64,000 nucleotides of DNA, taken from the IMG/VR virus record IMGVR_UViG_3300042934_000212; one strand, 5' to 3'. Of the stretch, positions 1-64,000 are shown in pieces (position 1 is the first letter of the stretch; every line of letters starts with the position of its first letter). The notes under the pieces were generated by a model. It was given only the letters and a program-made list of their open reading frames with translations. It had not been told where the DNA came from and ran no database searches. Origin of the DNA: a virus. Its lineage: Duplodnaviria > Heunggongvirae > Uroviricota > Caudoviricetes. The position numbers and the translations under genes were made by a program.

Positions 1-1
1 T

Positions 2-3000
2 GTTACAGTTAATGCAACCAGTACATTTAATGCACCCGTCACTGTAAACAGTGATGCGTCTGTAAAAGGTAATACCATCTTAGGTGACGCTGCGACGGAC
101 ACTTTAAAAGTTAATGCTGAATCAACTTTCGAAGCACCTGCTAATTTTAACGGCGACGTTATTGTTGGTGATGCTGTAAGTGATTCACTAACTGTAAATT
201 CAACTGCGAATTTAAAAAATAATGTCAACATCGGGGAAGATGCGACTGACATTCTCGCTATTAAAAGCACAACTAACTTCGATAACAATGTAACTATTGG
301 TGATGCGAAGACTGATGTTCTATCTATTAATAGCAAAACTGATATTAAAAATGATGTGGTTATTGGTGAAGATGCAACTGATACACTAACTATCAACAGT
401 ACTGTTGCTCTAGCTGGGGATATTACTTCTTCAGGAAATGCTACATTCGATGGAAATCTAATTGTAAGTGGTGACACCACCCTAGAGAAATTAACCGTAA
501 ACGGCGATTCTGCTCTAAATGGTTCTTTAACTATGGCTTCTGGTACTACTGCTTCTGTTGATAACCTAGTTATTAATGGTAATATAAGCGGTAACTTTAC
601 ACTAGATAACGGAAATTTCAAAACATTAAATGTAACTGGCGTATCTACTCTTACTTCATTGACAGTTTCAGGTACTTCATCACTAGGTAACGTTAACTTA
701 AATGGTAACATTTCTGGTACTTCAAGTTCTGCAACTTTCAAAACGTATAACGTTGCTGGTTCTGACGGAATCATTCAATTTAGTTATAGCGATCCAGCAA
801 GACCAACTGATATTGTTTCTTCAATCGAACCATATCAAGTAAGTTCAAACAAATTCCAAGGTCAACTTGGTGATTTTGATCGTATTACTGTTGGTGATGT
901 AACTTATAGCACCGCTGGCCTAACCGCAGCAGGTATTGCTAAAATTGATTACCTAGATATTGTTGGTAACTCAACAACTGGTACTGGTCGTTCACAATTA
1001 ACCGTCGCTGGTAAAACAACACTACATGATCTAGAAGTACTTGGTTCTGTAACAGGTCTAACTGTAGATTTAACTGGTCAGGATATTAACCCTAACTCAG
1101 TAACTGCAACGGCTGCTGTTAAAGGGGCTACCTTAGAATCGACTGGTAATACTACTGTTGGTGGTAACTTATCAGTAACTGGACAAACAACTACTGTTAA
1201 AGATTTAGTAGTAACTGGTACAACTACTGGTGTAACTGTAACTGCAAATGTTGATGGACAAGATATTAAACCAAATACAGTTGAAACTACTGGTGATACT
1301 TCTGTTGGTGGTGATCTTTCAGTAACTGGTAACTTTAAAACTGCACTAAAAGCAACTGGTGGTATTACAACAAACTCACTTTCTGTAAGTGGTTCTACGG
1401 TTTTAGCTGCTACTACTGTTAATAGCATGTTAACTGCAAATAGTCTATATAGTAAAACCACATTACAAGTAGATGGTAATACTACACTAGCTGGCAATGT
1501 AACAGTATCGGGACAAACTACTACCGTTAAAGATCTAGTAGTAACTGGAACAACAACTGGTGTAACCGTAACTGCAAACGTTGATGGTCAAGATATTAAA
1601 CCAAATACAGTTGAAACTACTGCTGGTATTAAATCAGGTACTACAATCGCGGCTGTTGGTGCATTGTCTGCCGGTTCTATCTCTACTTCTGGTACATTGT
1701 CAGGTGGAGCAACAACTGTAGACTCATTAACTACTACCGGTAAAGTAACTGCTGCATCTTCTGATGTATCTGGTGCATTGTCTGCTGGTTCTATTACAAC
1801 TTCAACTGTTGGTAATGGTTCAAACGCAGTTAACTTCACCTCTAATGTAACTATGGCTAAAGACCTAACAGTAACTGGTACTCTATCTGCTGGAAGTATT
1901 GATTTGAGTTCTTCAACTCTATCAGTAACTGGTGTTGATACTACTGGTGATGTTAACGTTGGTGGTAATTTAGTTGTATCTGGTTCATTCGACCTAAGTC
2001 AGTCTGATATATATGTTAATTCATTAACTTCAGCTAACGCAGTTGTTGTTTCAAGTACATCTGCTGAATCAAAACTACCTGTACTAACAAGTACAACATT
2101 GAAGTCTAGTACATTAAATGTTACTGGTGCTTCTGTATTATCTGGTCTAACCGCAAGTACAATTACTGCTACTGGTAATTCAACACTTGCTGCTGTTTCT
2201 GCAACTACATTAACTGCATCTGGCACTTCAACCTTTAATGGAAGTATTACCTCTGCAAATAGTACTGTTGCTATTGGAAAATCAACCGAAATTACTGGTG
2301 ATCTATCAGTATCGGGTACACTAACTGCTGGTGTTATTGATTTAAGTACTACTGACGTAACTGTTAAATCATTAGTATCTAATGGTAATACACACGTTAA
2401 AGGTGATTTGGTTGTTGATGGTTCATTTGATCTAAGTGCAACTAATCTATCTGCTGCAAGTCTTGCAAGTTCTGGTTCAACAACTGTTGGAACTTCATTG
2501 ATTCTAACTGACGGTACTATTACTGGTGCTCCTAAAATTTCTGGAAATACAACAATTGGTGGTACTCTAGGTGTTACTGGTGCAACTTCACTATCTTCAC
2601 TAACTACTTCTGGTAATACTACTTTAGGTGGTACTCTAGGTGTAACTGGTGCGATTTCAAAAGTTGGTGGTGGTAGCCTATCTGTTAGTTCTGCAACTGT
2701 GTTCTCAAGTGATGTTACTGTTAATGGCACATTCACCCCAGCAGGTGGTTTAAACCTATCTGGTGCTGATCTTTCAGTAAATTCAGTTACTACTGCTGCT
2801 GCTGTTTCTGTTGGAACAACTTTAGGCGTAACTGGTGCAACTACTCTAGCTGGTTTAACTGCTGCTAATACAACAGTTTCTGGAACACTAGATGTTTCTG
2901 GAAAATCCACTTTGGGTGTTCTTGCTGCTGGTGCAACTACATTGTCAAGTACTCTATCTGTTACAGGTAACACTACTGTAGGTGGTACTTTAACCGTTAA

Positions 3001-4141
3001 TGGTGCAACTGCAACATTGAAAGCTACTTCAGCTACTACAATGACAGTAGGTACTGGTACTGTTGACTCAACCAAAGTTGTTAACGTGTTTGGTGATTCT
3101 GTACTTAATGGTAACTTAGATGTAACTGGTACAATTAACGCATCAATTAACTTAACTGGTCGTGACATTGCTCCACGTGGTATTACCGCTTCTGCTAATA
3201 TTAGTGCTGCTGGTTCAATCACTGCGGGTACTTCTGTTACTGCTGCAACTGCTGTTATTGGTGCATCTGGAAGTACTAACAATAACCTACAGATTAATGG
3301 TAACGCTGTTACTACTGGTGATTTCACAGTAACTGGTAAGATTATTGGTACACTAGACCAAACAACTTCTGATTTAACTGTTAAGAGTATTACTACTTCA
3401 GGTCTTGCAAAAGTTGGTACAACTCTACAGGTTGTTGGAGCATCTACATTAGCTGGTCTATCTGCAACGAACATTACTGCTAGCGGTACTTTAGGTGTAA
3501 CTGGTTCAACTACGTTAGCTGGTGTAACTGCAACTAGTATTTCAAGTTCAGGTACTTTAGGTGTAACTGGTATTTCCACTTTAGGTGTACTAAACGCTGG
3601 TAATACTGCAATCACTGGTACTCTAAGTACTTCAGGACTTGCAACACTATCTTCAGCAAGCGTAACTGGTAATACTACTTTAGGTACTTCATCTTCTAAC
3701 ACTCTAACTGTTAATGCAACGTCTAACTTTGCAAACGCAGTAACTGTTAAAGATATTACTGTTACTGGTACATTGAATACTGATTTGTCTAACTTAGTAA
3801 CCACTTCGTTCAAAACTGGTACTTACTATGTTAAACAACATGCTACTGAAACTGTTAGTACTACTACTTGGACTCCAGATGGTACTTCTAACGTTTATAA
3901 CTTAACTGTATCCTCAGATACTGCTGTTCAGCCAATTTCTGGTGCAACTACTAAAGGTGCAGGTTCATGGTTCATTTACATAACCCAGGATAGTACTGGA
4001 CAACGTAATGTAACTTGGGATTCTTCATACAAGATCATCGGTGGTTCAGTAAACACTAATGCTGGTGCAGTAAGTATTTGCCAAGTAGTTTACTGTGGTA
4101 TTGGTTCAACATTTGATGTGTTCATCGCACAACGCCCATAA
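2..4141 (+). CDS. Very long Gly/Thr/Ser/Val-rich repetitive tail-fibre-like virion protein; 5' end lies outside the window
   Basis: The frame of the 356..4141 ORF is open back to base 2 (VTVNATSTFNAPVTVNSD...). It has many [VL]xVxG beta-repeats and a small C-terminal domain (WFIYITQDSTGQRNVTW). Confidence 0.8.
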   Translation, partial: VTVNATSTFNAPVTVNSDASVKGNTILGDAATDTLKVNAESTFEAPANFNGDVIVGDAVSDSLTVNSTANLKNNVNIGEDATDILAIKSTTNFDNNVTIGDAKTDVLSINSKTDIKNDVVIGEDATDTLTINSTVALAGDITSSGNATFDGNLIVSGDTTLEKLTVNGDSALNGSLTMASGTTASVDNLVINGNISGNFTLDNGNFKTLNVTGVSTLTSLTVSGTSSLGNVNLNGNISGTSSSATFKTYNVAGSDGIIQFSYSDPARPTDIVSSIEPYQVSSNKFQGQLGDFDRITVGDVTYSTAGLTAAGIAKIDYLDIVGNSTTGTGRSQLTVAGKTTLHDLEVLGSVTGLTVDLTGQDINPNSVTATAAVKGATLESTGNTTVGGNLSVTGQTTTVKDLVVTGTTTGVTVTANVDGQDIKPNTVETTGDTSVGGDLSVTGNFKTALKATGGITTNSLSVSGSTVLAATTVNSMLTANSLYSKTTLQVDGNTTLAGNVTVSGQTTTVKDLVVTGTTTGVTVTANVDGQDIKPNTVETTAGIKSGTTIAAVGALSAGSISTSGTLSGGATTVDSLTTTGKVTAASSDVSGALSAGSITTSTVGNGSNAVNFTSNVTMAKDLTVTGTLSAGSIDLSSSTLSVTGVDTTGDVNVGGNLVVSGSFDLSQSDIYVNSLTSANAVVVSSTSAESKLPVLTSTTLKSSTLNVTGASVLSGLTASTITATGNSTLAAVSATTLTASGTSTFNGSITSANSTVAIGKSTEITGDLSVSGTLTAGVIDLSTTDVTVKSLVSNGNTHVKGDLVVDGSFDLSATNLSAASLASSGSTTVGTSLILTDGTITGAPKISGNTTIGGTLGVTGATSLSSLTTSGNTTLGGTLGVTGAISKVGGGSLSVSSATVFSSDVTVNGTFTPAGGLNLSGADLSVNSVTTAAAVSVGTTLGVTGATTLAGLTAANTTVSGTLDVSGKSTLGVLAAGATTLSSTLSVTGNTTVGGTLTVNGATATLKATSATTMTVGTGTVDSTKVVNVFGDSVLNGNLDVTGTINASINLTGRDIAPRGITASANISAAGSITAGTSVTAATAVIGASGSTNNNLQINGNAVTTGDFTVTGKIIGTLDQTTSDLTVKSITTSGLAKVGTTLQVVGASTLAGLSATNITASGTLGVTGSTTLAGVTATSISSSGTLGVTGISTLGVLNAGNTAITGTLSTSGLATLSSASVTGNTTLGTSSSNTLTVNATSNFANAVTVKDITVTGTLNTDLSNLVTTSFKTGTYYVKQHATETVSTTTWTPDGTSNVYNLTVSSDTAVQPISGATTKGAGSWFIYITQDSTGQRNVTWDSSYKIIGGSVNTNAGAVSICQVVYCGIGSTFDVFIAQRP
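1181..1622 (+). repeat. Internal ~112-bp direct duplication (1181-1292 and 1511-1622)
   Basis: Both copies encode GQTTTVKDLVVTGTTTGVTVTANVDGQDIKPNTVETT. They are 330 bp apart and differ only at synonymous sites. Confidence 0.9.
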
Positions 4142-4154
4142 TAGGAGATAAAGG

Positions 4155-4793
4155 ATGATTTACTTATCAGTAGTAAAAAATGATAGTGGTGATTGGGTAA
4201 TTCTAAAAACCATCACGAACGTTATTAACGTTCGTGGTAACAAAACTGGAAACACTTATGGTGATATTTCAGCACTAAGTTTAGATGTTCGTCGTTCTGA
4301 AGGTTTTTGGACACAAAAAGACCTTTATGTTAATACTGGTGAATTCATGGTATTCAAAGAGAAGACAGTTGATTTCTCTGAACAGAATGCAGAAGTTACC
4401 AATACATACATATATGAGTTAATGCCTTTAGATGATATTCGAAACGACCTTTTAGGTCGTGTCGATTCTAAACGTGATGGTTTGTATTATGCTGGTTTTA
4501 CGTTCCAAGACAAACAATTTTATTCAGGTCTTGCAAACAGAAGTAATATTCAGCTAATGCTTTTGAATTCTATCGTTGATGAAGCAAATTTCCCAAGCGA
4601 TTTAGTTTGGGATACTGTAGATGGTGAACAAATCCCAATGGATTTGGCTACCTTTAGAGCATTTGCTAAACAACTAGCAGACACAACACGTGAACTATTC
4701 ATTACAGCACGTTCAATTAAAGCAGCAATTAATGCTGCGACGACTTATGAAGATTTACGTTCCGCAGCATCATGGAATGGTGAAGCACTATAA
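4155..4793 (+). CDS. DUF4376-type tail-fibre-associated (assembly/chaperone) protein
   Basis: C-terminal half (..WDTVDGEQIPMDLATFRAFA..ARSIKAAINAA..) resembles DUF4376; it follows the fibre gene directly. Confidence 0.6.
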   Translation: MIYLSVVKNDSGDWVILKTITNVINVRGNKTGNTYGDISALSLDVRRSEGFWTQKDLYVNTGEFMVFKEKTVDFSEQNAEVTNTYIYELMPLDDIRNDLLGRVDSKRDGLYYAGFTFQDKQFYSGLANRSNIQLMLLNSIVDEANFPSDLVWDTVDGEQIPMDLATFRAFAKQLADTTRELFITARSIKAAINAATTYEDLRSAASWNGEAL

Positions 4794-4821
4794 AAAAAAG
4801 CCGGTAAAACCGGCTTTTTTT
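4793..4821 (+). terminator. Intrinsic terminator
   Basis: A7-GCCGG-TAAAA-CCGGC-T7. Confidence 0.85.
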
Positions 4822-4856
4822 ATGTCCGTAGAAGTGCAAAATATGGGTTATGTGAA

Positions 4857-4862
4857 TAAATA
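4857..4862 (+). promoter_or_regulatory. T4-late-like TAAATA box
   Basis: TAAATA lies between the terminator and the ATG at 4914; the same box precedes other structural genes. Confidence 0.5.
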
Positions 4863-4913
4863 TTCTGTATATCATTGATATATAAAAAATAAAATCTAAT
4901 TAATGAGGTAAAA

Positions 4914-6638
4914 ATGGCTAACAATATGATCAGTGTCGGTTCAATCGAAGAACTAAAATTTCTAGAACCATCTAGTACAAATGACTTTGTATATGTTCGT
5001 TCTTTTTATGAAGGGAAGAATGTTGGTGGCGGCAATTTCTATTATGATAGTGTTGATAAAAGAACAGCAACTGATAATGTAACTATTTTCGTCACACCAA
5101 AGGGTGCGAGATGGAAAAAAGTTATTGAAGATGCAAACTTATTAGATGTTACAAATTTTGGTGCAATACCAGATGGTGTTACTGATTGTTCAAACGCATG
5201 TCTTGCTATGCACAAATGGTCACAAAAAAATAGCCCAAGGCTAGGTATTCAGTTTCCTGCTGGTACTTTCAAATTAAATGGTATAGATTTATCTTCTTCA
5301 TCTATGCCATTCTTCAGAATGGTTGGTGCACCTGTTGCATTTGGCTATTTCCCTACCACAACTTTAGTGTCAGATCAAGATAGTGGTATGATGATTAAAG
5401 TAAAAGCACGTTGGTCAGAATTCGGTAATTTTTTAATTAATGGTGAAAATAACCTTAAGGAATTTAATTACAAACTTAATACTAAAGGGTTCTTCCAAAA
5501 TATCGAAATTGAAGGTCAATATATTCGTGGTACTAATCTAAGATTTGCAAATATGGGTGGAATCTGTATATCACTAGTTGATACATTAGATACCAAAATA
5601 GATCAATTTTATGCAAGTAAATGTGTTGGTGGAGTGATTAAAGCTGAGTGGTCAGATTCATCTTATCATTCATGGGATCATTCTACTGCTATCGAATTAA
5701 CCAACTTTAACATGCAAGATTGTACGGGTGATGCACAAGTATTTGACTTACAGCGTTGTACTCAATCAATTATTAGAAATGGTTGGTTAGAAAGATGTAC
5801 TAATCCCGGTGATTTATCTAATGGTCAATGGGTTATTGAAGCATTGAGTATGGAAGGTTGTGTAAACCCATTAAATCTAACGTACTGTCGTTATATTATG
5901 AGTCAGAAAAACTTACAAGGAACATCAGCAATTACTATCAGTGATAGTTCTAAGTCTTCTTGGTTATCTATTTGGGAAGATGGAAATGTAAATATTGAAA
6001 ACTATGGTATTAAAACCAATGGTTCAATGAACTATGGTCATCTTACTTCACAATACCGTTTGTCAAATAATTCACAAACATCAAATTGGTTCAAAGTGGG
6101 TGATGTTTTTGTTCCAGGTGATGGTGATACTGTTAACATCCGTTTGGTTGGCAGTCTTGGTTTTTCAAGTTCTACTAATACTCATGAAGTTGCTAATGGT
6201 CGTCATGGTAACGGTGAAGCTTTAATCCGACTTCAAAAGAAATCAGGTGGTATTGGTATGACATGGGAAGGTTTTGGTTCATGTCCAGTACTGGATGTAA
6301 TGTATATCGCTGAATCAAACAAGACTAATTGTGCAATCTATGTAAAACTTGGTCCATATGTTATGAACACTGCCGTAATATTAGAATCATCAGCTAAAGA
6401 TCGTTTCTATGCTGGTGTTTGTTTCAGATGGACATTTGATGGTTCAAAAACAACTGAAGATGAAATTAAAGCTTTATCTGGTGTTCAGGCATTGGGGCAG
6501 GCTTCATGGAATGCTGGTAACAATGGAATTGTTTTAAGTGCAGATGGTTATATTGGCTTAAAAACATTACCGATTGAAAACAATCAACTACCACTTTATA
6601 TTAATGGCGTGTTGTATAAAATCGCATTAACTAAATAA
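4914..6638 (+). CDS. Tailspike/EPS depolymerase, AmsF/WceF-like beta-helix
   Basis: Tailspike-type N-terminus (VRSFYEGKNVGGGNFYYD) and a pectate-lyase-3-like start (DVTNFGAIPDGVTD). Motifs FGYFPTTTLVSD, LVDTLDTKIDQFYAS, WDHSTAIELTNFN and GDLSNGQWVIEALS are recalled from the AmsF/WceF family. Confidence 0.65.
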   Translation: MANNMISVGSIEELKFLEPSSTNDFVYVRSFYEGKNVGGGNFYYDSVDKRTATDNVTIFVTPKGARWKKVIEDANLLDVTNFGAIPDGVTDCSNACLAMHKWSQKNSPRLGIQFPAGTFKLNGIDLSSSSMPFFRMVGAPVAFGYFPTTTLVSDQDSGMMIKVKARWSEFGNFLINGENNLKEFNYKLNTKGFFQNIEIEGQYIRGTNLRFANMGGICISLVDTLDTKIDQFYASKCVGGVIKAEWSDSSYHSWDHSTAIELTNFNMQDCTGDAQVFDLQRCTQSIIRNGWLERCTNPGDLSNGQWVIEALSMEGCVNPLNLTYCRYIMSQKNLQGTSAITISDSSKSSWLSIWEDGNVNIENYGIKTNGSMNYGHLTSQYRLSNNSQTSNWFKVGDVFVPGDGDTVNIRLVGSLGFSSSTNTHEVANGRHGNGEALIRLQKKSGGIGMTWEGFGSCPVLDVMYIAESNKTNCAIYVKLGPYVMNTAVILESSAKDRFYAGVCFRWTFDGSKTTEDEIKALSGVQALGQASWNAGNNGIVLSADGYIGLKTLPIENNQLPLYINGVLYKIALTK

Positions 6639-6642
6639 ATTA

Positions 6643-6668
6643 AAGGCCAATCGCAAGATTGGCTTTTT
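6643..6668 (+). terminator. Intrinsic terminator with GCAA tetraloop
   Basis: GGCCAATC-GCAA-GATTGGCT followed by a T-run. Confidence 0.85.
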
Positions 6669-6682
6669 TGTTTTAACCCCAA

Positions 6683-6688
6683 TAAATA
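6683..6688 (+). promoter_or_regulatory. T4-late-like TAAATA box
   Basis: TAAATA about 32 nt upstream of the ATG at 6720, just after a terminator. Confidence 0.55.
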
Positions 6689-6719
6689 CTTGATATAACC
6701 ATTATATAAGGATATTTTA

Positions 6720-8603
6720 ATGAGTGCAACAAGAATTAAAGGTGCTGAAGGTGTAATAATTGATAGTAATTACTACCTTGAACTACCTAAAGCACAGACA
6801 AAAACTACTACCTTCTCTGAACGTGCAGGTATGATCCGTTATAATACAGCATGGAAAGCATTTGAAGGTATTCTTGATTTTGATGATGGTACAGTAGAAT
6901 ACAGACGCTTTGCAAATCTAGATGCTAACGGACAACTATTAACATCACAACTACCAGATTCAATAACAAGTGGTATGGATTATATCGGTACTTATTCACC
7001 TATTTCAGATGATATTGATCCACCAATTGTAGCAGGTCAATATGACAAACTTCCTGCACCATCAACATCAAATTCAGGGGATTACTTTATTGTTCGTGGT
7101 GTTTATGATGCAGCACAAGCACATTATACTGCAAATACCCCAAGTACTTCACCCGTAATTTTCACTGCAACTAATCCAAGTTCAGCAGGAAACTGGATTG
7201 AGATTAAGTACTATTTCGATATCGATCCGGTTGAAACAAGCAAAAAGATTGTTGTTGCTGCATTCGCTCGAATTGTTACTTCTGCAATTCCAGCCTCTGG
7301 ACATGAAGGTTTAGTATCACTTTCAAGCGATACTGATTTAACGGATGCATTCACTTTAACTAATGATCGCTCAATTGAAAAAGCATTAACTGATGGTGAT
7401 TGGATTATCAGTACTGGTGTTAAACAACAACGCCTACGTAGTTCTCGTGTAAGTATAAGTGCTGGAGCAGTTACTTTTGACCGCACACTTTCTACTGCAA
7501 CCAATCGTGGCTTTACATCAAGCACAGGTACAGTACAAACCATCACGGATAGCCTTATCCAATTCGGTTTACGCCGCACTGGAGACGCTATGTACGACGA
7601 TGGTGGTAAAGGTGCCGGACGGTTAGGGGTAACTTATGGTACTGCCACAGCCCCTGCTATTGCGTTTAACAATACTCCATTTGACCCAACCGCTAATCCA
7701 GGAATTGATCCTACATTATGGTCAGATACTACAACTGGTATTTTCCATCCAGCTACTGGTAGCATTGGTTTAAGTGCTAGTGGAATAGAGCGTTTACGTA
7801 TTTCTCCCACACAGATTATAACATATCCGGTAACTACTGCAACGGCAACAACACCGAATATTCTATTCTCAGCAACTGGTAATACTCAGCTTGGTCTTTT
7901 GACAACATCGAATACTATTAGATTTGTTAGTAATGGTGCGGTTAACGTTACCTTTGCACAAGGTCTAAGTACTTTTAGTGGTGATGTTTCCGTAACAGGT
8001 AACACGCAATTAGGTGATGCATCAACTGACACCGTTACTGTAACCGCATTAAGTAATTTCAATAATACAAGTAACAGTTTTGCTGGATTGCAGATGGTAT
8101 CTGGCTCAGCAATGACATTTAATGGTACAAACACTGCTTCAATTACCAAAGGTGCAACATCTTTGAATATTAATATGACTGCATATGATGATGTATCTAT
8201 TATGGATGGAAGTACGCTACGTACTAAATTCAATAGGTATGGTATTCAGTTACCAGTTCTAAATCCAATTGATGATTCGGTTGGCGTTGATGGGATGATT
8301 GCATATAGTTCTTCAAGAAGTACTGTCATGCAGAAAACTGGTGGTAAGTGGGTTGTGGTAGGTTCTGGTGGTGGGGTAGCTACTACTTTCGCAGTATCAG
8401 ATTGGGTCTTAAATGGTTCTAATTATAATTATACCATTACAAGTGCTAATATCCTAAGCGTGACTGTTCAGGAATTAAGTGGTTCTAATTATAGTCCAGT
8501 TGAAGTTGATACTATCGTAATATCACCAACTAACGCAGTACTATCAGTACCTGCAAGTCCAGATTTGAGATTTGCTGGTCGCATAATTGTACAATATCAA
8601 TAA
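6720..8603 (+). CDS. Virion structural protein (tail/fibre associated)
   Basis: 627 aa and Thr/Ser/Gly-rich. It has the GMIRYNT..FEG motif typical of phage fibre proteins and a GDASTDTVTV repeat shared with the first ORF. Confidence 0.6.
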   Translation: MSATRIKGAEGVIIDSNYYLELPKAQTKTTTFSERAGMIRYNTAWKAFEGILDFDDGTVEYRRFANLDANGQLLTSQLPDSITSGMDYIGTYSPISDDIDPPIVAGQYDKLPAPSTSNSGDYFIVRGVYDAAQAHYTANTPSTSPVIFTATNPSSAGNWIEIKYYFDIDPVETSKKIVVAAFARIVTSAIPASGHEGLVSLSSDTDLTDAFTLTNDRSIEKALTDGDWIISTGVKQQRLRSSRVSISAGAVTFDRTLSTATNRGFTSSTGTVQTITDSLIQFGLRRTGDAMYDDGGKGAGRLGVTYGTATAPAIAFNNTPFDPTANPGIDPTLWSDTTTGIFHPATGSIGLSASGIERLRISPTQIITYPVTTATATTPNILFSATGNTQLGLLTTSNTIRFVSNGAVNVTFAQGLSTFSGDVSVTGNTQLGDASTDTVTVTALSNFNNTSNSFAGLQMVSGSAMTFNGTNTASITKGATSLNINMTAYDDVSIMDGSTLRTKFNRYGIQLPVLNPIDDSVGVDGMIAYSSSRSTVMQKTGGKWVVVGSGGGVATTFAVSDWVLNGSNYNYTITSANILSVTVQELSGSNYSPVEVDTIVISPTNAVLSVPASPDLRFAGRIIVQYQ

Positions 8604-8630
8604 AAAAAGGAGCCAAAGGCTCCTTTTCTT
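8602..8630. terminator. Bidirectional terminator at the convergence of plus and minus gene blocks
   Basis: A7-GGAGCC-AAA-GGCTCC-TTTTCTT between two converging stop codons. Confidence 0.9.
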
Positions 8631-9566
8631 TTATACAGCCATTGGTGCTTTAATGGTTGCGTCTGGATTATAGTTCTCTAACCGGAATGAATCCATTGTG
8701 AACTTTTCAATATCATCAATTAAAGGATCAATCCATAGAGTAGGTAACTCTTTTGGAGTACGTTCTAATTGCTCTTTAACTTGGTCAACGTGGTTTTTAT
8801 AGATGTGACAATCACCACCCATCCAAATAAACTCACCAACTCCCAATCCACAAACTTGTGCTAACATATGAGTTAGTAGTGAATATGATGCGATGTTAAA
8901 TGGAACACCTAAGAATAAATCAGCAGAACGTTGATATAATGTACAAGATAGTTTCCCATCAACTACGAAGAATTGACTAAATGCATGACATGGTGGTAGA
9001 GTCATTTTATCAAGTTCTCCAACATTCCATGCAGTCATGATATGACGACGACTGTCTGGATTATTTTTCAATCCATCAATTAGTACTTGTAACTGGTCAA
9101 TAGTTCTTGAAAGTACAGAAACACCTTGATATGTATCTTGTGCAACTTCAACTTCGTAACCAGCTTTTTCATATTCAGCATAGCTTTCAAATGCAGGAAC
9201 TACGATGTAGTCAACCCATTCACGCCATTGTTTACCATATACTGGACCCAATTCACCATCAGAATAACCTAATGATACTCCCTGATTCTGATAATTACCT
9301 GTCCAAATAGTTTTCTTTTCCCAATCACGTGTACCATGAAGTATTTCAGCTAAACGTCGTTCGTCATGTGAACCTTCAATAAACCACAATAGTTCAGATA
9401 GCATTGCTTTCCATGCTAAACGTTTGGTAGTTGTCGCTGGATAACCCGCGTTCAAATCAAACCGCATTGTTTGACCGATTAATTTGATAGTACCTGTACC
9501 AGTTCTGTCAGAACTCTCAGAACCTTCTTCAAGTACTTTCGCGTATAGATCGTGTAATTGCTGCAT
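8631..9566 (-). CDS. thyA: Thymidylate synthase
   Basis: DRTGTGT, ELLWFI, GPVYGKQWR, LPPCH (catalytic Cys), QRSADLFLGVPFNIASY, GDCHIY. Confidence 0.97.
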   Translation of the reverse strand: MQQLHDLYAKVLEEGSESSDRTGTGTIKLIGQTMRFDLNAGYPATTTKRLAWKAMLSELLWFIEGSHDERRLAEILHGTRDWEKKTIWTGNYQNQGVSLGYSDGELGPVYGKQWREWVDYIVVPAFESYAEYEKAGYEVEVAQDTYQGVSVLSRTIDQLQVLIDGLKNNPDSRRHIMTAWNVGELDKMTLPPCHAFSQFFVVDGKLSCTLYQRSADLFLGVPFNIASYSLLTHMLAQVCGLGVGEFIWMGGDCHIYKNHVDQVKEQLERTPKELPTLWIDPLIDDIEKFTMDSFRLENYNPDATIKAPMAV

Positions 9567-9873
9567 TTTCTTTCCTTAGATCATAAACTGTTTTATTCAA
9601 CTCTTTAATTTTATTTTGGAATTGAATAATTATTTCTTCCATGTTGTATTGTATGCTAGACAACTCTCTGTCGTAGCGGTCTTCTGCCTCAGAATAACCA
9701 TCTTTGTGAGAACGTTCGAGATCCTTTTCGTGGTTATATTCCAAATCGCCGATTTTTTTTTCGTAATCGACTACAGCTTCTTTATAACCTTCGTCATAAC
9801 CTTCAGAATGGCCTAATTCCCTTCCAGCTTCAACACCTTCTTCGTAACCATCTTCGTATGAATATTCCGACAT
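9529..9873 (-). CDS. Hypothetical protein with GYxEG repeats and coiled coil
   Basis: YEDGYEEG..HSEGYDEGYKE repeats; overlaps the thyA start. Confidence 0.6.
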   Translation of the reverse strand: MSEYSYEDGYEEGVEAGRELGHSEGYDEGYKEAVVDYEKKIGDLEYNHEKDLERSHKDGYSEAEDRYDRELSSIQYNMEEIIIQFQNKIKELNKTVYDLRKENAAITRSIREST

Positions 9874-9876
9874 ATA

Positions 9877-10464
9877 TCACTCAAATTTAGAGGCGAAGTT
9901 ATCCATATGTTCTTGCGTTGCACGGCGAGTACCGATGCCCGTCCATTTACCATGTGGTTTAGGAACACTTTCAACTTCTATAAATTGTTTTGTTTGATTA
10001 CAGTACTGATATACTTTGTTATCCATAATATCGTAGTGATAAATTTCTTTATCTTCGTTATCACGGTCTAAGTACATTTGAACCGCCCATGCAGTTCCGC
10101 CATCTAATTGTGAAGGAGATACTAATTCACCGATGGTATATACTCTTTCAGTACAATATATTTGATAGCTATTCCTAGCTAGTAAATTGTATACATAACC
10201 GAATCTAGGAACGCTTCTTCCTAGTGTTCGATTAGCTAATTTTAATTGATCCTGCACTTCTTTACAGGTTAGTAATTCGTTTGGTAATTCAACAACAGTA
10301 CTTTCATCAACATGTGCTTTATGAGCAGCAAAGGAAAAGTGTATTTCATCTTGACCATTCGCTGACGCCCACAAACCAAAAAGGCGGTCAGCTCCCGCTG
10401 CACCGCCACTGAAACATACGTTTTCGAATCCCATCAAAATGACAGCTAATTCATTACGTTGCAT
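9877..10464 (-). CDS. SLOG-superfamily-like protein
   Basis: N-terminal FSGGAAGADRLF and GGTAWAV motifs typical of SLOG nucleotide-binding folds. Confidence 0.55.
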   Translation of the reverse strand: MQRNELAVILMGFENVCFSGGAAGADRLFGLWASANGQDEIHFSFAAHKAHVDESTVVELPNELLTCKEVQDQLKLANRTLGRSVPRFGYVYNLLARNSYQIYCTERVYTIGELVSPSQLDGGTAWAVQMYLDRDNEDKEIYHYDIMDNKVYQYCNQTKQFIEVESVPKPHGKWTGIGTRRATQEHMDNFASKFE

Positions 10465-10756
10465 CTTTATCTTCTAATTTTGATAGTAAGTCTTTAATAC
10501 TTTCGTCTTCTAATGAAAAGCTAGTTTCAAGAGCCGCTAAAATAACGGCTGCTGATTTAATCAATGATGAACGAAACTCATCAAACGATATATGCTTATC
10601 TGGTCTAGAAGCACTTTCAAATAAGTAGTATCCTGCTAGACCTGTCCAATCATTTTTCGTTTTAAGATGGTCTGCTAAAGTATTTGGGTTGCTCATTTGA
10701 CGTAAGCGTTCTTCGATAATTAAAGAAATTATCTCATCCCTAGATACTTTTGGCAT
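10454..10756 (-). CDS. Small helical protein, possibly MazG-like pyrophosphatase fold
   Basis: EERLRQ..DW..LIKSAAVILAALE pattern. Confidence 0.4.
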   Translation of the reverse strand: MPKVSRDEIISLIIEERLRQMSNPNTLADHLKTKNDWTGLAGYYLFESASRPDKHISFDEFRSSLIKSAAVILAALETSFSLEDESIKDLLSKLEDKDAT

Positions 10757-11410
10757 TTATTCACCTTTTCGTTCTTTTAGAACTTTCTTGACTAGTTCAA
10801 CTGCTTTAGTTTGTGAAATACCTTCAGGTAGTTCAACGAAAACAGAAGTAGTATCGCTTGATGCTGCTGGTAGTGTACCTTCATATGGGCGAAGACTTGG
10901 ATCTAGGCTATATGCACGGTCACGGTTTTCACGAGCTAATTGCTCATATTTGTCAGCTTCTTCAAGTAGACGACCTACGATTGAGTTCTGTTCTGGATAT
11001 TGATTAGCAGATTGCTCATAAGGATTGAATGACTTAACAGTACCGTCCTGAACAACCGAAGATTGATTGATTTCTTCGTTTAGAACATTAAGTGGGATTT
11101 TGTTATTTCCACCAACATGCATATCAACATCTAATGTGTTTTGTTTACGGATATAACCCATGCGGTGTAATACAGATAGCATATTACTACCTTCTAGAGT
11201 TCCGATTTTGTCCATTACATCCCATAGTTCGATAGAACTTTGACCGCGACCTAGAACTAGTTCAGCTACACGGTTAGAATAAACTTCCGGTAGTGAATCG
11301 CGATAAATCACCAAGCAATGCAATGGATCATTTTCAAGCTGACGCCATACTACGAAGACACGAGAGCCAGTACTGCGAATAACACCGCAGTGGCGAGTAA
11401 TTCCGCTCAT
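10757..11410 (-). CDS. Conserved T4-superfamily hypothetical protein
   Basis: Start reassigned to MSGITRHCGV (GGAG SD upstream); RVFVVWRQLENDPLHCLVI motif. Confidence 0.6.
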   Translation of the reverse strand: MSGITRHCGVIRSTGSRVFVVWRQLENDPLHCLVIYRDSLPEVYSNRVAELVLGRGQSSIELWDVMDKIGTLEGSNMLSVLHRMGYIRKQNTLDVDMHVGGNNKIPLNVLNEEINQSSVVQDGTVKSFNPYEQSANQYPEQNSIVGRLLEEADKYEQLARENRDRAYSLDPSLRPYEGTLPAASSDTTSVFVELPEGISQTKAVELVKKVLKERKGE

Positions 11411-11411
11411 A

Positions 11412-11636
11412 TTACTCTCCTTGTTCTGCTGAGTCAGCAGCTTTTTGTGCAGCTTCTTGTTCAGCAAGAATTGCAGCAGAGAAATCCTGGAAACGAGAAA
11501 CGATTGGTGCAACTTCAGCTAGTTCTTTGACGTTAAAGATACCGCGTTCAATAGCTGCTTCCATGATTTTAGTTGCATTGACAATATCAATGTATTCTAG
11601 CTGTGGTCCAGCAACTTCGTTATTTTGTTCACTCAT
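11412..11636 (-). CDS. Small acidic hypothetical protein
   Basis: MSEQ start with GGAG SD; first gene after the TGAAAC promoter. Confidence 0.65.
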   Translation of the reverse strand: MSEQNNEVAGPQLEYIDIVNATKIMEAAIERGIFNVKELAEVAPIVSRFQDFSAAILAEQEAAQKAADSAEQGE

Positions 11637-11671
11637 TATATACACTCCATGTATTTTTAATAATTATCTAT

Positions 11672-11700
11672 ATTATACCACAAAATTGTAGTACGTTTCA
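11672..11700 (-). promoter_or_regulatory. TGAAAC-N17-TATAAT promoter
   Basis: Minus strand TGAAAC gtactacaattttgtgg TATAAT. Confidence 0.8.
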
Positions 11701-11731
11701 AAAAAATAAGGCCGTCATCCATAACGACCTC
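11701..11731 (-). terminator. Intrinsic terminator after the VWA gene
   Basis: Minus strand AGGTCGT..ACGGCCT stem (with G-U) followed by TATTTTTTT. Confidence 0.7.
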
Positions 11732-11741
11732 CTATTTATGT

Positions 11742-13091
11742 TTATCGATTTTCCGCTTCGTATTCGTAATGAACAGTAACGCCGAATGGTGATTCTTTGC
11801 GTGGATTAGAGTGTACAATAAACAATGTATCACAATAATCAGGATCGCCCCATGAACCCCACGGTTCACCATCAGTAAACATAACTAACTGCTTAGGACA
11901 GTAATTCTGTTCTTTCATGAAATCCCAAACTGCCGTGAATAAAGTACCACCACCGCCTTTTACTGGATATGAAAGAATTTGTTGTTCTTGACCATTAGTA
12001 TAATCATGTACTTCATAAACATCCGTATCAAAGGTTAGAACCCTAATCTTAAATTGAGAGAACTGTTTAGTAATTCCGTATACTTCAGATAAAAAGTCTT
12101 TTAGCATCTCAGTACTAATACTTCCAGAAGCATCTAATGCAACGCAAATATCAATATCTTGATCTGGTTTTAGACCTGGGAATATTGGATAACCAAACCC
12201 AATTCCATTAGCCCACGAACGACGAGATGGCATCATATAACTAGTATCATTCTTAATTAGTGAACGAATAGTACGGTTTAGTTTAGAACGCCAATCAATT
12301 TTAGGTTCCTTGAACTCATCAATCATTGCACGGATTTCAGGTGGTGCACCTTTTGCCATTGCAGCGTTAATCATGGCATCTTTAAATGATTCCATAAATG
12401 ATTCCAATTCTTCTTCTGAGAAGTTAGGAAGATCATCGTATTCTTCATCAGAATCTTCAGGGTTATCGGATTGTTGTGGAATATCATGCTGGTCTAATGT
12501 ACCACCACCTTTACCACCACTACCGGAACCACCACCGCCATCACCATCTTCTACAAGTTTATTGTAGATTTCTTCTGCTGCCATTCCTTCATATTGTGGA
12601 TCGTACAACCAGGTTGATTGAATCTCACCTAGATTTTTATCACGATTAATAATCTGGTTAATTGCAAAGTCTGCTGCACGGTTCCATTTATTACGATCAC
12701 GAGTTCCTTTACGCAAGAAATGGTTATACGCACAGTGAAGAATTTCATGACATAATGCGGCGATTAGATTCTTTTGTGTTAGTCCATCAAGAGAATTCTT
12801 GATTTGTTCTTCAGTGATAGAATCAATTGCATCACGAAGTTGATCCTCATATTCTTTACGAAGTGCTGGGTTTTCAATACCTGTAATGAACTCTGCATTA
12901 TAATATAGATGCTTACCATCTACAGCTAGGGTTCTGCACCATGTATTGTTTTCAACTAGTTTAAGCTGTGCAGCAAGTACCCCGAAGAATGGACACGTCA
13001 TGACCATTGCAGTACGTGCAACAATAATACGGTCAAGACAATCTTTAGATTTTGCAGCAGAAACTTGATACTTAGGTTTTTTGTTTGACAT
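11742..13091 (-). CDS. Metallopeptidase-like (HExxH) plus VWA domain protein (DUF2201 type)
   Basis: HEILH motif, Gly-rich linker, MIDAS motif DASGS, TDG. Confidence 0.85.
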   Translation of the reverse strand: MSNKKPKYQVSAAKSKDCLDRIIVARTAMVMTCPFFGVLAAQLKLVENNTWCRTLAVDGKHLYYNAEFITGIENPALRKEYEDQLRDAIDSITEEQIKNSLDGLTQKNLIAALCHEILHCAYNHFLRKGTRDRNKWNRAADFAINQIINRDKNLGEIQSTWLYDPQYEGMAAEEIYNKLVEDGDGGGGSGSGGKGGGTLDQHDIPQQSDNPEDSDEEYDDLPNFSEEELESFMESFKDAMINAAMAKGAPPEIRAMIDEFKEPKIDWRSKLNRTIRSLIKNDTSYMMPSRRSWANGIGFGYPIFPGLKPDQDIDICVALDASGSISTEMLKDFLSEVYGITKQFSQFKIRVLTFDTDVYEVHDYTNGQEQQILSYPVKGGGGTLFTAVWDFMKEQNYCPKQLVMFTDGEPWGSWGDPDYCDTLFIVHSNPRKESPFGVTVHYEYEAENR

Positions 13092-13107
13092 AACTTCCTC
13101 AAATCAT

Positions 13108-13128
13108 AAAAGGGGCATAAGCCCCTTT
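13108..13128 (-). terminator. Hairpin terminator
   Basis: AAAGGGGC-ATAA-GCCCCTTT. Confidence 0.7.
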
Positions 13129-13133
13129 ATTAA

Positions 13134-14468
13134 TTACTTCATTGAACGTGCTTTACGTAGTAGCTCACCATAATTTTTAACGAAGTCACGGAATACTGGA
13201 ACTTCACTATAAGTGATGATTACGTTTGCATCAGTAATTGCACGAATAGCATGTACAATTAGTTCTTTTTGAGTTTCAGCAAAGTTGGTATCAATGAAAG
13301 TTAAGAAGTTGGAGCAATATGTACCCCACTGTTCAACTTCCAATTGTCCACGTTGACGGAAATCTGCTAGTTCAATAATTGCTTGGGTAAGACTCAATGT
13401 AATAAAGTAGTTTTTAGAAATTTCTTCTTTATGTTTACCGAAGCTAGTAATTGTCCCACTTAGAATATCACGTACTGATGGTAGGTCTGCCATTTGTTCA
13501 ACATAAGTAGTGTATTCGATGCCTGCACGAGTACCAACGCGGCCTGCAACCATTGCTTTATATACTGGTGAAGAAATATCAGTACTTAGACGATGATCTT
13601 CAATATCAGCAACACGAGTCCATGAACGAGGTGAAGCACCACCTGCATGACTTGTATCTTTTGGACTTAAAGTGTTAAACCATTTTGCACCAGTTTCTTT
13701 GATGAATGCGATAGTGGTTGCATTCACACGATTAGGAATTGCAAAGTTTTCAATCCAATCGTTATAGTCTGGAATCATTTCAACGTGAGTCATGCGGTCA
13801 CGTAGTGGAGTTGCAAGACTAAATGTTACACCACCATCAGTCTCACGGTTACCCGCTGCAAGAACTAGAGCTTTCTTTGGTAGTACTAGTTCACCAACAC
13901 GGCGATCAAGAATTAGCTGATATGATGCTGCCTGTACAATTGGCATTGCCGAGTTGATTTCATCAAAGATGATAACCCCTTCCCAATCTTCAGGTAGTTG
14001 TAAAATCTGTGGAGAAGCCCAAACTACACCAACTTGTTCGGTATATCCTGGATTATCTGCAAGCTCAGATTCCATAATAACGCGACCATCTTTAGCAAAG
14101 TATGCTTTTACTGGAATTGGAATACCACGTAAATCTGATGGTTCAATTTGTGATAGACGGAAATCAATAAAGTTCATGTCTTGATCAAGTAGTAGACTAT
14201 TAAATTTATCATAATCTGCCATTGTGACCATTGGGTCATCTTCGTTTTGTGCACGACGAAATAGTTGGTCTAATTTTTCTTGGCTTTTACTACGGAGAGG
14301 ATACTGTGTATTCGCATATTGTAATGCTAGTGCGGATTTACCGATGCCTGGTGGACCCCAAATCATTAGACTGTCACCAATAGCGTCAGCGACTGCCATT
14401 GCTTCAAGTACTTGGGATGCTTTTAGATCATAGCTTAGGATATTTACAGGGGCTTTTGACTCACTCAT
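13134..14468 (-). CDS. MoxR-like AAA+ ATPase
   Basis: Walker A GPPGIGKS, Walker B IIFDEIN, AAGNR and PLRDRM. Confidence 0.9.
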   Translation of the reverse strand: MSESKAPVNILSYDLKASQVLEAMAVADAIGDSLMIWGPPGIGKSALALQYANTQYPLRSKSQEKLDQLFRRAQNEDDPMVTMADYDKFNSLLLDQDMNFIDFRLSQIEPSDLRGIPIPVKAYFAKDGRVIMESELADNPGYTEQVGVVWASPQILQLPEDWEGVIIFDEINSAMPIVQAASYQLILDRRVGELVLPKKALVLAAGNRETDGGVTFSLATPLRDRMTHVEMIPDYNDWIENFAIPNRVNATTIAFIKETGAKWFNTLSPKDTSHAGGASPRSWTRVADIEDHRLSTDISSPVYKAMVAGRVGTRAGIEYTTYVEQMADLPSVRDILSGTITSFGKHKEEISKNYFITLSLTQAIIELADFRQRGQLEVEQWGTYCSNFLTFIDTNFAETQKELIVHAIRAITDANVIITYSEVPVFRDFVKNYGELLRKARSMK

Positions 14469-14520
14469 ACTTCAATCTTTACCTTTGTTATAATTAAAAA
14501 ATAATCAGATCCATCTGACA

Positions 14521-14549
14521 AAAAGAAAGCACTGAATCATCAGTGCTTT
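14521..14549 (-). terminator. Intrinsic terminator
   Basis: AAAGCACTGA-ATCA-TCAGTGCTTT with an A-run on the plus side. Confidence 0.7.
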
Positions 14550-14579
14550 GTTTTAGATTTCCATCATTTTCTTAGTGCT

Positions 14580-14608
14580 ATTATACCATAAAAAATTTTA
14601 ACGTTTCA
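14580..14608 (-). promoter_or_regulatory. TGAAAC-N17-TATAAT promoter
   Basis: Minus strand TGAAAC gttaaaattttttatgg TATAAT. Confidence 0.8.
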
Positions 14609-14980
14609 TAAAAATGTCGCAAACAGTTTGTTGAAATCATCACTACAAAAAGTAAGCTGTGCTATCACTAAATCGTCTGATAAGTACAAAGTATCTCCAT
14701 CAACATAATATGGAGTGGTGCAAATACGGTCAAGTGAGGTAAAAACGTTCGAAGTTCGGTCATTTCGTTTTAAGGGAATCGCAAGAAACTCATATAACGA
14801 ATTTTCTTCACATATTCTATATCCTAATTTACTCAACCTAAGACCACCACCAGTTCTGTAATTATCAAAAATAGATATTAGAATCATTCTGTCCGAGAAA
14901 TCACAATCAAAATCATGAACTTCTCGGATTGAACCTAATACTTTATATTGAAACTCAGTACTGTTGGTTTTCGGTATCAT
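14606..14980 (-). CDS. Hypothetical protein
   Basis: ORF tightly packed in the operon. Confidence 0.65.
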   Translation of the reverse strand: MIPKTNSTEFQYKVLGSIREVHDFDCDFSDRMILISIFDNYRTGGGLRLSKLGYRICEENSLYEFLAIPLKRNDRTSNVFTSLDRICTTPYYVDGDTLYLSDDLVIAQLTFCSDDFNKLFATFL

Positions 14981-14982
14981 AA

Positions 14983-15375
14983 TTAGATTCCCACAAAACC
15001 TTTTTGTTGTGCATAAGAGTCTGCTTCAGCAGCACCTACTTCATAGTTCTGGACACCATCTTTATCAATATAAGGACCAAAACCTTCAGCACCATATTCT
15101 TCTTCTAGTTCTTCTTCAGAACCCTCAACACTATATTCATCATCAACTTCAGGGGAAGTTAATTCTTTCAAAGAATCAGAAATATTCTTCAAATCTGAAG
15201 TTAATGATTCCAAATCTTCGATTGAACCATCAGCAACTTGTCCTGATAATTCTTTTAGGGAGCCAATAATCTCTTTTAGTAATTCAGGAGCAGAAAGTTC
15301 AGATTCGACCTGAACTTCTTCTTCAGAATCATAAATGTCATCAATGGATTCCATTAGTTTTTTCATGTTACTCAT
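14983..15375 (-). CDS. Acidic hypothetical protein (possible head core/internal protein)
   Basis: Very D/E-rich; MKKLMES start; in the structural operon. Confidence 0.6.
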   Translation of the reverse strand: MSNMKKLMESIDDIYDSEEEVQVESELSAPELLKEIIGSLKELSGQVADGSIEDLESLTSDLKNISDSLKELTSPEVDDEYSVEGSEEELEEEYGAEGFGPYIDKDGVQNYEVGAAEADSYAQQKGFVGI

Positions 15376-16295
15376 TATAGACCTTCCATATACTTTTTAT
15401 ATTGGCTAGAAATAGATTCAAAGATAGAATCAACAGATTCGTCTTCTTCAGATTCGCCAACAAGTGGATTGTCACCTAATGCAGTACCAGGTTGTTTGTC
15501 TTTGTATGCATGACGAGAATTTACAATACCATCATCATCATAGAATTCAGGATCTGGACGATTTTCAGCGTCTTCTTGCATGGTACGTTTCCAATAGAAT
15601 GCATTCCCTTTAGGAACAACGATGAAGTTATCACCTTCAAATCCATTGGTTTTTTCTTGACCGTCCTCAACACACTCAAATTCACTTCTGAATGGACCGA
15701 ATTCTTGTGATTGGTCAGCTTCAGAGGCAACTGAATCTTCGTCTAGTGATAGGTCAGGGAGTAGGCTTTCAGCTACAGATTGGTCAGCGTCATCAACTTC
15801 TTCTTCAGAGTCAGCAATATCTTCTTCAAGTTCTTGACTTTCATGAATACCTGCTAATGAAGACATACGACCCATATCGAACTCGTCATCACCAGCAGAA
15901 TCAAATTCATCTTCTGTTTCAAACTCGTCATCACCGCCATCAAAAGATTGTACATCAGCAGCACCGTCAATGTCAACTGAATCATCGCCAAAATCGGTCA
16001 CAGAGCCAGCTAAATCGCTTACAGCAGAGCCGAGGTCATCAGCTCCAGCATCGCCCAAATCGTCAGCACTAGGTGCTAATTCAGGACTCATGATAGGTTG
16101 GGTTTCATCTTCACCGCCCATGCTATCAAAATTTAATGGAGCAATGGCAGGAACTGAAGTCATTCCACCCATTTGAGGCGAACCACGCTCCGCTTGCCCT
16201 GCTAGGGCAAGCATACGAGAAAGAGTATCAAGATCGCTAGATTCTAAACCTTGTACATCAATACGAACGGATGCCTCATTAATTGTTTTTTTCAT
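15375..16295 (-). CDS. Highly acidic protein (possible prohead core/scaffold-like)
   Basis: D/E-rich with the RMSSLAGIHES motif and several xxE|S/A-type putative prohead protease sites. Confidence 0.55.
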   Translation of the reverse strand: MKKTINEASVRIDVQGLESSDLDTLSRMLALAGQAERGSPQMGGMTSVPAIAPLNFDSMGGEDETQPIMSPELAPSADDLGDAGADDLGSAVSDLAGSVTDFGDDSVDIDGAADVQSFDGGDDEFETEDEFDSAGDDEFDMGRMSSLAGIHESQELEEDIADSEEEVDDADQSVAESLLPDLSLDEDSVASEADQSQEFGPFRSEFECVEDGQEKTNGFEGDNFIVVPKGNAFYWKRTMQEDAENRPDPEFYDDDGIVNSRHAYKDKQPGTALGDNPLVGESEEDESVDSIFESISSQYKKYMEGL

Positions 16296-16315
16296 AATAA
16301 CTAATTCCTTTTATA

Positions 16316-17689
16316 TTAATCTGTAGTATTTAATGAATTTAGAATCTCTGTTGCTTCACGTTGTTTACCAGCTAGAATAATATCTGCTGCTAGTAATGAA
16401 ACTTCATCACCACGACTAAGAAGTACTACAATATTTCTTGCTAATGGAGATGCTTTAATTCTGTCAGCCAAACCTTGTAGTCCAGATTCTTCAGAACCTT
16501 GTGGAGCACCGTTTTGTGCTGGTGGTTGTTGTCTACCCTGATCTGGTTGCGGTTGTGGTCTGTTTTGTTCTGTATCAGAACCTGCACCACCTACATTTAC
16601 TTCAGGAGCCTCATCACTTTGGTCTTGAGTATCAGTATCACCTTGTTCAGCTTTACTAGACATGTCATCTAGTACTTTACGAGAAATATCAGAAGGAAGT
16701 AATTTTCCTGAATCAGAAATAAAACGACCATCACCTACATACTTATATGAAACACCTTTTTTAGACTTCCATTCTGTACCGATTTTAACAGTTTCAGTGG
16801 AGTTATGTTTCACAATAGCTGCTTGTGCTGCACGTTCTAATGGTGCGGCGGCTGATTGGTTGATTGGTTGTTTAGTTTCTGATGAGAACCAACGACCATT
16901 CTTTTTAAAGTACTTCTTACCTTTACCTGAAGTATATACATATCCATCAGGAACAACAGTACCTTTAGCACTATCTGGAGCCGGTGCATCTGAAGAATTA
17001 GATTCTTCACCGTTCTGTGCCATTTCTTGCTTAGCGTAATTTTTAATTCTATCCATATAAGCTTCAGGATATTCATTACCGTTCTGCAAATCTACAAATG
17101 CATCACCAACATAAGTAAGGGTGTTGCCTCTGTACTGAACAGTAGTTCCTACCGGAAAAACTTCATGAGGATTGTTGTTTAGCTTTTTAATATAATCTTT
17201 TGCTTCAGCGTTGAGTTCTTCTAGATTATCATCTTTCTTTATTACTCGGTCACCTTTATGGAACCAAGCACCTTTGCGATAAATGTAGTCACCCATTTTA
17301 AAGTAACTAGGAATCTCAGTACTGTTTTTGTCACCTAATTTTAGGTCAGAAAATTTATTATCTTCTGCTTCAAATAGATTTTTCACACGAGTATTAATAC
17401 TTTCACTAAGAAGATTGCCGTTAATGGTAAAATTCCCACGGCCTACATAGGTATATGCAGTTTTATTAACTTTATATGATTTACCGATTTGTAATTCATT
17501 ACTTGTGTTGTGTTCGTTAATTTGTTGTAGAGCAGACTTATTCATTTTGAAGTTATGTGTGCTTTCTACAATGTTTAAAGTAGAGCAGTTCATCCAAGAA
17601 CCATCAAGGTACATATATTCTGTACCTTTATTTGATGTATAAACATAGTTATTTGGAATTGAAATGTTATTACCGTAGGATTTAAACAT
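16316..17689 (-). CDS. Structural-region protein with ~6 repeated YxSxKGxxYxYxG modules
   Basis: Repeats such as NYVYTSNKGTEYMYLDGSW, GYVYTSGKGKKYFKKNGRW and EWKSKKGVSYKYVGDGRF. Confidence 0.65.
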   Translation of the reverse strand: MFKSYGNNISIPNNYVYTSNKGTEYMYLDGSWMNCSTLNIVESTHNFKMNKSALQQINEHNTSNELQIGKSYKVNKTAYTYVGRGNFTINGNLLSESINTRVKNLFEAEDNKFSDLKLGDKNSTEIPSYFKMGDYIYRKGAWFHKGDRVIKKDDNLEELNAEAKDYIKKLNNNPHEVFPVGTTVQYRGNTLTYVGDAFVDLQNGNEYPEAYMDRIKNYAKQEMAQNGEESNSSDAPAPDSAKGTVVPDGYVYTSGKGKKYFKKNGRWFSSETKQPINQSAAAPLERAAQAAIVKHNSTETVKIGTEWKSKKGVSYKYVGDGRFISDSGKLLPSDISRKVLDDMSSKAEQGDTDTQDQSDEAPEVNVGGAGSDTEQNRPQPQPDQGRQQPPAQNGAPQGSEESGLQGLADRIKASPLARNIVVLLSRGDEVSLLAADIILAGKQREATEILNSLNTTD

Positions 17690-17701
17690 TATCTTCTCCT
17701 A

Positions 17702-18265
17702 TTAAGAAATTAGTCGTAGTAGTTTTTCACGGTCTGCTGGACTTAAACCTGATAACTCACCTTTGAAACTATCATTACCAGCAGCAGGTGCAGGAGATGA
17801 ATCGCCTTGACCTTGTTCCTGACCTTGACCCTGTTCTTGTCCTTGAGCTTGGCCTTGTTCCTGACCTTGTTGTTCAGGTTTATTTTCGTCTTCAGCATAA
17901 TCAGTGTTTAGCTTTTGGACTGCTTTCATTAAAGCTGCACCAACATCTTTAGGAGTAAATGAACGACGTTCGTTATTTCCTAAGAAAGAAACATCTAATT
18001 TGTTACCTTTGAAAAATGCAGAAACATCAGCAAACGAAACTGCTTGTGGGTGTGAACCGTATTTACGTCCAATATAACGCTTAAAATCATTCCACAACTG
18101 GTTTGCCATTTGTCCGGTTTCTTGAGCACCTTGCTCAACTTGACCGGAACCAAAGAAACCTTTTACTTTGCCTTTCGCTGAGTCAATCGCTGATTGGCTA
18201 CGGCTATAAGGACGCTCGTTTAATGGCTCTTGTTGTCCATCAAACATTTCTTCTAAAAGACTCAT
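17702..18265 (-). CDS. Hypothetical structural-region protein with Q/G-rich tail
   Basis: ORF track; QGQEQGQAQGQEQGQGQEQGQG. Confidence 0.65.
   Translation of the reverse strand: MSLLEEMFDGQQEPLNERPYSRSQSAIDSAKGKVKGFFGSGQVEQGAQETGQMANQLWNDFKRYIGRKYGSHPQAVSFADVSAFFKGNKLDVSFLGNNERRSFTPKDVGAALMKAVQKLNTDYAEDENKPEQQGQEQGQAQGQEQGQGQEQGQGDSSPAPAAGNDSFKGELSGLSPADREKLLRLIS
17805..17876. repeat. Degenerate 6/12-nt tandem repeat (CCTTGA/CCTTGT/TCCTGA)
   Basis: Encodes the QG/QE repeats. Confidence 0.7.
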
Positions 18266-18268
18266 CGA

Positions 18269-18814
18269 TTACCCCTTTTTACCAAAGCCAGCAGACATAT
18301 ATTCTGAGTACGGCTTTTTGTCTTTTTTATAACTGTCAATTGCATCTTTTACTGCGGTATCCGCACGACCTTGACCAGCAATTTCCTCAGCATTAACTTC
18401 AGGAACTTCTTTATATTCAGGATCTAGTAAGCGAGGCTCATAATCATCAAATTCAATATCATCTTCAGAATCAGCAATTTCTTCCTGATAAGGTTCTAAG
18501 TTGTTACGAACGTGAAGTAAACCTTCAGACCATTGTAAAAGACTTCCGATTTCAAATAATAGTACTTGTGGTTGAATCCCACGCTTACATTTAAAATCGA
18601 ACATCCAAATTTCACCACAATCTAGATTATAGAAATCAATTGGGTTTGATTGGAAAATGGTTTTCTTTAAAGGACCAACTTCAAAAGCATCATATCGGTC
18701 TGTAAGTCGGGTTACGACTTTATGTAATTCTTCTGTGCTTGGCTCACAAGCAAATTTTACACGATACGAATATTCTGGAGTAAGTTCTGTTAATATTTTT
18801 TGTAATTTATTCAT
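18269..18814 (-). CDS. Hypothetical protein
   Basis: ORF in the structural operon. Confidence 0.65.
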   Translation of the reverse strand: MNKLQKILTELTPEYSYRVKFACEPSTEELHKVVTRLTDRYDAFEVGPLKKTIFQSNPIDFYNLDCGEIWMFDFKCKRGIQPQVLLFEIGSLLQWSEGLLHVRNNLEPYQEEIADSEDDIEFDDYEPRLLDPEYKEVPEVNAEEIAGQGRADTAVKDAIDSYKKDKKPYSEYMSAGFGKKG

Positions 18815-18841
18815 GTTAACTCCGAGTCACAGTAATTTAAT

Positions 18842-19402
18842 TTATTTATTACGTTTCATTGATGCAAGTAGCTCGTTGCGTGATTTTACTGCAACAACCT
18901 TCTCACCTGGAATTGCGTTAGGGTCATTACTGTTTCCTAACGCTACTGGAGTCTTAGATTTCTGATTAAGTTCGATTTCCATCTTATCTTTCTTAATTTG
19001 CATATCAATTAGTTTAATATCAGAGTCGATGACTTTCGAGTGAGCATCAAGTGCAATTTTTAACATTGCGTTTGCTGCGTTAATCATTTCTGATGCGAAT
19101 CGGTCTTCGCAATTGAATGCTCTATCAAAAATATCTTCGAACCGGTCTTCAGCTAACTTAGCCAATCTGTCTAAATGAGTTTTACGATGTGTAATATCGG
19201 GAATATCTTTAAGTTGTTCGCGATATTCTTTTAACTGGTTCATTGAGCGACGAGCTTCTTCAATGTCTTGTCCAGTAATTTCAGTACTTTCATCTTCATC
19301 ATCTGAATATAGGTCACTTGCATCAGCACCATCTAGTAACTTCTGAATATCTTCAGAACTTGCTAGTCCTAGTGCTTCCTCTACACCACGTTTTACTTTC
19401 AT
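18842..19402 (-). CDS. Helical hypothetical protein
   Basis: ORF in the structural operon; coiled-coil character. Confidence 0.65.
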   Translation of the reverse strand: MKVKRGVEEALGLASSEDIQKLLDGADASDLYSDDEDESTEITGQDIEEARRSMNQLKEYREQLKDIPDITHRKTHLDRLAKLAEDRFEDIFDRAFNCEDRFASEMINAANAMLKIALDAHSKVIDSDIKLIDMQIKKDKMEIELNQKSKTPVALGNSNDPNAIPGEKVVAVKSRNELLASMKRNK

Positions 19403-19403
19403 A

Positions 19404-20953
<1,550 letters not shown>

Positions 20954-20962
20954 ATATTATCC

Positions 20963-21736
20963 TTATAAACTTGTATTACCAAAAATCTTATCAACAATAT
21001 CAAGTGCACTATTAGTCTTATCAGATAGCAATGAATTAATTCTGTCTGAGTACATTTCTTCAATCATATCATATTGAACACAGTTATCTGGTTTAATAGT
21101 TAATTTCATTGTTAAGTACTGAGATGAACCATAATCAAGGGAATCCCATGAAATATCGGTAATAATGCAACCATAGCAAACCCAACGGTCTAAAGTACTT
21201 AATGCGTTATAACCTTTACCACCAACGAAATCGTCAATAGCATTTACTAGTCCTGCGTTGTTTGTTACTGCTGTCGCCGCATCAACGGCTGTATCTCTAA
21301 TTAGATTAGTAAGAGAATCATCAGGGTTTGCACCACCAGTAGTTTCAATCATCATTCGGAATTTGTATCCGGCGAATGGTTGTTCTGATTTTGCTGATAT
21401 TCTGCGTTGGAAATCTAATTGTTTTTGAAGTTGGCGTATAATTGCTTTCGCTGCCTGGTTATCTACCGAATCACGAATAGTCAGGGTGATTGGTTTCCAA
21501 TCCCAACGTCCTACATAAGAGGTATTTGTTGCGAACTGATATAATTGGTGAGTTTCGAAAGAAATGCTCGGACGGTCTACTGATTCAACTTCAAGTGCAA
21601 TATGGTCTTTTTCATCTATGTCAATACCAAAATTATAAACGACCACGCGAAACTTGTGTTTCACTTTTGGCTGACTCATTGTTTTGTTTCGACCACTAGG
21701 TAAAGGAACGCCATATTTATCCATCATGCTTGCCAT
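20963..21736 (-). CDS. Tail tube protein paralog
   Basis: N-terminus and core align with 21817..22506 (QPKVKHKFRVV; GRWDWKPITLTIRDSV). Confidence 0.7.
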   Translation of the reverse strand: MASMMDKYGVPLPSGRNKTMSQPKVKHKFRVVVYNFGIDIDEKDHIALEVESVDRPSISFETHQLYQFATNTSYVGRWDWKPITLTIRDSVDNQAAKAIIRQLQKQLDFQRRISAKSEQPFAGYKFRMMIETTGGANPDDSLTNLIRDTAVDAATAVTNNAGLVNAIDDFVGGKGYNALSTLDRWVCYGCIITDISWDSLDYGSSQYLTMKLTIKPDNCVQYDMIEEMYSDRINSLLSDKTNSALDIVDKIFGNTSL

Positions 21737-21772
21737 TACATTTTCCCCTATTTAATATGGTATGTATAATTA

Positions 21773-21778
21773 TATTTA
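21773..21778 (-). promoter_or_regulatory. T4-late-like TAAATA box
   Basis: Minus-strand CTAAATA just after a terminator and upstream of the tube paralog. Confidence 0.55.
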
Positions 21779-21783
21779 GCAAT

Positions 21784-21808
21784 AAAAAAGCCCTGAACAT
21801 GTCAGGGC
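21784..21808 (-). terminator. Intrinsic terminator
   Basis: GCCCTGA-N5-TCAGGGC plus T-run on the minus strand. Confidence 0.8.
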
Positions 21809-21816
21809 GTTTATTT

Positions 21817-22506
21817 TTATTGACCTTGGTAGAAATTGGAATCTGGTAGAGTCTCGGAGTTGATTGCCGTTGGACTTGTACTAATAGAAATTGAATTCTT
21901 AGGAGTACCGTTACCTGCGACTTCATCACCTAGAGCTTGACCTTCTGGTCCAACTAGAACACAACCATCTGGTTGTAGTGACATAGTAATTACTTGTGCT
22001 TCTGAGCTGGAATAATCCCACTCACCGAAGTTTGAATCAGTAATAAAACATCCTTGGCAAATCCAAGTATGTAGTGTTCCTTCATAAAGGTTGGTTAAGT
22101 TTTCACTATTCGAGCCGTCAAGAGCCTGAATCCACATTTCGAATTTATACTGTGAAGCACTAGTACGAGATTCTTGTGAGTAGTAGTTGAATTCTTTACG
22201 CATTTGGTTCCAAATGGCTTTCAATGACATGTTGCCTACTGAGTCGCGGAATGCTACTTCAATTGGTGACCATGTATATTTGCCTTTGTAGTGTGCCGAA
22301 CTGTTATAACTGTGAACAGTTATATTTTCGTGCTCCACATGAGGTGTACCAACAGTATTCGTGTCTAGTGTAATATAATTACCGTCTTCGGTATTACCAA
22401 AGCCGAAGAATACTACACGGAAACGATACTTTGGCTTAGGTTGCTTCATTGGTGCACGTGCTGCACCTGGAATTGGAGCACCATATTTATCCAGTAAATT
22501 TGCCAT
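21817..22506 (-). CDS. Tail tube protein (gp19-like)
   Basis: Directly downstream of the sheath; KYRFRV, HYKGKYTWSPIEVAFRD, CFITDSNFGEWDYSSSE. Confidence 0.8.
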   Translation of the reverse strand: MANLLDKYGAPIPGAARAPMKQPKPKYRFRVVFFGFGNTEDGNYITLDTNTVGTPHVEHENITVHSYNSSAHYKGKYTWSPIEVAFRDSVGNMSLKAIWNQMRKEFNYYSQESRTSASQYKFEMWIQALDGSNSENLTNLYEGTLHTWICQGCFITDSNFGEWDYSSSEAQVITMSLQPDGCVLVGPEGQALGDEVAGNGTPKNSISISTSPTAINSETLPDSNFYQGQ

Positions 22507-22544
22507 TATTGATCTCCTAAAATCTAAGGGAATAATCTTTAATG

Positions 22545-22552
22545 TATTTATA
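22545..22552 (-). promoter_or_regulatory. Full T4 late promoter consensus TATAAATA
   Basis: Plus strand TATTTATA, upstream of the tube gene. Confidence 0.7.
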
Positions 22553-22589
22553 AACTTTCAGGGGTTGGAAGTGCATTAGTAATAAAAAC

Positions 22590-22615
22590 AAAAAAAGGGA
22601 GCCAAAGGCTCCCTT
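22590..22615 (-). terminator. Intrinsic terminator after the sheath gene
   Basis: GGGAGCC-TTT-GGCTCCC followed by a T-run on the minus strand. Confidence 0.85.
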
Positions 22616-22619
22616 AATA

Positions 22620-25277
22620 TTATGAAGTTAAACTATTTTCCAAACGAATCGGAATATAGATGAAGTTGATTGAACGAGTCGGAACAAGTGCAATATCCAT
22701 CCACAATTCATTTGCATCAATACGTGAAGTTGTGTTGTTTGATTCATCACAAACTACTAAGAAATCGTAAAGACCATTTAGTTGTACAATTTCAGCTAGG
22801 AAGTTGTTAACAACTGAAGTGAATTCCTGACGAGTACTTGCAGTGTTTAGACGGAACAAGAACGGTTCAGCTAGTATTGATAGTTGAGTACGGATGTAAA
22901 CAACAAGACGAGCAACGTTAACACGACTTAGTGCAGAACTATCATCAGCAGCTAGAGTTTTATCTCCATATACTAGAAGTCCACGGTTAGGACGCATTGC
23001 AATTGGGTTAATCTTGTTAACATACATTGTATCACGTTGACCCTGATTATATACTACTGGAGCATATTCACCTTCGTCATTGATATAACCAACTGAAGCA
23101 GCATTTGTAACAACACCACGTTGTGTACCTGCTGGTGGATACCAAACATAACTTACGCTATCGCTATAAGCATATGTACGCATCGCAACAGTACTTCCTG
23201 GAACTGCAACTTCAGAACCATCAACGTTAGTACCTAAACACCATCCCATATACTGTGCAGCATATGAATAAGCAGTTGTACGACCTACTTCACCATTACT
23301 TGCAGCGTTGTTTGCATTGGTCGCCCAAGCTTGAACATCTGTAGCAACAGGAGCTAAACGTGCTGGAACATCAGTTACGATGAATGCAGTTTCTTTACGG
23401 TCAGTGTTTAATGTTACTAGTTCATCTAGAAGTTCTACATATCCTGGAACACACATTAAGTTGAACTGGATACTTTCAGCACGAATATCTTCGTTACTTA
23501 CTACTACTGATGCTAAGGCTTCAACGATAATTTTACGTTGTGCTTCGCGTCCAAATAGACCAGAACCATCTAGGCCAACACCAGAAGCAACTGTCCAAAC
23601 GCCATTTTTCATTACTTTAACAACACCTTCAGTTGAACCTAAGTCCACTGCAAGCATACCATTTTGGTATAGTTCTGCACTTGGAACATCACCATTAGTG
23701 AAATCTTCAAATACAAGACCGTTTAAAGTGCTTTGATCAGTACTATCTAGTTTTAACCATGTACCTGAAACATTACGGTAGAATACATAACCATCAATAC
23801 CCTGTGAAAGTGGTTGAACCCAAAAATCACGGTCTGCTGCTGGTTCGTCTAATTGAACGTACATGTTAGTACTTGCATCAATCAAATCCCAACTATCAGT
23901 TGAAACGTTAGCAACATATAGAACTACGTCCAACGAATCAGAGTTGCTGAAGTTGTACCAGTAAGTACCTTCTGCTGCTTTAGCAGTTGGAGTGCTTGGT
24001 GAAACACGAATGTTGTTTACGTTAACCAATGAATAGTTGCTGCTATCAACAGTTAGTTTAGAAAGTTCTGATGAACTGAATAGTTGTTGACCTGAATTAG
24101 TAGTAACGAAACTATAACCATTTTTATTACTTACAATTAGGGAACTAGTACCAGTGAAAGTAAATCCAGCATTGATTAGTTCAGCACTTTTGTTAAGGTT
24201 AGCAATAATAGTAGAAACATTAATAACTTCGCCAGTTTTAACAGCTACAACAGTTACTGATTTATTCAAGAACTTGAAAGTTAGTGAACCATTCGCAGTT
24301 GCTAATGCACCTGTTGATTGACCAGCAGGAACTGCACCCGCACTAATTGCTGCGATTGAACCAGCTTTAGTGTATAGTGAGAAGCTTTTACTGTCTTCGT
24401 CAAAAAGAGCACCGAAATATGTATTTCCGAAAGTACCGGATTTTGCTTCAATTTCGTAGAAGCTATTACCTGTCCAAACACTTACTTCAGACCAAACCGC
24501 AGTTAGGGAAGCATAACGTTTTAGTACAAAGCGAGTACCAAAATAGTTTGAACCATTTTTAGTATATCCATCACGAATCCAAATGTTACCGGTTAGGATA
24601 CTAGAACCTGTAGGTACTTTGTTAATAGGTGATAGGTAAGTTTCAACCTGTACAAGACCAACTGCTTCATATTTGTACATAAGCATTTGTCCAGTACTTG
24701 GAATGTGGCGAACTAGTAAATCGTCTACGTTTAGACCAGTAGTGTCAACGTCTGCAATGTGTTCTTCGCTAACGATAGTAACAGGCTTAACCTGCCAATC
24801 GTAGAAACTTGTTGGGTTGTCAATCTTAGCAACATATGCTTCGATTTGTGATGATTTTGTGTCTAACCACAAAGTGCCGTTAGATACCGGACCAGTTGGT
24901 GCAGTACCAGTTGGTGCCAATTGTGCTAAGTCAATATCTGCACGAACTACATAAGCACGGTTTGCAATACCCATGTAACTGTATAGTGCATGAAGACCGT
25001 ATTCGTTTAGTTCGTCACCTTGAACTACTGAACCATTACTCGATTGGAAAATCGGTGATCCATATGTTTCAAGTGCGTTGCGTTGCGATGTAATTAGTTT
25101 AAGTGTACCTGCGTTAGCCTTAGTTGTACCAGTTGCAATTGAACTGCTTCCAGTAACTAGCTTATCTTGTGCAGTTGCAATAACAAACAAAGGCACTGTT
25201 CCGTTAGCACTTGTAGCACTAATGGTTTCATCGGTAACTGAAACACTAACACCAGGTGATTGTAAATTATCAGCCAT
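22620..25277 (-). CDS. Contractile tail sheath protein (gp18-like)
   Basis: LQSPGVSVSVTDE N-terminus; WYPPAGTQRG, NKINPI, YGDKTL, SRVNVARL, DIALVPTRSINFIYIPI. Confidence 0.95.
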   Translation of the reverse strand: MADNLQSPGVSVSVTDETISATSANGTVPLFVIATAQDKLVTGSSSIATGTTKANAGTLKLITSQRNALETYGSPIFQSSNGSVVQGDELNEYGLHALYSYMGIANRAYVVRADIDLAQLAPTGTAPTGPVSNGTLWLDTKSSQIEAYVAKIDNPTSFYDWQVKPVTIVSEEHIADVDTTGLNVDDLLVRHIPSTGQMLMYKYEAVGLVQVETYLSPINKVPTGSSILTGNIWIRDGYTKNGSNYFGTRFVLKRYASLTAVWSEVSVWTGNSFYEIEAKSGTFGNTYFGALFDEDSKSFSLYTKAGSIAAISAGAVPAGQSTGALATANGSLTFKFLNKSVTVVAVKTGEVINVSTIIANLNKSAELINAGFTFTGTSSLIVSNKNGYSFVTTNSGQQLFSSSELSKLTVDSSNYSLVNVNNIRVSPSTPTAKAAEGTYWYNFSNSDSLDVVLYVANVSTDSWDLIDASTNMYVQLDEPAADRDFWVQPLSQGIDGYVFYRNVSGTWLKLDSTDQSTLNGLVFEDFTNGDVPSAELYQNGMLAVDLGSTEGVVKVMKNGVWTVASGVGLDGSGLFGREAQRKIIVEALASVVVSNEDIRAESIQFNLMCVPGYVELLDELVTLNTDRKETAFIVTDVPARLAPVATDVQAWATNANNAASNGEVGRTTAYSYAAQYMGWCLGTNVDGSEVAVPGSTVAMRTYAYSDSVSYVWYPPAGTQRGVVTNAASVGYINDEGEYAPVVYNQGQRDTMYVNKINPIAMRPNRGLLVYGDKTLAADDSSALSRVNVARLVVYIRTQLSILAEPFLFRLNTASTRQEFTSVVNNFLAEIVQLNGLYDFLVVCDESNNTTSRIDANELWMDIALVPTRSINFIYIPIRLENSLTS

Positions 25278-25323
25278 TTAATCCTCCAAAAATCTTGGGT
25301 TTATTCGAATATTCGTATAATTA

Positions 25324-25329
25324 TATTTA
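25324..25329 (-). promoter_or_regulatory. T4-late-like TAAATA box
   Basis: Upstream of the sheath ATG (GGAGG SD). Confidence 0.6.
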
Positions 25330-25368
25330 TTGGAGGATGAACTGTAAGGTGTTTAAACGAGAATATAC

Positions 25369-26007
25369 TTATATAACACTTAGAATGTCATATGCCTGAT
25401 TATATAGGTCATTTAGTGTTCCAGTATTCTCAACGATAAAGTCAGGATGATTAATACCTACCCAACCGTACTCTGAGCTATGAATACCATCTAATGAACG
25501 AGGAATAATTAAGTCCACTTCAGCAGTATCTTTATGTAGGTTATACTTGTATGCATCCCAATACCACTCAGGTAACTTACGCTGTACTTCAATAATGATA
25601 CCCTGTTGTTCACGTACTAATTTTACTTCATTAGGAAAACGGCAATCAGTAATGATAATCTTATCACTATCCATATTAAGAATTCTTTTTTCTAAACTGA
25701 ATAGCCAGATATTGTCGTGGAAATGTTTTCGAAGAACGTCAGTACCTAAGTTCTGTAATACCCAGCGTGGTGTTACCGGACGACCCATTTTGTTAGTCCA
25801 GAATGCATCTTCTTGTTCACGGATAATACGAGATTCTTCAGTATTTCCTTCAAGCATTTCACGATCCCATCCGAATATAACACTTACTGCATCTTTTAAT
25901 GATTCAGCAAACGATACTCTTTGGTATCCATTATCAATAAAAACTTTAGAGAATGTATCTTTTCCCGAACCAATGGTTCCGTTAATTGCAACTATTTTAC
26001 GTTCCAT
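25369..26007 (-). CDS. Deoxynucleoside monophosphate kinase (T4 gp1-like)
   Basis: GTIGSGKDT P-loop, SFAESLK, PRWVLQNLGTD, ITDCRFPNE. Confidence 0.9.
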   Translation of the reverse strand: MERKIVAINGTIGSGKDTFSKVFIDNGYQRVSFAESLKDAVSVIFGWDREMLEGNTEESRIIREQEDAFWTNKMGRPVTPRWVLQNLGTDVLRKHFHDNIWLFSLEKRILNMDSDKIIITDCRFPNEVKLVREQQGIIIEVQRKLPEWYWDAYKYNLHKDTAEVDLIIPRSLDGIHSSEYGWVGINHPDFIVENTGTLNDLYNQAYDILSVI

Positions 26008-26026
26008 GTATTTTCTTCCTTAAACG

Positions 26027-26057
26027 AAAAAAGGAAGAACCTTTTTAAGATTCTTCC
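26027..26057 (-). terminator. Intrinsic terminator
   Basis: GGAAGAA-N11-TTCTTCC plus T-run on the minus strand. Confidence 0.7.
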
Positions 26058-26074
26058 AATAATTATCAAATATG

Positions 26075-26860
26075 TTAGCCTATAATAAAGCCTAATGGGT
26101 TACTACCATCTTCGTAACGGCGTAAGCGGTCACGTAGTTCTTGTTGCATACGAATTGCGTTTGTTAGCAAATCTGCACCATCAAGAGAGAATGAACCTTG
26201 CGGCCCAGGTAGGGTAGCGAACTTTGAACGGTTCCGACCTAGAATCATCATCGCTTCAGATAAAGCCCAATCACGTAACCACGGATAAGTGCTTTGAGTT
26301 TTGAATAGTAACGGTTCTGGTTTATTATGATATACGTGTAGAAGTACTTCTTCTTCACCACGAATATCACGCTCTAATGTTAGCTTTTTGGTTACAGAGT
26401 TCCAAAGGAACATAATTTCGCGACCAAACATACGACCAACAGTTTCATCGAATTGGTGATATAAGTCATAAGTTAATAGACCTCCACCAGTACTTCCACG
26501 AACTGCACTTAATAGATATGTGTTACTGTATGCTAAAGAAAATGGATCTACGGTAGAACCTGAACCCGAAACAACACCATTACCACGGCGATAAATTCTG
26601 CGAACAATTTCAACTTCAGTTGGTAGTTCGTATACAGAATCAGATTCGTAAAACTTCATATGCAAGAATGCTTCTTCTTTTGAAGCACCAGCCCATGCTC
26701 GGTAGTTTGCTACTGCATTATCAATACAAACCTCAAGCTGTTCATCGGTGATTTCAACTTCAACGGCACCTGCACCTAGCATTACTGTAACAACACGTTT
26801 CATTTCTTCACGGTGATCGTACTGTGGAGAATCTGGATTACCAGCATAATTGTATGACAT
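26075..26860 (-). CDS. Neck/head-tail adaptor protein (gp13-like)
   Basis: LGAGAVEVEITDEQLEVCID, LGRNRSKFATLPGPQGSFSLDG. Confidence 0.85.
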   Translation of the reverse strand: MSYNYAGNPDSPQYDHREEMKRVVTVMLGAGAVEVEITDEQLEVCIDNAVANYRAWAGASKEEAFLHMKFYESDSVYELPTEVEIVRRIYRRGNGVVSGSGSTVDPFSLAYSNTYLLSAVRGSTGGGLLTYDLYHQFDETVGRMFGREIMFLWNSVTKKLTLERDIRGEEEVLLHVYHNKPEPLLFKTQSTYPWLRDWALSEAMMILGRNRSKFATLPGPQGSFSLDGADLLTNAIRMQQELRDRLRRYEDGSNPLGFIIG

Positions 26861-26892
26861 AAAAAAATACCCCTAAACATGTTTATATATCA

Positions 26893-26898
26893 TATTTA
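26893..26898 (-). promoter_or_regulatory. TAAATA late box embedded in an 11-bp inverted repeat (26867-26877/26895-26905)
   Basis: ATACCCCTAAA ... TTTAGGGGTAT followed by T6-ATG of the neck gene. Confidence 0.65.
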
Positions 26899-26909
26899 GG
26901 GGTATCGAA

Positions 26910-27272
26910 TTAAAACTTAGTACAGTTTTGTGTGAAATAATTCAAGCGTTGAGTACTATATGGTCCGACTACTAAAATCTTAGTTTCTGTTTCACCATTA
27001 ATAAAGTTTGTTGGTGCACCTTCCATATTACATAGAAATTCAATCTCATCTAGTAAATCGGCTGAGTCTGCTACGAACAATTGCTGTTCACAGCCTGCAT
27101 CAACCCATTCAGAAAAATCTTTATTGAATAGTTTATGTTCATTAGCACCAGCATATGACGACCTTGTTGGGTCGAACTGGTTCATAATTTCCATACCTGC
27201 CCGTACTGACATACGAACTAAATCTACTGGAGATTGACCTTTCAAAACTACAACTACTTGATGTACACTCAT
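26910..27272 (-). CDS. Possible degenerate Pth2 (peptidyl-tRNA hydrolase 2)-fold protein
   Basis: HQVVVV N-terminal strand, W..G and ILVVGP C-terminal motif; the canonical GKxAAQ motif is absent. Confidence 0.35.
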   Translation of the reverse strand: MSVHQVVVVLKGQSPVDLVRMSVRAGMEIMNQFDPTRSSYAGANEHKLFNKDFSEWVDAGCEQQLFVADSADLLDEIEFLCNMEGAPTNFINGETETKILVVGPYSTQRLNYFTQNCTKF

Positions 27273-27282
27273 TACTTACCTA

Positions 27283-27615
27283 TTATACGATGATTTTGTT
27301 GCTTGGAACAAAAATCTGAGATTCGGATTCTTTACTTGCTTCGATAGATTCGATTGCACTTACATATGCACCTGCGATTTCTTCTGAAGGTACAGAAACC
27401 GATACGATGTTATATTTGAAGAAAATGGTATTTTCTTCTGCGTCAGTTAGACCTTCTAGATAATCACGGATGATCATTTCACCTTGTTCATCTAGACCGA
27501 ACTGGCATGGATTACGAACCACGATTGCATCATTCGCATCATCTTGGATAGTACCGATTAGTGGACCAATACCATTGATGAAAATAATTTTTACGTTGCT
27601 TGATACTTTAGACAT
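27283..27615 (-). CDS. Hypothetical protein (small beta-barrel-like)
   Basis: ORF with GGAAG SD. Confidence 0.65.
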   Translation of the reverse strand: MSKVSSNVKIIFINGIGPLIGTIQDDANDAIVVRNPCQFGLDEQGEMIIRDYLEGLTDAEENTIFFKYNIVSVSVPSEEIAGAYVSAIESIEASKESESQIFVPSNKIIV

Positions 27616-27633
27616 TTTAACTTCCTTGTTAAT

Positions 27634-28137
27634 TTAATTAAGTTCGTATAGATTCTTTGTTGCGTAAGTTACACGAGAATCAATGATTCTTTCGATAACT
27701 TCCCAATTTCCACCTGCTAATCCTGCTCCCATTTTAGGGAAGTGCAGATGTACACTATCAACTAGTTTTAATCCTAAAACTGTTTTAGCGGTGTTATTTA
27801 GTTCTGTAAAAACACTGTCAATTGCATCATAGCTGACATACTTTTTACCATCATACCCATAGAACTGTTGGGTTATTGCATTACAGATTACTAGAGAACC
27901 GTGAACTGGATGATTAATCATAGTTCCTAACTCTAGTCTGTTGTTGTTTTTAACGTACTCGTCATTATATGCTTCATACGCTTTTGGAAATCGTTCACGT
28001 AATTCTTTGGCGAAACCAGTACCCATTCTTCCCTGTGCATTACAACCGTGAATAATGAAATGTAGTTCGTCACCACACATGAACTGAGGGCGGGTATCTA
28101 GTAAATCAAATAGATTCCCGTAAAAATAATTAATCAT
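27634..28137 (-). CDS. Macrodomain (ADP-ribose/Appr-1-p processing) protein
   Basis: GNLFD, IIHGCNAQGRMGTGFAKEL, FPKMGAGLAGGNW. Confidence 0.9.
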   Translation of the reverse strand: MINYFYGNLFDLLDTRPQFMCGDELHFIIHGCNAQGRMGTGFAKELRERFPKAYEAYNDEYVKNNNRLELGTMINHPVHGSLVICNAITQQFYGYDGKKYVSYDAIDSVFTELNNTAKTVLGLKLVDSVHLHFPKMGAGLAGGNWEVIERIIDSRVTYATKNLYELN

Positions 28138-28149
28138 ACAGCCTCAGTG

Positions 28150-28177
28150 AAAAAAGGACTTCCGAAGAAGTCCTTTT
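28150..28177 (-). terminator. Intrinsic terminator with C(UUCG)G loop
   Basis: Minus strand GGACTTC-TTCG-GAAGTCC-T6. Confidence 0.9.
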
Positions 28178-28179
28178 AA

Positions 28180-28464
28180 TTATAATCCGAAACGGATTCG
28201 CTTTATCTCTTTACGATTTTTTCTTGCAGTATTACTTTGGTGAAGTCTTAATCCTCGTTTATTATCTTTAGACAAGTACCATGTATCTTCCGGTACGTCA
28301 TAATCACAATATCCGTCTTCCGTAATCGTTCCTAAGAAAGCTGACTTTTTAGGAATATCCACAGATGATTTAACACTTTCAAAAATGCCTTTAGCTAATT
28401 TCTCTCTAAAACTAAGCATGATTTTTCTCCCAAATTGTAATACGAAGGAATCTGTTTCCTTCAA
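28180..28464 (-). CDS. Hypothetical protein
   Basis: Packed ORF. Confidence 0.55.
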   Translation of the reverse strand: MKETDSFVLQFGRKIMLSFREKLAKGIFESVKSSVDIPKKSAFLGTITEDGYCDYDVPEDTWYLSKDNKRGLRLHQSNTARKNRKEIKRIRFGL

Positions 28465-28466
28465 TA

Positions 28467-28811
28467 TTATTTAGGGTTGTTTAACTGTTCCGAAATAAAT
28501 TGCAATACTTGTTCGTGTGTACAAACTGAAAGTACTTTATCAAGAATTTCATCATAGAATTCTTTTCTTTCATGGTACTTTCGAATCAATTCAGTACGTT
28601 CAAGCACTGAATCTGCTGTAGGTAGGGAAGGTTCATATTCTACACCTAAGCTTTCTGCAAGGTCTTTTACTCTCTGCATACGTGCAGCATGTCGATCATG
28701 CATTTCACGTACTTTTCTTTCTCCTAGAGTAAAGTGTGACATATTAACTTTAAAATGCGTTTCTTCATCCAAGATGTACGCGTTAATATCAGACGAATCC
28801 TTTCGTTTCAT
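28467..28811 (-). CDS. Hypothetical protein
   Basis: Packed ORF. Confidence 0.6.
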   Translation of the reverse strand: MKRKDSSDINAYILDEETHFKVNMSHFTLGERKVREMHDRHAARMQRVKDLAESLGVEYEPSLPTADSVLERTELIRKYHERKEFYDEILDKVLSVCTHEQVLQFISEQLNNPK

Positions 28812-28812
28812 T

Positions 28813-29220
28813 TTATGCTCCTAACTGACCGAAAATAGTATTTGCATCTTTACCATTATACTGACCATCATAGTTAGCTTTTAGGTAAGGGAACATATTT
28901 TTCTTTTCTGCCATAGATGGATTTTCTGCGATTGCAGCTTGCATAATAGCAAGTAGTTCATCATTGGTTAGTTGTTTTGGTAGTAGATTTTCTAGAATGA
29001 TTTTTTCAGCTTCTAGAGATTCGGATGCACTGTACTTTAGAGACTCTGTAACGCTCTCTAATAGCTTCTTAACGGATTGGATTACTACGGTATCTTCGAC
29101 GTCTTGTGCGGTGGTCTTGCGTTGAATTTCGGCAATGATTACACCAAATAGGCTGTATTTTACCTTGTCATTACCTAATGCTTTCTGGCGTTCCGTTTGA
29201 ATGGTCTGATAAAGACTCAT
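28813..29220 (-). CDS. GatB/YqeY-domain protein
   Basis: AEIQRK..EAEKIILENLLPKQLTNDEL..DGK pattern. Confidence 0.75.
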   Translation of the reverse strand: MSLYQTIQTERQKALGNDKVKYSLFGVIIAEIQRKTTAQDVEDTVVIQSVKKLLESVTESLKYSASESLEAEKIILENLLPKQLTNDELLAIMQAAIAENPSMAEKKNMFPYLKANYDGQYNGKDANTIFGQLGA

Positions 29221-29221
29221 A

Positions 29222-29458
29222 TTATTCTCCTTTTAGAAAAGCTTCAAACTTATCACATCCTCCAATGTATTGTTCATCGACAAAGATTTGCGGTACTTGT
29301 CGCACAGGCTGTCCAACGATTTCAGCTAGATCAGCACCAGTGATTCCTTGTGCGTCAATATCAATAAATTCCAAATCGAATCCATTCATTTCACAGATGA
29401 GTTTAGCACGGTCACAAAATTTACATCCTTGTGCACGACCATACATTTTTACATTCAT
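29222..29458 (-). CDS. Glutaredoxin
   Basis: GCKFC dithiol, RQVPQIFVDEQYIGGCD. Confidence 0.92.
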   Translation of the reverse strand: MNVKMYGRAQGCKFCDRAKLICEMNGFDLEFIDIDAQGITGADLAEIVGQPVRQVPQIFVDEQYIGGCDKFEAFLKGE

Positions 29459-29478
29459 AATATAATCCTTTTATTATG

Positions 29479-29904
29479 TTATTTTATTTCCATATACTGC
29501 GTAACAGCTTTAATGATACTATTACACATACGTTCAGTTAAGTACAATTCACAATCTTCTACGTCAATATACATAAACTTATCCAGTTCAGGCTTTTCTT
29601 GACCGTAACGATTGGTATAAGTACTTAAACATTCTAAATCTTCAATCTCAGGCTTTTCAGGTGCAGTATAGAAGAAAAGAACCAGGCGTTTTCCTTTCCT
29701 ATAAGAGACTTCGCCAATTAAATGCAAATCTTCTTCAGAAATGGAAAAGCCCGTTTCTTCATAACACTCTCTAACTGCTGCCTCTGCATACGTCTCTCCT
29801 TCTTCAGTTTTACCTTTAGGGAGATCCCAATGAGATTGACCAGTTGTATGTCCTATAAGTATCTGACCGTCGCGGTAAAAAATTATTCCACATGTATGAC
29901 GCAT
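29479..29904 (-). CDS. NUDIX hydrolase
   Basis: Nudix box PKGKTEEGETYAEAAVRECYEETG. Confidence 0.92.
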   Translation of the reverse strand: MRHTCGIIFYRDGQILIGHTTGQSHWDLPKGKTEEGETYAEAAVRECYEETGFSISEEDLHLIGEVSYRKGKRLVLFFYTAPEKPEIEDLECLSTYTNRYGQEKPELDKFMYIDVEDCELYLTERMCNSIIKAVTQYMEIK

Positions 29905-29936
29905 ATGAATTTCCTACTAAATTATCAGATACCTAT

Positions 29937-29965
29937 AATATACCACATTTTTTCTAACCGTTTCA
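29937..29965 (-). promoter_or_regulatory. TGAAAC-N17-TATATT promoter
   Basis: Minus strand TGAAAC ggttagaaaaaatgtgg TATATT. Confidence 0.75.
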
Positions 29966-29968
29966 GAT

Positions 29969-31084
29969 TTATGCAAACATCTTTTTGATTTCAGTTAGTT
30001 GAATGCCCTTAACATACGTGCGAATATTAGCAGCTTCAAGTTTACCAGTTTTAACCATCTCCTGAATATCACCAACTGGTGCATCAGTGAATCGATCAAA
30101 TACTTTTAGCATAAGGTCTTCGAGTTCATTATCCATTTCACGACGAATAATAAAGTACTGAGTTACCTTATAAAGAAAATCTTCACCACCATTGTTTTTG
30201 ATGTTCATTAGACTGAAGATTTCTACCATTTCTTCAGGCTTCTTCTTCCTGAACTTAATTAAATTCTCAGAATGAAGCTTGACAAAGTTACTGAACTTAA
30301 CCATACGTGCAGGTAGTTTAATTGCACCTACAATATAATCTTTGTCTGCCTGCATATTCGAAAGAATTACCGACCAGATATACTCGTCACGATATTCCTG
30401 AGTACTTGTCTCAGCAATTACATCAATTAGATCTAGCTCTTTTTGTGTTGCAGAGAAACCAGGTAGTAGTACAGTTAATGCACCAATACTTTTCAAGTAC
30501 TTCAAAAAGATACTTGGTTTAGCTTCAGAAAATGCCTTTTCAAATTCGACATAAACACGTTCTTTAGTAAGATGGTTAATTTCACCGGAAGAAACCATAG
30601 TACGTACCATATCATCGGTATCTTTGTGTACTTTGAAATCTGGATAACGAGCCGCGAAACGTGCCAGACGCAATACACGAAGTGGATCTTCTTTGAATGC
30701 TTCGGATACATGCTTAAGTACTTTATTCTTTAAGTCATCTTTGCCGTTATATGGGTCAACGTGAGTCTTTGTCACAATATCCCATGCAATGGCATTGATA
30801 GTTAGGTCGCGACGATACAAATCCTGCTCTAATGTAACACCCTGAGTTTCAACGGTGAAACCATCATATCCAGTACCTGTTTTACGTTCGATGCGAGCAA
30901 GTGCATACTCATCACCATCAGGTGAAAGAAACACTGGAAAATCTGCACCTACTTGTTTATAACCGATACTTTCAAGATAAGTAATATCTTTTGGTTTAGC
31001 ACCAACGAGTACATAGTCTTTATCTTTAGGCTGTAGACCTAGTAGTTTGTCACGTACAAAACCACCTACAATATATTTTTTCAT
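29969..31084 (-). CDS. cca: tRNA nucleotidyltransferase (CCA-adding enzyme)
   Basis: YIVGGFVRDKLLG..DKDY, VGADFPVF, EYALARIERK, DLYRRDLTINAI, EDPLRVLRLARFAAR. Confidence 0.93.
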   Translation of the reverse strand: MKKYIVGGFVRDKLLGLQPKDKDYVLVGAKPKDITYLESIGYKQVGADFPVFLSPDGDEYALARIERKTGTGYDGFTVETQGVTLEQDLYRRDLTINAIAWDIVTKTHVDPYNGKDDLKNKVLKHVSEAFKEDPLRVLRLARFAARYPDFKVHKDTDDMVRTMVSSGEINHLTKERVYVEFEKAFSEAKPSIFLKYLKSIGALTVLLPGFSATQKELDLIDVIAETSTQEYRDEYIWSVILSNMQADKDYIVGAIKLPARMVKFSNFVKLHSENLIKFRKKKPEEMVEIFSLMNIKNNGGEDFLYKVTQYFIIRREMDNELEDLMLKVFDRFTDAPVGDIQEMVKTGKLEAANIRTYVKGIQLTEIKKMFA

Positions 31085-31095
31085 TTCATTTCCTG

Positions 31096-31416
31096 TTATT
31101 CAAAAAAGCCGCCGGAGCGACGATATTCTTCGTATGTTGGTACTTTTCGGCGGTCACCGACAAACCGAGATGGAGGGGGTTCTGGTGGCGTAGGTGGTGG
31201 CGGTACTGGTTCAAGATTAAGTACTTCGTCATTGAGTATTTCACCCCAAAAACCCGTTAATGTTTCACGCTTTGGGGGATTACTCTTTCCAAGATCTCCT
31301 TTAGGAGATTTACCACCAAGTACATGTGCAGTCCCTGATAAGTGGTCATATACAATCGTTCGTGTATAATCATCACCACCATAATATTCATCAAACATAT
31401 CAATGTCCATTGCCAT
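31096..31416 (-). CDS. Hypothetical Pro-rich protein
   Basis: PVPPPPTPPEPPP. Confidence 0.55.
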   Translation of the reverse strand: MAMDIDMFDEYYGGDDYTRTIVYDHLSGTAHVLGGKSPKGDLGKSNPPKRETLTGFWGEILNDEVLNLEPVPPPPTPPEPPPSRFVGDRRKVPTYEEYRRSGGFFE

Positions 31417-31810
31417 TGTTTAAGCACTCCGTAACAATGATGTTTCCCCAAAAACTTGTTGCCAAAGCTGATAGCTTTTCACGCTGAATTCGTTCTTTCT
31501 TTAACTGATCGAGAGTTTTTCTTTTTCTTTCGGCGTCGGTATTGTTATCAATCCAAATAGAGGAACTATTATAATAATCATTATTGTGGTTTGTGAATCG
31601 TGTCATGTCATATCCATGAACACGCAGTTCATCCTTTATAACCTCATAAACATGATTATGAGATTCCATATGATGAGTTTCGATGAATTTCTTCATAGAC
31701 ATTGCATTAGGCATAGCAACATTTAAGTCACCATGCTCAATAAGATACATATCCCCAGGACTTCCATAAAAACTAACTTTTAAATCATAAATTCTGAAAG
31801 TTGAACTCAT
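31400..31810 (-). CDS. Hypothetical protein
   Basis: First ORF after the sigma70 promoter region. Confidence 0.6.
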   Translation of the reverse strand: MSSTFRIYDLKVSFYGSPGDMYLIEHGDLNVAMPNAMSMKKFIETHHMESHNHVYEVIKDELRVHGYDMTRFTNHNNDYYNSSSIWIDNNTDAERKRKTLDQLKKERIQREKLSALATSFWGNIIVTECLNNGNGH

Positions 31811-31830
31811 AAACTAATTCCAATTAAAAT

Positions 31831-31863
31831 AAAAAAAAGGACAGAGCATTTCTGCCTGTCCTT
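31831..31863 (-). terminator. Intrinsic terminator
   Basis: GGACAG-N11-CTGTCC plus T8 on the minus strand. Confidence 0.7.
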
Positions 31864-31865
31864 AT

Positions 31866-31894
31866 AATGTATCAGTTTTTTACAGTACTGTCAA
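31866..31894 (-). promoter_or_regulatory. Sigma70-like early promoter
   Basis: Minus strand gcTTGACA-17-TACATT. Confidence 0.75.
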
Positions 31895-31901
31895 GCACTT
31901 T

Positions 31902-32831
31902 TTAAATACTACTTAACAATAAATCAACTCGGTTTCCACCTACTTGATTGTACCAGAGAGAATTTTTAATCTCCCTCTTGAAACGGTGTGAGTTACTATT
32001 TTCCACGCTTTTCCAGAGTTTATTAAACTTGGATAGTTTATCGCAGCCCATTGTATACGCCATTTCAAACAAAACACGTTGCTGATCTAATGTCAGGTCA
32101 ACGGCCTTCTTACGCTGTAAAAGTAGTACAAAGTCATTCTTTGTACGTTGCATATCTTGCAGAAGCATACTATGTGCTAATGCTTTACTGATGCCATTAC
32201 GGTACTTTGCTGCGTCTTTCTCGCCCTTCCCTAAGTAGTGACCATAGCCGATTGTAAAATGACCGGTGCTGTCACGATATGGGTAGAACTTTCCATTTTT
32301 GAAAGATGGACCAACTTTACCGCCGAGCAATCTCCGTTTAATTACTGCTTGGGATTCGCTCGTACCCTCTGCTTTTTTAAGATGTTCTATCATAGTCTTA
32401 TCAGTTATGTCAATCTCTTGACTTAAGTCTGGTAACACTACTGACTTCAAATCTTCATTGCTTGGGATATCAAACATTGTACCCGGATGCATTATTACAT
32501 CCTTATTAACCACCTTTAACACTTTGACGTATTCTTTTACCTCAACGTTTGCTGGTTTAATTTTAGTAGCTACTGTCCATAGACTATCACCACTAAGTAC
32601 TTTGTATTGCTTTCTGCTTACAGTTAGTTCAGCATCACTCTGAACAACTGGCGGTTGCGTTTGAATTTTTACTACTGGTTCTGTTTGTACCACTGCCTCT
32701 ACTGAGACTAATGATGTAGTACGATCATGTGAGATAAAACCTAATCCAAATGCAGCGGCAAGCAACGTAAAACCTACTAAGACATGTTTCAACTTAGCAC
32801 GAGTTTTGAGTTCTTGTATCGCTTTATACAA
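31902..32831 (-). CDS. LysM-domain, T4-lysozyme-like muramidase with N-terminal transmembrane helix
   Basis: TM segment HVLVGFTLLAAAFGLGFI; LysM YKVLSGDSLWTVA; catalytic AEG..YRDSTGHFTIGYGH; SLWYNQVGGNR. Confidence 0.85.
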   Translation of the reverse strand: MYKAIQELKTRAKLKHVLVGFTLLAAAFGLGFISHDRTTSLVSVEAVVQTEPVVKIQTQPPVVQSDAELTVSRKQYKVLSGDSLWTVATKIKPANVEVKEYVKVLKVVNKDVIMHPGTMFDIPSNEDLKSVVLPDLSQEIDITDKTMIEHLKKAEGTSESQAVIKRRLLGGKVGPSFKNGKFYPYRDSTGHFTIGYGHYLGKGEKDAAKYRNGISKALAHSMLLQDMQRTKNDFVLLLQRKKAVDLTLDQQRVLFEMAYTMGCDKLSKFNKLWKSVENSNSHRFKREIKNSLWYNQVGGNRVDLLLSSI

Positions 32832-32949
32832 AATTTCTCCTTATTACACATTTTGGTGCTTCTTCTGCGTAACTCGGACGTATTATAATAATGCGGCCTT
32901 ATTTGCACAAAGTCGCTCTTGGACTTTCTACGATAGTACTAGAAACGTA

Positions 32950-33537
32950 CTATTTCGAAATTTTATGTTCTCTATTGAAAATCAACTTCTCTATGTCAAA
33001 CATATTAAGTTGTTCTTCAGTAGCTGTCAACGAAATTGATCCCAAATCGTTGAGGTCACATTCGTTTATACCAACGCTCATAAATTCATCAATACTTTGA
33101 AGCATATGAGGCGGTACGATTTGTGACATTATAGGCTGGTATTTATCATAAGTCAATGAAAATTCTAGTAACTTAGGCTCTACCACCTTGAAGCCGTCAC
33201 GCACTGCTTGATGTAAAATTGATTTAAACCACTTGATATTTTCTTCAGAATCAGGTTGGTAAATGATTTCTTCAGCTATATTCCGGTGTACTGGTATAGT
33301 AGTATAAGGTGTTAATCGTAGTTCTTGAATTATAAAACGATTAATATCAAAATAGACATTCACATTGCGTGATAGTCGCTGTTTATCAATCAAATAATTA
33401 TATGCTTCACCATAATTATTGAATACAATTCCCAAATTGGAATGTACAATTTCACCAACAGGAGTGATGTTTTGTACATATCCAAAATATGGATCAAATA
33501 TTTTAAAATATTGTTCAATCATGATAAGTCCGGCCAA
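32950..33537 (-). CDS. Hypothetical protein
   Basis: ORF track; exact start uncertain. Confidence 0.55.
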   Translation of the reverse strand: MAGLIMIEQYFKIFDPYFGYVQNITPVGEIVHSNLGIVFNNYGEAYNYLIDKQRLSRNVNVYFDINRFIIQELRLTPYTTIPVHRNIAEEIIYQPDSEENIKWFKSILHQAVRDGFKVVEPKLLEFSLTYDKYQPIMSQIVPPHMLQSIDEFMSVGINECDLNDLGSISLTATEEQLNMFDIEKLIFNREHKISK

Positions 33538-33940
33538 TAGTTATGTGAAATTCTGGATATACTGGAAGACCCAATTCTCTACGAAGTTCTACTAATTCTT
33601 CACATTCAAAGTTAATTATGAAGAAATGGCCTGGATTTTTACGGTCTTTTATCTGAAGAACGTTAGGGTAAAATCTGATTTTTACTTTCTTTCTGTGATA
33701 CTTTTTCCACAAATGAATGTGTTCATCATCAGGTTTTTCACCACGCACAATACTTACGTGTGCACCCCAAGCAGGCATATCTAAATGAATATGTTTTTCA
33801 GTTCTAACAAAGTACTGATAATATCTTACTAAGTCATTAGGTAATTGTAAGACACACCAATACTCTGTTCTTTTTTTCATATCTTTCCGGTCAGGATCAT
33901 ATTCAAGATACCCGTCCAGTTCGATGTATTCGGTACTCAC
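33515..33940 (-). CDS. 2H phosphoesterase-family protein
   Basis: Two HxS/T motifs: AHVSIV and FHITIG. Confidence 0.75.
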   Translation of the reverse strand: MSTEYIELDGYLEYDPDRKDMKKRTEYWCVLQLPNDLVRYYQYFVRTEKHIHLDMPAWGAHVSIVRGEKPDDEHIHLWKKYHRKKVKIRFYPNVLQIKDRKNPGHFFIINFECEELVELRRELGLPVYPEFHITIGRTYHD

Positions 33941-33955
33941 AACTCACCTATAAAA

Positions 33956-34096
33956 TTAAAGACCAAAAATCTTTGCAACAGATGCAACAAATGCACCGAC
34001 AATAACAGTACTAACTGTAGTTAGAATAGGGTTAACAGCAAATGAAATTTTATACATCATTACTGCACCGATTATGTTGTTTCTAATTGATTTCAT
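33956..34096 (-). CDS. Small hydrophobic protein (46 aa), below the ORF-track cutoff
   Basis: MKSIRNNIIGAVMMYKISFAVNPILTTVSTVIVGAFVASVAKIFGL; fills the gap exactly. Confidence 0.55.
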   Translation of the reverse strand: MKSIRNNIIGAVMMYKISFAVNPILTTVSTVIVGAFVASVAKIFGL

Positions 34097-34097
34097 T

Positions 34098-34298
34098 TTA
34101 TTCTTCCCAATAACTAATAGCTTCTTTTACTGCTTCTTCTGGTGAAACAGAAGTCCAATCCAACAACTCATCATCAATCCACGGTGATAATTCACCTTGG
34201 ACTGTACTAAACCAATGTTCAGAAGGTGAATCAATAGATTTTAAAAATACAATAAAATGATATGCAAAATGCATTTTCCATTCTTCAAACGTAGACAT
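34098..34298 (-). CDS. Hypothetical protein
   Basis: Start reassigned to MSTFEEW (AAGGA SD). Confidence 0.6.
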   Translation of the reverse strand: MSTFEEWKMHFAYHFIVFLKSIDSPSEHWFSTVQGELSPWIDDELLDWTSVSPEEAVKEAISYWEE

Positions 34299-34317
34299 AT
34301 TATTAATTCCTTTTAAA

Positions 34318-34345
34318 TAAAAAAGCCCCACCGAAGTGAGGCTTT
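34318..34345 (-). terminator. Intrinsic terminator with C(UUCG)G loop
   Basis: Minus strand GCCTCAC-TTCG-GTGGGGC-T5. Confidence 0.88.
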
Positions 34346-34352
34346 GTGCCTA

Positions 34353-35870
34353 TTAACCTAGCACTTGATAGCGTGGACTATCGATAGTGCGTAGCATAAC
34401 TTGTACTGGATCAACATCCTCACCGCTTAGAACTGCTTCTAATACGCTTGGGCTGAATCCACTTACTAGTGCAACACCATTGGTGTCGAACTTAACTGGA
34501 TTGTTGCCAGGACGAGCATTTAGGTTCCAGAATACAACTACTGGTAGTTCATATCCTGCACGTGCAAAGTCAGCTTTCGCAGACTCATACGCAGTTGCAT
34601 TCCATCCACCAGAGTTATAGTGATTGAATTCCATGTCAGATAGAACAATTAAGTTCTCTGGCATTTGGTCTGCTGGTACTTGTTGCTGTACAGCAACTTC
34701 TAATACCTTTTTGAAAGCCAAACCAATATCTGTGCTGCCTGACCAGTACTGACCACCTTGATAGCGTTCCAAGTCAAACTTTTTCTCTGCAATGTTTGAA
34801 CCCTTAAGTTCAAAGATTTGTGGACGAGTGCTGAAGTTCAAGAATAGATCTTTAAAAGCACCTTCTTGTTTATCTGCAATGTACAAACCTAGAGAAATTG
34901 CAACATCCATACAGGTCATGCGTGTAGCACCTGCGGTTGTACCCATAGAACCAGAGGTATCTACCATAGGAATAGCTTTCGCATCACCCATGAAGTTACG
35001 TAGTGCTCCCCATTGTGCTACAGCTAGTGTAGTACTTGATGGGTTACGACGATCTAACTTGGTAGTTACGTCATATGGATATAGTGCACCTGCGTTTACC
35101 TTAGCTTCACCTTTTTCAAGAGATGCTAGATATTCACGATAACGACCTTCGTCACGTTTCATGAACGCTGGTAGATAACGAGAACTAGCAACTGATGGTA
35201 GCTTGTTGTAATCAATATCAGACCATTCGTTAGCACACATCTTTTGTTCAACAGTGTTGCTCAAAGAAGATAGTAGCTTACGGTATTCACGTTCATTGAT
35301 GTTCATCACACCCATGATTTCACGTGCGATTTTGTTGTTTGCTGCACGGTTTTTGTTTGCCGTGGTATTCATGTTCACAACACCTTGTGCGTTCTTTTTG
35401 AACTTATAGACGCGTGGCATCCATTTTGCACAAAGACCATTACCAGAAGTTAGTGCTTCTGCAATTGCTGTGTATGCAACAGTTTTCGCTGCTGCGGTTT
35501 TGAAGATTAGTAGATCATCCCAACGACCGAATTCTGCAAGTACAGGAATAATACGTAGAACATCTTCTGGATGTTTAACTTCCAAGTACTTTAGTAGTTC
35601 ACGTGGGGTATTACGCTCACCTGCACCACCGCGAATATCACGTGCCCAAAGAATCATCTGCAATGCTAAGGTTGAGTTAGCTGCATATGCTGCATCGAAA
35701 CTTGCTTTATAAGTGTTAAGATCTTTATTACGTAGAGAACCGATGATAAAGAACAAATCCACTAGTGGATTTAGTGTACTTTTAAGTGAGTTTCCACCGT
35801 TTGCGGTTTTCGCACGGTTTTGGGTTTCAGGTGTGTTGGTGTTGTTTACTGCGTTTTTAAATGCTGACAT
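34353..35870 (-). CDS. TROVE/Ro60-like protein with VWA domain (DUF2828 type)
   Basis: NPLVDLFF, WARDIRGGAGER, EFGRWDDL, CAKWMPR, VDTSGSM (MIDAS), LSDMEFN, LVSGFSP. Confidence 0.88.
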   Translation of the reverse strand: MSAFKNAVNNTNTPETQNRAKTANGGNSLKSTLNPLVDLFFIIGSLRNKDLNTYKASFDAAYAANSTLALQMILWARDIRGGAGERNTPRELLKYLEVKHPEDVLRIIPVLAEFGRWDDLLIFKTAAAKTVAYTAIAEALTSGNGLCAKWMPRVYKFKKNAQGVVNMNTTANKNRAANNKIAREIMGVMNINEREYRKLLSSLSNTVEQKMCANEWSDIDYNKLPSVASSRYLPAFMKRDEGRYREYLASLEKGEAKVNAGALYPYDVTTKLDRRNPSSTTLAVAQWGALRNFMGDAKAIPMVDTSGSMGTTAGATRMTCMDVAISLGLYIADKQEGAFKDLFLNFSTRPQIFELKGSNIAEKKFDLERYQGGQYWSGSTDIGLAFKKVLEVAVQQQVPADQMPENLIVLSDMEFNHYNSGGWNATAYESAKADFARAGYELPVVVFWNLNARPGNNPVKFDTNGVALVSGFSPSVLEAVLSGEDVDPVQVMLRTIDSPRYQVLG

Positions 35871-35962
35871 TATATCTTCCTTTCAGAAATGGATTAATTT
35901 TATGTTGACACACTTCTTTTTAAATCTTATTGATTGTGCGTACAAGCTCATTCAATACGATT

Positions 35963-35991
35963 ATTATACCACATTTTATTTTTCTGTTTCA
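35963..35991 (-). promoter_or_regulatory. TGAAAC-N17-TATAAT promoter
   Basis: Minus strand TGAAAC agaaaaataaaatgtgg TATAAT. Confidence 0.8.
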
Positions 35992-36003
35992 TTTTTCTCA
36001 ATT

Positions 36004-36026
36004 AAAAACAGCACCTTTCGGTGCTG
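36004..36026 (-). terminator. Intrinsic terminator with GAAA loop
   Basis: Minus strand CAGCACC-GAAA-GGTGCTG-T5. Confidence 0.85.
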
Positions 36027-36031
36027 CTACA

Positions 36032-36241
36032 TCAGTATGTTTTACAATGAGGCTTGAATGCAGTCATTACATTTGAATCGTCAAAGCTAAACGGATTGAA
36101 TGAGTTTGAGTTAGCAATATCTTTATTCATATGCTCTACTACTTTCTCACAAACTTCAGAACTTGGCATAGGAACTACATGAATTTCACTATAACCACCA
36201 TAGCTTAACGATACGTAAAATAGAAATGTTGCTAAACCCAT
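36032..36241 (-). CDS. Small hypothetical protein with hydrophobic N-terminus
   Basis: ORF track. Confidence 0.55.
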   Translation of the reverse strand: MGLATFLFYVSLSYGGYSEIHVVPMPSSEVCEKVVEHMNKDIANSNSFNPFSFDDSNVMTAFKPHCKTY

Positions 36242-36245
36242 AATA

Positions 36246-37511
36246 TTAATCCTCTGACTTTAGTAGATACTGGTTGTTGATAACTTTAAAGTGAATAGTT
36301 TGTCCATTAACTTTAACAGTACTTTTATATACATCACCTTCTGCGATTGGATGAGTAATACTTGCATGTTCAGCAGAAGCTAGTGCTTCTTTAATAGAAC
36401 CATAAACTTCAAAGAACTTGATAATATCACCCTGTGGAACAATCTGGACACCAAGTAGTGCAGTAATTTCCAAGAAATCAGCATCATCTAGGAAGTTCTG
36501 ATTATCTACATCCCAAATACGGAAACAATAGAACTGATGTTCAGTTAATTGTTCACGGTTGCCCTGAATACCCGGACCCATACATTCACCCTGCAATGCA
36601 AGCTGGCGATCATGTTTCTCACAGTACTCTTTTAGACGTGCTGGAATATCATCTTTAATAGCTGCTTTCCAGAATGCAGTACTTTCATCAAACTTCAATG
36701 CAAGATTACGAGAACAAACTACTACCTGAGAATCCTGCCACTGGAAAGGATAAGGTTTAGTTTCAATTACTTTAAGTTCCTGTAGTTCTTCATTCCATTC
36801 AACTACTTCATCATCCACTTTCTCAACAAAGAAATCTGGATTGTTAAAGTACGCAATAGTCTGACTAGAGCCATCAAGCTTTAGTGACTTACGGAATGGA
36901 ACATCAGTCATAGTCTGACTGAATTTACCAAATACGTTCTGAATACGATCTTCATCAGTTTTTGGAACTACGATTGGGAAGTTACCAGCAACTTTAGCTT
37001 TACCAGCTCCAGTTCCACCATTACGTTCGTCTGGACGTTCGTACTTGGTAACGTTTAAGTACTGCTCAATACCGTGACGATTTTCTTCAAGATCACGAAG
37101 AATATCTTTTGCATTACCCATAATAGTTTCAGCACTTGGCTGGCAGCAATACATTACATTATTATTAATACGATAGAAGAAATCTGCAAATGCAATTACT
37201 GGTAGTGCAAGACCCTGAGAAAGTTGTTTACGTAATTTGATTGACTTCAGACGAATACGGTCAACACCATGTTCATCAGTTTTTACGCCACTTTTTGCAA
37301 GGAAAGAGAAGCGTGGATCTTGTGCCGGAAGATATGAATCAATCTCAAAGAACACACAGTAATCACCAACTTTAAATTCATCTTTCTTTACAACTACCTG
37401 CCAACCATCAATGATTGCAAGTACAATTAGATCTGCACCTTCAATTGGCTGAATATCATTAATTTTACGAACAGTTACCAGTTTACGACCTTCAATTACT
37501 AGTTGACTCAT
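36246..37511 (-). CDS. ATP-dependent RNA ligase (Rnl2/DRB0094 family) with N-terminal OB-like domain
   Basis: RKLVTVRKI..GWQVVVKK..FFEIDS N-domain; motif I KLDGSS, LQGECMGPGIQGN, EGDVYK, FKVINNQYLL. Confidence 0.9.
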   Translation of the reverse strand: MSQLVIEGRKLVTVRKINDIQPIEGADLIVLAIIDGWQVVVKKDEFKVGDYCVFFEIDSYLPAQDPRFSFLAKSGVKTDEHGVDRIRLKSIKLRKQLSQGLALPVIAFADFFYRINNNVMYCCQPSAETIMGNAKDILRDLEENRHGIEQYLNVTKYERPDERNGGTGAGKAKVAGNFPIVVPKTDEDRIQNVFGKFSQTMTDVPFRKSLKLDGSSQTIAYFNNPDFFVEKVDDEVVEWNEELQELKVIETKPYPFQWQDSQVVVCSRNLALKFDESTAFWKAAIKDDIPARLKEYCEKHDRQLALQGECMGPGIQGNREQLTEHQFYCFRIWDVDNQNFLDDADFLEITALLGVQIVPQGDIIKFFEVYGSIKEALASAEHASITHPIAEGDVYKSTVKVNGQTIHFKVINNQYLLKSED

Positions 37512-37529
37512 TTTATTCTCTTTTTAAAT

Positions 37530-37859
37530 TTAGTTTTGTGGAACTCGACGGTTCCACTTCTGCATGACTTCTTCCATTGATTCACCGACCAATGAAGCAC
37601 CACATCCAAACTCACTTTCCAGACAATTAAATGTCCAGTACATTCCACGTTCAGTAATATCTTTTTCCAAAACAAGTTGTGTTGGAGAATGATGTGAATG
37701 TTTAATATCTAAATCTTCCCCAAAGCAATGTATATCTAATGAAGGGGATTTGTACCATTGCATTCCAGTAGGATGTAAACTGTCATGTAAATTATAATGT
37801 CCAGGTTGATTACCACAAAATGGACACGGTTTTATTTCACCTTTATATGGATGTTCCAT
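37530..37859 (-). CDS. Lar-like (restriction alleviation) zinc-finger protein
   Basis: IKPCPFCG ... CxxxxxxCGA ... WNRR. Confidence 0.7.
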   Translation of the reverse strand: MEHPYKGEIKPCPFCGNQPGHYNLHDSLHPTGMQWYKSPSLDIHCFGEDLDIKHSHHSPTQLVLEKDITERGMYWTFNCLESEFGCGASLVGESMEEVMQKWNRRVPQN

Positions 37860-37901
37860 ATTATAGTTTTCCTTCTGGAATATATGAAATTTTCTTTCTA
37901 A

Positions 37902-38234
37902 TTAATCTTTATAGCTCTTAATAGGAATATCAGAAAGTTCTTTTTGTAGATTATATTTCTCGTTAAACTGTTCGATGTTACGATATACACGAGAACAAAT
38001 ATAAACATTTTTAATACGAGAACGTTTTACCTTAGAAGTGTAAGTAATCGGTACATTAACCACTTTACTAAACTCATTACGGCGATAAGCGTTATCTACA
38101 TCTTCGTTTTTGATATACTTATAACCTTGTTTGAATAATTGAATTTGGTTACCCAATGTAATCATATAATACATTTTATTATTCAAACGTTCTGTATATT
38201 TTTGTTTATTCTTCTGAATTATCTTGCGTTTCAT
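37902..38234 (-). CDS. Basic hypothetical protein
   Basis: ORF track. Confidence 0.5.
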   Translation of the reverse strand: MKRKIIQKNKQKYTERLNNKMYYMITLGNQIQLFKQGYKYIKNEDVDNAYRRNEFSKVVNVPITYTSKVKRSRIKNVYICSRVYRNIEQFNEKYNLQKELSDIPIKSYKD

Positions 38235-38365
38235 TTGAACCTTTTAACTTCTTGCGAAGTACTGAAGAATTCGAAAAGTTTTTATCTTTTTCGAATGCGG
38301 TTTTATTTTCTTTATATTCTTCAGATAATGACTGAAGAATTTTCTTTGCACGTTTCTGAAAGTTA

Positions 38366-38494
38366 CTAGGCATCGTAAATTACCAATGCCCCAATAATTA
38401 ACCAGAATCCCCAATAATCTAAATCTAGTGCAAAACCATATGCACCAACACCACATAGTGCTGCACCAGCTAAAACCTTAGCTACTTTACCCAT
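38366..38494 (-). CDS. Small two-TM membrane protein (42 aa), below the ORF-track cutoff
   Basis: MGKVAKVLAGAALCGVGAYGFALDLDYWGFWLIIGALVIYDA. Confidence 0.55.
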   Translation of the reverse strand: MGKVAKVLAGAALCGVGAYGFALDLDYWGFWLIIGALVIYDA

Positions 38495-38499
38495 ATTTT

Positions 38500-39030
38500 T
38501 TATTTTCCGTGTAAAGGGTTAGTACTCTGAAAGTAAATGCTATCATTACTGGTTTCGATTGTAAAGCTCTTTTGGCATAATTTTTTAGCCAAAATAAATG
38601 CAAATTCCTGAGCTTCAGCTAAAAGTACTGCGTCAGTTTTAGGGAAACGTGGATAACAAATTACACGTGCAGTAATACCCGATTCTTTCCCACCAGTATA
38701 AACATACTCACATGGTGTGATCTGGAAACATGCACCTTTGGTGTAAGTATATTCACGTGCACACTGAACCGCAGTATCGAAATCACCAGCCATATGAATA
38801 GTTACATATGAAGTTCTTACCGATGCAATCTGTACAAACTCTGCAAGTTCTTTAGGGAATGGTTCTGAAGCATAAAGTTCCTGAACCCAATTACTGATAC
38901 GGTCAATATCCATCTCAGTATAGTTATTGTGTAGACGATTGAAAACTTCACGACTTTTCTCAAGCCATTCATTTTCAGTTTTACAACTATCATAGATAGC
39001 TTTTAATTCATGACGAATTTGACTAAGCAT
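38500..39030 (-). CDS. Conserved phage hypothetical protein
   Basis: YVYTGGKESG..ICYPRFP motif. Confidence 0.6.
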   Translation of the reverse strand: MLSQIRHELKAIYDSCKTENEWLEKSREVFNRLHNNYTEMDIDRISNWVQELYASEPFPKELAEFVQIASVRTSYVTIHMAGDFDTAVQCAREYTYTKGACFQITPCEYVYTGGKESGITARVICYPRFPKTDAVLLAEAQEFAFILAKKLCQKSFTIETSNDSIYFQSTNPLHGK

Positions 39031-39655
39031 TAGGAGATACCACCTTAATTGTTGAGTTTTTCATACGTAATACTGGATCGAAGAAAGTTTCTTCTAAATG
39101 TACTAAACGCATGAATGTATATAAACTTAATGTTCCATTGGAAATACTGAAAACACAGTGTGGATTGTCCTCAGAACGATACAAGTTACCGTATGAATAG
39201 TACTTATTACCAATCCAAACTTGGTCACCATTAGAGAAATCCATAGTTAGTCCAGATAACTTTACATCCATATCCCCAGCTTCAGCGGCTAGAATCATAC
39301 GCATTACATAACGATCAGAACGTTCAACAATACGCTTTTCTGCCATATCACTTTTATATGTTTTATAAGCTTCTGGATATAACTTACATAAATGTTTCAG
39401 GTACTGTTCATCCGTCATAACTACGGTGTTAACTTTATCCTCAGTACTTTGAACATCAAAAGTATCGTTTGGAGAAAGTGTAGGTGGTAATGATGATTCA
39501 TTTGATACAAATTCACGGACAGATTCATTAGCCATTAATGGAATTTGTTCACGTTTTACTTTATTCGTCTTTACTGCTTTATAAATTAATACTGGAGCAG
39601 TACCCGCAAATGCATGAGATGCAACTAAACCAAGTGCTAACCAAATATCGATCAT
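39023..39655 (-). CDS. Hypothetical protein with N-terminal membrane anchor
   Basis: MIDIWLALGLVASHAFAG; VWIGNKYYSYG core. Confidence 0.6.
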   Translation of the reverse strand: MIDIWLALGLVASHAFAGTAPVLIYKAVKTNKVKREQIPLMANESVREFVSNESSLPPTLSPNDTFDVQSTEDKVNTVVMTDEQYLKHLCKLYPEAYKTYKSDMAEKRIVERSDRYVMRMILAAEAGDMDVKLSGLTMDFSNGDQVWIGNKYYSYGNLYRSEDNPHCVFSISNGTLSLYTFMRLVHLEETFFDPVLRMKNSTIKVVSPNA

Positions 39656-40143
39656 GATAAATGTACTTCCTCATTCTTACGTTTATGAAACCAACTAGGT
39701 CGTTTTTTAGAAATTGGTTCTTCGCGTAGAACGTTGACCAATGTCTGTAGTGCATTGAAAGCTTCGTTGTTTATTACACCGCGATTACCAGTAGAAGAAC
39801 GCATTAATAAATGCTTCCCTTTTGGTTCATCACTTGTCCAGCCATATACACTACATTCAGGGTCTTCGATACTTACGTAAATACGACTTTCTGCAAAAGA
39901 CACCCCTGGTAAATTAGCAGGAACCATTTTAGTAAAAAGTAAATTATCACCATAACGACTAAACTGTACTGTCATTTCACCACTATTATAACGGTCAATG
40001 ATTCGTAGTAATCGCTGGCTTTCTGCATTGTCAAATGTGAAAAATTCCAATCGACGTCTAAAATTGTTTCCAAATTTACCATTTAGTCCAGCACTACCAA
40101 TAAACCAGATTAAAGATATAATTGAACAAATAATAAGTAGCAT
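39652..40143 (-). CDS. Hypothetical protein with N-terminal membrane anchor
   Basis: MLLIICSIISLIWFIGSAG. Confidence 0.6.
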   Translation of the reverse strand: MLLIICSIISLIWFIGSAGLNGKFGNNFRRRLEFFTFDNAESQRLLRIIDRYNSGEMTVQFSRYGDNLLFTKMVPANLPGVSFAESRIYVSIEDPECSVYGWTSDEPKGKHLLMRSSTGNRGVINNEAFNALQTLVNVLREEPISKKRPSWFHKRKNEEVHLS

Positions 40144-40174
40144 TTTCTTTCCTCAAGAATATGTTATAGGCCGA

Positions 40175-40203
40175 ATTGTATCAGCCTACGTTTCTAGTGT
40201 CAA
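40175..40203 (-). promoter_or_regulatory. Sigma70-like early promoter
   Basis: Minus strand gcTTGACA-17-TACAAT. Confidence 0.8.
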
Positions 40204-40775
40204 GCTTTATTTTTCAAAAAGTTACGGTAACAATGACGGCACATGCTTTGATACATATCATTACCACCAATCACTACCTGTTCAGTACTGTCAATTAAAC
40301 GAGCATTGAATATCGCTTTTTTCCCGCAAGCACAAATATTCTTTAATTCTTCGGTACTGTCAGCAATCTCAAATAGACGTTTGGAACCACTGAATAAATT
40401 CGATTCGAAATCAGTTTTAATTCCGTAACAGAAAACCGGAATGTCACAATCATCCACTATTTCACCCAAAATGTCAATCTGTTCAGTACTTAAAAACTGA
40501 CACTCATCAACAAATAATGCTTTAATACTCCAAGTTTTGCACATAGCATGTACATTCTTAAGTAGTTCAAGATCATCTTTTGGGATGATAGTTGCTTCAG
40601 ATTCAATGCCTATCCTGGATGTTACTTTACCAGTACCATATCTGTCATCGAGTGCAGATGTTAAAACCACTATTTCGTAACCACGTTCCCTGTAGTTAAA
40701 TGCTTGTTGTAATAAGTTGGTACTCTTACCACAACTCATAGCACCGTAATAATAAAAAAGTCCTTTTTCTTCCAT
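40200..40775 (-). CDS. tdk: Thymidine kinase
   Basis: GAMSCGKST, SRIG, VDECQFL, YGIKTDF, LFSGSKRL, CACG..C..C zinc site. Confidence 0.95.
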   Translation of the reverse strand: MEEKGLFYYYGAMSCGKSTNLLQQAFNYRERGYEIVVLTSALDDRYGTGKVTSRIGIESEATIIPKDDLELLKNVHAMCKTWSIKALFVDECQFLSTEQIDILGEIVDDCDIPVFCYGIKTDFESNLFSGSKRLFEIADSTEELKNICACGKKAIFNARLIDSTEQVVIGGNDMYQSMCRHCYRNFLKNKA

Positions 40776-41062
40776 TAGTGTTCCAGTTGAATAATCTCGT
40801 CGATATGTTCTAGTACGTATGCTGTCATATCTTCGGGTTTAGTCTCGCATACAAGACATGCTACTTCTGACATTACCCATTCACCCATATCATAATGTTG
40901 GTAGATCATGATAAAGTTTTTATCAGGGTATCCATCCCATGAACTGTATGATGGATGTACATTCAAATCAATAAATTCCAGTTCACACGCTCTTGATTTA
41001 ATAAAGTCTTCCAACTCTATTTCAACATCAATTGTTGTTACTTTCTGTATTGTTATTTTCAC
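40775..41062 (-). CDS. Hypothetical protein
   Basis: TAATG overlap with the tdk start. Confidence 0.6.
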   Translation of the reverse strand: MKITIQKVTTIDVEIELEDFIKSRACELEFIDLNVHPSYSSWDGYPDKNFIMIYQHYDMGEWVMSEVACLVCETKPEDMTAYVLEHIDEIIQLEH

Positions 41063-41534
41063 TACGTTTCCTTACTTTATAATGCGGAATTCGAACCTGA
41101 CGATTCATATCGTCCAAATTTAACTGAATATAAAATGGGTCATCCAATAAAGTTACCGTACCGTTCAAATCTTCCTTGGCTAGTAAACCCCAAGAAAAAT
41201 CATCACTTTTTACTACCACTGGATCGCCTATTTCAGCAGTAGTACCATCATCATATATAGCACTTTCAATTCCGAAAAATTGAAGTACTTCTTCTAGCAT
41301 TAACCAGTCAGTCCAATCATCAGATAATGTATCAAAGTTCTCAATATCGTCGATTGTCTTATCTAGATCAGTACCTTCTGGATAAGTTACGAATTCAACA
41401 TAAAAATCACGCACACCCATATCGACTTCTTTCTGATATTTCACGGCTGAAAGATAATCAGTAATAATTGTTGGATTATGATAAAATGTTCCGCCCTGGT
41501 CAGCTTCTACTGCAACAGCTACTAATTGTTTCAT
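41028..41534 (-). CDS. Acidic hypothetical protein
   Basis: ORF track. Confidence 0.6.
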   Translation of the reverse strand: MKQLVAVAVEADQGGTFYHNPTIITDYLSAVKYQKEVDMGVRDFYVEFVTYPEGTDLDKTIDDIENFDTLSDDWTDWLMLEEVLQFFGIESAIYDDGTTAEIGDPVVVKSDDFSWGLLAKEDLNGTVTLLDDPFYIQLNLDDMNRQVRIPHYKVRKRSENNNTESNNN

Positions 41535-41576
41535 TATGTACCTATAAAAGAAAAGGAGGCAAAGCCTCCTTATGAG

Positions 41577-42242
41577 TTAATCCTCAGATTCGTCATCCTT
41601 TCCGCTATAATCGTAAGAATCATATCCCTGGTCAAACGTATCACTAAAATATCGGTCGTGTTCATCGGCCTCATCTTGTTCTTCGTCATCCATTTCATAA
41701 TCATTCCAACGATATGCATAATAACGTTCATCTTCGGTATTATCAATCTCCACACCAACACCATGCTTCTTAAGATAAGAAACAAAACTATCAGGATTAT
41801 TCAGATTTAATGCTTCCTCATAGAACGTATAGTACTTGTCTTCGTACTCACGACCACGATAGTCATCATATTCCCAAAATGTATCCCAATTAGTATCTTT
41901 AGGCCAATTTGCCCAAGTTGGATGAATCGAATGATCCATTAGACCACGATCAAGAATATCTTTCTTGTATCGTTGTTCTAGTTCTTGATTAGTTGGTCTT
42001 TCTTTCCATTCTGGACGTGGAATTGCACATCCAATACTCTCTAGTCTAGAGAATACTTCATCTACCATATAATGGTAGTTTGCTTCTTCCATATCATAAC
42101 AGTGAGCACTAGTACCAGTACTGACCTCTTCAAAGTTTTCATGTGTTTCACATGTAACAGTGATAATGTCATTACTATAGCACCCACAGTCTTCACAGTC
42201 AGAATAACTATCATGGATATTGATGTTTAATACAACGGACAT
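41577..42242 (-). CDS. Acidic hypothetical protein with N-terminal CxxCxC motif
   Basis: DCEDCGC; GAGGAG SD; flanked by hairpin terminators at 41546-41571 and 42254-42282. Confidence 0.65.
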   Translation of the reverse strand: MSVVLNINIHDSYSDCEDCGCYSNDIITVTCETHENFEEVSTGTSAHCYDMEEANYHYMVDEVFSRLESIGCAIPRPEWKERPTNQELEQRYKKDILDRGLMDHSIHPTWANWPKDTNWDTFWEYDDYRGREYEDKYYTFYEEALNLNNPDSFVSYLKKHGVGVEIDNTEDERYYAYRWNDYEMDDEEQDEADEHDRYFSDTFDQGYDSYDYSGKDDESED

Positions 42243-42287
42243 TTTTCTCTCCTAAAAAGAAAAGGACACGCCATGTGTCCTTATTGA

Positions 42288-42737
42288 TTATTGTAGTACT
42301 TTAAGTTTATATAAGATGCTCTCAACAAAACTCATTATATCTTCGAGTGTGTTTACAGAGCCAAATTCATCTTGGCTTTCCAATATCTCATGTATCTTAG
42401 AACAATGCATAATATATTCTTCAAGTAGAGGAATTGCTTCTTCTATCGGTTGGAATATATAAGCACTTCCAGTACTGAAAATTGGTCCACGGTCTGCCAT
42501 TAGTCCTTCGATAAAGGAATCCACATATTCTGGAAGGTCTTTATATAATTCATCCAGTTCCATATGTTTCGAATAGTAGCGGCATTGTAAATGCCAGTGG
42601 TGAGCCTGTGATTCAAGAAAGATACTATTCTCTACGAATTTGATTAGTACATCATCGTGAGTGTCGTCGGTTGTTTCTACATAATCAATCATACTGCGTA
42701 TGTCTTTAGGATCAAAAGGTTCGCTCATAATTATCAT
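42288..42737 (-). CDS. Ferritin/Dps-like protein
   Basis: QAHHWHL..SKHMELDELYKDL..VDSFIE ferroxidase-like pattern. Confidence 0.65.
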   Translation of the reverse strand: MIIMSEPFDPKDIRSMIDYVETTDDTHDDVLIKFVENSIFLESQAHHWHLQCRYYSKHMELDELYKDLPEYVDSFIEGLMADRGPIFSTGSAYIFQPIEEAIPLLEEYIMHCSKIHEILESQDEFGSVNTLEDIMSFVESILYKLKVLQ

Positions 42738-42758
42738 CCTTAGTTGTTGATAGTGTAT

Positions 42759-43124
42759 TTAGCACAAAAAAACGAACTTAGGATTATAGTTATTACACAA
42801 CGATCTGAAATTACCAGACTCCGTATCTCCAAACAAAAACAAAAAATCACACTCTAAATCTAAATCTCTGTAGGATTTATCAGTAGTGAAGTGCAAATTA
42901 TCACTTTGCTGTACTGGATAATGATTGTCAAAATTGACACAAACTACAACAAAATCATCTGAAGAAATCTCTTTCATGGCATTAAAAATACCAGATGCTT
43001 TGTCATCATTGTGTCTGTTAATTTGAACATTATTAAGCCTATAGCTATATAAGTTCATCTCAATTAAAATTAGAAAGTACTTACTCATTACATCATAGAA
43101 GTACTTGTTATCCTCTAGGTTCAT
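42759..43124 (-). CDS. Hypothetical protein directly downstream of the candidate large RNA
   Basis: GGAG SD; 121 aa. Confidence 0.6.
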   Translation of the reverse strand: MNLEDNKYFYDVMSKYFLILIEMNLYSYRLNNVQINRHNDDKASGIFNAMKEISSDDFVVVCVNFDNHYPVQQSDNLHFTTDKSYRDLDLECDFLFLFGDTESGNFRSLCNNYNPKFVFLC

Positions 43125-43134
43125 TGCCTAACTC

Positions 43135-43765
43135 CGTTAGTCAAGAATTTCGTTATTCTGTACTCGTTAGCACTCGTACTGAATTAACTCAATTCAATTA
43201 TATTACGTTTAACACTTTATACTGACGGGGTTTGTTGATCCATTTGCATCCCCCCGCAAGGGAGAACGAAAAAAAGTCAGAATAATCTGACGGTAGTAGT
43301 CTTACCTCTGAATTTGTAGATTTTACTCAAATTTTAGACGCAACTTTACTGTCCAAAAATAAGTAGTAAACACTGGCGGGTTGTCCGGTTTCCAGTTACT
43401 ACAGTCGCATACAACGGTCGGAGGTTTCTCATTTCTCCGCATATAGTACTTGCTAATTCAGCAACAAATACTATTGATATTCTGTCGAATATCTCCCTTT
43501 CAACAGGGTTGAGTATGCACTCAATATGTCTATCTAGGGCGTTTATGTTTTCTTACACGCCTTTATTGTGCCGCATTGCCGTGATTCGTAGGCTTAAGTC
43601 GCTTTGTATGACTGCTAGTACTCTAACGGGTTTCATTTGCACATCGTACTGATTGAACTACTCATCTGCCATCTACTTGTCGATAGGATCAGGTTTTAAC
43701 TATTCCTTGTTAAAGGATCAATCAGAGTTATATAAAACAAAGGGAAGACCAATTAAGACCTTCCC
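43135..43765 (-). ncRNA. Candidate large structured non-coding RNA (~630 nt), or a promoter-driven replication origin
   Basis: No minus-strand ORF of 60 aa or more; core lines 45-50% GC versus ~35% in the flanking gene; at least 12 hairpins; dedicated promoter ending 3 nt before a G-run 5' stem. Confidence 0.6.
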
Positions 43766-43769
43766 CTAT

Positions 43770-43798
43770 ATTATACCACAAATTTTAAAGTTGTTTCA
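43770..43798 (-). promoter_or_regulatory. TGAAAC-N17-TATAAT promoter
   Basis: Minus strand TGAAAC aactttaaaatttgtgg TATAAT. Confidence 0.8.
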
Positions 43799-43802
43799 CT
43801 TT

Positions 43803-44063
43803 TTAATCTTTATAAAAAGAATCATTGTAGTGTTGGGTTTGAACCAGATATTCGGGATCGATATTTTCTGGTTTGATATTATCATTTAAGAACTTGATAG
43901 CTTCTTCTTCTGTATTAAAGTACAGACGAGTGTCAGTACCTTTTTCACAAAGGAAGCGACTATGGTCATAGTCCATTTCGTCATGGTCTTGCATACAAAC
44001 AACTGTCAATATCTGGTCGTCATTAGCAGTACGGATAATACGATAATACACATCGTTCCACAT
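43803..44063 (-). CDS. Hypothetical protein
   Basis: ORF track. Confidence 0.6.
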   Translation of the reverse strand: MWNDVYYRIIRTANDDQILTVVCMQDHDEMDYDHSRFLCEKGTDTRLYFNTEEEAIKFLNDNIKPENIDPEYLVQTQHYNDSFYKD

Positions 44064-44074
44064 TTCTATTTACC

Positions 44075-44464
44075 TTAGAGAAAAACACGCTTAAGACGGT
44101 CGTCCGTCCTGTCAAAGAACTGCTCAATAAAATTCAAATCTTCGAAAATATCTGGATTTAATTCACGTTCATAAAATACTTTGTTGGAATAACGTTCATC
44201 GCCATTCCTGAAAGCTACCTTAATGGGTAAAGATATTTGATTTTTGTCATTCTTAGTATAAGAACAACTAAGCTTAATGTGCTTACCTGTATCAAAAAGG
44301 ATAACTTCTTGAGTCATCTTCTCGATACCAGTCAAATGTGCAAAAGAATGTTCTTCCTTTACCATAGTAATAGACACTAACACGTCTTTGGTATTACCCA
44401 AATCGTTAATGTTTTTAGTTGCACTGATAACTTCTAATTTTCCAAAATCAATATCTTTAAGCAT
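44075..44464 (-). CDS. Hypothetical protein
   Basis: GGAG SD. Confidence 0.6.
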   Translation of the reverse strand: MLKDIDFGKLEVISATKNINDLGNTKDVLVSITMVKEEHSFAHLTGIEKMTQEVILFDTGKHIKLSCSYTKNDKNQISLPIKVAFRNGDERYSNKVFYERELNPDIFEDLNFIEQFFDRTDDRLKRVFL

Positions 44465-44476
44465 TAAATCAACTCC

Positions 44477-44505
44477 AAAAAAAAAGGAAATCTCTCGATT
44501 TCCTT
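44477..44505 (-). terminator. Intrinsic terminator
   Basis: Minus strand AGGAAATC-GAGA-GATTTCCT-T8. Confidence 0.8.
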
Positions 44506-44506
44506 A

Positions 44507-44535
44507 ATTGTATGCTTTTTACTTTTAAAAGTCAA
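44507..44535 (-). promoter_or_regulatory. Sigma70-like early promoter
   Basis: Minus strand gcTTGACT-17-TACAAT. Confidence 0.7.
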
Positions 44536-44536
44536 G

Positions 44537-44851
44537 CTATTTTTTTGAAACTTCCTTCATTTCACTAACCCCGTTGATTGTATCGACAAGTTTATTATGA
44601 AGTCCAGCACAGTTGTTATAAAACGTCTGCCAATCACGAAGTACTGAATAAAGCTCCTTACCATCGTATACCTGTTCACCTTTATCATTCAAGACAAAGT
44701 TAGTTGGTAATGGTGTATCAGTACTGCATTTCTGTAGTAATGATTGTTGTTCGATAATAGGAGAGTTGTGTACTGGAACAGTAGAACAACCTGTAATTGC
44801 AAACGATACTGCAAGAACCGCTGCAATGAAAATCTTTTTAATCTTGTTCAT
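44537..44851 (-). CDS. o-spanin (Rz1-like lipoprotein)
   Basis: Lipobox FAITG-C; CSTDTPLP; YNNCAGLHNKL; immediately follows the i-spanin. Confidence 0.8.
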   Translation of the reverse strand: MNKIKKIFIAAVLAVSFAITGCSTVPVHNSPIIEQQSLLQKCSTDTPLPTNFVLNDKGEQVYDGKELYSVLRDWQTFYNNCAGLHNKLVDTINGVSEMKEVSKK

Positions 44852-44853
44852 GA

Positions 44854-45219
44854 TTATTTTTTCTTCCCATTGATAATATCAGCAGATTCCTGCTTATACT
44901 GTTTTAGAAGATCAACACCAGCCTGATCCATACATTGCTGTAGATAGATTGGTTTAGCCAAAATAGTCTTTTCTTTTATGATAGTATTAACTCGTGCATC
45001 ACTTAGCAAGTCTTTCTGATCTTGAAGACCTTGAGCTTGGTTTCGTTGATAGACGCTAATACCCTCATCTACTATTTTCTGTACCTTTTGATCTAAACTG
45101 TCCTGATACCCATTGTAATAGGTATGAATTTGCCATCCGCCAAATATTGTGAGTACTGTGTAAAGAAGGAACGCAGCAATCCCTAACGGTAGTTTGTATA
45201 ACTTAATAAAATTAAACAT
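44854..45219 (-). CDS. i-spanin (Rz-like)
   Basis: N-terminal TM helix, coiled coil, PIYLQQC..G C-terminus. Confidence 0.78.
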   Translation of the reverse strand: MFNFIKLYKLPLGIAAFLLYTVLTIFGGWQIHTYYNGYQDSLDQKVQKIVDEGISVYQRNQAQGLQDQKDLLSDARVNTIIKEKTILAKPIYLQQCMDQAGVDLLKQYKQESADIINGKKK

Positions 45220-45295
45220 GGTTGCACCTCGTTAAATGCTTAGGTATGTACCATATTTAATTCTAAAATGTAATTACCGACTTGAAATTAGAATT

Positions 45296-45736
45296 TTATT
45301 GTGTAACAAAATTAATAACTTCTTGGACAGTTTTGAATTCTTCTGCACGTTCATCTGAAATTTCAACAGAGAATTCGTCTTCCATCGCCATGACTAATTC
45401 AACTAAGTCTAACGAATCTAGTGCTAAATTTTCGTAAAGATCTTGGATTCCAGCCTCTGGAATAACAAATTTATAAACTACTTCATAGCGAGTACCAGTA
45501 ACATCAGCAACGATGCTTTGAATACGTTCTAGTACTTCTTTTTGTTTACCAGAAAGAAGTACTTCTTCTACTTCAGCAATCTGCTGTTCGAATTGATCCA
45601 TATTATCAATTGTATTTTGACGTAGTTCTTTGATCAATTCTTCAACTTCGTTGAGAATTTTGAAACGATCTATTGAATTTTTGCTATTAAAATACTGGCG
45701 ACTTAATTCATGACGAACGATGTTTAGATTTGACAT
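45296..45736 (-). CDS. acpP: Acyl carrier protein with N-terminal helical extension
   Basis: LYENLALDSLDLVELVMAMEDEFSVEISDERAEEFKTVQEVINFV aligns with E. coli AcpP ([23 protein letters not shown]); the phosphopantetheine Ser is intact. Confidence 0.88.
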   Translation of the reverse strand: MSNLNIVRHELSRQYFNSKNSIDRFKILNEVEELIKELRQNTIDNMDQFEQQIAEVEEVLLSGKQKEVLERIQSIVADVTGTRYEVVYKFVIPEAGIQDLYENLALDSLDLVELVMAMEDEFSVEISDERAEEFKTVQEVINFVTQ

Positions 45737-46283
45737 ACTTAGTTCTCTCTTTAAATCCAGCAGTAACCCTAATTAGTAAACGCTGGCAGTCTGTTTCAAC
45801 TAGTGGACAATTATGAAGTACTTTACTTGTATACTTATGAGCAGTACAAGTTGCACCCACTTTCTCTATTAGGACTTCATTTGTTAGAACATCCTGAACG
45901 GATTTATAATCTTTTGTATTGATAGGATTCGTAATGAAACTAGTTCCTTGAACAGTACCGAAAATAATATGTGTCTCAGGTTCAAAGTCATCATGAATGT
46001 CATTAGTACAATCCAAGTGATACCCAAAAATCTGAGAACCACTATCACCAGCAGTTAATTCCCTTACTCGGTAATCAACTACAATCGAACGGTCATCGTA
46101 CTTTTTAATTTCATCTATCATACGCTGAATCAATTCTCCCATAACGGGAGGTACGCTGTCAATCACTTTATGTGGAGATTCGTATTTAAATTCCTGTACT
46201 GGAAGGTTCGTAGGAACCTCCCATGTAAACAAGTCCATCTCAATACTACCAACCGGATTAAGTGTATTAATATCCACACTCAT
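45708..46283 (-). CDS. 2OG-Fe(II) oxygenase-like protein
   Basis: VDYRV..G..GYHLD (HxD), distal H (VLHN) and R (QRLLIRV). Confidence 0.6.
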   Translation of the reverse strand: MSVDINTLNPVGSIEMDLFTWEVPTNLPVQEFKYESPHKVIDSVPPVMGELIQRMIDEIKKYDDRSIVVDYRVRELTAGDSGSQIFGYHLDCTNDIHDDFEPETHIIFGTVQGTSFITNPINTKDYKSVQDVLTNEVLIEKVGATCTAHKYTSKVLHNCPLVETDCQRLLIRVTAGFKERTKYVKSKHRSS

Positions 46284-46740
46284 AGGGTTTTACAGTTACC
46301 TTAATATCTGAAGTTAAATCGATAATAATATGGAAATCAGTATCGAATACTTGTTGTAGAAATTCTTCAAAATCGGCAGTGCGTAAAATTGCTTTAATTT
46401 CTTGTACTTCAGATTCACTTAGACTTACATTTACAGATAGGAATTCATCTGGTACTTGTTCTTCATTATAATAGATACGGTCTACGTATTCGTACATATC
46501 ATCCGACCGAGAATCTGGAATATTTGCAATATACACGTCAGAATCATGGAAACATTCTTCACCGTCGTTCCATTCTGGAGTAGAACCAAGTACGAAAATC
46601 TTATCTAGATTTGGGTACTTAGCTTGAAGTTCTTTCAAATCTTCAGATAATTTCACGATGAAGGTATCTTGAATTTCTTTCTTCATTCGTTCAATTTCAT
46701 TTAGATAATCTTTTACTGCCTGTTCTGTATTCTTAAACAT
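46267..46740 (-). CDS. Paralog 3 of the TPx[FW]NDGxxCxH family
   Basis: GSTPEWNDGEECFHDS ... PYECGY; start reassigned to MFKNTEQ. Confidence 0.7.
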   Translation of the reverse strand: MFKNTEQAVKDYLNEIERMKKEIQDTFIVKLSEDLKELQAKYPNLDKIFVLGSTPEWNDGEECFHDSDVYIANIPDSRSDDMYEYVDRIYYNEEQVPDEFLSVNVSLSESEVQEIKAILRTADFEEFLQQVFDTDFHIIIDLTSDIKVTVKPYECGY

Positions 46741-46741
46741 A

Positions 46742-47254
46742 TTAATGTCCACAATCATAGTAATCATGTTCGATTGTTGGTTTATCACCAGTTAGATCGA
46801 CATATACGATATAATCAGTGTGATAAATTTCTTCAATTAGCTCATCTAAGTATTCTACTAGTGAATCTACTTTTTCGTTATCTTCCACTGAGTAGGTATT
46901 GATTTCATCAAATCCTTCCCACTCTCGTAGTTCTTCATCATCCTCAACTTCACCGTTACTAAGAAAATATGCAATACCAATTCCATATTCCGATAGTTCA
47001 CCGAAGTCATTCCACTTACTTCGTTGTGTACATGAGTAGTAGGTTTCACTCGAATGGGTACATGCATCACCATCGTTAAAGCCAGGTGTGTATCCTTTGA
47101 TGATAATTTTATTAAGACCTACAACCGACTTAAGCTCGTTAAGAATGTCAGTAAGAATGTCTTTTTTATTATCACGAATGAATACGTATAGATCTTGTCG
47201 TGCTTTGGATGAAGCAGCACTTAGTTCTTTAAATTGTTCAAATGAATTAGTCAT
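46742..47254 (-). CDS. Paralog 2 of the TPx[FW]NDGxxCxH family
   Basis: GYTPGFNDGDACTHSS ... YYDCGH; start reassigned to MTNSFEQF. Confidence 0.7.
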   Translation of the reverse strand: MTNSFEQFKELSAASSKARQDLYVFIRDNKKDILTDILNELKSVVGLNKIIIKGYTPGFNDGDACTHSSETYYSCTQRSKWNDFGELSEYGIGIAYFLSNGEVEDDEELREWEGFDEINTYSVEDNEKVDSLVEYLDELIEEIYHTDYIVYVDLTGDKPTIEHDYYDCGH

Positions 47255-47255
47255 A

Positions 47256-47684
47256 TTAGTATCCACAGTCGTAGTAGTCAGTTTTAAATGTAATATTGCC
47301 GTCAATGATAACGAAACCAAACATGTAGTTAGTACCTTCACGTTCTTCTAGAATTACGTCAATAAGTCCTAGTTCAGTTTCGATAGCACGTGCTTCGTCG
47401 CGAGTCAGATTATTGTACTCAAATTCAGTTTCATCAATTTCATTTGCTTTGAAAACTTGGTCAATTGCTTCTTCGTTCATATCAAGTACTTCAATAGAAG
47501 ACCAGTGTTCACATGCGTCACCATCATTGAAACCTGGAGTGTAACCAACGATGGTTCCACACGTTAGACCTGGGTATTTGATACCCAAATCTTTGATAAT
47601 CTCTTTAATGATAGTATCTGAATGTTCACTAATTAGAGATAGATATACTTCACGAGCGGTTTTAAATTGTTCTAGAATGTTCAT
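47256..47684 (-). CDS. Paralog 1 of the TPx[FW]NDGxxCxH family
   Basis: GYTPGFNDGDACEHWS ... YYDCGY; TAATG coupling to the upstream NTase. Confidence 0.7.
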   Translation of the reverse strand: MNILEQFKTAREVYLSLISEHSDTIIKEIIKDLGIKYPGLTCGTIVGYTPGFNDGDACEHWSSIEVLDMNEEAIDQVFKANEIDETEFEYNNLTRDEARAIETELGLIDVILEEREGTNYMFGFVIIDGNITFKTDYYDCGY

Positions 47685-48928
47685 TATTTTTTCCCATACC
47701 ATTGCATTTCACGTAGTTCAATAAGTAGCTTAGCTGCTGTATGAATGTTTGGTGCACGTGGTAAATCAGTTTGTTTATATAGTACTTCACGAATGTACTG
47801 ATCTTTTTCAGTCCAGTATGCCATCATTTCATCAAATGACCATGCACCGTTTCTGATTGCTAAAAGTTCTTCAGCATCAGGACGTTTGACATGTACTTCA
47901 CCTGTACTTAATGCTTCTTCAGCAGTTCGAAGTAAACGCACAACATGCATTGCGTGTTTAGTATCATAACCGTTTAGTTGCTCAAGTTCAGAACGTGCTT
48001 CATTGCGATTCTGTTTCCAAGTATGATAGTTGTTCCGGTTATCAGAACTTTTTTCATATTCATCTTTATTGAATTTAACAATTAAGCGGGGTTGCTCTTT
48101 TACTTCTTCGATAGAAAGATTAGAGGTATCAATGCGATGAATACTACCATCATCATTGATAGTTTTAGCACCAGCCTTTGGAACTAAGCCAAAGATGTTA
48201 TCACCATAAGGCACTAACTGATAATCATTCCTGTAATGAAGAATATTGAAATCGCGATCTAGAACTTGATGTTCGAAGTAGTTATGAACCAATTTAACGA
48301 AATGATACTGTTTAAGAGGTAATGTACTGATCATTTGCAATGAAGCATTACGCATGAACTTTTCGAAATCAATAATAGTTTTGATGTAAGAACCACGTGC
48401 GTGTTCAACATTAACTAGATTCATGATATACGAAGGGAAAGAATCTCCGACCCATTCGATCATTTGTTCGCATGGGTATTGATCGATTAGTTCCTGAAGA
48501 ATACGAACTCCAGTACGTTCTTTATCCATCCAACCGTGATGGTTTTTCATACGCTTAGCTTGGTTATGAGCATAACCTGTATAAGTGAATGCAATTTTAG
48601 ATGAAAGAAGGTCTGAACGTGCAGCCCGAAGGTGATCATACATTTCAGTTTTGAAAGTAATATCAGATTCGTCAACCCATAGTGATTCAAGAATATTTGG
48701 GTTTGCGGTTAGATAAAGCTGCATGTAGTTGTTAAGTTCGTAGTACTTTGTATCTTCTTCATTAGCATCACTGACTTCATTAACTTTGAAGAAAGGTGTA
48801 ATGATGAATTCTTTCTCTGCAACAAAGATACCCCTGTAATCAGTATCAGATGTTGGGGTACTAGTTCCGTAAGCTTGGCTACCCGCCAAGTGTCGGACAA
48901 TAAGATTATCCAAATGGTTGTTTTTCAT
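47684..48928 (-). CDS. Pol-beta-superfamily nucleotidyltransferase (RlaP/YcgL-like)
   Basis: AGSQAYGTSTPTSDTDYRGIF (GS..DxD), ANPNILESLW, GYDTKHAMHVVRLL. Confidence 0.85.
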   Translation of the reverse strand: MKNNHLDNLIVRHLAGSQAYGTSTPTSDTDYRGIFVAEKEFIITPFFKVNEVSDANEEDTKYYELNNYMQLYLTANPNILESLWVDESDITFKTEMYDHLRAARSDLLSSKIAFTYTGYAHNQAKRMKNHHGWMDKERTGVRILQELIDQYPCEQMIEWVGDSFPSYIMNLVNVEHARGSYIKTIIDFEKFMRNASLQMISTLPLKQYHFVKLVHNYFEHQVLDRDFNILHYRNDYQLVPYGDNIFGLVPKAGAKTINDDGSIHRIDTSNLSIEEVKEQPRLIVKFNKDEYEKSSDNRNNYHTWKQNRNEARSELEQLNGYDTKHAMHVVRLLRTAEEALSTGEVHVKRPDAEELLAIRNGAWSFDEMMAYWTEKDQYIREVLYKQTDLPRAPNIHTAAKLLIELREMQWYGKK

Positions 48929-48936
48929 ATGTTCCC

Positions 48937-49800
48937 TTACAAATAGTTATCTCGTCCGTGCTGCATAAGTCTGTCAATAATTAGTTGATAATACTCTTCA
49001 GAACGTTCAATCAAAACACAGTTTCTGTTAAGATTTACTGCACTAAGTGCAGTTGTACCGGAACCACCGAATGGATCAAGAATCCAATCCTGTTCTTCAG
49101 TACTCAATTTTACGTAAAAATTAGGTATATCAATTGGAAACACTGCTGGATGACCAATGTTCAAATTACTGGTACTGCACGTTATCACATTACTTGGTCT
49201 TACCATATCTTCAGCAACCCGCTTAGACATATTCATTGAAGAACCATTTGTGACGTTATGCTCACCTTTATTTTTACGTCTCTTTTCACTTTCCAAATAC
49301 TTAGAAGTACTCGGTACTCTTACTTCATCTGGAAAGAATTTATATCGATTGGTGTGGTTGAATTGATAAATCCGTTCAAACCCATCCTTCAAACGAGTCT
49401 TGGCACCAGTTGGAAAAGGATTAGTCTTGTTCCAAATGTACTCATCACTCCAGTTGTATAATTCAGCAATATCAATTATTGTTTTGTAAACGTAAGTATC
49501 TCTACTACCTTTATCAACATGCTCTTTAATATTAAAGAAATACGAACCATCCTCATGAAGAATGTTCATTATATCAGTACTAATGGAAGTGTACCACGAA
49601 GGGAAGTCTTCTACTGAAATACTGTCATAAACATCTTTACGCTGTTCAGCGTAAGGAGGGGAGGTAATCACAGCGTTGAACTTGAAATCAGAATTTAAAA
49701 ACAAATCTTTCATTACTTCTGCACAATCGCCGTTGATCACTATTACTGTACTGGAACCTAACTCAATCCTTTGGTGTGGGAAATTACCTACGTATTCCAT
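48937..49800 (-). CDS. Orphan beta-class DNA methyltransferase, probably N4-cytosine
   Basis: Motif IV TSPPY precedes motif I LDPFGGSGTT; HPAVFP. Confidence 0.9.
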   Translation of the reverse strand: MEYVGNFPHQRIELGSSTVIVINGDCAEVMKDLFLNSDFKFNAVITSPPYAEQRKDVYDSISVEDFPSWYTSISTDIMNILHEDGSYFFNIKEHVDKGSRDTYVYKTIIDIAELYNWSDEYIWNKTNPFPTGAKTRLKDGFERIYQFNHTNRYKFFPDEVRVPSTSKYLESEKRRKNKGEHNVTNGSSMNMSKRVAEDMVRPSNVITCSTSNLNIGHPAVFPIDIPNFYVKLSTEEQDWILDPFGGSGTTALSAVNLNRNCVLIERSEEYYQLIIDRLMQHGRDNYL

Positions 49801-49807
49801 GTTTACC

Positions 49808-50371
49808 TTAATTATATCGTGAAAGAATATTTTCCTTTCGGTTTAATAAACGCATTTTTTCTTCATGAATCTTTTGTTCAGCCATGATTTTTTCTTCAGC
49901 GTCTTTGGCATCACGAAGTCCAATGAATACTTCTTTGAACCATTCATGTTCCTCACCTTCAAAAAGAACAATATCATCTACCATAGTATCATCGTTAGAC
50001 AATACAAAGTGCAGCCCATGAACTTTATCATAGATAACGATGGGATCTGGCTCGGATGCACTCCCACCGTACATTGCAGTTGCAGATACGGATTTAAGTA
50101 CTTTATCGTTAGCAACGAAAGTAACTTTACTTTCATTAGCATAGAACTTACGAGCAGGCTCTAATATATCAAAACGTTGTAATTCAGTTGCGATAGTTTT
50201 TACCAACATATATTGTGCTGGTTTTAATCCCGCAAGCTTACGTTTCAAATCGATAATTTGTTTTCTGCGGCGAATCTTTACGTCAGGTGCGTTAATATCA
50301 TTAACGAATTCACCCAACATTTTTGCATTCTTTCGCAACAGCAAAAAAATGATAGTAATTGGTTTCATCAA
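49808..50371 (-). CDS. Hypothetical protein, paralog family A
   Basis: DLKRKLAGL..TELQRFDI. Confidence 0.6.
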   Translation of the reverse strand: MMKPITIIFLLLRKNAKMLGEFVNDINAPDVKIRRRKQIIDLKRKLAGLKPAQYMLVKTIATELQRFDILEPARKFYANESKVTFVANDKVLKSVSATAMYGGSASEPDPIVIYDKVHGLHFVLSNDDTMVDDIVLFEGEEHEWFKEVFIGLRDAKDAEEKIMAEQKIHEEKMRLLNRKENILSRYN

Positions 50372-50820
50372 CGATACTCCGATAATGCATTCAGACGTTG
50401 TTCTGCAATAGCATGTTTTGCCATAGTTTCAGACTGACGTTCTTTTGCAAGTACCAAAGACGCAAATGCAACAACAAAGGCTTTGTGATCGAAGTCAGTA
50501 AAAGCCGTAACATCTTTAATAACAGTACAATTCTGATTGATGGTAAACGTAGTTCCAGTTTTGGTATCAACCAATTGCGGATACCTGATACTATTACCAA
50601 CTAGGACAAGGGCAAGTTCATCACTGCTGTAATCAACAATTTCGAAACGGTCAATTTCCATTGCCATAATTCGCATGAGATTACGCAAAGTACTGTCGAG
50701 TTTACTGTACTCGTATTTGATTTTAATGACGCGTTGACGATCTATGTCTTTAATCGCATAATCTTTTAGTACTGCTTTACTTTTACGCAATACTGCAAAT
50801 AACAGTTCTAACCGTTTCAT
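50368..50820 (-). CDS. Hypothetical protein, paralog family A
   Basis: IKYEYSKL..MEIDRFEI. Confidence 0.6.
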   Translation of the reverse strand: MKRLELLFAVLRKSKAVLKDYAIKDIDRQRVIKIKYEYSKLDSTLRNLMRIMAMEIDRFEIVDYSSDELALVLVGNSIRYPQLVDTKTGTTFTINQNCTVIKDVTAFTDFDHKAFVVAFASLVLAKERQSETMAKHAIAEQRLNALSEYR

Positions 50821-50822
50821 TA

Positions 50823-51128
50823 TTACATACCCTTTAACATCTCAACGATTTCGTTGAAGACCTCAATTATCACGTTTCCGTGGCAAGGAAGCGGTGCACA
50901 TGAGCATCCTATTCTTTTACCCGAAAGACTTAAAACATCACTTATGGATATTCTACCATCTTCTAGGCACTCGTACAAGTGCTCACGATACATTTCTATT
51001 GAAACTGAACGAGAAATTCCCTGACCTAAGTCAATCGGGTGAGGGTTTCCCCAAATTGTTCCCCGACCGATATAAATGTCGAATTCACCTTTATGTCGGT
51101 TTACTAGAATTGGTGTAATGTAACTCAT
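50823..51128 (-). CDS. DUF4326-domain protein
   Basis: DIYIGRGTIWGNP ... LSGKRIGCSCAPLPCHGNV. Confidence 0.85.
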   Translation of the reverse strand: MSYITPILVNRHKGEFDIYIGRGTIWGNPHPIDLGQGISRSVSIEMYREHLYECLEDGRISISDVLSLSGKRIGCSCAPLPCHGNVIIEVFNEIVEMLKGM

Positions 51129-51631
51129 GTGTATGCCGCAATAATTTTATTCTTAGTCTTTTGGTGTTCTTGTTCTTGTTCGAATTTCCTAATATTCTTT
51201 TTAATGTACTGAATTGCATAAAATGCATTTATGAATAAATGGTAATCAGTACTGGAACTAGACATATTAGCTCCACATGAAGTATTAATTTTACTCTGTT
51301 CGTCGTTTTCAAACACTTCAAATGTAATTCTAGTTTCTTTATCCTGCACCTTTAATTCTATTAGCTTACCATCCATCATAACATCATCCCTGTCTATATC
51401 GAACCTGTCAGGGTATTTCATCATTTTGGTAGTAAAACTTCTGATTAAAGGAGTGCATTTACTTATTGAGTACTTAAGATTTACAATTTCACGCCTAGCA
51501 ATATCAGTACCCGCAGGATGAGTATTAATGTAATTAATAAGGGAAGCTGAGCTTCCCCTTGTTACATATGCGAGTAGATATTCTTGTTCTTTATGCTTCT
51601 TTAACTTTTTCAGAAACATCATATTCTCCAA
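51125..51631 (-). CDS. Hypothetical protein, paralog family A
   Basis: LKYSISKC..KYPDRFDI. Confidence 0.6.
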   Translation of the reverse strand: MENMMFLKKLKKHKEQEYLLAYVTRGSSASLINYINTHPAGTDIARREIVNLKYSISKCTPLIRSFTTKMMKYPDRFDIDRDDVMMDGKLIELKVQDKETRITFEVFENDEQSKINTSCGANMSSSSTDYHLFINAFYAIQYIKKNIRKFEQEQEHQKTKNKIIAAYT

Positions 51632-52376
51632 AAATAAGCTGTACTTTTTCTTCAGTACTCAAATCTTCGAACTTACGATCAGGAATAACTTCGTCAATCT
51701 TAGAGCGAATAACTTCGTTACCTTCGTGTTCTTTAGTGTAAGTCACACGCTGGAAGAATGAACCTTCTTTGAAGAATTTCGGATATTCGTTCCAATTAAT
51801 ACCCTTCTCAACAAGAAGCATATCCAACTTATCGTTAGTACTTTTGCCCTGTAATGAACTGTGGCTAAAGTTTGCATACGCAGCCATTGAAATGCTATTA
51901 CGTACTGCATCTTGGTTACGCCATACAAAACAGTTCACCGCTTCGATTTTAGATGGAAGCTGGAACATACGACAATCGAACACTGGAAGACTTTTCGCAC
52001 ATTGCTCAGGGTATTCTTTAAGTGCAAGTTCAACGAATTTTGCAGTAGCAAGAGCAGACAGTACTGAAACCATCTTTTGTTTCTTACCACTAAAGAATAC
52101 GTCACTTTCAAATGACTTCTGCAAATACACCAGACTGATTTCATCAGATTGTGTATAACCAATACATGCACCAGTTTCTTTTACAAGATACTTAGTAACT
52201 TCTTTCATGATAACTGACATGTTCTCATCGTATGGTTTTTTCATTGATTTAGTAAAATTACTAAAAGAACGACCATCAATGCGAGCATAGATTGGTAGTA
52301 GTGGCATAAACTTTTCAGTAGTTTCTGCCTTTTCATAAAGCTTAATACGATCACCAAGTTGCATGAATTTTTCCAA
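51591..52376 (-). CDS. tRNA(His) guanylyltransferase Thg1-like protein
   Basis: RIKLYE, ARIDGRSFSNFT, YTQSDEISL, FDCR, WRNQDAVRNSISM. Confidence 0.9.
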   Translation of the reverse strand: MEKFMQLGDRIKLYEKAETTEKFMPLLPIYARIDGRSFSNFTKSMKKPYDENMSVIMKEVTKYLVKETGACIGYTQSDEISLVYLQKSFESDVFFSGKKQKMVSVLSALATAKFVELALKEYPEQCAKSLPVFDCRMFQLPSKIEAVNCFVWRNQDAVRNSISMAAYANFSHSSLQGKSTNDKLDMLLVEKGINWNEYPKFFKEGSFFQRVTYTKEHEGNEVIRSKIDEVIPDRKFEDLSTEEKVQLIFGEYDVSEKVKEA

Positions 52377-52650
52377 TTAATTTATTAGGTAGTTCAATAT
52401 CAATATAAAACATAGTACGGCTTGATAACGCTTTGATATTTGCGAATACACGTTCACCGGAGTTAAGTACCATCTCAACTGAGACGATATGTGTAATCCC
52501 ATCAATGTTAGTTTGAACATGATGTACTAGCACATCGGCAATACCAGAAAAATTTCTTTTTAAGTAACCACTAAACAATTCACTATAAAGAGTGTCGGCT
52601 TTATAGTTCTTAATTCTTATAGATTTCGAAGACACGTGTCTGTTCCTCAA
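52351..52650 (-). CDS. Hypothetical protein
   Basis: ORF track. Confidence 0.5.
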   Translation of the reverse strand: MRNRHVSSKSIRIKNYKADTLYSELFSGYLKRNFSGIADVLVHHVQTNIDGITHIVSVEMVLNSGERVFANIKALSSRTMFYIDIELPNKLIGKIHATW

Positions 52651-53200
52651 GGGTTTTTAATTCTTCTTGTAGTTTATATTCGTTCTTTTGCATTGTCTTC
52701 AATGATTCGAATACCCTAGCCATCATCATTGTTTCATCTGCGTTAAGAAACTGCTCATCATTGATGTAGACTGATGGATTTCTTATACGTGGTTCATTCT
52801 CACGCCAGCCAGAAACAAAGTTATAATACCTAAATTTAACACCAGTTTCTGAATCCAAAATTTTAGTAGATGAGGTCAACGACTCGCTAATCACAAAACG
52901 CTCAGGATCTTTAGCCATAGCGAAAAGGATTGAAATTACTTCAGCCCTGCATTTACTAATCTCATATTTCAATGTAATTAGTTCACGTACACCAACACTT
53001 GAGTTAACGAAACAATCACAGTACTGCTGAAGTTTACGAGAACTTTTACGGATCATCAGTACAGGTAAGTGTATATTAATTTCTTTATGCTGCTCAACAT
53101 TACGAATGACCTTTTGCGGTTCTTTGTGTACGCGAGTCATTTTAGGTAGGTATCCCATCAACATTTCCCACATGGTATATAAAAAGCCCCCCTTTGTCAA
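52610..53200 (-). CDS. Hypothetical protein, paralog family A (true start probably ~53158)
   Basis: LKYEISKC..KDPERFVI; the annotated TTG start coincides with a promoter -35. Confidence 0.6.
   Translation of the reverse strand: MTKGGFLYTMWEMLMGYLPKMTRVHKEPQKVIRNVEQHKEINIHLPVLMIRKSSRKLQQYCDCFVNSSVGVRELITLKYEISKCRAEVISILFAMAKDPERFVISESLTSSTKILDSETGVKFRYYNFVSGWRENEPRIRNPSVYINDEQFLNADETMMMARVFESLKTMQKNEYKLQEELKTLEEQTRVFEIYKN
53172..53200 (-). promoter_or_regulatory. Sigma70-like early promoter
   Basis: Minus strand TTGACA-17-TACCAT. Confidence 0.65.
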
Positions 53201-53260
53201 GGACTATTTTGATTTAGTTTAAAAAAATATTTTTTCCAGTGACGAGCATTGTAACAGACG

Positions 53261-53286
53261 AAAAAAAAGCGGTCAAGTGACCGCTT
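53261..53286 (-). terminator. Intrinsic terminator after the tail-fibre block
   Basis: GCGGTC-N4-GACCGC-T8. Confidence 0.85.
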
Positions 53287-53290
53287 AAAA

Positions 53291-56020
53291 TTAATGCCAA
53301 CGTGTTCCGGTGCTTGACGGAACGCCTGTACTGGTAGGGATTGCCGAACCTCGCTTGGTCGTACTGGTACGATAAGTCAAGAATCGAGTTACCTTTTCAA
53401 TTGAAACTGTACTAATTGAACTTGCTCCAGTAACAACACTACCAATATATACTCTCCATAATTCTTCAGAAAGTAATGTAGTACTTAGCTGGTATGAGGC
53501 TGTACCCTCTAAATTAAAGACGTAAACGTAGAAAGTCTTATTCGCCGGAGCAGAATCAATTGTGTTTAAGTCGATTGTAGTAGCTGGTATTGTATAATAC
53601 GAACCATTAATCAACACTGGAACAGTTTGACTGAAATACACATTGAATCCTTTTGGTACATCCTGTGATGCTATCACAATATTAGTTCCAGATATTGTTG
53701 GATTAGCTATTAAACTGTCTAAATTAGCAGATGATGTACCACTGCTTTTGAAAACAAGTTTAGTTTGAAGATCTGATAAATTATTTGTATATAAACCAAA
53801 ACCAACTCCAGGTATAACTCCTACTTCGTAGGTGTTCCCTGTGCTTAAAAAATATGATGTAAATGCTGTCATTGATACAAAATTATTTGAAGTATCTAAT
53901 TTACCAATCACTGATCTAAATGAAGCATTACCAGGAACTTTAATATTACATATTGCTGGAATTCCTATATAAGAAAATCCTGAATATTTTGCAATTACCA
54001 ATCCAGTCATTCTAGTTATATATGAGTAGTCAATTTCCAATGCTGAACTTGACACACCCATGATATTATTATAAGTAACAGACATACTAGTTACTGTAGA
54101 ACCAGATAATGATACATTAACTTTACTTACAATCACAAATCCATTATATCCAGAACCATCTTTAGTACTTGTTATAATGGTCGTTATCGCAATACTACTA
54201 CCAAATGAACTATCAGGTACATAATATAGAACAATCCTACTGTCTGTTATTGTTCCAGGGTATGTTACTGATGAAATAATAGAATTCTTAAGATTTGTTA
54301 GAATCGTCGAACTTTGTAACGTATAATTAGTATTAAATGTGAAATTATTAATATTCATTAATCCATTAACTGGTTTTGAGTTACCTTCTAAAAAAGTTGA
54401 ACCATATACAGAAACATTTCCATTGGCATCTATTAGTTGAATTAAACCACTGTATCTATAATCAGAATTATCAATTTTGTGTCGATTGCTATTTGGTGCA
54501 TATCCTGTAATAGTACTATCAGAAACTACTGAATTGTAAACATAATCACGTGTGTTCCCTAAATCAGTATAAACCTTATTGTCATATCCAAAAGTTACAT
54601 CATTTTCTGTTCCCGCACAACTCATTAGAATTTTATTTGATGAAAGAATAGTTGGGTTCAATAAATTAGAACCAATAGCAGAGCCGTATTGTGGATAAAC
54701 GTAACTATAAATTATTTTTGATGTTTTTCGCGTAGATAAATTTAATGAATCATAATTATTGGTAAAATTATCCAATTTACAACGTAGAATCGTAAAGTAA
54801 TCACCAGTTACAAACCTAGCTACTGAACTAAAAACCACGCCATCATCAGTTTGGAATAGACTAGTACCCGAATGAATACTGTTACCAAATCCATTATAAT
54901 TTTGTAAATCAAAGTTGTAAGGATTTGTACTATTAATAGAACTTCCATTAAGTCTGATGGTGATTGGACCCGCATTTTTAGTATCAAATGTGTATACTTT
55001 ACTGTTTTTATTATAGCTGAAACTTAAACCATATGTTATAACGTCTCCACCAAAAGCTGATTGAGAATATACCCTGTGTATCACCGATACTCTTATATTA
55101 TCTAAAACCACATCAGGTTCTGCATTCAATGTACCATAACTTGTAACATAAAATGGGGTAACGGTTAATGATGCATCTTGTAGGATTAATGGATGATCAT
55201 CACTATTTGTACTACAAATGGTATCAGTTATTTTTATTGTATTTGAATTTGTAACATTAGAACCATATAAATTTTTTCCTGAAATTCCAGAAACTAATTT
55301 AAGAGAGGTAGTTACTCCATTAATAACATCTGATGTACTAATTGTATATAAAGATATATTATAAGGTTCAGAAATTATAGTTGAATTAATACACCATATA
55401 TAAATCAAACCATCTACAATATGTACATAGTTTGGTGTTGTATTTGGGATTAATGATCTATTAAATTCTACGAATTCATGGGAAACTTGATTAAATGTTC
55501 CATTAGTTAGTGCAATTGTATACGTATCTTCAGTTCCGTTGAAAGTTTGCATCATAAGAACTTCATTAGATTTACTTGCAATAAAATCACTAATTGAATG
55601 TAAACTAGTAAAGATTGAAGGTAAGTACTCTAAGTTGGTTTGGATAGGTGTTAATGTGTTAACATTTCTTGCATTCTTAATGTAGCAATAATAAAACCCC
55701 TGTGAACTACCATTTGTTCCAGGTCTAAGGATTACCATAGTTCCATCATTTTCCAAGATAGTTGGGAAACCTCGCAATGATGCCGAAGTAGTTGCTCCAA
55801 CATAAGAACCTCCCACATTAAGTGGGAGGTAATCTAATGTACCAATTCTTGTCACTGGACACATTGATATAATATTTTCTATATAAGTTTTTTCATAATA
55901 GGGGAGATTAATATCCCCCGACGTGTCTGCGTGAAGGCCATTAATCTCTCTAATAGTATTCGAATCATTAACTTGAATATTACCAGTGGAGCTTAAGTCT
56001 CCATATATTTTCTTTGCCAT
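53291..56020 (-). CDS. Tail fibre/baseplate-associated protein, paralog
   Basis: ILENDGTMVILRPGTNGS; C-terminal GSAIPTSTGVP; Ser/Thr/Asn-rich. Confidence 0.7.
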   Translation of the reverse strand: MAKKIYGDLSSTGNIQVNDSNTIREINGLHADTSGDINLPYYEKTYIENIISMCPVTRIGTLDYLPLNVGGSYVGATTSASLRGFPTILENDGTMVILRPGTNGSSQGFYYCYIKNARNVNTLTPIQTNLEYLPSIFTSLHSISDFIASKSNEVLMMQTFNGTEDTYTIALTNGTFNQVSHEFVEFNRSLIPNTTPNYVHIVDGLIYIWCINSTIISEPYNISLYTISTSDVINGVTTSLKLVSGISGKNLYGSNVTNSNTIKITDTICSTNSDDHPLILQDASLTVTPFYVTSYGTLNAEPDVVLDNIRVSVIHRVYSQSAFGGDVITYGLSFSYNKNSKVYTFDTKNAGPITIRLNGSSINSTNPYNFDLQNYNGFGNSIHSGTSLFQTDDGVVFSSVARFVTGDYFTILRCKLDNFTNNYDSLNLSTRKTSKIIYSYVYPQYGSAIGSNLLNPTILSSNKILMSCAGTENDVTFGYDNKVYTDLGNTRDYVYNSVVSDSTITGYAPNSNRHKIDNSDYRYSGLIQLIDANGNVSVYGSTFLEGNSKPVNGLMNINNFTFNTNYTLQSSTILTNLKNSIISSVTYPGTITDSRIVLYYVPDSSFGSSIAITTIITSTKDGSGYNGFVIVSKVNVSLSGSTVTSMSVTYNNIMGVSSSALEIDYSYITRMTGLVIAKYSGFSYIGIPAICNIKVPGNASFRSVIGKLDTSNNFVSMTAFTSYFLSTGNTYEVGVIPGVGFGLYTNNLSDLQTKLVFKSSGTSSANLDSLIANPTISGTNIVIASQDVPKGFNVYFSQTVPVLINGSYYTIPATTIDLNTIDSAPANKTFYVYVFNLEGTASYQLSTTLLSEELWRVYIGSVVTGASSISTVSIEKVTRFLTYRTSTTKRGSAIPTSTGVPSSTGTRWH

Positions 56021-56029
56021 AAGTTATCC

Positions 56030-58789
56030 TTACCAATTTATTGTACCTGTTTGTGCTGGGTTTCCAGTACTTACAGGGAATGCAGAGCCAATCTGTGTTT
56101 CACTTGGTCGGTAAATTCCGAACCTTGAAACCTTTGTAATATTTAGGTCAGACACCTTAGTGCCATCTGTTTGAATGTTGCCTATGTACATATTTGTATT
56201 ACTTTCTTCAATTTCAGTAAGACTGACTTTATACTGTGGTGTCCCTGAACTTGATTCAACATACACATAGAATTTAGTATTTCCTGGATTAGATTTAATT
56301 GTACTCAAATCAATTACAGTTATTGGCATTTCAAAGAACGTACCATTCATTAGTACTGGAGTTACTTCAGTAAAGTACAAATAAAATCCCTGAATAACAT
56401 CCTGAGCTAAAATAACAGTAGGTGTAGGAGTACCAATAGGAGTGCCGTTTCCTTGCGGCATATTATTTTGGAATTCATTAAGAGTTTTACCTCGATAGTC
56501 AAATACCAATTTTGTCCCTTTATCTGTTTTTTCAAACATATAAAACCCAAATCCATAATTAGGAATATAACTATATTCTCTTGCTGTCGTGAATAAATCT
56601 GGTGCATGATAACTTCTGTTCATTAGAACTGATGATAAATTACTTCCTGATTTAACGCCTGCATATGAATATTCTTCACTGTCACCTGGTACAATAATGT
56701 TTATCGCATGTGGTAATGCTACGTAGGTAAAATCACTGTAGTTAACAACACTCATCCCGCCATGTCTAGCCATTTCAGAAGAACTTAAACCATTTGATGC
56801 GATACCAGTCATAGAAGAATGTACATAATTATTAATTACCGTATTCAATGAAATTGCTGATATAGCATTTCCAGTTAGTGTGACGTTCACCGAAGCTAAA
56901 ATTAAATTACCACCAGACCCTGAACTACTTACTGCACTTATACAAACCACACTATTGAAGTACGCAGTATTAGGTGAATAATATAAACTCAATTGACTAG
57001 CAGATACTGACAATCCAAGTGACGAAATAATAGAATTCTTAACATTAGTAAGTAATGAATTATCTACTGTTATGTTTTTATCATAGGTTAATGTAATAGG
57101 ATCAAGCTTATAACCACATGAAAGTATTTTATCCTCGACGAATAATGTCCCGTAGAATGAAACATTTCCTGATGAATCACAATATGAAATTCCACCGTAT
57201 GTACTTGTCGTTAACGGTACGCGATATGACTGTGGAGCATAACCGGGTATAGTTCCATTGGTGAATGATTTGTAGCTATAGGTTCTAGTGGTTCCAATAT
57301 CAGAAACGCCTTTTTGGTACTTATCGTATGAAGTACCGTCATATGTACCTGTACCACTAAAAATTATACGCGTTGAACTGATTGGTATACCACCCATCAA
57401 CTGATCACCAACTCTTGATGCATAATCAGCATAAACATTATATTGTACTTGATTTGAGAATGTTCTGTTCCTAAAATTATATGCATTAACTTTGGAAGTA
57501 AATGAATTTATCTTACCAGAGTACACAGCATAAGAATCACTTAATACATATTTTTCACGAATATAGTACTGCGTTCCTGTGTTGGTTACATAGATACATC
57601 CACGTAAACTATCTGATACTGCTGTACCAAAACCAAACAAATTAGCACTAGTTACCGAGTATGGATTATTAAAAGTAATAGAACCAGTACTAGAACCATT
57701 AAATGTAATAGGAGTTGCTGATAAGTCTGAAGTAAACACGTTAGTGTTTGGATTAAACTTAACTACAAATGAATATGATGTATCATATCGATTTGTATCA
57801 TTAGTGCAATATGTATTTGATGATATGTTTATGTTTATATTAGTACCGTCGTATATACATTTAAACATCCCTGGCATTGAATAAGTATATGGTGCACAAC
57901 TATTAAATGTAGCTTGGTACTTAATAAACGAATTCGTACTGGTAGCTGTTGTACTAGCCCATACATCCGCTAATCTAATATAGTTCTGTGATCCTTGTGC
58001 TGAACCATACATTGTATTTCCTGTAATACCAGAAACACGCTCAACTGTATTAATAGTGCCTGCATTGATTTCAGAAACCAATACTCTGTACATTACAATC
58101 TGTAATGGGTCATTAATATTATATTGAACTCCGGTTGGAGAATTTGCATTAAATGAAGAACAGTACAAACACGCCATGTACACGTATGCACCAGCCACCG
58201 TCGCTGACAAAATGTAATAAGGAATCAATGATCTAGCAAAGGTTGCTTCCTTGTGACTTTCTTTATTCAACGTTCCATTTGTTAAAACTACATGAACCAC
58301 GTTATTTGCAACTTCTTCATAAACTAGACAGTTTGATGCGTCAGAATCAGCAAAAAGAATATTGTTCCATGAACCTTCATAGTACTTGTTAATTGTAGTA
58401 TAAGGACGCATGGTTGAATCTGGATTATTGATATAAGTGTAGTAGTAATTAATAGTGCTACCGTTTGTTCCAGGTCGTAGATATACTAAAGAGCCATCAT
58501 TTTCTAAGAGAACTGGCATCGCTGAATAATACGAAACTGTACTACCGCCATCGAACGTACCAGCAACTCCAGGCTCGTTGTTGTTTATTGCACCATATTG
58601 TGAAAATGGTAATTGTCCGAATACTTTATCAACATCATCTTTAAGTGTAATTGGTAAATCGATTACACCTGATGTATCAGGAGTATAAGTAATTCCATCA
58701 CCAGTTAGTGATACATTTAATCCAGGTTGTTTGCCTTGGATTATCATTGTTCCGGTGGTTTTTACATCACCTTTAATATTATAAGACAT
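56030..58789 (-). CDS. Tail fibre/baseplate-associated protein, paralog
   Basis: LLENDGSLVYLRPGTNGS; C-terminal GSAFPVSTGNPAQTGTINW. Confidence 0.7.
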   Translation of the reverse strand: MSYNIKGDVKTTGTMIIQGKQPGLNVSLTGDGITYTPDTSGVIDLPITLKDDVDKVFGQLPFSQYGAINNNEPGVAGTFDGGSTVSYYSAMPVLLENDGSLVYLRPGTNGSTINYYYTYINNPDSTMRPYTTINKYYEGSWNNILFADSDASNCLVYEEVANNVVHVVLTNGTLNKESHKEATFARSLIPYYILSATVAGAYVYMACLYCSSFNANSPTGVQYNINDPLQIVMYRVLVSEINAGTINTVERVSGITGNTMYGSAQGSQNYIRLADVWASTTATSTNSFIKYQATFNSCAPYTYSMPGMFKCIYDGTNININISSNTYCTNDTNRYDTSYSFVVKFNPNTNVFTSDLSATPITFNGSSTGSITFNNPYSVTSANLFGFGTAVSDSLRGCIYVTNTGTQYYIREKYVLSDSYAVYSGKINSFTSKVNAYNFRNRTFSNQVQYNVYADYASRVGDQLMGGIPISSTRIIFSGTGTYDGTSYDKYQKGVSDIGTTRTYSYKSFTNGTIPGYAPQSYRVPLTTSTYGGISYCDSSGNVSFYGTLFVEDKILSCGYKLDPITLTYDKNITVDNSLLTNVKNSIISSLGLSVSASQLSLYYSPNTAYFNSVVCISAVSSSGSGGNLILASVNVTLTGNAISAISLNTVINNYVHSSMTGIASNGLSSSEMARHGGMSVVNYSDFTYVALPHAINIIVPGDSEEYSYAGVKSGSNLSSVLMNRSYHAPDLFTTAREYSYIPNYGFGFYMFEKTDKGTKLVFDYRGKTLNEFQNNMPQGNGTPIGTPTPTVILAQDVIQGFYLYFTEVTPVLMNGTFFEMPITVIDLSTIKSNPGNTKFYVYVESSSGTPQYKVSLTEIEESNTNMYIGNIQTDGTKVSDLNITKVSRFGIYRPSETQIGSAFPVSTGNPAQTGTINW

Positions 58790-58798
58790 TTGGTTTCC

Positions 58799-59380
58799 TT
58801 ACCATGAAATAGTTCCAGACTGTGAAGGTAATCCCGTACTTACAGGGAACGATGCACCTGCTGGTGTAGTACTTGGACTGAATACATCTAGTCTAGAACG
58901 TGAAATGATATTAGTTGCAGTAATTGAACTTGCACCTGTTGTGATAGTTCCAATCCAGAAGTTATTATATGCATTGCTTCCGGTTTCTGCAATTACAACA
59001 TCCGTTATTAAGTATTGAGCTAATCCTTGATCCATCGTTATATAAACATAGAAAGTAGTATTAGCTGGGGATGTTTTTACTGTAGTTAAATCGACAGTAC
59101 TAACAGGAAGCGTTAAGTAGTTACCACTTAGGATTGCAGAATTAACTGAATTGAATGTAATCTTATAACCACTATATGTTACCAAACCAGTATTTGGTAC
59201 GAAGTTTGAAATGGGAAGCACACTTATCATATCAAGTAACTGGTCAGATGTGTATGAGTCTACAGTAAACCCTAGAGTAGTACTGTCACGTGCAGTTCCA
59301 TTTAACGAGGTTACCACCGCATTACCGTTCGAGTAAGCAGTTTTACCTACGTTCAATGTTCCTTTAACAATTTTTGCCAT
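58799..59380 (-). CDS. Short paralog carrying only the shared N- and C-terminal fibre domains
   Basis: Start reassigned to MAKIVKG; C-terminal GASFPVSTGLPSQSGTISW. Confidence 0.7.
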   Translation of the reverse strand: MAKIVKGTLNVGKTAYSNGNAVVTSLNGTARDSTTLGFTVDSYTSDQLLDMISVLPISNFVPNTGLVTYSGYKITFNSVNSAILSGNYLTLPVSTVDLTTVKTSPANTTFYVYITMDQGLAQYLITDVVIAETGSNAYNNFWIGTITTGASSITATNIISRSRLDVFSPSTTPAGASFPVSTGLPSQSGTISW

Positions 59381-59411
59381 TTTTATTATCCCTAAATTTA
59401 TAGTTATGATG

Positions 59412-59417
59412 TATTTA
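59412..59417 (-). promoter_or_regulatory. T4-late-like TAAATA box
   Basis: After a terminator and 32 nt upstream of the fibre operon. Confidence 0.6.
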
Positions 59418-59431
59418 TTAGGGGTACAAAC

Positions 59432-59456
59432 AAAAAAGGCACCCATACGGGTGCCT
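59432..59456 (-). terminator. Intrinsic terminator
   Basis: GGCACCC-N4-GGGTGCC-T6. Confidence 0.85.
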
Positions 59457-59459
59457 ATA

Positions 59460-59615
59460 TTAATCACTATCAGTGTCTTCGACGAATGTAACTTTAACTT
59501 CGAAGTGACCTTTCGGATCACCGAAATCATCTACGGTAATATCGTCAGAATTCAAAATGTCCATTGGGTCAAAGTCTTCAATATCACGAAGTACTTTATC
59601 ATAAACAACTATCAT
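59460..59615 (-). CDS. Small acidic protein (51 aa), below the ORF-track cutoff
   Basis: MIVVYDKVLRDIEDFDPMDILNSDD...; ATGA overlap with the upstream stop. Confidence 0.6.
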   Translation of the reverse strand: MIVVYDKVLRDIEDFDPMDILNSDDITVDDFGDPKGHFEVKVTFVEDTDSD

Positions 59616-60037
59616 CCGAATTTCTCTCTTAGTTTTTCTAAATCAATATTATATTGCTTAGCTTCCCATTGAACAGGATCATCACCGTGCATATCCAAAC
59701 GAGTATGCATTGTACTGCTCCAAGATCTGGAATTCCATATTCTCCGACGAGAACAACAACCAGCCAGATTTAAACGATGAAGTACTTGACGAACTATATC
59801 AACATGTACATTACATTCAGCAGCAATTTTTTCAGCGAACCAAATATAATCTACTGATGGATGCAAGCCTTTACCGTCCAATAATCCTTTTACAATAATA
59901 TCAAAAGCCTTATCTACTGACATTTTCTTACCTTTTGGGAAGTAAGTTTTCTCTCGCTTTTTACCAACTAGAGCATGTGTATTGTAACACCATCTGCGAT
60001 AAGTACTTTCATTTTTTCGATCATCTTTCTTTTTCAT
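59612..60037 (-). CDS. Hypothetical protein (possible winged helix)
   Basis: FAEKIAAECNVHVDIVRQVLHRLNLAG. Confidence 0.55.
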   Translation of the reverse strand: MKKKDDRKNESTYRRWCYNTHALVGKKREKTYFPKGKKMSVDKAFDIIVKGLLDGKGLHPSVDYIWFAEKIAAECNVHVDIVRQVLHRLNLAGCCSRRRIWNSRSWSSTMHTRLDMHGDDPVQWEAKQYNIDLEKLREKFG

Positions 60038-60207
60038 AAATCCAATTCAATCTTTTGATATGCCATTTGCATTCTTTCATCTTCTGGTATGTCTGCGATT
60101 AGAGAATGTTTCTTTAAGGTAGAAGAACTTAACACGATACTTCTACCCAAAGATAATGTGAATATTGTTCCAGTATGAATTCCTTGGGTTACAATATATA
60201 ATTCCAT
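60034..60207 (-). CDS. Small hypothetical protein (57 aa), below the ORF-track cutoff
   Basis: MELYIVTQGIHTG...; TAATG and ATGA overlaps at both ends. Confidence 0.6.
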   Translation of the reverse strand: MELYIVTQGIHTGTIFTLSLGRSIVLSSSTLKKHSLIADIPEDERMQMAYQKIELDL

Positions 60208-60779
60208 TAGTGTGTTTCGAAAATGAAGCTATGGCTAAGATATTCTAGAATACGATCTGGCATTTCTTCATGAGTGTACTTACGCATGTCAACGAAAGGA
60301 ATGTTCATATCAACTAGAGTTTGTACGAATAATTCATCAATTACACGAGCTTCCTCTAGGGTTTGAGTTCTTCCATATGCATCATATTCTGGCTTACGTG
60401 GAAGTAAAAATACTACATTATCGTACTGACGATATAACTCGAACGCAATCTCAGTACTGATGTTATCCGAATCTTCATAGAACTCATTGTAGATGATACC
60501 ATTAAGTAATGATGCATCAGATACAACGAAATCCACCTTTCCTGATAAACGGAATAGGCGGTGATTCTGTTGAGCAGTAATTAGTACTTGATCCTGCATT
60601 GCCATTTTGTTTTCATCGTATACGTAATCTTTAATTACTTCTGTAACGATTTCCACTTTCTTGTTGGTGTGCAACTTCATCTTTGCAAACAAACCTGCTG
60701 CTGTAGTACTTTTTCCGCAGCACGGACCACCAACCAAATTGATAACTACTGTGTTCATATTACTCTCCATGTAAACCAA
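60207..60779 (-). CDS. NadR/AAA_28-type P-loop nucleoside/nucleotide kinase
   Basis: NLVGGPCCGKSTTAA; VSDASLL; YDAYGRTQ. Confidence 0.75.
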   Translation of the reverse strand: MVYMESNMNTVVINLVGGPCCGKSTTAAGLFAKMKLHTNKKVEIVTEVIKDYVYDENKMAMQDQVLITAQQNHRLFRLSGKVDFVVSDASLLNGIIYNEFYEDSDNISTEIAFELYRQYDNVVFLLPRKPEYDAYGRTQTLEEARVIDELFVQTLVDMNIPFVDMRKYTHEEMPDRILEYLSHSFIFETH

Positions 60780-61023
60780 TATAACGACGATACCACGACA
60801 TTAGTGGACCGTTAAAATCTTCACAGTAACGGGAAGAACGTAAACGTGCGTGGATTGAAATAGCATTTTGGAAATGTTTTGTCATTTCAAAAGTACCTGC
60901 TTCTTTTTCTTCACGGATGGTTTTAAACAAATACTCAACTGCTTCAATATACAATTCAGATTCGTTACCATTTTTAAATTTATCTACAATTTCTTTTAGA
61001 TAAACATCTTCAAGTGTATTCAA
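60760..61023 (-). CDS. Hypothetical protein
   Basis: ORF track. Confidence 0.55.
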   Translation of the reverse strand: MNTLEDVYLKEIVDKFKNGNESELYIEAVEYLFKTIREEKEAGTFEMTKHFQNAISIHARLRSSRYCEDFNGPLMSWYRRYIGLHGE

Positions 61024-61375
61024 CTTCCTTCACTCCAAAAGCTTCAATAGCTTTTTCACAGATAGGGCATGGCTTTGCAGATAACGGATTACCTTGACAA
61101 TCCACCCTTGCGATTAACAACTTATGTACTTCTTTCTTTGCTGCGATCAGTGTTGCAATCTCTGCATGTAAAAAGATTGCTTCAGGACGACCAACCTGTA
61201 CTGCAAAGTGTTTTTGCAGGGGATGAGAACATTCGTAGTTGTTTGTTTTCATTGCAAGTACTTTACCTTTTTTATCTAAAGCACATGCAATGATTTTATA
61301 CTTCTTTCGAGTATTCTTGACCTGTAATAAGGACGGCATATCCTTCAATATGCCGATTAACTTTTTCATTTTCAT
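61010..61375 (-). CDS. Minimal zinc-dependent cytidine/dCMP deaminase-fold protein
   Basis: LHAEIATL and KPCPIC. Confidence 0.85.
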   Translation of the reverse strand: MKMKKLIGILKDMPSLLQVKNTRKKYKIIACALDKKGKVLAMKTNNYECSHPLQKHFAVQVGRPEAIFLHAEIATLIAAKKEVHKLLIARVDCQGNPLSAKPCPICEKAIEAFGVKEVEYT

Positions 61376-62013
61376 TTTGGGAAGCCGTAACGATCCACGT
61401 CATATCCTGCTTCCAATGAAGCTCGTGCAATTGTTAGGTCATGATCAATTGCCATTTGCTCACATTCAATTTCGTAATACTCTTCCATTGAAATTGTTTT
61501 GTCGGATGCTTTGGTTCGCAAAACATCTTCGTATTTTTTCATAACATCGATTTCGTTACGAAGTTCTACAATCTCTTCCATTGTGTACATTACTGGTTCT
61601 GCATATTCATAATCTGCATCACCTACTGGAATTGTTTTAATTGATGCCATGAATGCATCAAAATTAAAACCTTTCATTCCTTCTTCACGATGTTTATTTA
61701 AATCTTCTTTTGTATAGTTTCCGTACTTCGCAATTACACCGTTGTATAGATTTTCAACTGCTTCTTCCCACGTGTGACCACCACAATCTAATTCCCATTC
61801 GTGTGCGTGAGTTTCTTGTTCGAATTGCTCATCGAAATAGGGAACCATCAACTCAACCCAAAATTGTAATTTGGTATTGACTGATTGAATTTTTTCAATA
61901 CGATTTGTTTCTGGACAAACCATATGTGGGGTAATTTCAATTATTGCATCGCGACCGAATGGTACATATGCTGGGTGATTGGTAATCCAATAATACTTAT
62001 CACAGATGTTCAT
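61372..62013 (-). CDS. Hypothetical protein
   Basis: YWITNHP..ITPHMVCPETN..WVE phage-type motif. Confidence 0.6.
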   Translation of the reverse strand: MNICDKYYWITNHPAYVPFGRDAIIEITPHMVCPETNRIEKIQSVNTKLQFWVELMVPYFDEQFEQETHAHEWELDCGGHTWEEAVENLYNGVIAKYGNYTKEDLNKHREEGMKGFNFDAFMASIKTIPVGDADYEYAEPVMYTMEEIVELRNEIDVMKKYEDVLRTKASDKTISMEEYYEIECEQMAIDHDLTIARASLEAGYDVDRYGFPK

Positions 62014-62025
62014 TTTCTTTCCTCT

Positions 62026-62259
62026 TTACCATTGACCGGGTAAGCCAATGTTATAGCCATATTCTTGATCGTAATCCCAATCATCGGGATTACCAGTATA
62101 GTAATCACTTTGTTCCGTTGGTAGGATTTTATTTTTAATCTTTTTAGTTTGTTTTTTGGAAAATAGACAAGTACCGTCAGTCAATCGACCAACGGCAGTT
62201 TCACCCTGAATGACCTGGCGGCCTTTCTTTTTCCATTGTTTGTAGGTACGGTAACTCAT
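62026..62259 (-). CDS. Small protein with ArdC-N-like motif
   Basis: RTYKQWKKKGRQVIQGETA resembles TxxQWxxxGxxVxKGE. Confidence 0.45.
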   Translation of the reverse strand: MSYRTYKQWKKKGRQVIQGETAVGRLTDGTCLFSKKQTKKIKNKILPTEQSDYYTGNPDDWDYDQEYGYNIGLPGQW

Positions 62260-62278
62260 TACTTCCTCTCAATTAAAA

Positions 62279-62397
62279 AGAAATACAACGCCCTGGAATT
62301 TTGGTAGTTACGTTGAGTAGGGATATTCCAGTACTAGCATTGCAGCATAAACGGTCTTACATCTGGTTTTTGCCAGAAAGCACGGCTTTGTATTTCT
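62279..62397 (-). ncRNA. Candidate ~120-nt structured RNA in the tyrS 3' intergenic region
   Basis: 10-bp closing stem AGAAATACAA/TTGTATTTCT plus 3 bp, enclosing TCTGG/CCAGA and CTGGAAT/ATTCCAG stems. Confidence 0.5.
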
Positions 62398-62409
62398 CAG
62401 TTCTTTGTT

Positions 62410-63675
62410 TTACCGACGACGATTCTCAACAATGATAAATGTGTTTTTACCACGTTGTAGAACAAAATACTTGTCATCGATAATATCAACATCTTCAGTG
62501 AAGACTAGCTCTTTAGTATCATAAAATTCATTTGCCTTGCGACCGTTAATTTTAATCGCACCATTATCAATGAATTCACGAGCCATTTTACGAGACGCAG
62601 CGATACCAGAATCTACTAGTAATGATACTAATTCAAGTGAATCAGTACTGTCCTCGACTTCAAAACCACTATCAATCATCATCTTAACAGCTTCTTCTGT
62701 TAAGTCAATAGTATCACCAAATAAAAATGAACTAATATCACGAGCTAAATCGGCTGCATGTTCACCATGAATGGTTTCGGTCATTTTGTAGGCGAACTGA
62801 AGTTTAACGAAATTTGGGTTAACTTTCATTTCACGTTCAATATCTTTTACATTAAACCCAAATGGTTTAAAGTACTGGTACAACTTAGGTACTTCTGCAT
62901 CATCAACATTACGCCAGAACTGGAAGAAATGGAATGGTGAAGTACGCTTTGAACCTAACCAAATAGTACCAGATTCTGATTTACCGAATTTAGTACCGTC
63001 AGCTTTTGTTACCAAAGGTAGAGTAATAACACCACACTGAGCATCATTTCCATGAAGTTTATGAATCAAGTCAGTTCCTGCGATCATATTACCCCATTGA
63101 TCCGACCCACCGATTTGAATTTTACAATTAAGCATATCATACAGTAATTCGAAATCCATTCCCTGAAGAATTGGATAGGCGAACTCAGTAAATGAAATTC
63201 CCTGATCTGGTCGTTCAATACGAGAACGTACTGATTCTTTATTGATCATGTTATTCACAGTAAATGCCTTACCGTAATCACGTAGGAAGTCTAACATATT
63301 AATGTCTTTCATCCAACTTTGATTGTTTACGATCTGAACATCATTACCAAGAATGGAATTGATTACAGAAGTGATACCTGCGATATTTTTGTCAATTGTA
63401 TCCCAATCCATCATAGAACGTTCTTCGGATTTAAAGCTTGGATCTCCAATTGAACCGGTAGCTCCACCGACCAACGCAATAACATTTACACCGTGTTTCT
63501 TGAACACTTTCATTACTGTAAGTGGAAGGAGACTACCGATATGCAAAGAGTCGGCAGTTGGATCGAAACCGCAATAAATTGCAGAACCTTCAGTAAGTAA
63601 TTTTGAAAGTACTTCAATGTCAGTACTTTGATTAATCAAACCACGTTCTTGTAATTCTACCAATGCCGGATGCAT
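62410..63675 (-). CDS. tyrS: Tyrosyl-tRNA synthetase
   Basis: YCGFDPTADSLHIGS (HIGH), GGATGSIGDPS, QIGGSDQWGN, DGTKFGKSE (KMSKS), C-terminal S4-like domain. Confidence 0.97.
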   Translation of the reverse strand: MHPALVELQERGLINQSTDIEVLSKLLTEGSAIYCGFDPTADSLHIGSLLPLTVMKVFKKHGVNVIALVGGATGSIGDPSFKSEERSMMDWDTIDKNIAGITSVINSILGNDVQIVNNQSWMKDINMLDFLRDYGKAFTVNNMINKESVRSRIERPDQGISFTEFAYPILQGMDFELLYDMLNCKIQIGGSDQWGNMIAGTDLIHKLHGNDAQCGVITLPLVTKADGTKFGKSESGTIWLGSKRTSPFHFFQFWRNVDDAEVPKLYQYFKPFGFNVKDIEREMKVNPNFVKLQFAYKMTETIHGEHAADLARDISSFLFGDTIDLTEEAVKMMIDSGFEVEDSTDSLELVSLLVDSGIAASRKMAREFIDNGAIKINGRKANEFYDTKELVFTEDVDIIDDKYFVLQRGKNTFIIVENRRR

Positions 63676-63684
63676 CTTTATTCC

Positions 63685-63969
63685 TTAATCTTCAGTTTTT
63701 TCTTCAACAACACCTAGAATACAATCTTCTGGCATTATCATGATATATTCGTTGTCAATTTTCTCGCGGTGAATTCGGGAATCACCTTCGATGTAGGTAA
63801 CAATATCACCTACTTTAATTTCAGCTTGCACACCTGGACCAACTGAAATAATTTCTGCGTGAGTGGTTTCATCTTCACCGCTTGCGGTTAATAGAATTCC
63901 ACCAGAACTTTTAGCTTCACGAATCACTTTTTTAGCGATTAGGTGATAATAAACTGGACGTATATTCAT
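63685..63969 (-). CDS. groES: GroES-like co-chaperonin
   Basis: NIRPV, KSSGGILL mobile loop, IISVGPG, IKVGDIV, EDCILGVV. Confidence 0.92.
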   Translation of the reverse strand: MNIRPVYYHLIAKKVIREAKSSGGILLTASGEDETTHAEIISVGPGVQAEIKVGDIVTYIEGDSRIHREKIDNEYIMIMPEDCILGVVEEKTED

Positions 63970-64000
63970 TACTCATTACCCTCAGAAACTGAACTAAGTC

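Follow-up and report, generated by a model that had tools for sequence, protein, structure and literature searches.

The palindrome AGTACT occurs 128 times in the 64-kb window (the whole stretch of DNA analysed here), whereas base composition predicts 21.5 copies, an approximately 6-fold excess. The analysis supports a DNA-level signal that neither amino-acid pairs nor codon usage explain, and likewise supports the view that the word behaves as if it were selected. We place a probability of roughly 0.5 on the reading that AGTACT, in the form M-AGTACT-K, may be a selected, density-based recognition word for a putative DNA-binding factor. Avoidance of short palindromes is textbook behaviour for phages, and here a restriction-type palindrome is the most frequent hexamer in 350-kb genomes and shapes their codon and amino-acid usage.

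The size of the excess depends on the null model: Markov-1 and Markov-2 models predict 20.7 and 38.9 copies in the window, respectively, while the maximal-order Markov ratio of 1.06 is uninformative because the AGTAC and GTACT pentamers are themselves inflated by AGTACT. TGTACA, a palindrome of the same composition, occurs 28 times across the window; the original prediction had placed at least 25 AGTACT and about 4 TGTACA in positions 36,001-48,000, and our counts there are 28 and 4. It had also proposed a codon-aware correction, which the excess survives: when synonymous codons were shuffled within each gene, leaving proteins and codon usage unchanged, 39.3 +/- 5.8 copies were predicted in the coding DNA of the window against 118 observed (3-fold; z 13.6), and AGTACT ranked first among the 4096 hexamers.

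The excess is independent of coding. Sites fall in all three reading frames (61 as AGT-ACT, 24 as xAG-TAC-Txx, 33 as xxA-GTA-CTx, with 10 outside called genes), each frame exceeding its codon-usage expectation by 2.7- to 6.9-fold, and 35-47% of the synonymous opportunities to write the word are taken (about 40% in every frame). Protein sequence is affected as well, the window having 154 Ser-Thr dipeptides where 116 are expected and its sister genome (G001) 698 where 499 are expected. Non-coding DNA of the sister genome holds 102 copies where 12.5 are expected, an 8-fold excess that is stronger than in coding DNA. The examples that had been given for the three frames and for non-coding elements proved correct, and they are listed here with the full set of sites.

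1-64000, no strand assigned: AGTACT at 128 scattered sites, each 8 kb holding 12-20 of them, 498 bp apart on average.
398-403, plus strand: AGTACT in frame 0, AGT ACT, Ser-Thr, in a large 5'-open ORF (2-4141).
1036-1041, plus strand: AGTACT in frame xxA-GTA-CTx, GAA-GTA-CTT, Glu-Val-Leu.
16909-16914, minus strand: AGTACT in frame xAG-TAC-Txx, AAG-TAC-TTT, Lys-Tyr-Phe, in ORF 16316-17689.
31884-31889, minus strand: intergenic AGTACT that shares the final base of a TTGACA -35-like hexamer, upstream of ORF 31400-31810.
43445-43450, minus strand: AGTACT within the 43.1-43.8 kb ORF-free element.
43617-43622, minus strand: AGTACT in the 43-kb element without ORFs, centred within a repeat of about 60 nt (…gactgctAGTACTctaacggg…).
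62330-62335, minus strand: intergenic AGTACT in the 62.3-kb spacer.

The promoter-like element at 31884 reads CTTGACAGTACTG...17 nt...ATTATAAG, and the element of about 60 nt around 43617 has four copies in the sister genome (13216, 69899, 149771 and 233150). The base preceding the word is A in 37% of cases, C in 34%, T in 21% and G in 7%, with the complement following it in mirror symmetry, so the sole flank preference is M-AGTACT-K (A or C before, T or G after), G before and C after being disfavoured.

The window is Rak2/GAP32-type jumbo myovirus DNA. The excess is clade-wide and convergent: in the sister genome (98% identical to the window) AGTACT is the commonest hexamer, with 757 copies against 118.6 expected, and again ranks first after synonymous permutation (652 against 206; z 35.7), and GAP32, Munch and CBB carry 110-123 copies per 50 kb, while the Pseudomonas relative PA5oct has 1 against 14 expected. 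In unrelated proviruses of about 30 kb (G002-G005) and a 78-kb phage (G007) the word ranks first or second after permutation, the ratio of observed to expected being 13 in the provirus G005. A lysozyme domain was the only match shared between provirus and jumbo proteomes by BLASTP, and a mobile HNH endonuclease was common only to GAP32 and two proviruses; beyond these two, BLASTP found no gene common to the three AGTACT-rich lineages, and no candidate reader, a comparison blind to very divergent or merely analogous proteins. The 4.64 Mb of E. coli contain 400 copies, a density 23-fold below that of the window; the count is 0.70 of the Markov-2 expectation, which points to no specific avoidance by the host.

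Sites are evenly spaced and turn over at steady density. The coefficient of variation of spacing in the sister genome is 0.847; random placement gives 0.998 +/- 0.036, and none of 3000 simulations reached so low a value. The largest AGTACT-free gap across the 355 kb of that genome is 2.5 kb; in the window and three relatives the coefficient is 0.80-0.87. Conservation in alignments, a check that the original prediction had put forward, came out in its favour, 35 of 73 sites being kept between the window and GAP32 where frame-matched hexamers predict 15.5 (about twice the baseline) and where just 52% of four-fold degenerate sites are identical. Between the window and its sister (about 2% divergence) 16 and 14 sites differ, which equals baseline turnover; individual sites are thus lost as fast as any hexamer, and per-site selection must be weak. 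Polarity could be assigned to 15 of these differences, of which about 10 appear to be gains and 5 losses.

Taken as a recognition word, AGTACT, best described as the 8-bp palindrome (A/C)AGTACT(T/G), would be written into the double-stranded DNA of the phage lineage, with selection probably acting on how many sites there are and how evenly they cover the DNA (roughly one in every 0.4-0.5 kb), and not on particular positions. Its most likely use would be as the binding or recognition site of a putative symmetric (dimeric) sequence-specific factor along the whole phage chromosome. A protein reading the word could tag phage as against host DNA, protect or compact it, or recruit enzymes. Such a factor corresponds to no recognisable phage methyltransferase and to no gene detectably common to the three lineages, which suggests either a host factor or host-clade-specific pressure, or analogous phage proteins that evolved independently. 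The host-clade argument is weakened by the polymerase of the 78-kb phage, which lies nearest to a Bacillus phage polymerase (38% identity), and by its tail sheath the Xanthomonas phage XbC2 is closely related (87%), which we count against the recognition-word reading. More tentatively, and in our judgement rather unlikely in this specific form, AGTACT may act through its density (about 23 times that on the E. coli chromosome) as an identity tag for unmodified phage DNA. The putative factor would count or coat it so that phage DNA is handled differently from that of the host, and at least two or three unrelated lineages would have converged on it; examples would be a shield against nucleases that translocate, a selective form of compaction or replication, and sparing from the phage's own host shut-off.

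A functionless, context-specific mutation bias of polymerase or repair could create AGTACT without any reader, and it would suit the short-term loss at the neutral baseline, the gains that equal or exceed losses in frequency, and the several recent differences that are single transitions between AGTGCT or AGCACT and AGTACT. We nevertheless consider it improbable. The same word recurs in three unrelated lineages whose replication genes differ, sites are spread more regularly than chance would give, amino-acid usage leans toward Ser-Thr, and no neighbouring word is drained; moreover, a bias with a palindromic specificity of 6-8 bp would itself require a sequence-specific enzyme. Selection of AGUACU in transcripts, as the site of an RNA-binding protein or ribonuclease or as a pairing module, also receives little credence from us. 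Nearly the whole genome is transcribed, intergenic sites lie inside polycistronic units, the palindrome yields AGUACU in RNA whichever the strand or gene orientation, and sense-strand flanks in the sister genome are slightly asymmetric (AAGTAC 521, GTACTT 375). That asymmetry is, however, explicable by codon constraints, the pooled flank preference is nearly mirror-symmetric, some sites are in promoters, ahead of the transcription start (31884, at the -35 element, for example), and we know of no RNA factor that reads the word.

The even coverage and density-type selection would also suit an enzyme needed all along the DNA, the word then being a host primase start, a type II topoisomerase cleavage site or the site of a phage nickase, which we likewise judge to be a slim prospect. 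The primase version would copy template TACTG into a pppAGUA primer, and the topoisomerase version would cut A^GTAC^T with a 4-bp stagger. CAGTACTG holds on both strands the CTG that we take to be the DnaG trinucleotide; against a primase start, a CTG flank is found at merely about one third of jumbo-phage sites, and trinucleotide primase sites are abundant already. Phage Mu needs a strong gyrase site, but what E. coli gyrase prefers is a degenerate motif spanning about 130 bp, not a hexamer (PMC6379681).

A HIP1-like origin, in which AGTACT is marked by a phage methyltransferase and driven up in frequency by methylation-linked selection or Vsr-type biased mismatch repair, appears very improbable. 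An N6/N4 methylase (PF01555) is encoded in the window at 48937-49800 and retained in GAP32 and CBB at 80% identity, and a C5 methylase is present in the sister genome. The PF01555 gene is, however, absent by a clean indel from that sister (98% identical, 757 sites), and from Munch and PA5oct, and Munch and the proviruses G005 and G002 are AGTACT-rich yet have no match to PF01555, PF02086 or PF00145, so that across the three families screened no cognate methyltransferase consistently co-occurs with the word. As for repair, VSP-type depletion of deamination neighbours was not significant: of the neighbours that disrupt GTAC, only the two transition neighbours AATACT (0.88; z -1.9) and AGTATT (0.92; z -1.4) fall slightly under 1 in the codon-aware test, and their joint deficit of about 40 words compares with a surplus of about 446 AGTACT in the coding DNA of the sister genome. 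The original prediction of a DNA-level signal under selection is therefore supported by the frames, the 8-fold non-coding excess, even spacing, conservation and Ser-Thr usage, whereas its methyltransferase-linked part is not supported, the methylase being missing from the sister genome and Munch, where the excess exists regardless, and neither is its biased-repair part, as no single-substitution neighbour is depleted enough to supply the excess.

Extremely improbable is a passive by-product, with the removal of many other restriction-type palindromes, together with codon usage and amino-acid pairs, channelling the sequence into a "safe" AGTACT. The absence of GCGC and 23-33 palindromic hexamers from all AGTACT-rich lineages and the lack of both excess and purge in PA5oct would suit it. 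Permutation, however, rejects it at the level of synonymous choice (39-41 copies predicted with or without a ban on 30 purged words, 41 +/- 5 with it, against 118), unpurged AT-rich palindromes in the window remain at 0.4-1.6 of expectation, and non-coding DNA shows the greater excess.

If a reader exists, it would add an undescribed layer of phage chromosome biology (self-DNA recognition without base modification, protection or genome organisation), and an identity tag, if true, would be a new class of phage genome signal. A reader would also provide simple experimental handles in ScaI sites, oligonucleotide baits and recoded genes. In metagenomes the word serves as a practical signature of lineage members and their recently acquired genes. 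AGTACT-rich phages would be extremely sensitive to AGTACT-specific restriction.

Several known systems invite comparison. To our knowledge, the site of SlmA, which occurs in enterobacteria, is the only host DNA-binding site with an AGTACT core. The SlmA-binding sequence of E. coli is GTGAGTACTCAC, in which SlmA strongly requires G1, T2 and, at position 3, a purine (PMC3020112). As a reader SlmA was rejected: GT(R) half-site flanks are at background (42 against 35 expected), G precedes the word in only 7% of cases, and the full site has 0 copies in any AGTACT-rich genome. As in restriction-site avoidance, AGTACT is a classical type II palindrome (ScaI/Eco255I-type systems), the genome of the window completely purges 25 other hexamer palindromes and GCGC, and the relative PA5oct avoids AGTACT (1 against 14). 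The sign is nevertheless opposite, a 6-fold excess that stays 3-fold above and not below the codon-aware expectation, with no conserved cognate methylase, and avoidance was rejected for this word; CTGCAG, CAGCTG, GGTACC and GATATC have 0-2 copies in the codon-aware test. AGTACT does resemble HIP1 (GCGATCGC) and the alternate highly iterated palindromes of cyanobacteria, being a short palindrome in many-fold genome-wide excess, independent of frame and found in non-coding DNA, and kept over evolutionary time. HIP1, however, belongs to cellular genomes and is an 8-mer with a methylated CGATCG/GATC core and co-occurring cognate methyltransferases, unlike AGTACT, whose carriers are phages and whose excess is also found in genomes without a recognisable methyltransferase. 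Chi (GCTGGTGG), KOPS and DUS/USS are over-represented functional oligomers read by RecBCD, FtsK and the uptake machinery, respectively. With 2 copies, Chi shows no enrichment in the window, and these words are asymmetric, orientation-biased and host-owned, whereas AGTACT is palindromic, hence without orientation, and rare in E. coli; what it has in common with them is density-type selection on a dispersed word, protein-read in their case and putatively so for AGTACT, whose copies turn over while their density stays constant.

AGTACT occurs 128 times in the window, against 21.5 sites expected from base composition, 20.7 under a first-order and 38.9 under a second-order Markov model, and its second-order z-score is the highest of all hexamers. 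The counts for 36-48 kb in the original prediction proved correct (28 AGTACT and 4 TGTACA), as did all of its examples of sites in the three frames and in non-coding DNA. Under a maximal-order Markov model the observed/expected ratio (O/E) is 1.06, which is uninformative because the pentamers of that model contain the AGTACT signal. The 118 sites within called genes comprise 61 read as AGT-ACT, 24 as xAG-TAC-Txx and 33 as xxA-GTA-CTx. Permuting synonymous codons inside each gene, with protein and per-gene codon usage unchanged, yielded 39.3 ± 5.8 sites (z = 13.6, rank 1 of 4096), and a whole-codon shuffle yielded 29. AGTACT occupies 35-47% of the positions that the proteins permit, 2.7-6.9 times the codon-usage expectation, and does so in each of the three frames. 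Ser-Thr dipeptides are themselves enriched (154 vs 116 expected). The enrichment originally proposed thus persists under codon-aware control, with O/E not near 1 and amino-acid pair usage not a full explanation.

Megablast and tblastn placed the window in the Rak2/GAP32 group of ~350-kb enterobacterial jumbo myoviruses. Among named phages, Cronobacter phage GAP32 matches best (79% identity across 43% of a 12-kb probe), and its genes 140-211, including tail sheath, tube, lysozyme, RNA ligase and tRNA nucleotidyltransferase, are syntenic with the window; the window's tail sheath shares 87% identity with its XbC2 phage counterpart. The nearest record, the sister genome G001, is 355,155 bp long, carries direct terminal repeats and is 98% identical to most of the window. 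The assembled contigs carrying this DNA come from soil, plant and food metagenomes. Identity to the sister is just 83% at 53600-60800, against 98% elsewhere; this fast-evolving or recombinant segment codes two paralogous ORFs (909 and 919 aa) resembling Pseudomonas phage EL gp115-like structural proteins. In G001, AGTACT is the commonest hexamer (757 sites), again ranking first after synonymous permutation (652 observed vs 206; z = 35.7). Its non-coding DNA holds 102 sites against 12.5 expected.

The sequence logo of the AGTACT flanks in the window carries information solely at positions -1 and +6, where A or C is favoured on the 5' side and T or G on the 3' side in mirror symmetry, and a preceding G is rare (7%). 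Because only the adjacent base is informative, AGTACT is not a piece of a longer repeat. Distances between close sites peaked only weakly, at 20-21 and 30 bp, and a robust helical period was not found. A role as a promoter element in the window was also rejected: only one site there abuts a -35 hexamer, and four promoter-like sequences, each preceded by an A/T-rich tract, carry no AGTACT. These are listed with a further non-coding feature:

11700, minus strand: promoter-like TGAAAC-N17-(G)GTATAAT, no AGTACT
14608, minus strand: promoter-like TGAAAC-N17-(G)GTATAAT, no AGTACT
35991, minus strand: promoter-like TGAAAC-N17-(G)GTATAAT, no AGTACT
43798, minus strand: promoter-like TGAAAC-N17-(G)GTATAAT, no AGTACT
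43560-43680, minus strand: one copy of a ~60-nt conserved element, within the ORF-free 43-kb element

The ~60-nt element (…cgtagtcttatgtcgctttgt(a/t)tgactgctAGTACTctaacgggt…) has at least four dispersed copies in G001, at 13216, 69899, 149771 and 233150, and may represent a family of small RNAs or regulatory cassettes.

The spacing of AGTACT in G001 is more even than random, with a coefficient of variation (CV) of 0.847 vs 0.998 ± 0.036 and none of 3000 simulations that low; the longest gap free of the word is 2.5 kb. Similar CVs (0.80-0.87) were obtained for the window and three relatives. In codon alignments with the jumbo relatives GAP32, CBB and Munch, AGTACT is retained at roughly double the rate of frame-matched hexamers, for example at 35 of 73 sites vs 15.5 expected, with four-fold degenerate sites ~52% identical. 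Comparison of the window with G001 shows 16 and 14 differing sites, which is exactly the baseline turnover of hexamers, and when polarised by GAP32 or CBB about 10 of the differences resemble gains and 5 resemble losses. From this baseline rate and excess of gains, single sites turn over while density is held, whereas a 6-fold excess in neutral decay should give mainly losses. Such turnover is consistent, at the level of sequence comparison, with weak per-site selection for number and coverage. Biased repair, which the original prediction had offered as one source of the signal, was not borne out, as no neighbouring word is drained: Vsr-like repair is rejected by AATACT at 0.88 and AGTATT at 0.92 of expectation, a deficit of ~40 against an AGTACT surplus of ~446. 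A sequence-specific mutational bias producing AGTACT is given little weight.

The same genomes are purged of restriction-type words. GCGC is absent from the window and from the 355 kb of G001, and stands at 1.8-fold in E. coli, named as host; its total absence could reflect restriction avoidance or a self-encoded GCGC nuclease. Twenty-five palindromic hexamers, nearly all of the S....S type, are missing from the window (GATATC remains twice), and GGTCTC/GAGACC, CCCAGA/TCTGGG, ACTGGG/CCCAGT, GATGTC/GACATC, GAGGAG/CTCCTC, AGGTCC/GGACCT and CCGATC/GATCGG are absent on both strands, while GAAGAG occurs 12 times vs 90 expected in G001 coding DNA. A synonymous shuffle in which the creation of any of 30 absent words was forbidden yielded 41 ± 5 AGTACT, the same as without the constraint, vs 118 observed, and the AT-rich palindromes outside the purge lie at 0.4-1.6 of expectation. 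The excess is therefore not a by-product of the purge. As a separate observation, TATTTA is strongly depleted inside genes, with 3 copies in the window where 30 are expected and 30 copies in G001 where 163 are expected. TAAATA, AAAAAA and other A/T runs are likewise depleted in the coding regions of both, in agreement with an intragenic avoidance of sequences that resemble T4-type late promoters (TATAAATA) or -10 elements.

In syntenic stretches of 50 kb, AGTACT is the top hexamer of each of three relatives, with 121 sites in GAP32, 110 in Munch and 123 in CBB vs ~17 expected. PA5oct, a relative that infects Pseudomonas (47% identity in the tail sheath, G+C 33%), retains GCGC and most palindromes; its segment 98678-141299 has one AGTACT site vs 14.2 expected and no GTAC excess. 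It thus appears to avoid the word that its enterobacterial cousins accumulate. Words enriched in PA5oct include CCGG (2.6-fold) and CTGCAG (15 vs 3.3). A pattern scan of viral contigs for further AGTACT-dense genomes recovered a siphovirus-like provirus family with members of ~26-31 kb (G002-G005). In G005, AGTACT is the commonest hexamer (129 sites, O/E 13), almost every site reads CAGTACTG, 28 sites lie in 3.5 kb of non-coding DNA and GCGC is absent. The scan also recovered G007, a terminally repetitive phage of 78 kb whose PolA shares 38% identity with that of Bacillus phage BCD7; it has 139 AGTACT sites, a 2.5-fold GTAC excess and only 5 GCGC, where 81 would be expected. When synonymous codons are permuted, AGTACT takes the top rank in both G005 and G002 and the second rank in G007. 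Two other dense loci, one of them in Bacillus phage SP-15, were set aside as local repeats with no genome-wide excess. Megablast of G002 and G005 against 5,426 E. coli genomes gave no match, and G002 is integrated beside yeiQ/uxuA/yeiP-like genes 71% identical to those of E. coli, so its host is a relative of E. coli rather than E. coli itself. The 4.64-Mb genome of E. coli K-12 carries 400 AGTACT, a density 23-fold below that of the window. Specific avoidance of the word by the host was rejected: O/E is 0.30 by composition but an unremarkable 0.70 under the second-order model (rank 609 of 4095).

Several candidate readers of the word were examined. The original prediction had likened the enrichment to HIP1, with a link to a methyltransferase, and a PF01555 N6/N4 DNA methyltransferase gene does lie at 48937-49800 on the minus strand of the window and is kept in GAP32 and CBB (80% amino acid identity). 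The gene holds 3 AGTACT sites and is therefore an old resident that was lost by G001, from which it is precisely missing (a clean indel, junction at 64555-64565). It was not found in Munch or PA5oct, and Munch, G005 and G002 gave no match to PF01555, PF02086 or PF00145. This pattern of presence and absence, with G001 and Munch rich in AGTACT and lacking the PF01555 gene, argues strongly against a methylase link as far as these three families are concerned. The host protein SlmA requires G1 and T2 of its site GTGAGTACTCAC (PMC3020112); these flanks are at background and the full site is absent from all these genomes. The gyrase motif in the literature is degenerate and covers 130 bp (PMC6379681), and was rejected on that ground; more generally, we consider it doubtful that AGTACT is an enzyme site for a primase, topoisomerase or nickase. 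Pfam searches of the provirus early genes returned no matches. By BLASTP, the provirus and jumbo proteomes have only a T4-type lysozyme domain in common, and a mobile HNH endonuclease (phrog_953) is common only to GAP32 and G005/G002 and absent from G001, G003 and G004, so a reader gene common to the lineages was rejected.

Taken together, the sequence data are consistent with AGTACT being a dispersed recognition word in duplex DNA, which a putative protein would read symmetrically as (A/C)AGTACT(T/G) and which would be selected for number and even coverage. We infer that the preference for a base bearing an amino group (A or C) on the outside of each half-site is a pattern typical of direct protein readout. 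Since three lineages have no detectable DNA-binding gene in common and the Pseudomonas sister avoids the word, the selective agent is more likely linked to the host group, or to an ecological pressure common to these phages, than to a single phage protein passed down by descent; phage proteins that are merely analogous are possible readers. Binding may mark phage DNA against the sparser host background, coat or protect it, compact it, or recruit an enzyme of replication or DNA topology. An RNA-level role of AGUACU is considered improbable.

Searching the phage literature for AGTACT or CAGTACTG turned up no paper on AGTACT enrichment, and a search on jumbo-phage methylomes found nothing relevant. 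The AGTACT excess belongs among over-represented functional oligomers or iterated palindromes, and its putative reader is experimentally accessible. The nearest analogue is cyanobacterial HIP1, which is associated with a methylase, an association that our comparison did not recover for AGTACT. Chi, KOPS and DUS work on the same principle, in which a protein reads a word scattered along the DNA; unlike the palindromic AGTACT, however, they are asymmetric words of the host.

Follow-up and report, generated by a model that had tools for sequence, protein, structure and literature searches.

The 678-nt gap at 43125-43802 of the 64-kb stretch of phage DNA analysed here (the window) is read, with moderate confidence, as the gene for a large stand-alone structured non-coding RNA that is probably needed in quantity and works through its fold. 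The conserved core extends from about 43765 to 43220 on the minus strand and is followed by a structured tail that continues to 43128 (about 640 nt altogether). At least a dozen helices and two pseudoknots are preserved in this RNA by compensatory change, and on the minus strand only. It is a member of a previously undescribed family of 0.55–0.65-kb RNAs, which among phages is confined to the RaK2/GAP32/121Q-like jumbo phages; full-text searches found no description of the family in the literature. The original prediction of a promoter-driven, non-coding, structured RNA made from the minus strand as a unit of its own has held, one of the copies being found alone between genes of the opposite strand; the kinship with ROOL and GOLLD and the Ro/TROVE partner that were proposed along with it have not.

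As had been noticed, there is only one long gap in the otherwise coding window: 43125-43802 is the sole internal stretch of at least 350 nt without an ORF of at least 60 aa. The expected G+C enrichment is also present, with 40.6% G+C in the core vs. 34% in the flanks and 36.4% in the whole window. All window genes around the gap lie on the minus strand, and the order of elements on this strand is TGAAAC, TGGTATAAT, a terminator-like hairpin, roughly 550 conserved nucleotides, some 90 nt of A+U-rich tail, a terminal hairpin, and the ATG of the next gene at 43124. An equivalent gap of 650–700 nt, likewise unannotated, is found in Serratia phage BF, Pectobacterium phage CBB, and Salmonella phage Munch, and the gap DNA is about 80% identical in relatives even where the flanking genes cease to align. 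A cluster of very small protein-coding genes overlooked by annotation is hardly credible here, even if ORFs of 30–40 codons have been annotated inside the region in Yersinia phage fHe-Yen9-04 and Erwinia phage Hallingskeid. No coding signal was detected in the gap, where open frames are no longer than those of shuffled sequence; only 12 of 54 indels are divisible by three, and in orthologs the longest sense frame (39 codons, 43442-43323) is shortened or has no start. Substitutions track the helices rather than codons, and a coding region was rejected on frame lengths, indel sizes, and substitution pattern alike.

The minus-strand TGAAAC/TATAAT promoter of the original prediction was recovered by a consensus scan (43770-43798), in which 10 of 12 positions match and an extended −10 is present: TGAAAC occupies 43798-43793 and TGGTATAAT 43778-43770. 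An extended −10 promoter of the same type precedes all 35 non-redundant copies inspected. In the nearest complete genome (G001, 355 kb), the class TGRRAC-N12-15-TGnTATAAT is represented by 33 gene-strand sites and by none on the opposite strand, and five of the 33 drive copies of the RNA; the class looks like the main sigma-70-type promoter set of the phage. Transcription probably starts at about 43765 (43762-43766), 5 nt past the −10 hexamer. An adapter-flanked insert in one RNA library (X2) ends exactly at 43765, which is weak evidence since such data are contigs and not mapped 5′ ends. The hairpin seen next to the promoter is real (43766-43741, with a U-rich run), though it is terminator-like, lies outside the conserved core, and is present in some paralogs only; in orthologs, its stem is kept while its sequence varies. 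Probably, it terminates the upstream gene 43803-44063, and the start of the RNA overlaps it.

Metatranscriptome contigs from several libraries cover 43217-43765, and one contig of 99% identity (43466-43751) is among only three that its run yielded on the 20 kb examined. The contig ends at 43288 and 43217 adjoin the two CCGUCAG repeats of the RNA (see below). A 121Q copy is likewise represented in many wastewater RNA libraries. Such contigs show neither ends nor strand and could come from phage DNA, and they are not proof of transcription because neighbouring genes are covered too; an abundant RNA would agree with them. Two other spots, 36273-36504 and 47039-47271, also recur as near-identical contigs in two or three RNA libraries; they lie inside the ORFs 36246-37511 and 46742-47341, which are possibly very highly expressed genes.

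For the family, 63 non-redundant copies were collected. The 5′ domain (43729-43563) is described by covariance model R1, which was built on a MAFFT alignment and to which all 63 copies were aligned; they score 76–161 bits, and the window copy scores 151.9 bits (E 5e-31). The domain comprises P1 (43725-43718/43656-43649), the P1a hairpin (43717-43704), P2 (43692-43666), P3 (43643-43639/43571-43567), and P4 (43629-43626/43582-43579), and it contains the near-invariant CACGGCAAUGCGGCAC (43583-43568). In this model-fitted alignment, which is biased towards the structure, 98.1% of 1675 cells form standard pairs across the 63 copies, and 422 of the 453 cells unlike the commonest pair (93%) still pair. 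Both sides have changed in 23 of the 27 pairs. Double-change cells number 387 vs. 112 ± 8 in shuffles, and sliding the partner by one to three columns leaves no more than 48% paired.

Downstream of the 5′ domain, the part 43509-43561 holds the hairpins P5 (43561-43538) and P6 (43524-43509) with a conserved single strand, CUAGAUAGACAUAU, between them (43537-43524). It is followed by a central paralog-specific domain (43507-43419) of three hairpins (43493-43476, 43472-43445, and 43439-43419), in which compensatory changes are seen among orthologs. One loop of this domain, CUGAAUU (43461-43455), forms the covarying pseudoknot PK2 with AAUUCAG at 43314-43308, just past P8; five column pairs of PK2 are 98–100% canonical with two to four pair types each, and 26 Watson–Crick switches occur there without any G-U or A-C. 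The 3′ domain (43422-43220) was taken from a plain MAFFT alignment (A6) fitted to no structure, in which P8 (43403-43399/43319-43315) is 99% paired with all five pairs compensatory, P9 (43396-43392/43376-43372) is 100% paired with four of five compensatory, and the pseudoknot PK1, between GUUGU at 43415-43411 and ACAAC at 43384-43380 (GUUGY with RCAAC in the family), is 100% paired with three of five compensatory. Further along, the domain carries the CCGUCAG repeats R1 (43293-43287) and R2 (43228-43222) and a C/G hairpin (43264-43250) with 56 G-U and no A-C. The stem claimed at 43276-43291 proved real as part of a hairpin with a run of seven U (43291-43269); it is optional, being absent from some paralogs, and conserved, covarying structure continues past it. 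The A+U-rich tail (43219-43128), whose architecture recurs in most paralogs and in the copies from bacterial islands described below, includes a miniature P1-like hairpin (43195-43158) and ends with the terminal hairpin CUAAC-GGA-GUUAG (43140-43128), where seven of eight pairs covary. The terminal hairpin overlaps the ribosome-binding site of the next gene, holding the GGAG of ATG 43124, and the transcript of the window copy probably runs on into that gene.

Parsimony on the tree of copies gives 151 independent Watson–Crick switches for the 5′ domain and some 100 for the remaining helices, or about 250 in total. The ratio of G-U to A-C is 147:4 overall and 46:2 in the 5′ domain; therefore, the pairing exists on the minus strand of the window only, as had been claimed for the first stem, which needs G-U pairs. 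Most of the local stems listed at the outset (43704-43717, 43538-43561, 43509-43524, 43476-43493, 43443-43474, 43419-43439, and 43363-43402) turned out to be covarying helices. The long-range pairing proposed between 43134-43140 and 43623-43629 is not conserved: 43128-43140 makes up the self-contained terminal hairpin, and ACCCGUUAG at 43623-43631 is nearly invariant. Genuine long-range pairing is provided by P1, P3, P4, and P8, along with the two pseudoknots. Several 3′-domain helices put forward by RNAalifold (CGG/CCG, GAC/GUC at repeat R1, and two 2-bp helices) were dropped, as their pair counts failed; if they are kept, only 78% of changed cells still pair. The two CCGUCAG repeats vary in parallel, not in complement (A6), and no common pairing partner was found for the two CGUCAR repeats. 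The window copy has all family hallmarks at the expected places, namely the extended −10, P1–P4 with CACGGCAAUGCGGCAC, the CGACCGUUG...CAACCCGC pseudoknot, GGGGGGAUG, and the two CGUCAR repeats.

Some internal repetition was observed as well. The tail segment 43195-43158 is a miniature repeat of P1 and of the strand after it (UCAGUACGAGUGC vs. UCAGUACGAUGUGC in the core at 43653-43639), which might have arisen by partial internal duplication or might serve as an alternative partner in pairing. In the XaC1-type copies and the copy from a Silvania island, hairpin P1a bears a 40-nt insertion (columns 18-63 of alignment A4) that repeats the core motif ACCCGUUUAG. The palindrome AGTACT occurs 757 times in the phage genome, 6.4-fold more than the 119 expected, and 128 times in the window vs. 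21 expected, including two sites inside the RNA (43445 and 43617); probably, it is a phage-wide regulatory or protein-binding motif.

Six genomes of RaK2/GAP32/121Q-like phages were searched, and each carries four or five full-length, dispersed copies: five in BF, CBB, and XaC1, and four in 121Q and Munch. The five full-length copies of G001 lie at 13.1, 69.8 (equivalent to the window copy), 149.6, 233.0, and 312.4 kb, all co-oriented on the strand that has about 90% of the genes. The gaps between them measure 57–83 kb, and five points placed at random on a circle would have a minimum gap this large with P of about 0.002, with the proviso that related genomes are not independent. Copy 3 of BF is located between the endonuclease VII and baseplate hub genes, both on the opposite strand, and its orthologs in several phages are followed by a bidirectional terminator; flanked in this way, the unit can stand alone. 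In the group of GAP32, CBB, BF, and RaK2, the five paralogs form five orthologous clades. The copies of XaC1 and 121Q group by genome with their number and spread kept, which indicates concerted evolution; concerted evolution with a kept copy number suggests that dosage or position may matter. Altogether, 71 GenBank phage records match the RNA. As for neighbouring genes, an HNH homing endonuclease gene is found directly upstream of copy 2 in Xanthomonas phage XaC1 (L020:448-1083) and two genes upstream of copy 2 in Salmonella phage Munch (L002:3903-4541), and a gene for an ADP-ribosylglycohydrolase comes directly after copy 4 in Serratia phage BF (L163:3441-4370).

Full-length copies scoring 120–147 bits with model R1 are also present in the chromosomes of E. 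coli (2 of 5426 genomes), Citrobacter amalonaticus, Silvania hatchlandensis, and Serratia fonticola, in every case within a small integrative island. In Citrobacter and Silvania, the copy lies just downstream of a large serine recombinase gene, with a cI-like S24 repressor and an HTH_35 protein encoded nearby; in E. coli, an integrase gene disrupted by IS3 is situated 1.7 kb upstream. The islands of these three also have small unknown genes and a resolvase gene near the copy, and the Serratia island has two ParB/RepB-like genes. The island copies branch at three different points of the tree, which implies at least two or three separate captures. When 185,579 species genomes were scanned for the pattern, three true hits only were obtained, and model R1 found no match in 150 other Enterobacterales species genomes.

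The island family itself is widespread, since its conserved 118-aa core protein has more than 200 relatives at 75–95% identity across Enterobacterales. Besides this protein, it comprises an integrase or large serine recombinase and a small resolvase, with the cI-like repressor and the HTH_35 protein in most island types sampled and a variable cargo (e.g., SLATT_5 or DUF4326/DUF488/dual-OB); it may be a family of satellite or defence islands. The RNA is absent from six related islands of three types sampled in Klebsiella, Yersinia, and E. coli. In the Yersinia enterocolitica island, a non-coding stretch after the integrase gene (L177:5341-6005) is crowded with five AGTACT and 14 GTAC (2.1 GTAC expected); it lacks the RNA and occupies the matching position, and AGTACT is the motif enriched in the jumbo phages. 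Next to the RNA, no convincing homologue was found as a protein partner shared by islands and phages; the matches dismissed comprised spurious ORFs overlying the RNA, a DUF4326 protein at a distance of 6 kb, a weak match of a gene from beyond the island, and a match of 33 residues in another place. Downstream of the RNA copy in the E. coli island (L053:9900-10260), there are three close repeats TATCGATCG(T/G)T, maybe operators or iterons, and the RNA-bearing island of Silvania encodes a 561-aa protein with an ADP-ribosylglycohydrolase domain (L167:3813-5498).

The RNA matches no family in Rfam. A cmscan of the whole window against 4227 Rfam 15 families gave no match at the gathering score, and for the window locus and 14 paralogs, only chance matches to unrelated small RNAs appeared at E ≤ 10. 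Membership of ROOL (RF03087), GOLLD (RF01998), OLE, or HEARO was thus rejected for want of a covariance-model match, as was identity with tmRNA, tRNA-like RNA, RNase P RNA, and group I/II introns, the element being intergenic and not within a gene; ARAGORN found no tRNA or tmRNA genes in the window. ROOL and GOLLD are large ornate RNAs of bacteria, phages, and prophages, often phage-borne, whose function is not established and which form multimeric cages. The present RNA resembles them in its several hundred nucleotides, its intricate conserved fold, and its own transcription unit; it differs in the enterobacterial hosts of its jumbo phages (not mainly Firmicutes and relatives), in the four or five diverged, evenly spaced copies per genome, and, in the window, in having no adjoining tRNA genes. 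The suggested partnership with a Ro/TROVE protein is not supported: no TROVE domain (PF05731) was found in the nearest genome or in four RNA-carrying relatives, in a search whose control genomes did give matches. A Y RNA or YrlA identity was discarded, there being no Rfam Y RNA match and no TROVE gene in these five RNA-carrying genomes.

With respect to gene organisation only, the family is reminiscent of bacterial rRNA operons, which are also dispersed, co-oriented, strongly promoted genes for structured RNA with concerted evolution within genomes; there is no homology, and the RNA is much smaller. A phage from a clade related to RaK2/121Q/GAP32, PA5oct, has four lncRNAs (ncRNA001-004) defined by RNA-seq as ORF-free plus-strand units of 0.24–0.62 kb, two of which account for 1–5% of phage reads at three time points sampled; paralogy among them is not reported (PMC7318152). 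They show that this phage group makes large non-coding RNAs. PA5oct ncRNA004 (619 nt; L169:817-1435) carries a TTGACA-type promoter, has opposite-strand genes on either side, and finishes at a terminator, a layout analogous to that of copy 3 here. No homology with the PA5oct lncRNAs was detectable (nhmmer --max, E > 1), and the best match of model R1, with E of 0.49, falls elsewhere in the PA5oct genome.

Among other explanations of the locus, a replication origin with a structured pre-primer RNA, like ColE1 RNA II or T4 oriF/oriG, is the main rival, though rather unlikely. The folded RNA of about 550 nt would let its 3′ part (the G6 run and the A+T-rich tail) hybridise persistently with the template and prime the leading strand, five spaced copies would serve a 350-kb genome, and the islands would be replicated by enzymes of the infecting phage or the host. 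The 57–83-kb spacing speaks for such an origin, as do the distance from the promoter to the G-rich/A+T-rich zone, similar to that in RNA II (the length of ColE1 RNA II being the yardstick), and the conserved CCCC..GGGGGG element followed by an A+T-rich tail with hairpins. So do the captures, at least two or three, by small islands without a recognised replication protein, once beside the ParB/RepB-like genes. Plasmids with a T4 origin replicate in T4-infected cells, and the sense-strand G-T wobble would also suit hairpins in a displaced DNA strand. In common with ColE1 RNA II and the T4 origins, the locus has a strong promoter, a transcript of about 550 nt with a fold that could govern whether a hybrid forms, a G-run close to the 3′ terminus that precedes an A+T-rich stretch, and portability to other replicons, and with the T4 origins it shares several copies per genome. 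However, the roughly twenty covarying helices, the two pseudoknots, and the near-invariant loops far exceed what known primer RNAs need, and there is no homology. The cumulative GC skew, one of the tests proposed for an origin, has no inflection at the copies and follows transcription. Neither a plus-strand promoter-like site for an antisense regulator of the ColE1 RNA I type (43650-43770) nor an Rfam RNAI match was found, and the promoter class is common to about 28 ordinary sites. The T4 middle-promoter mechanism specifically lacks support: the promoter is of the extended −10 sigma-70 type without a recognisable MotA box, although the A+T-rich tail is present, and no match to the MotA C-terminal domain or AsiA was obtained in a search in which control genomes were silent too, so that it had no positive control.

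A cis-acting leader of the downstream genes, modifying RNA polymerase (by processive antitermination like HK022 put, or through a nut-like site in the tail) or controlling translation of the next gene, is quite unlikely. It is the probable passage of the window transcript into the next gene that makes a leader role possible, and in the window copy and most others that gene is on the same strand with no strong terminator between; if the tail belongs to the RNA, the internal hairpin and U-run are read through, and the GGAG of ATG 43124 is held by the terminal hairpin. The tail motif UUCUUUGAC with a hairpin may bear a loose likeness to boxA/boxB. Against a pure leader role stands copy 3, which has opposite-strand genes on both sides, a bidirectional terminator after it in several phages, and no operon downstream; a processive antitermination leader, which always lies between a promoter and the operon served, was rejected on the BF copy. 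In addition, the genes downstream of different paralogs are unrelated, and the size and complexity of the RNA go far beyond those of known leaders. Very unlikely is a selfish or DNA-level repeat (a mobile remnant, a recombination hotspot, or a protein-binding array) conserved by spread or gene conversion. The multiple copies in phages and bacterial islands alike, their homogenisation within the XaC1 and 121Q genomes, and the HNH homing endonuclease genes near copy 2 would agree with it; however, spread and gene conversion do not make hundreds of compensatory double changes and a strand-specific excess of G-U, the five orthologous paralog lineages hold their positions across genera, and terminal repeats, a transposase, or target duplications are lacking.

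For a stand-alone RNA working through its fold, the following mode of action can be envisaged. Host RNA polymerase would transcribe the RNA from the start of infection, and the RNA would act in trans. Its compact fold would do the work, whether as the core of a ribonucleoprotein, as a particle that assembles itself, or as a machine akin to a ribozyme, and not pairing with any single target. Multiple genes would serve mainly for dosage, as in the case of rRNA genes; a need for dosage would account for the homogenisation of copies in some genomes alongside a preserved copy number. The bacterial islands that captured the RNA might exploit it or turn it against the phage. A cis-acting DNA or RNA signal would agree no less well with the even spacing and with the repeated capture by islands that lack replication genes. 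In its most novel form, which is put forward only tentatively, the proposal is that of a new class of RNA machine. The RNA, about 0.6 kb long with several pseudoknots and produced in bulk by four or five genes, would be a ribozyme or a self-assembling RNA or RNP particle required for infection by RaK2-like jumbo phages, and a widespread family of enterobacterial islands would have captured its gene repeatedly to exploit or poison the phage.

For the annotation of these phages, the RNA would fill four or five gaps per genome, each of about 650–800 bp as measured in Serratia phage BF. Large intricate RNAs of no known job are rare, and OLE, GOLLD, and ROOL each opened new RNA biology. The phages concerned infect E. 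coli, Klebsiella, Salmonella, and other enterobacteria, so that genetic and structural studies should be feasible; support for the fold is unusually strong, and each genome offers up to five natural variants. The even, co-oriented layout of the copies and their capture by islands provide handles on the function, be it that of a dosage-dependent particle, a primer at origins, or something targeted by satellite or defence islands.
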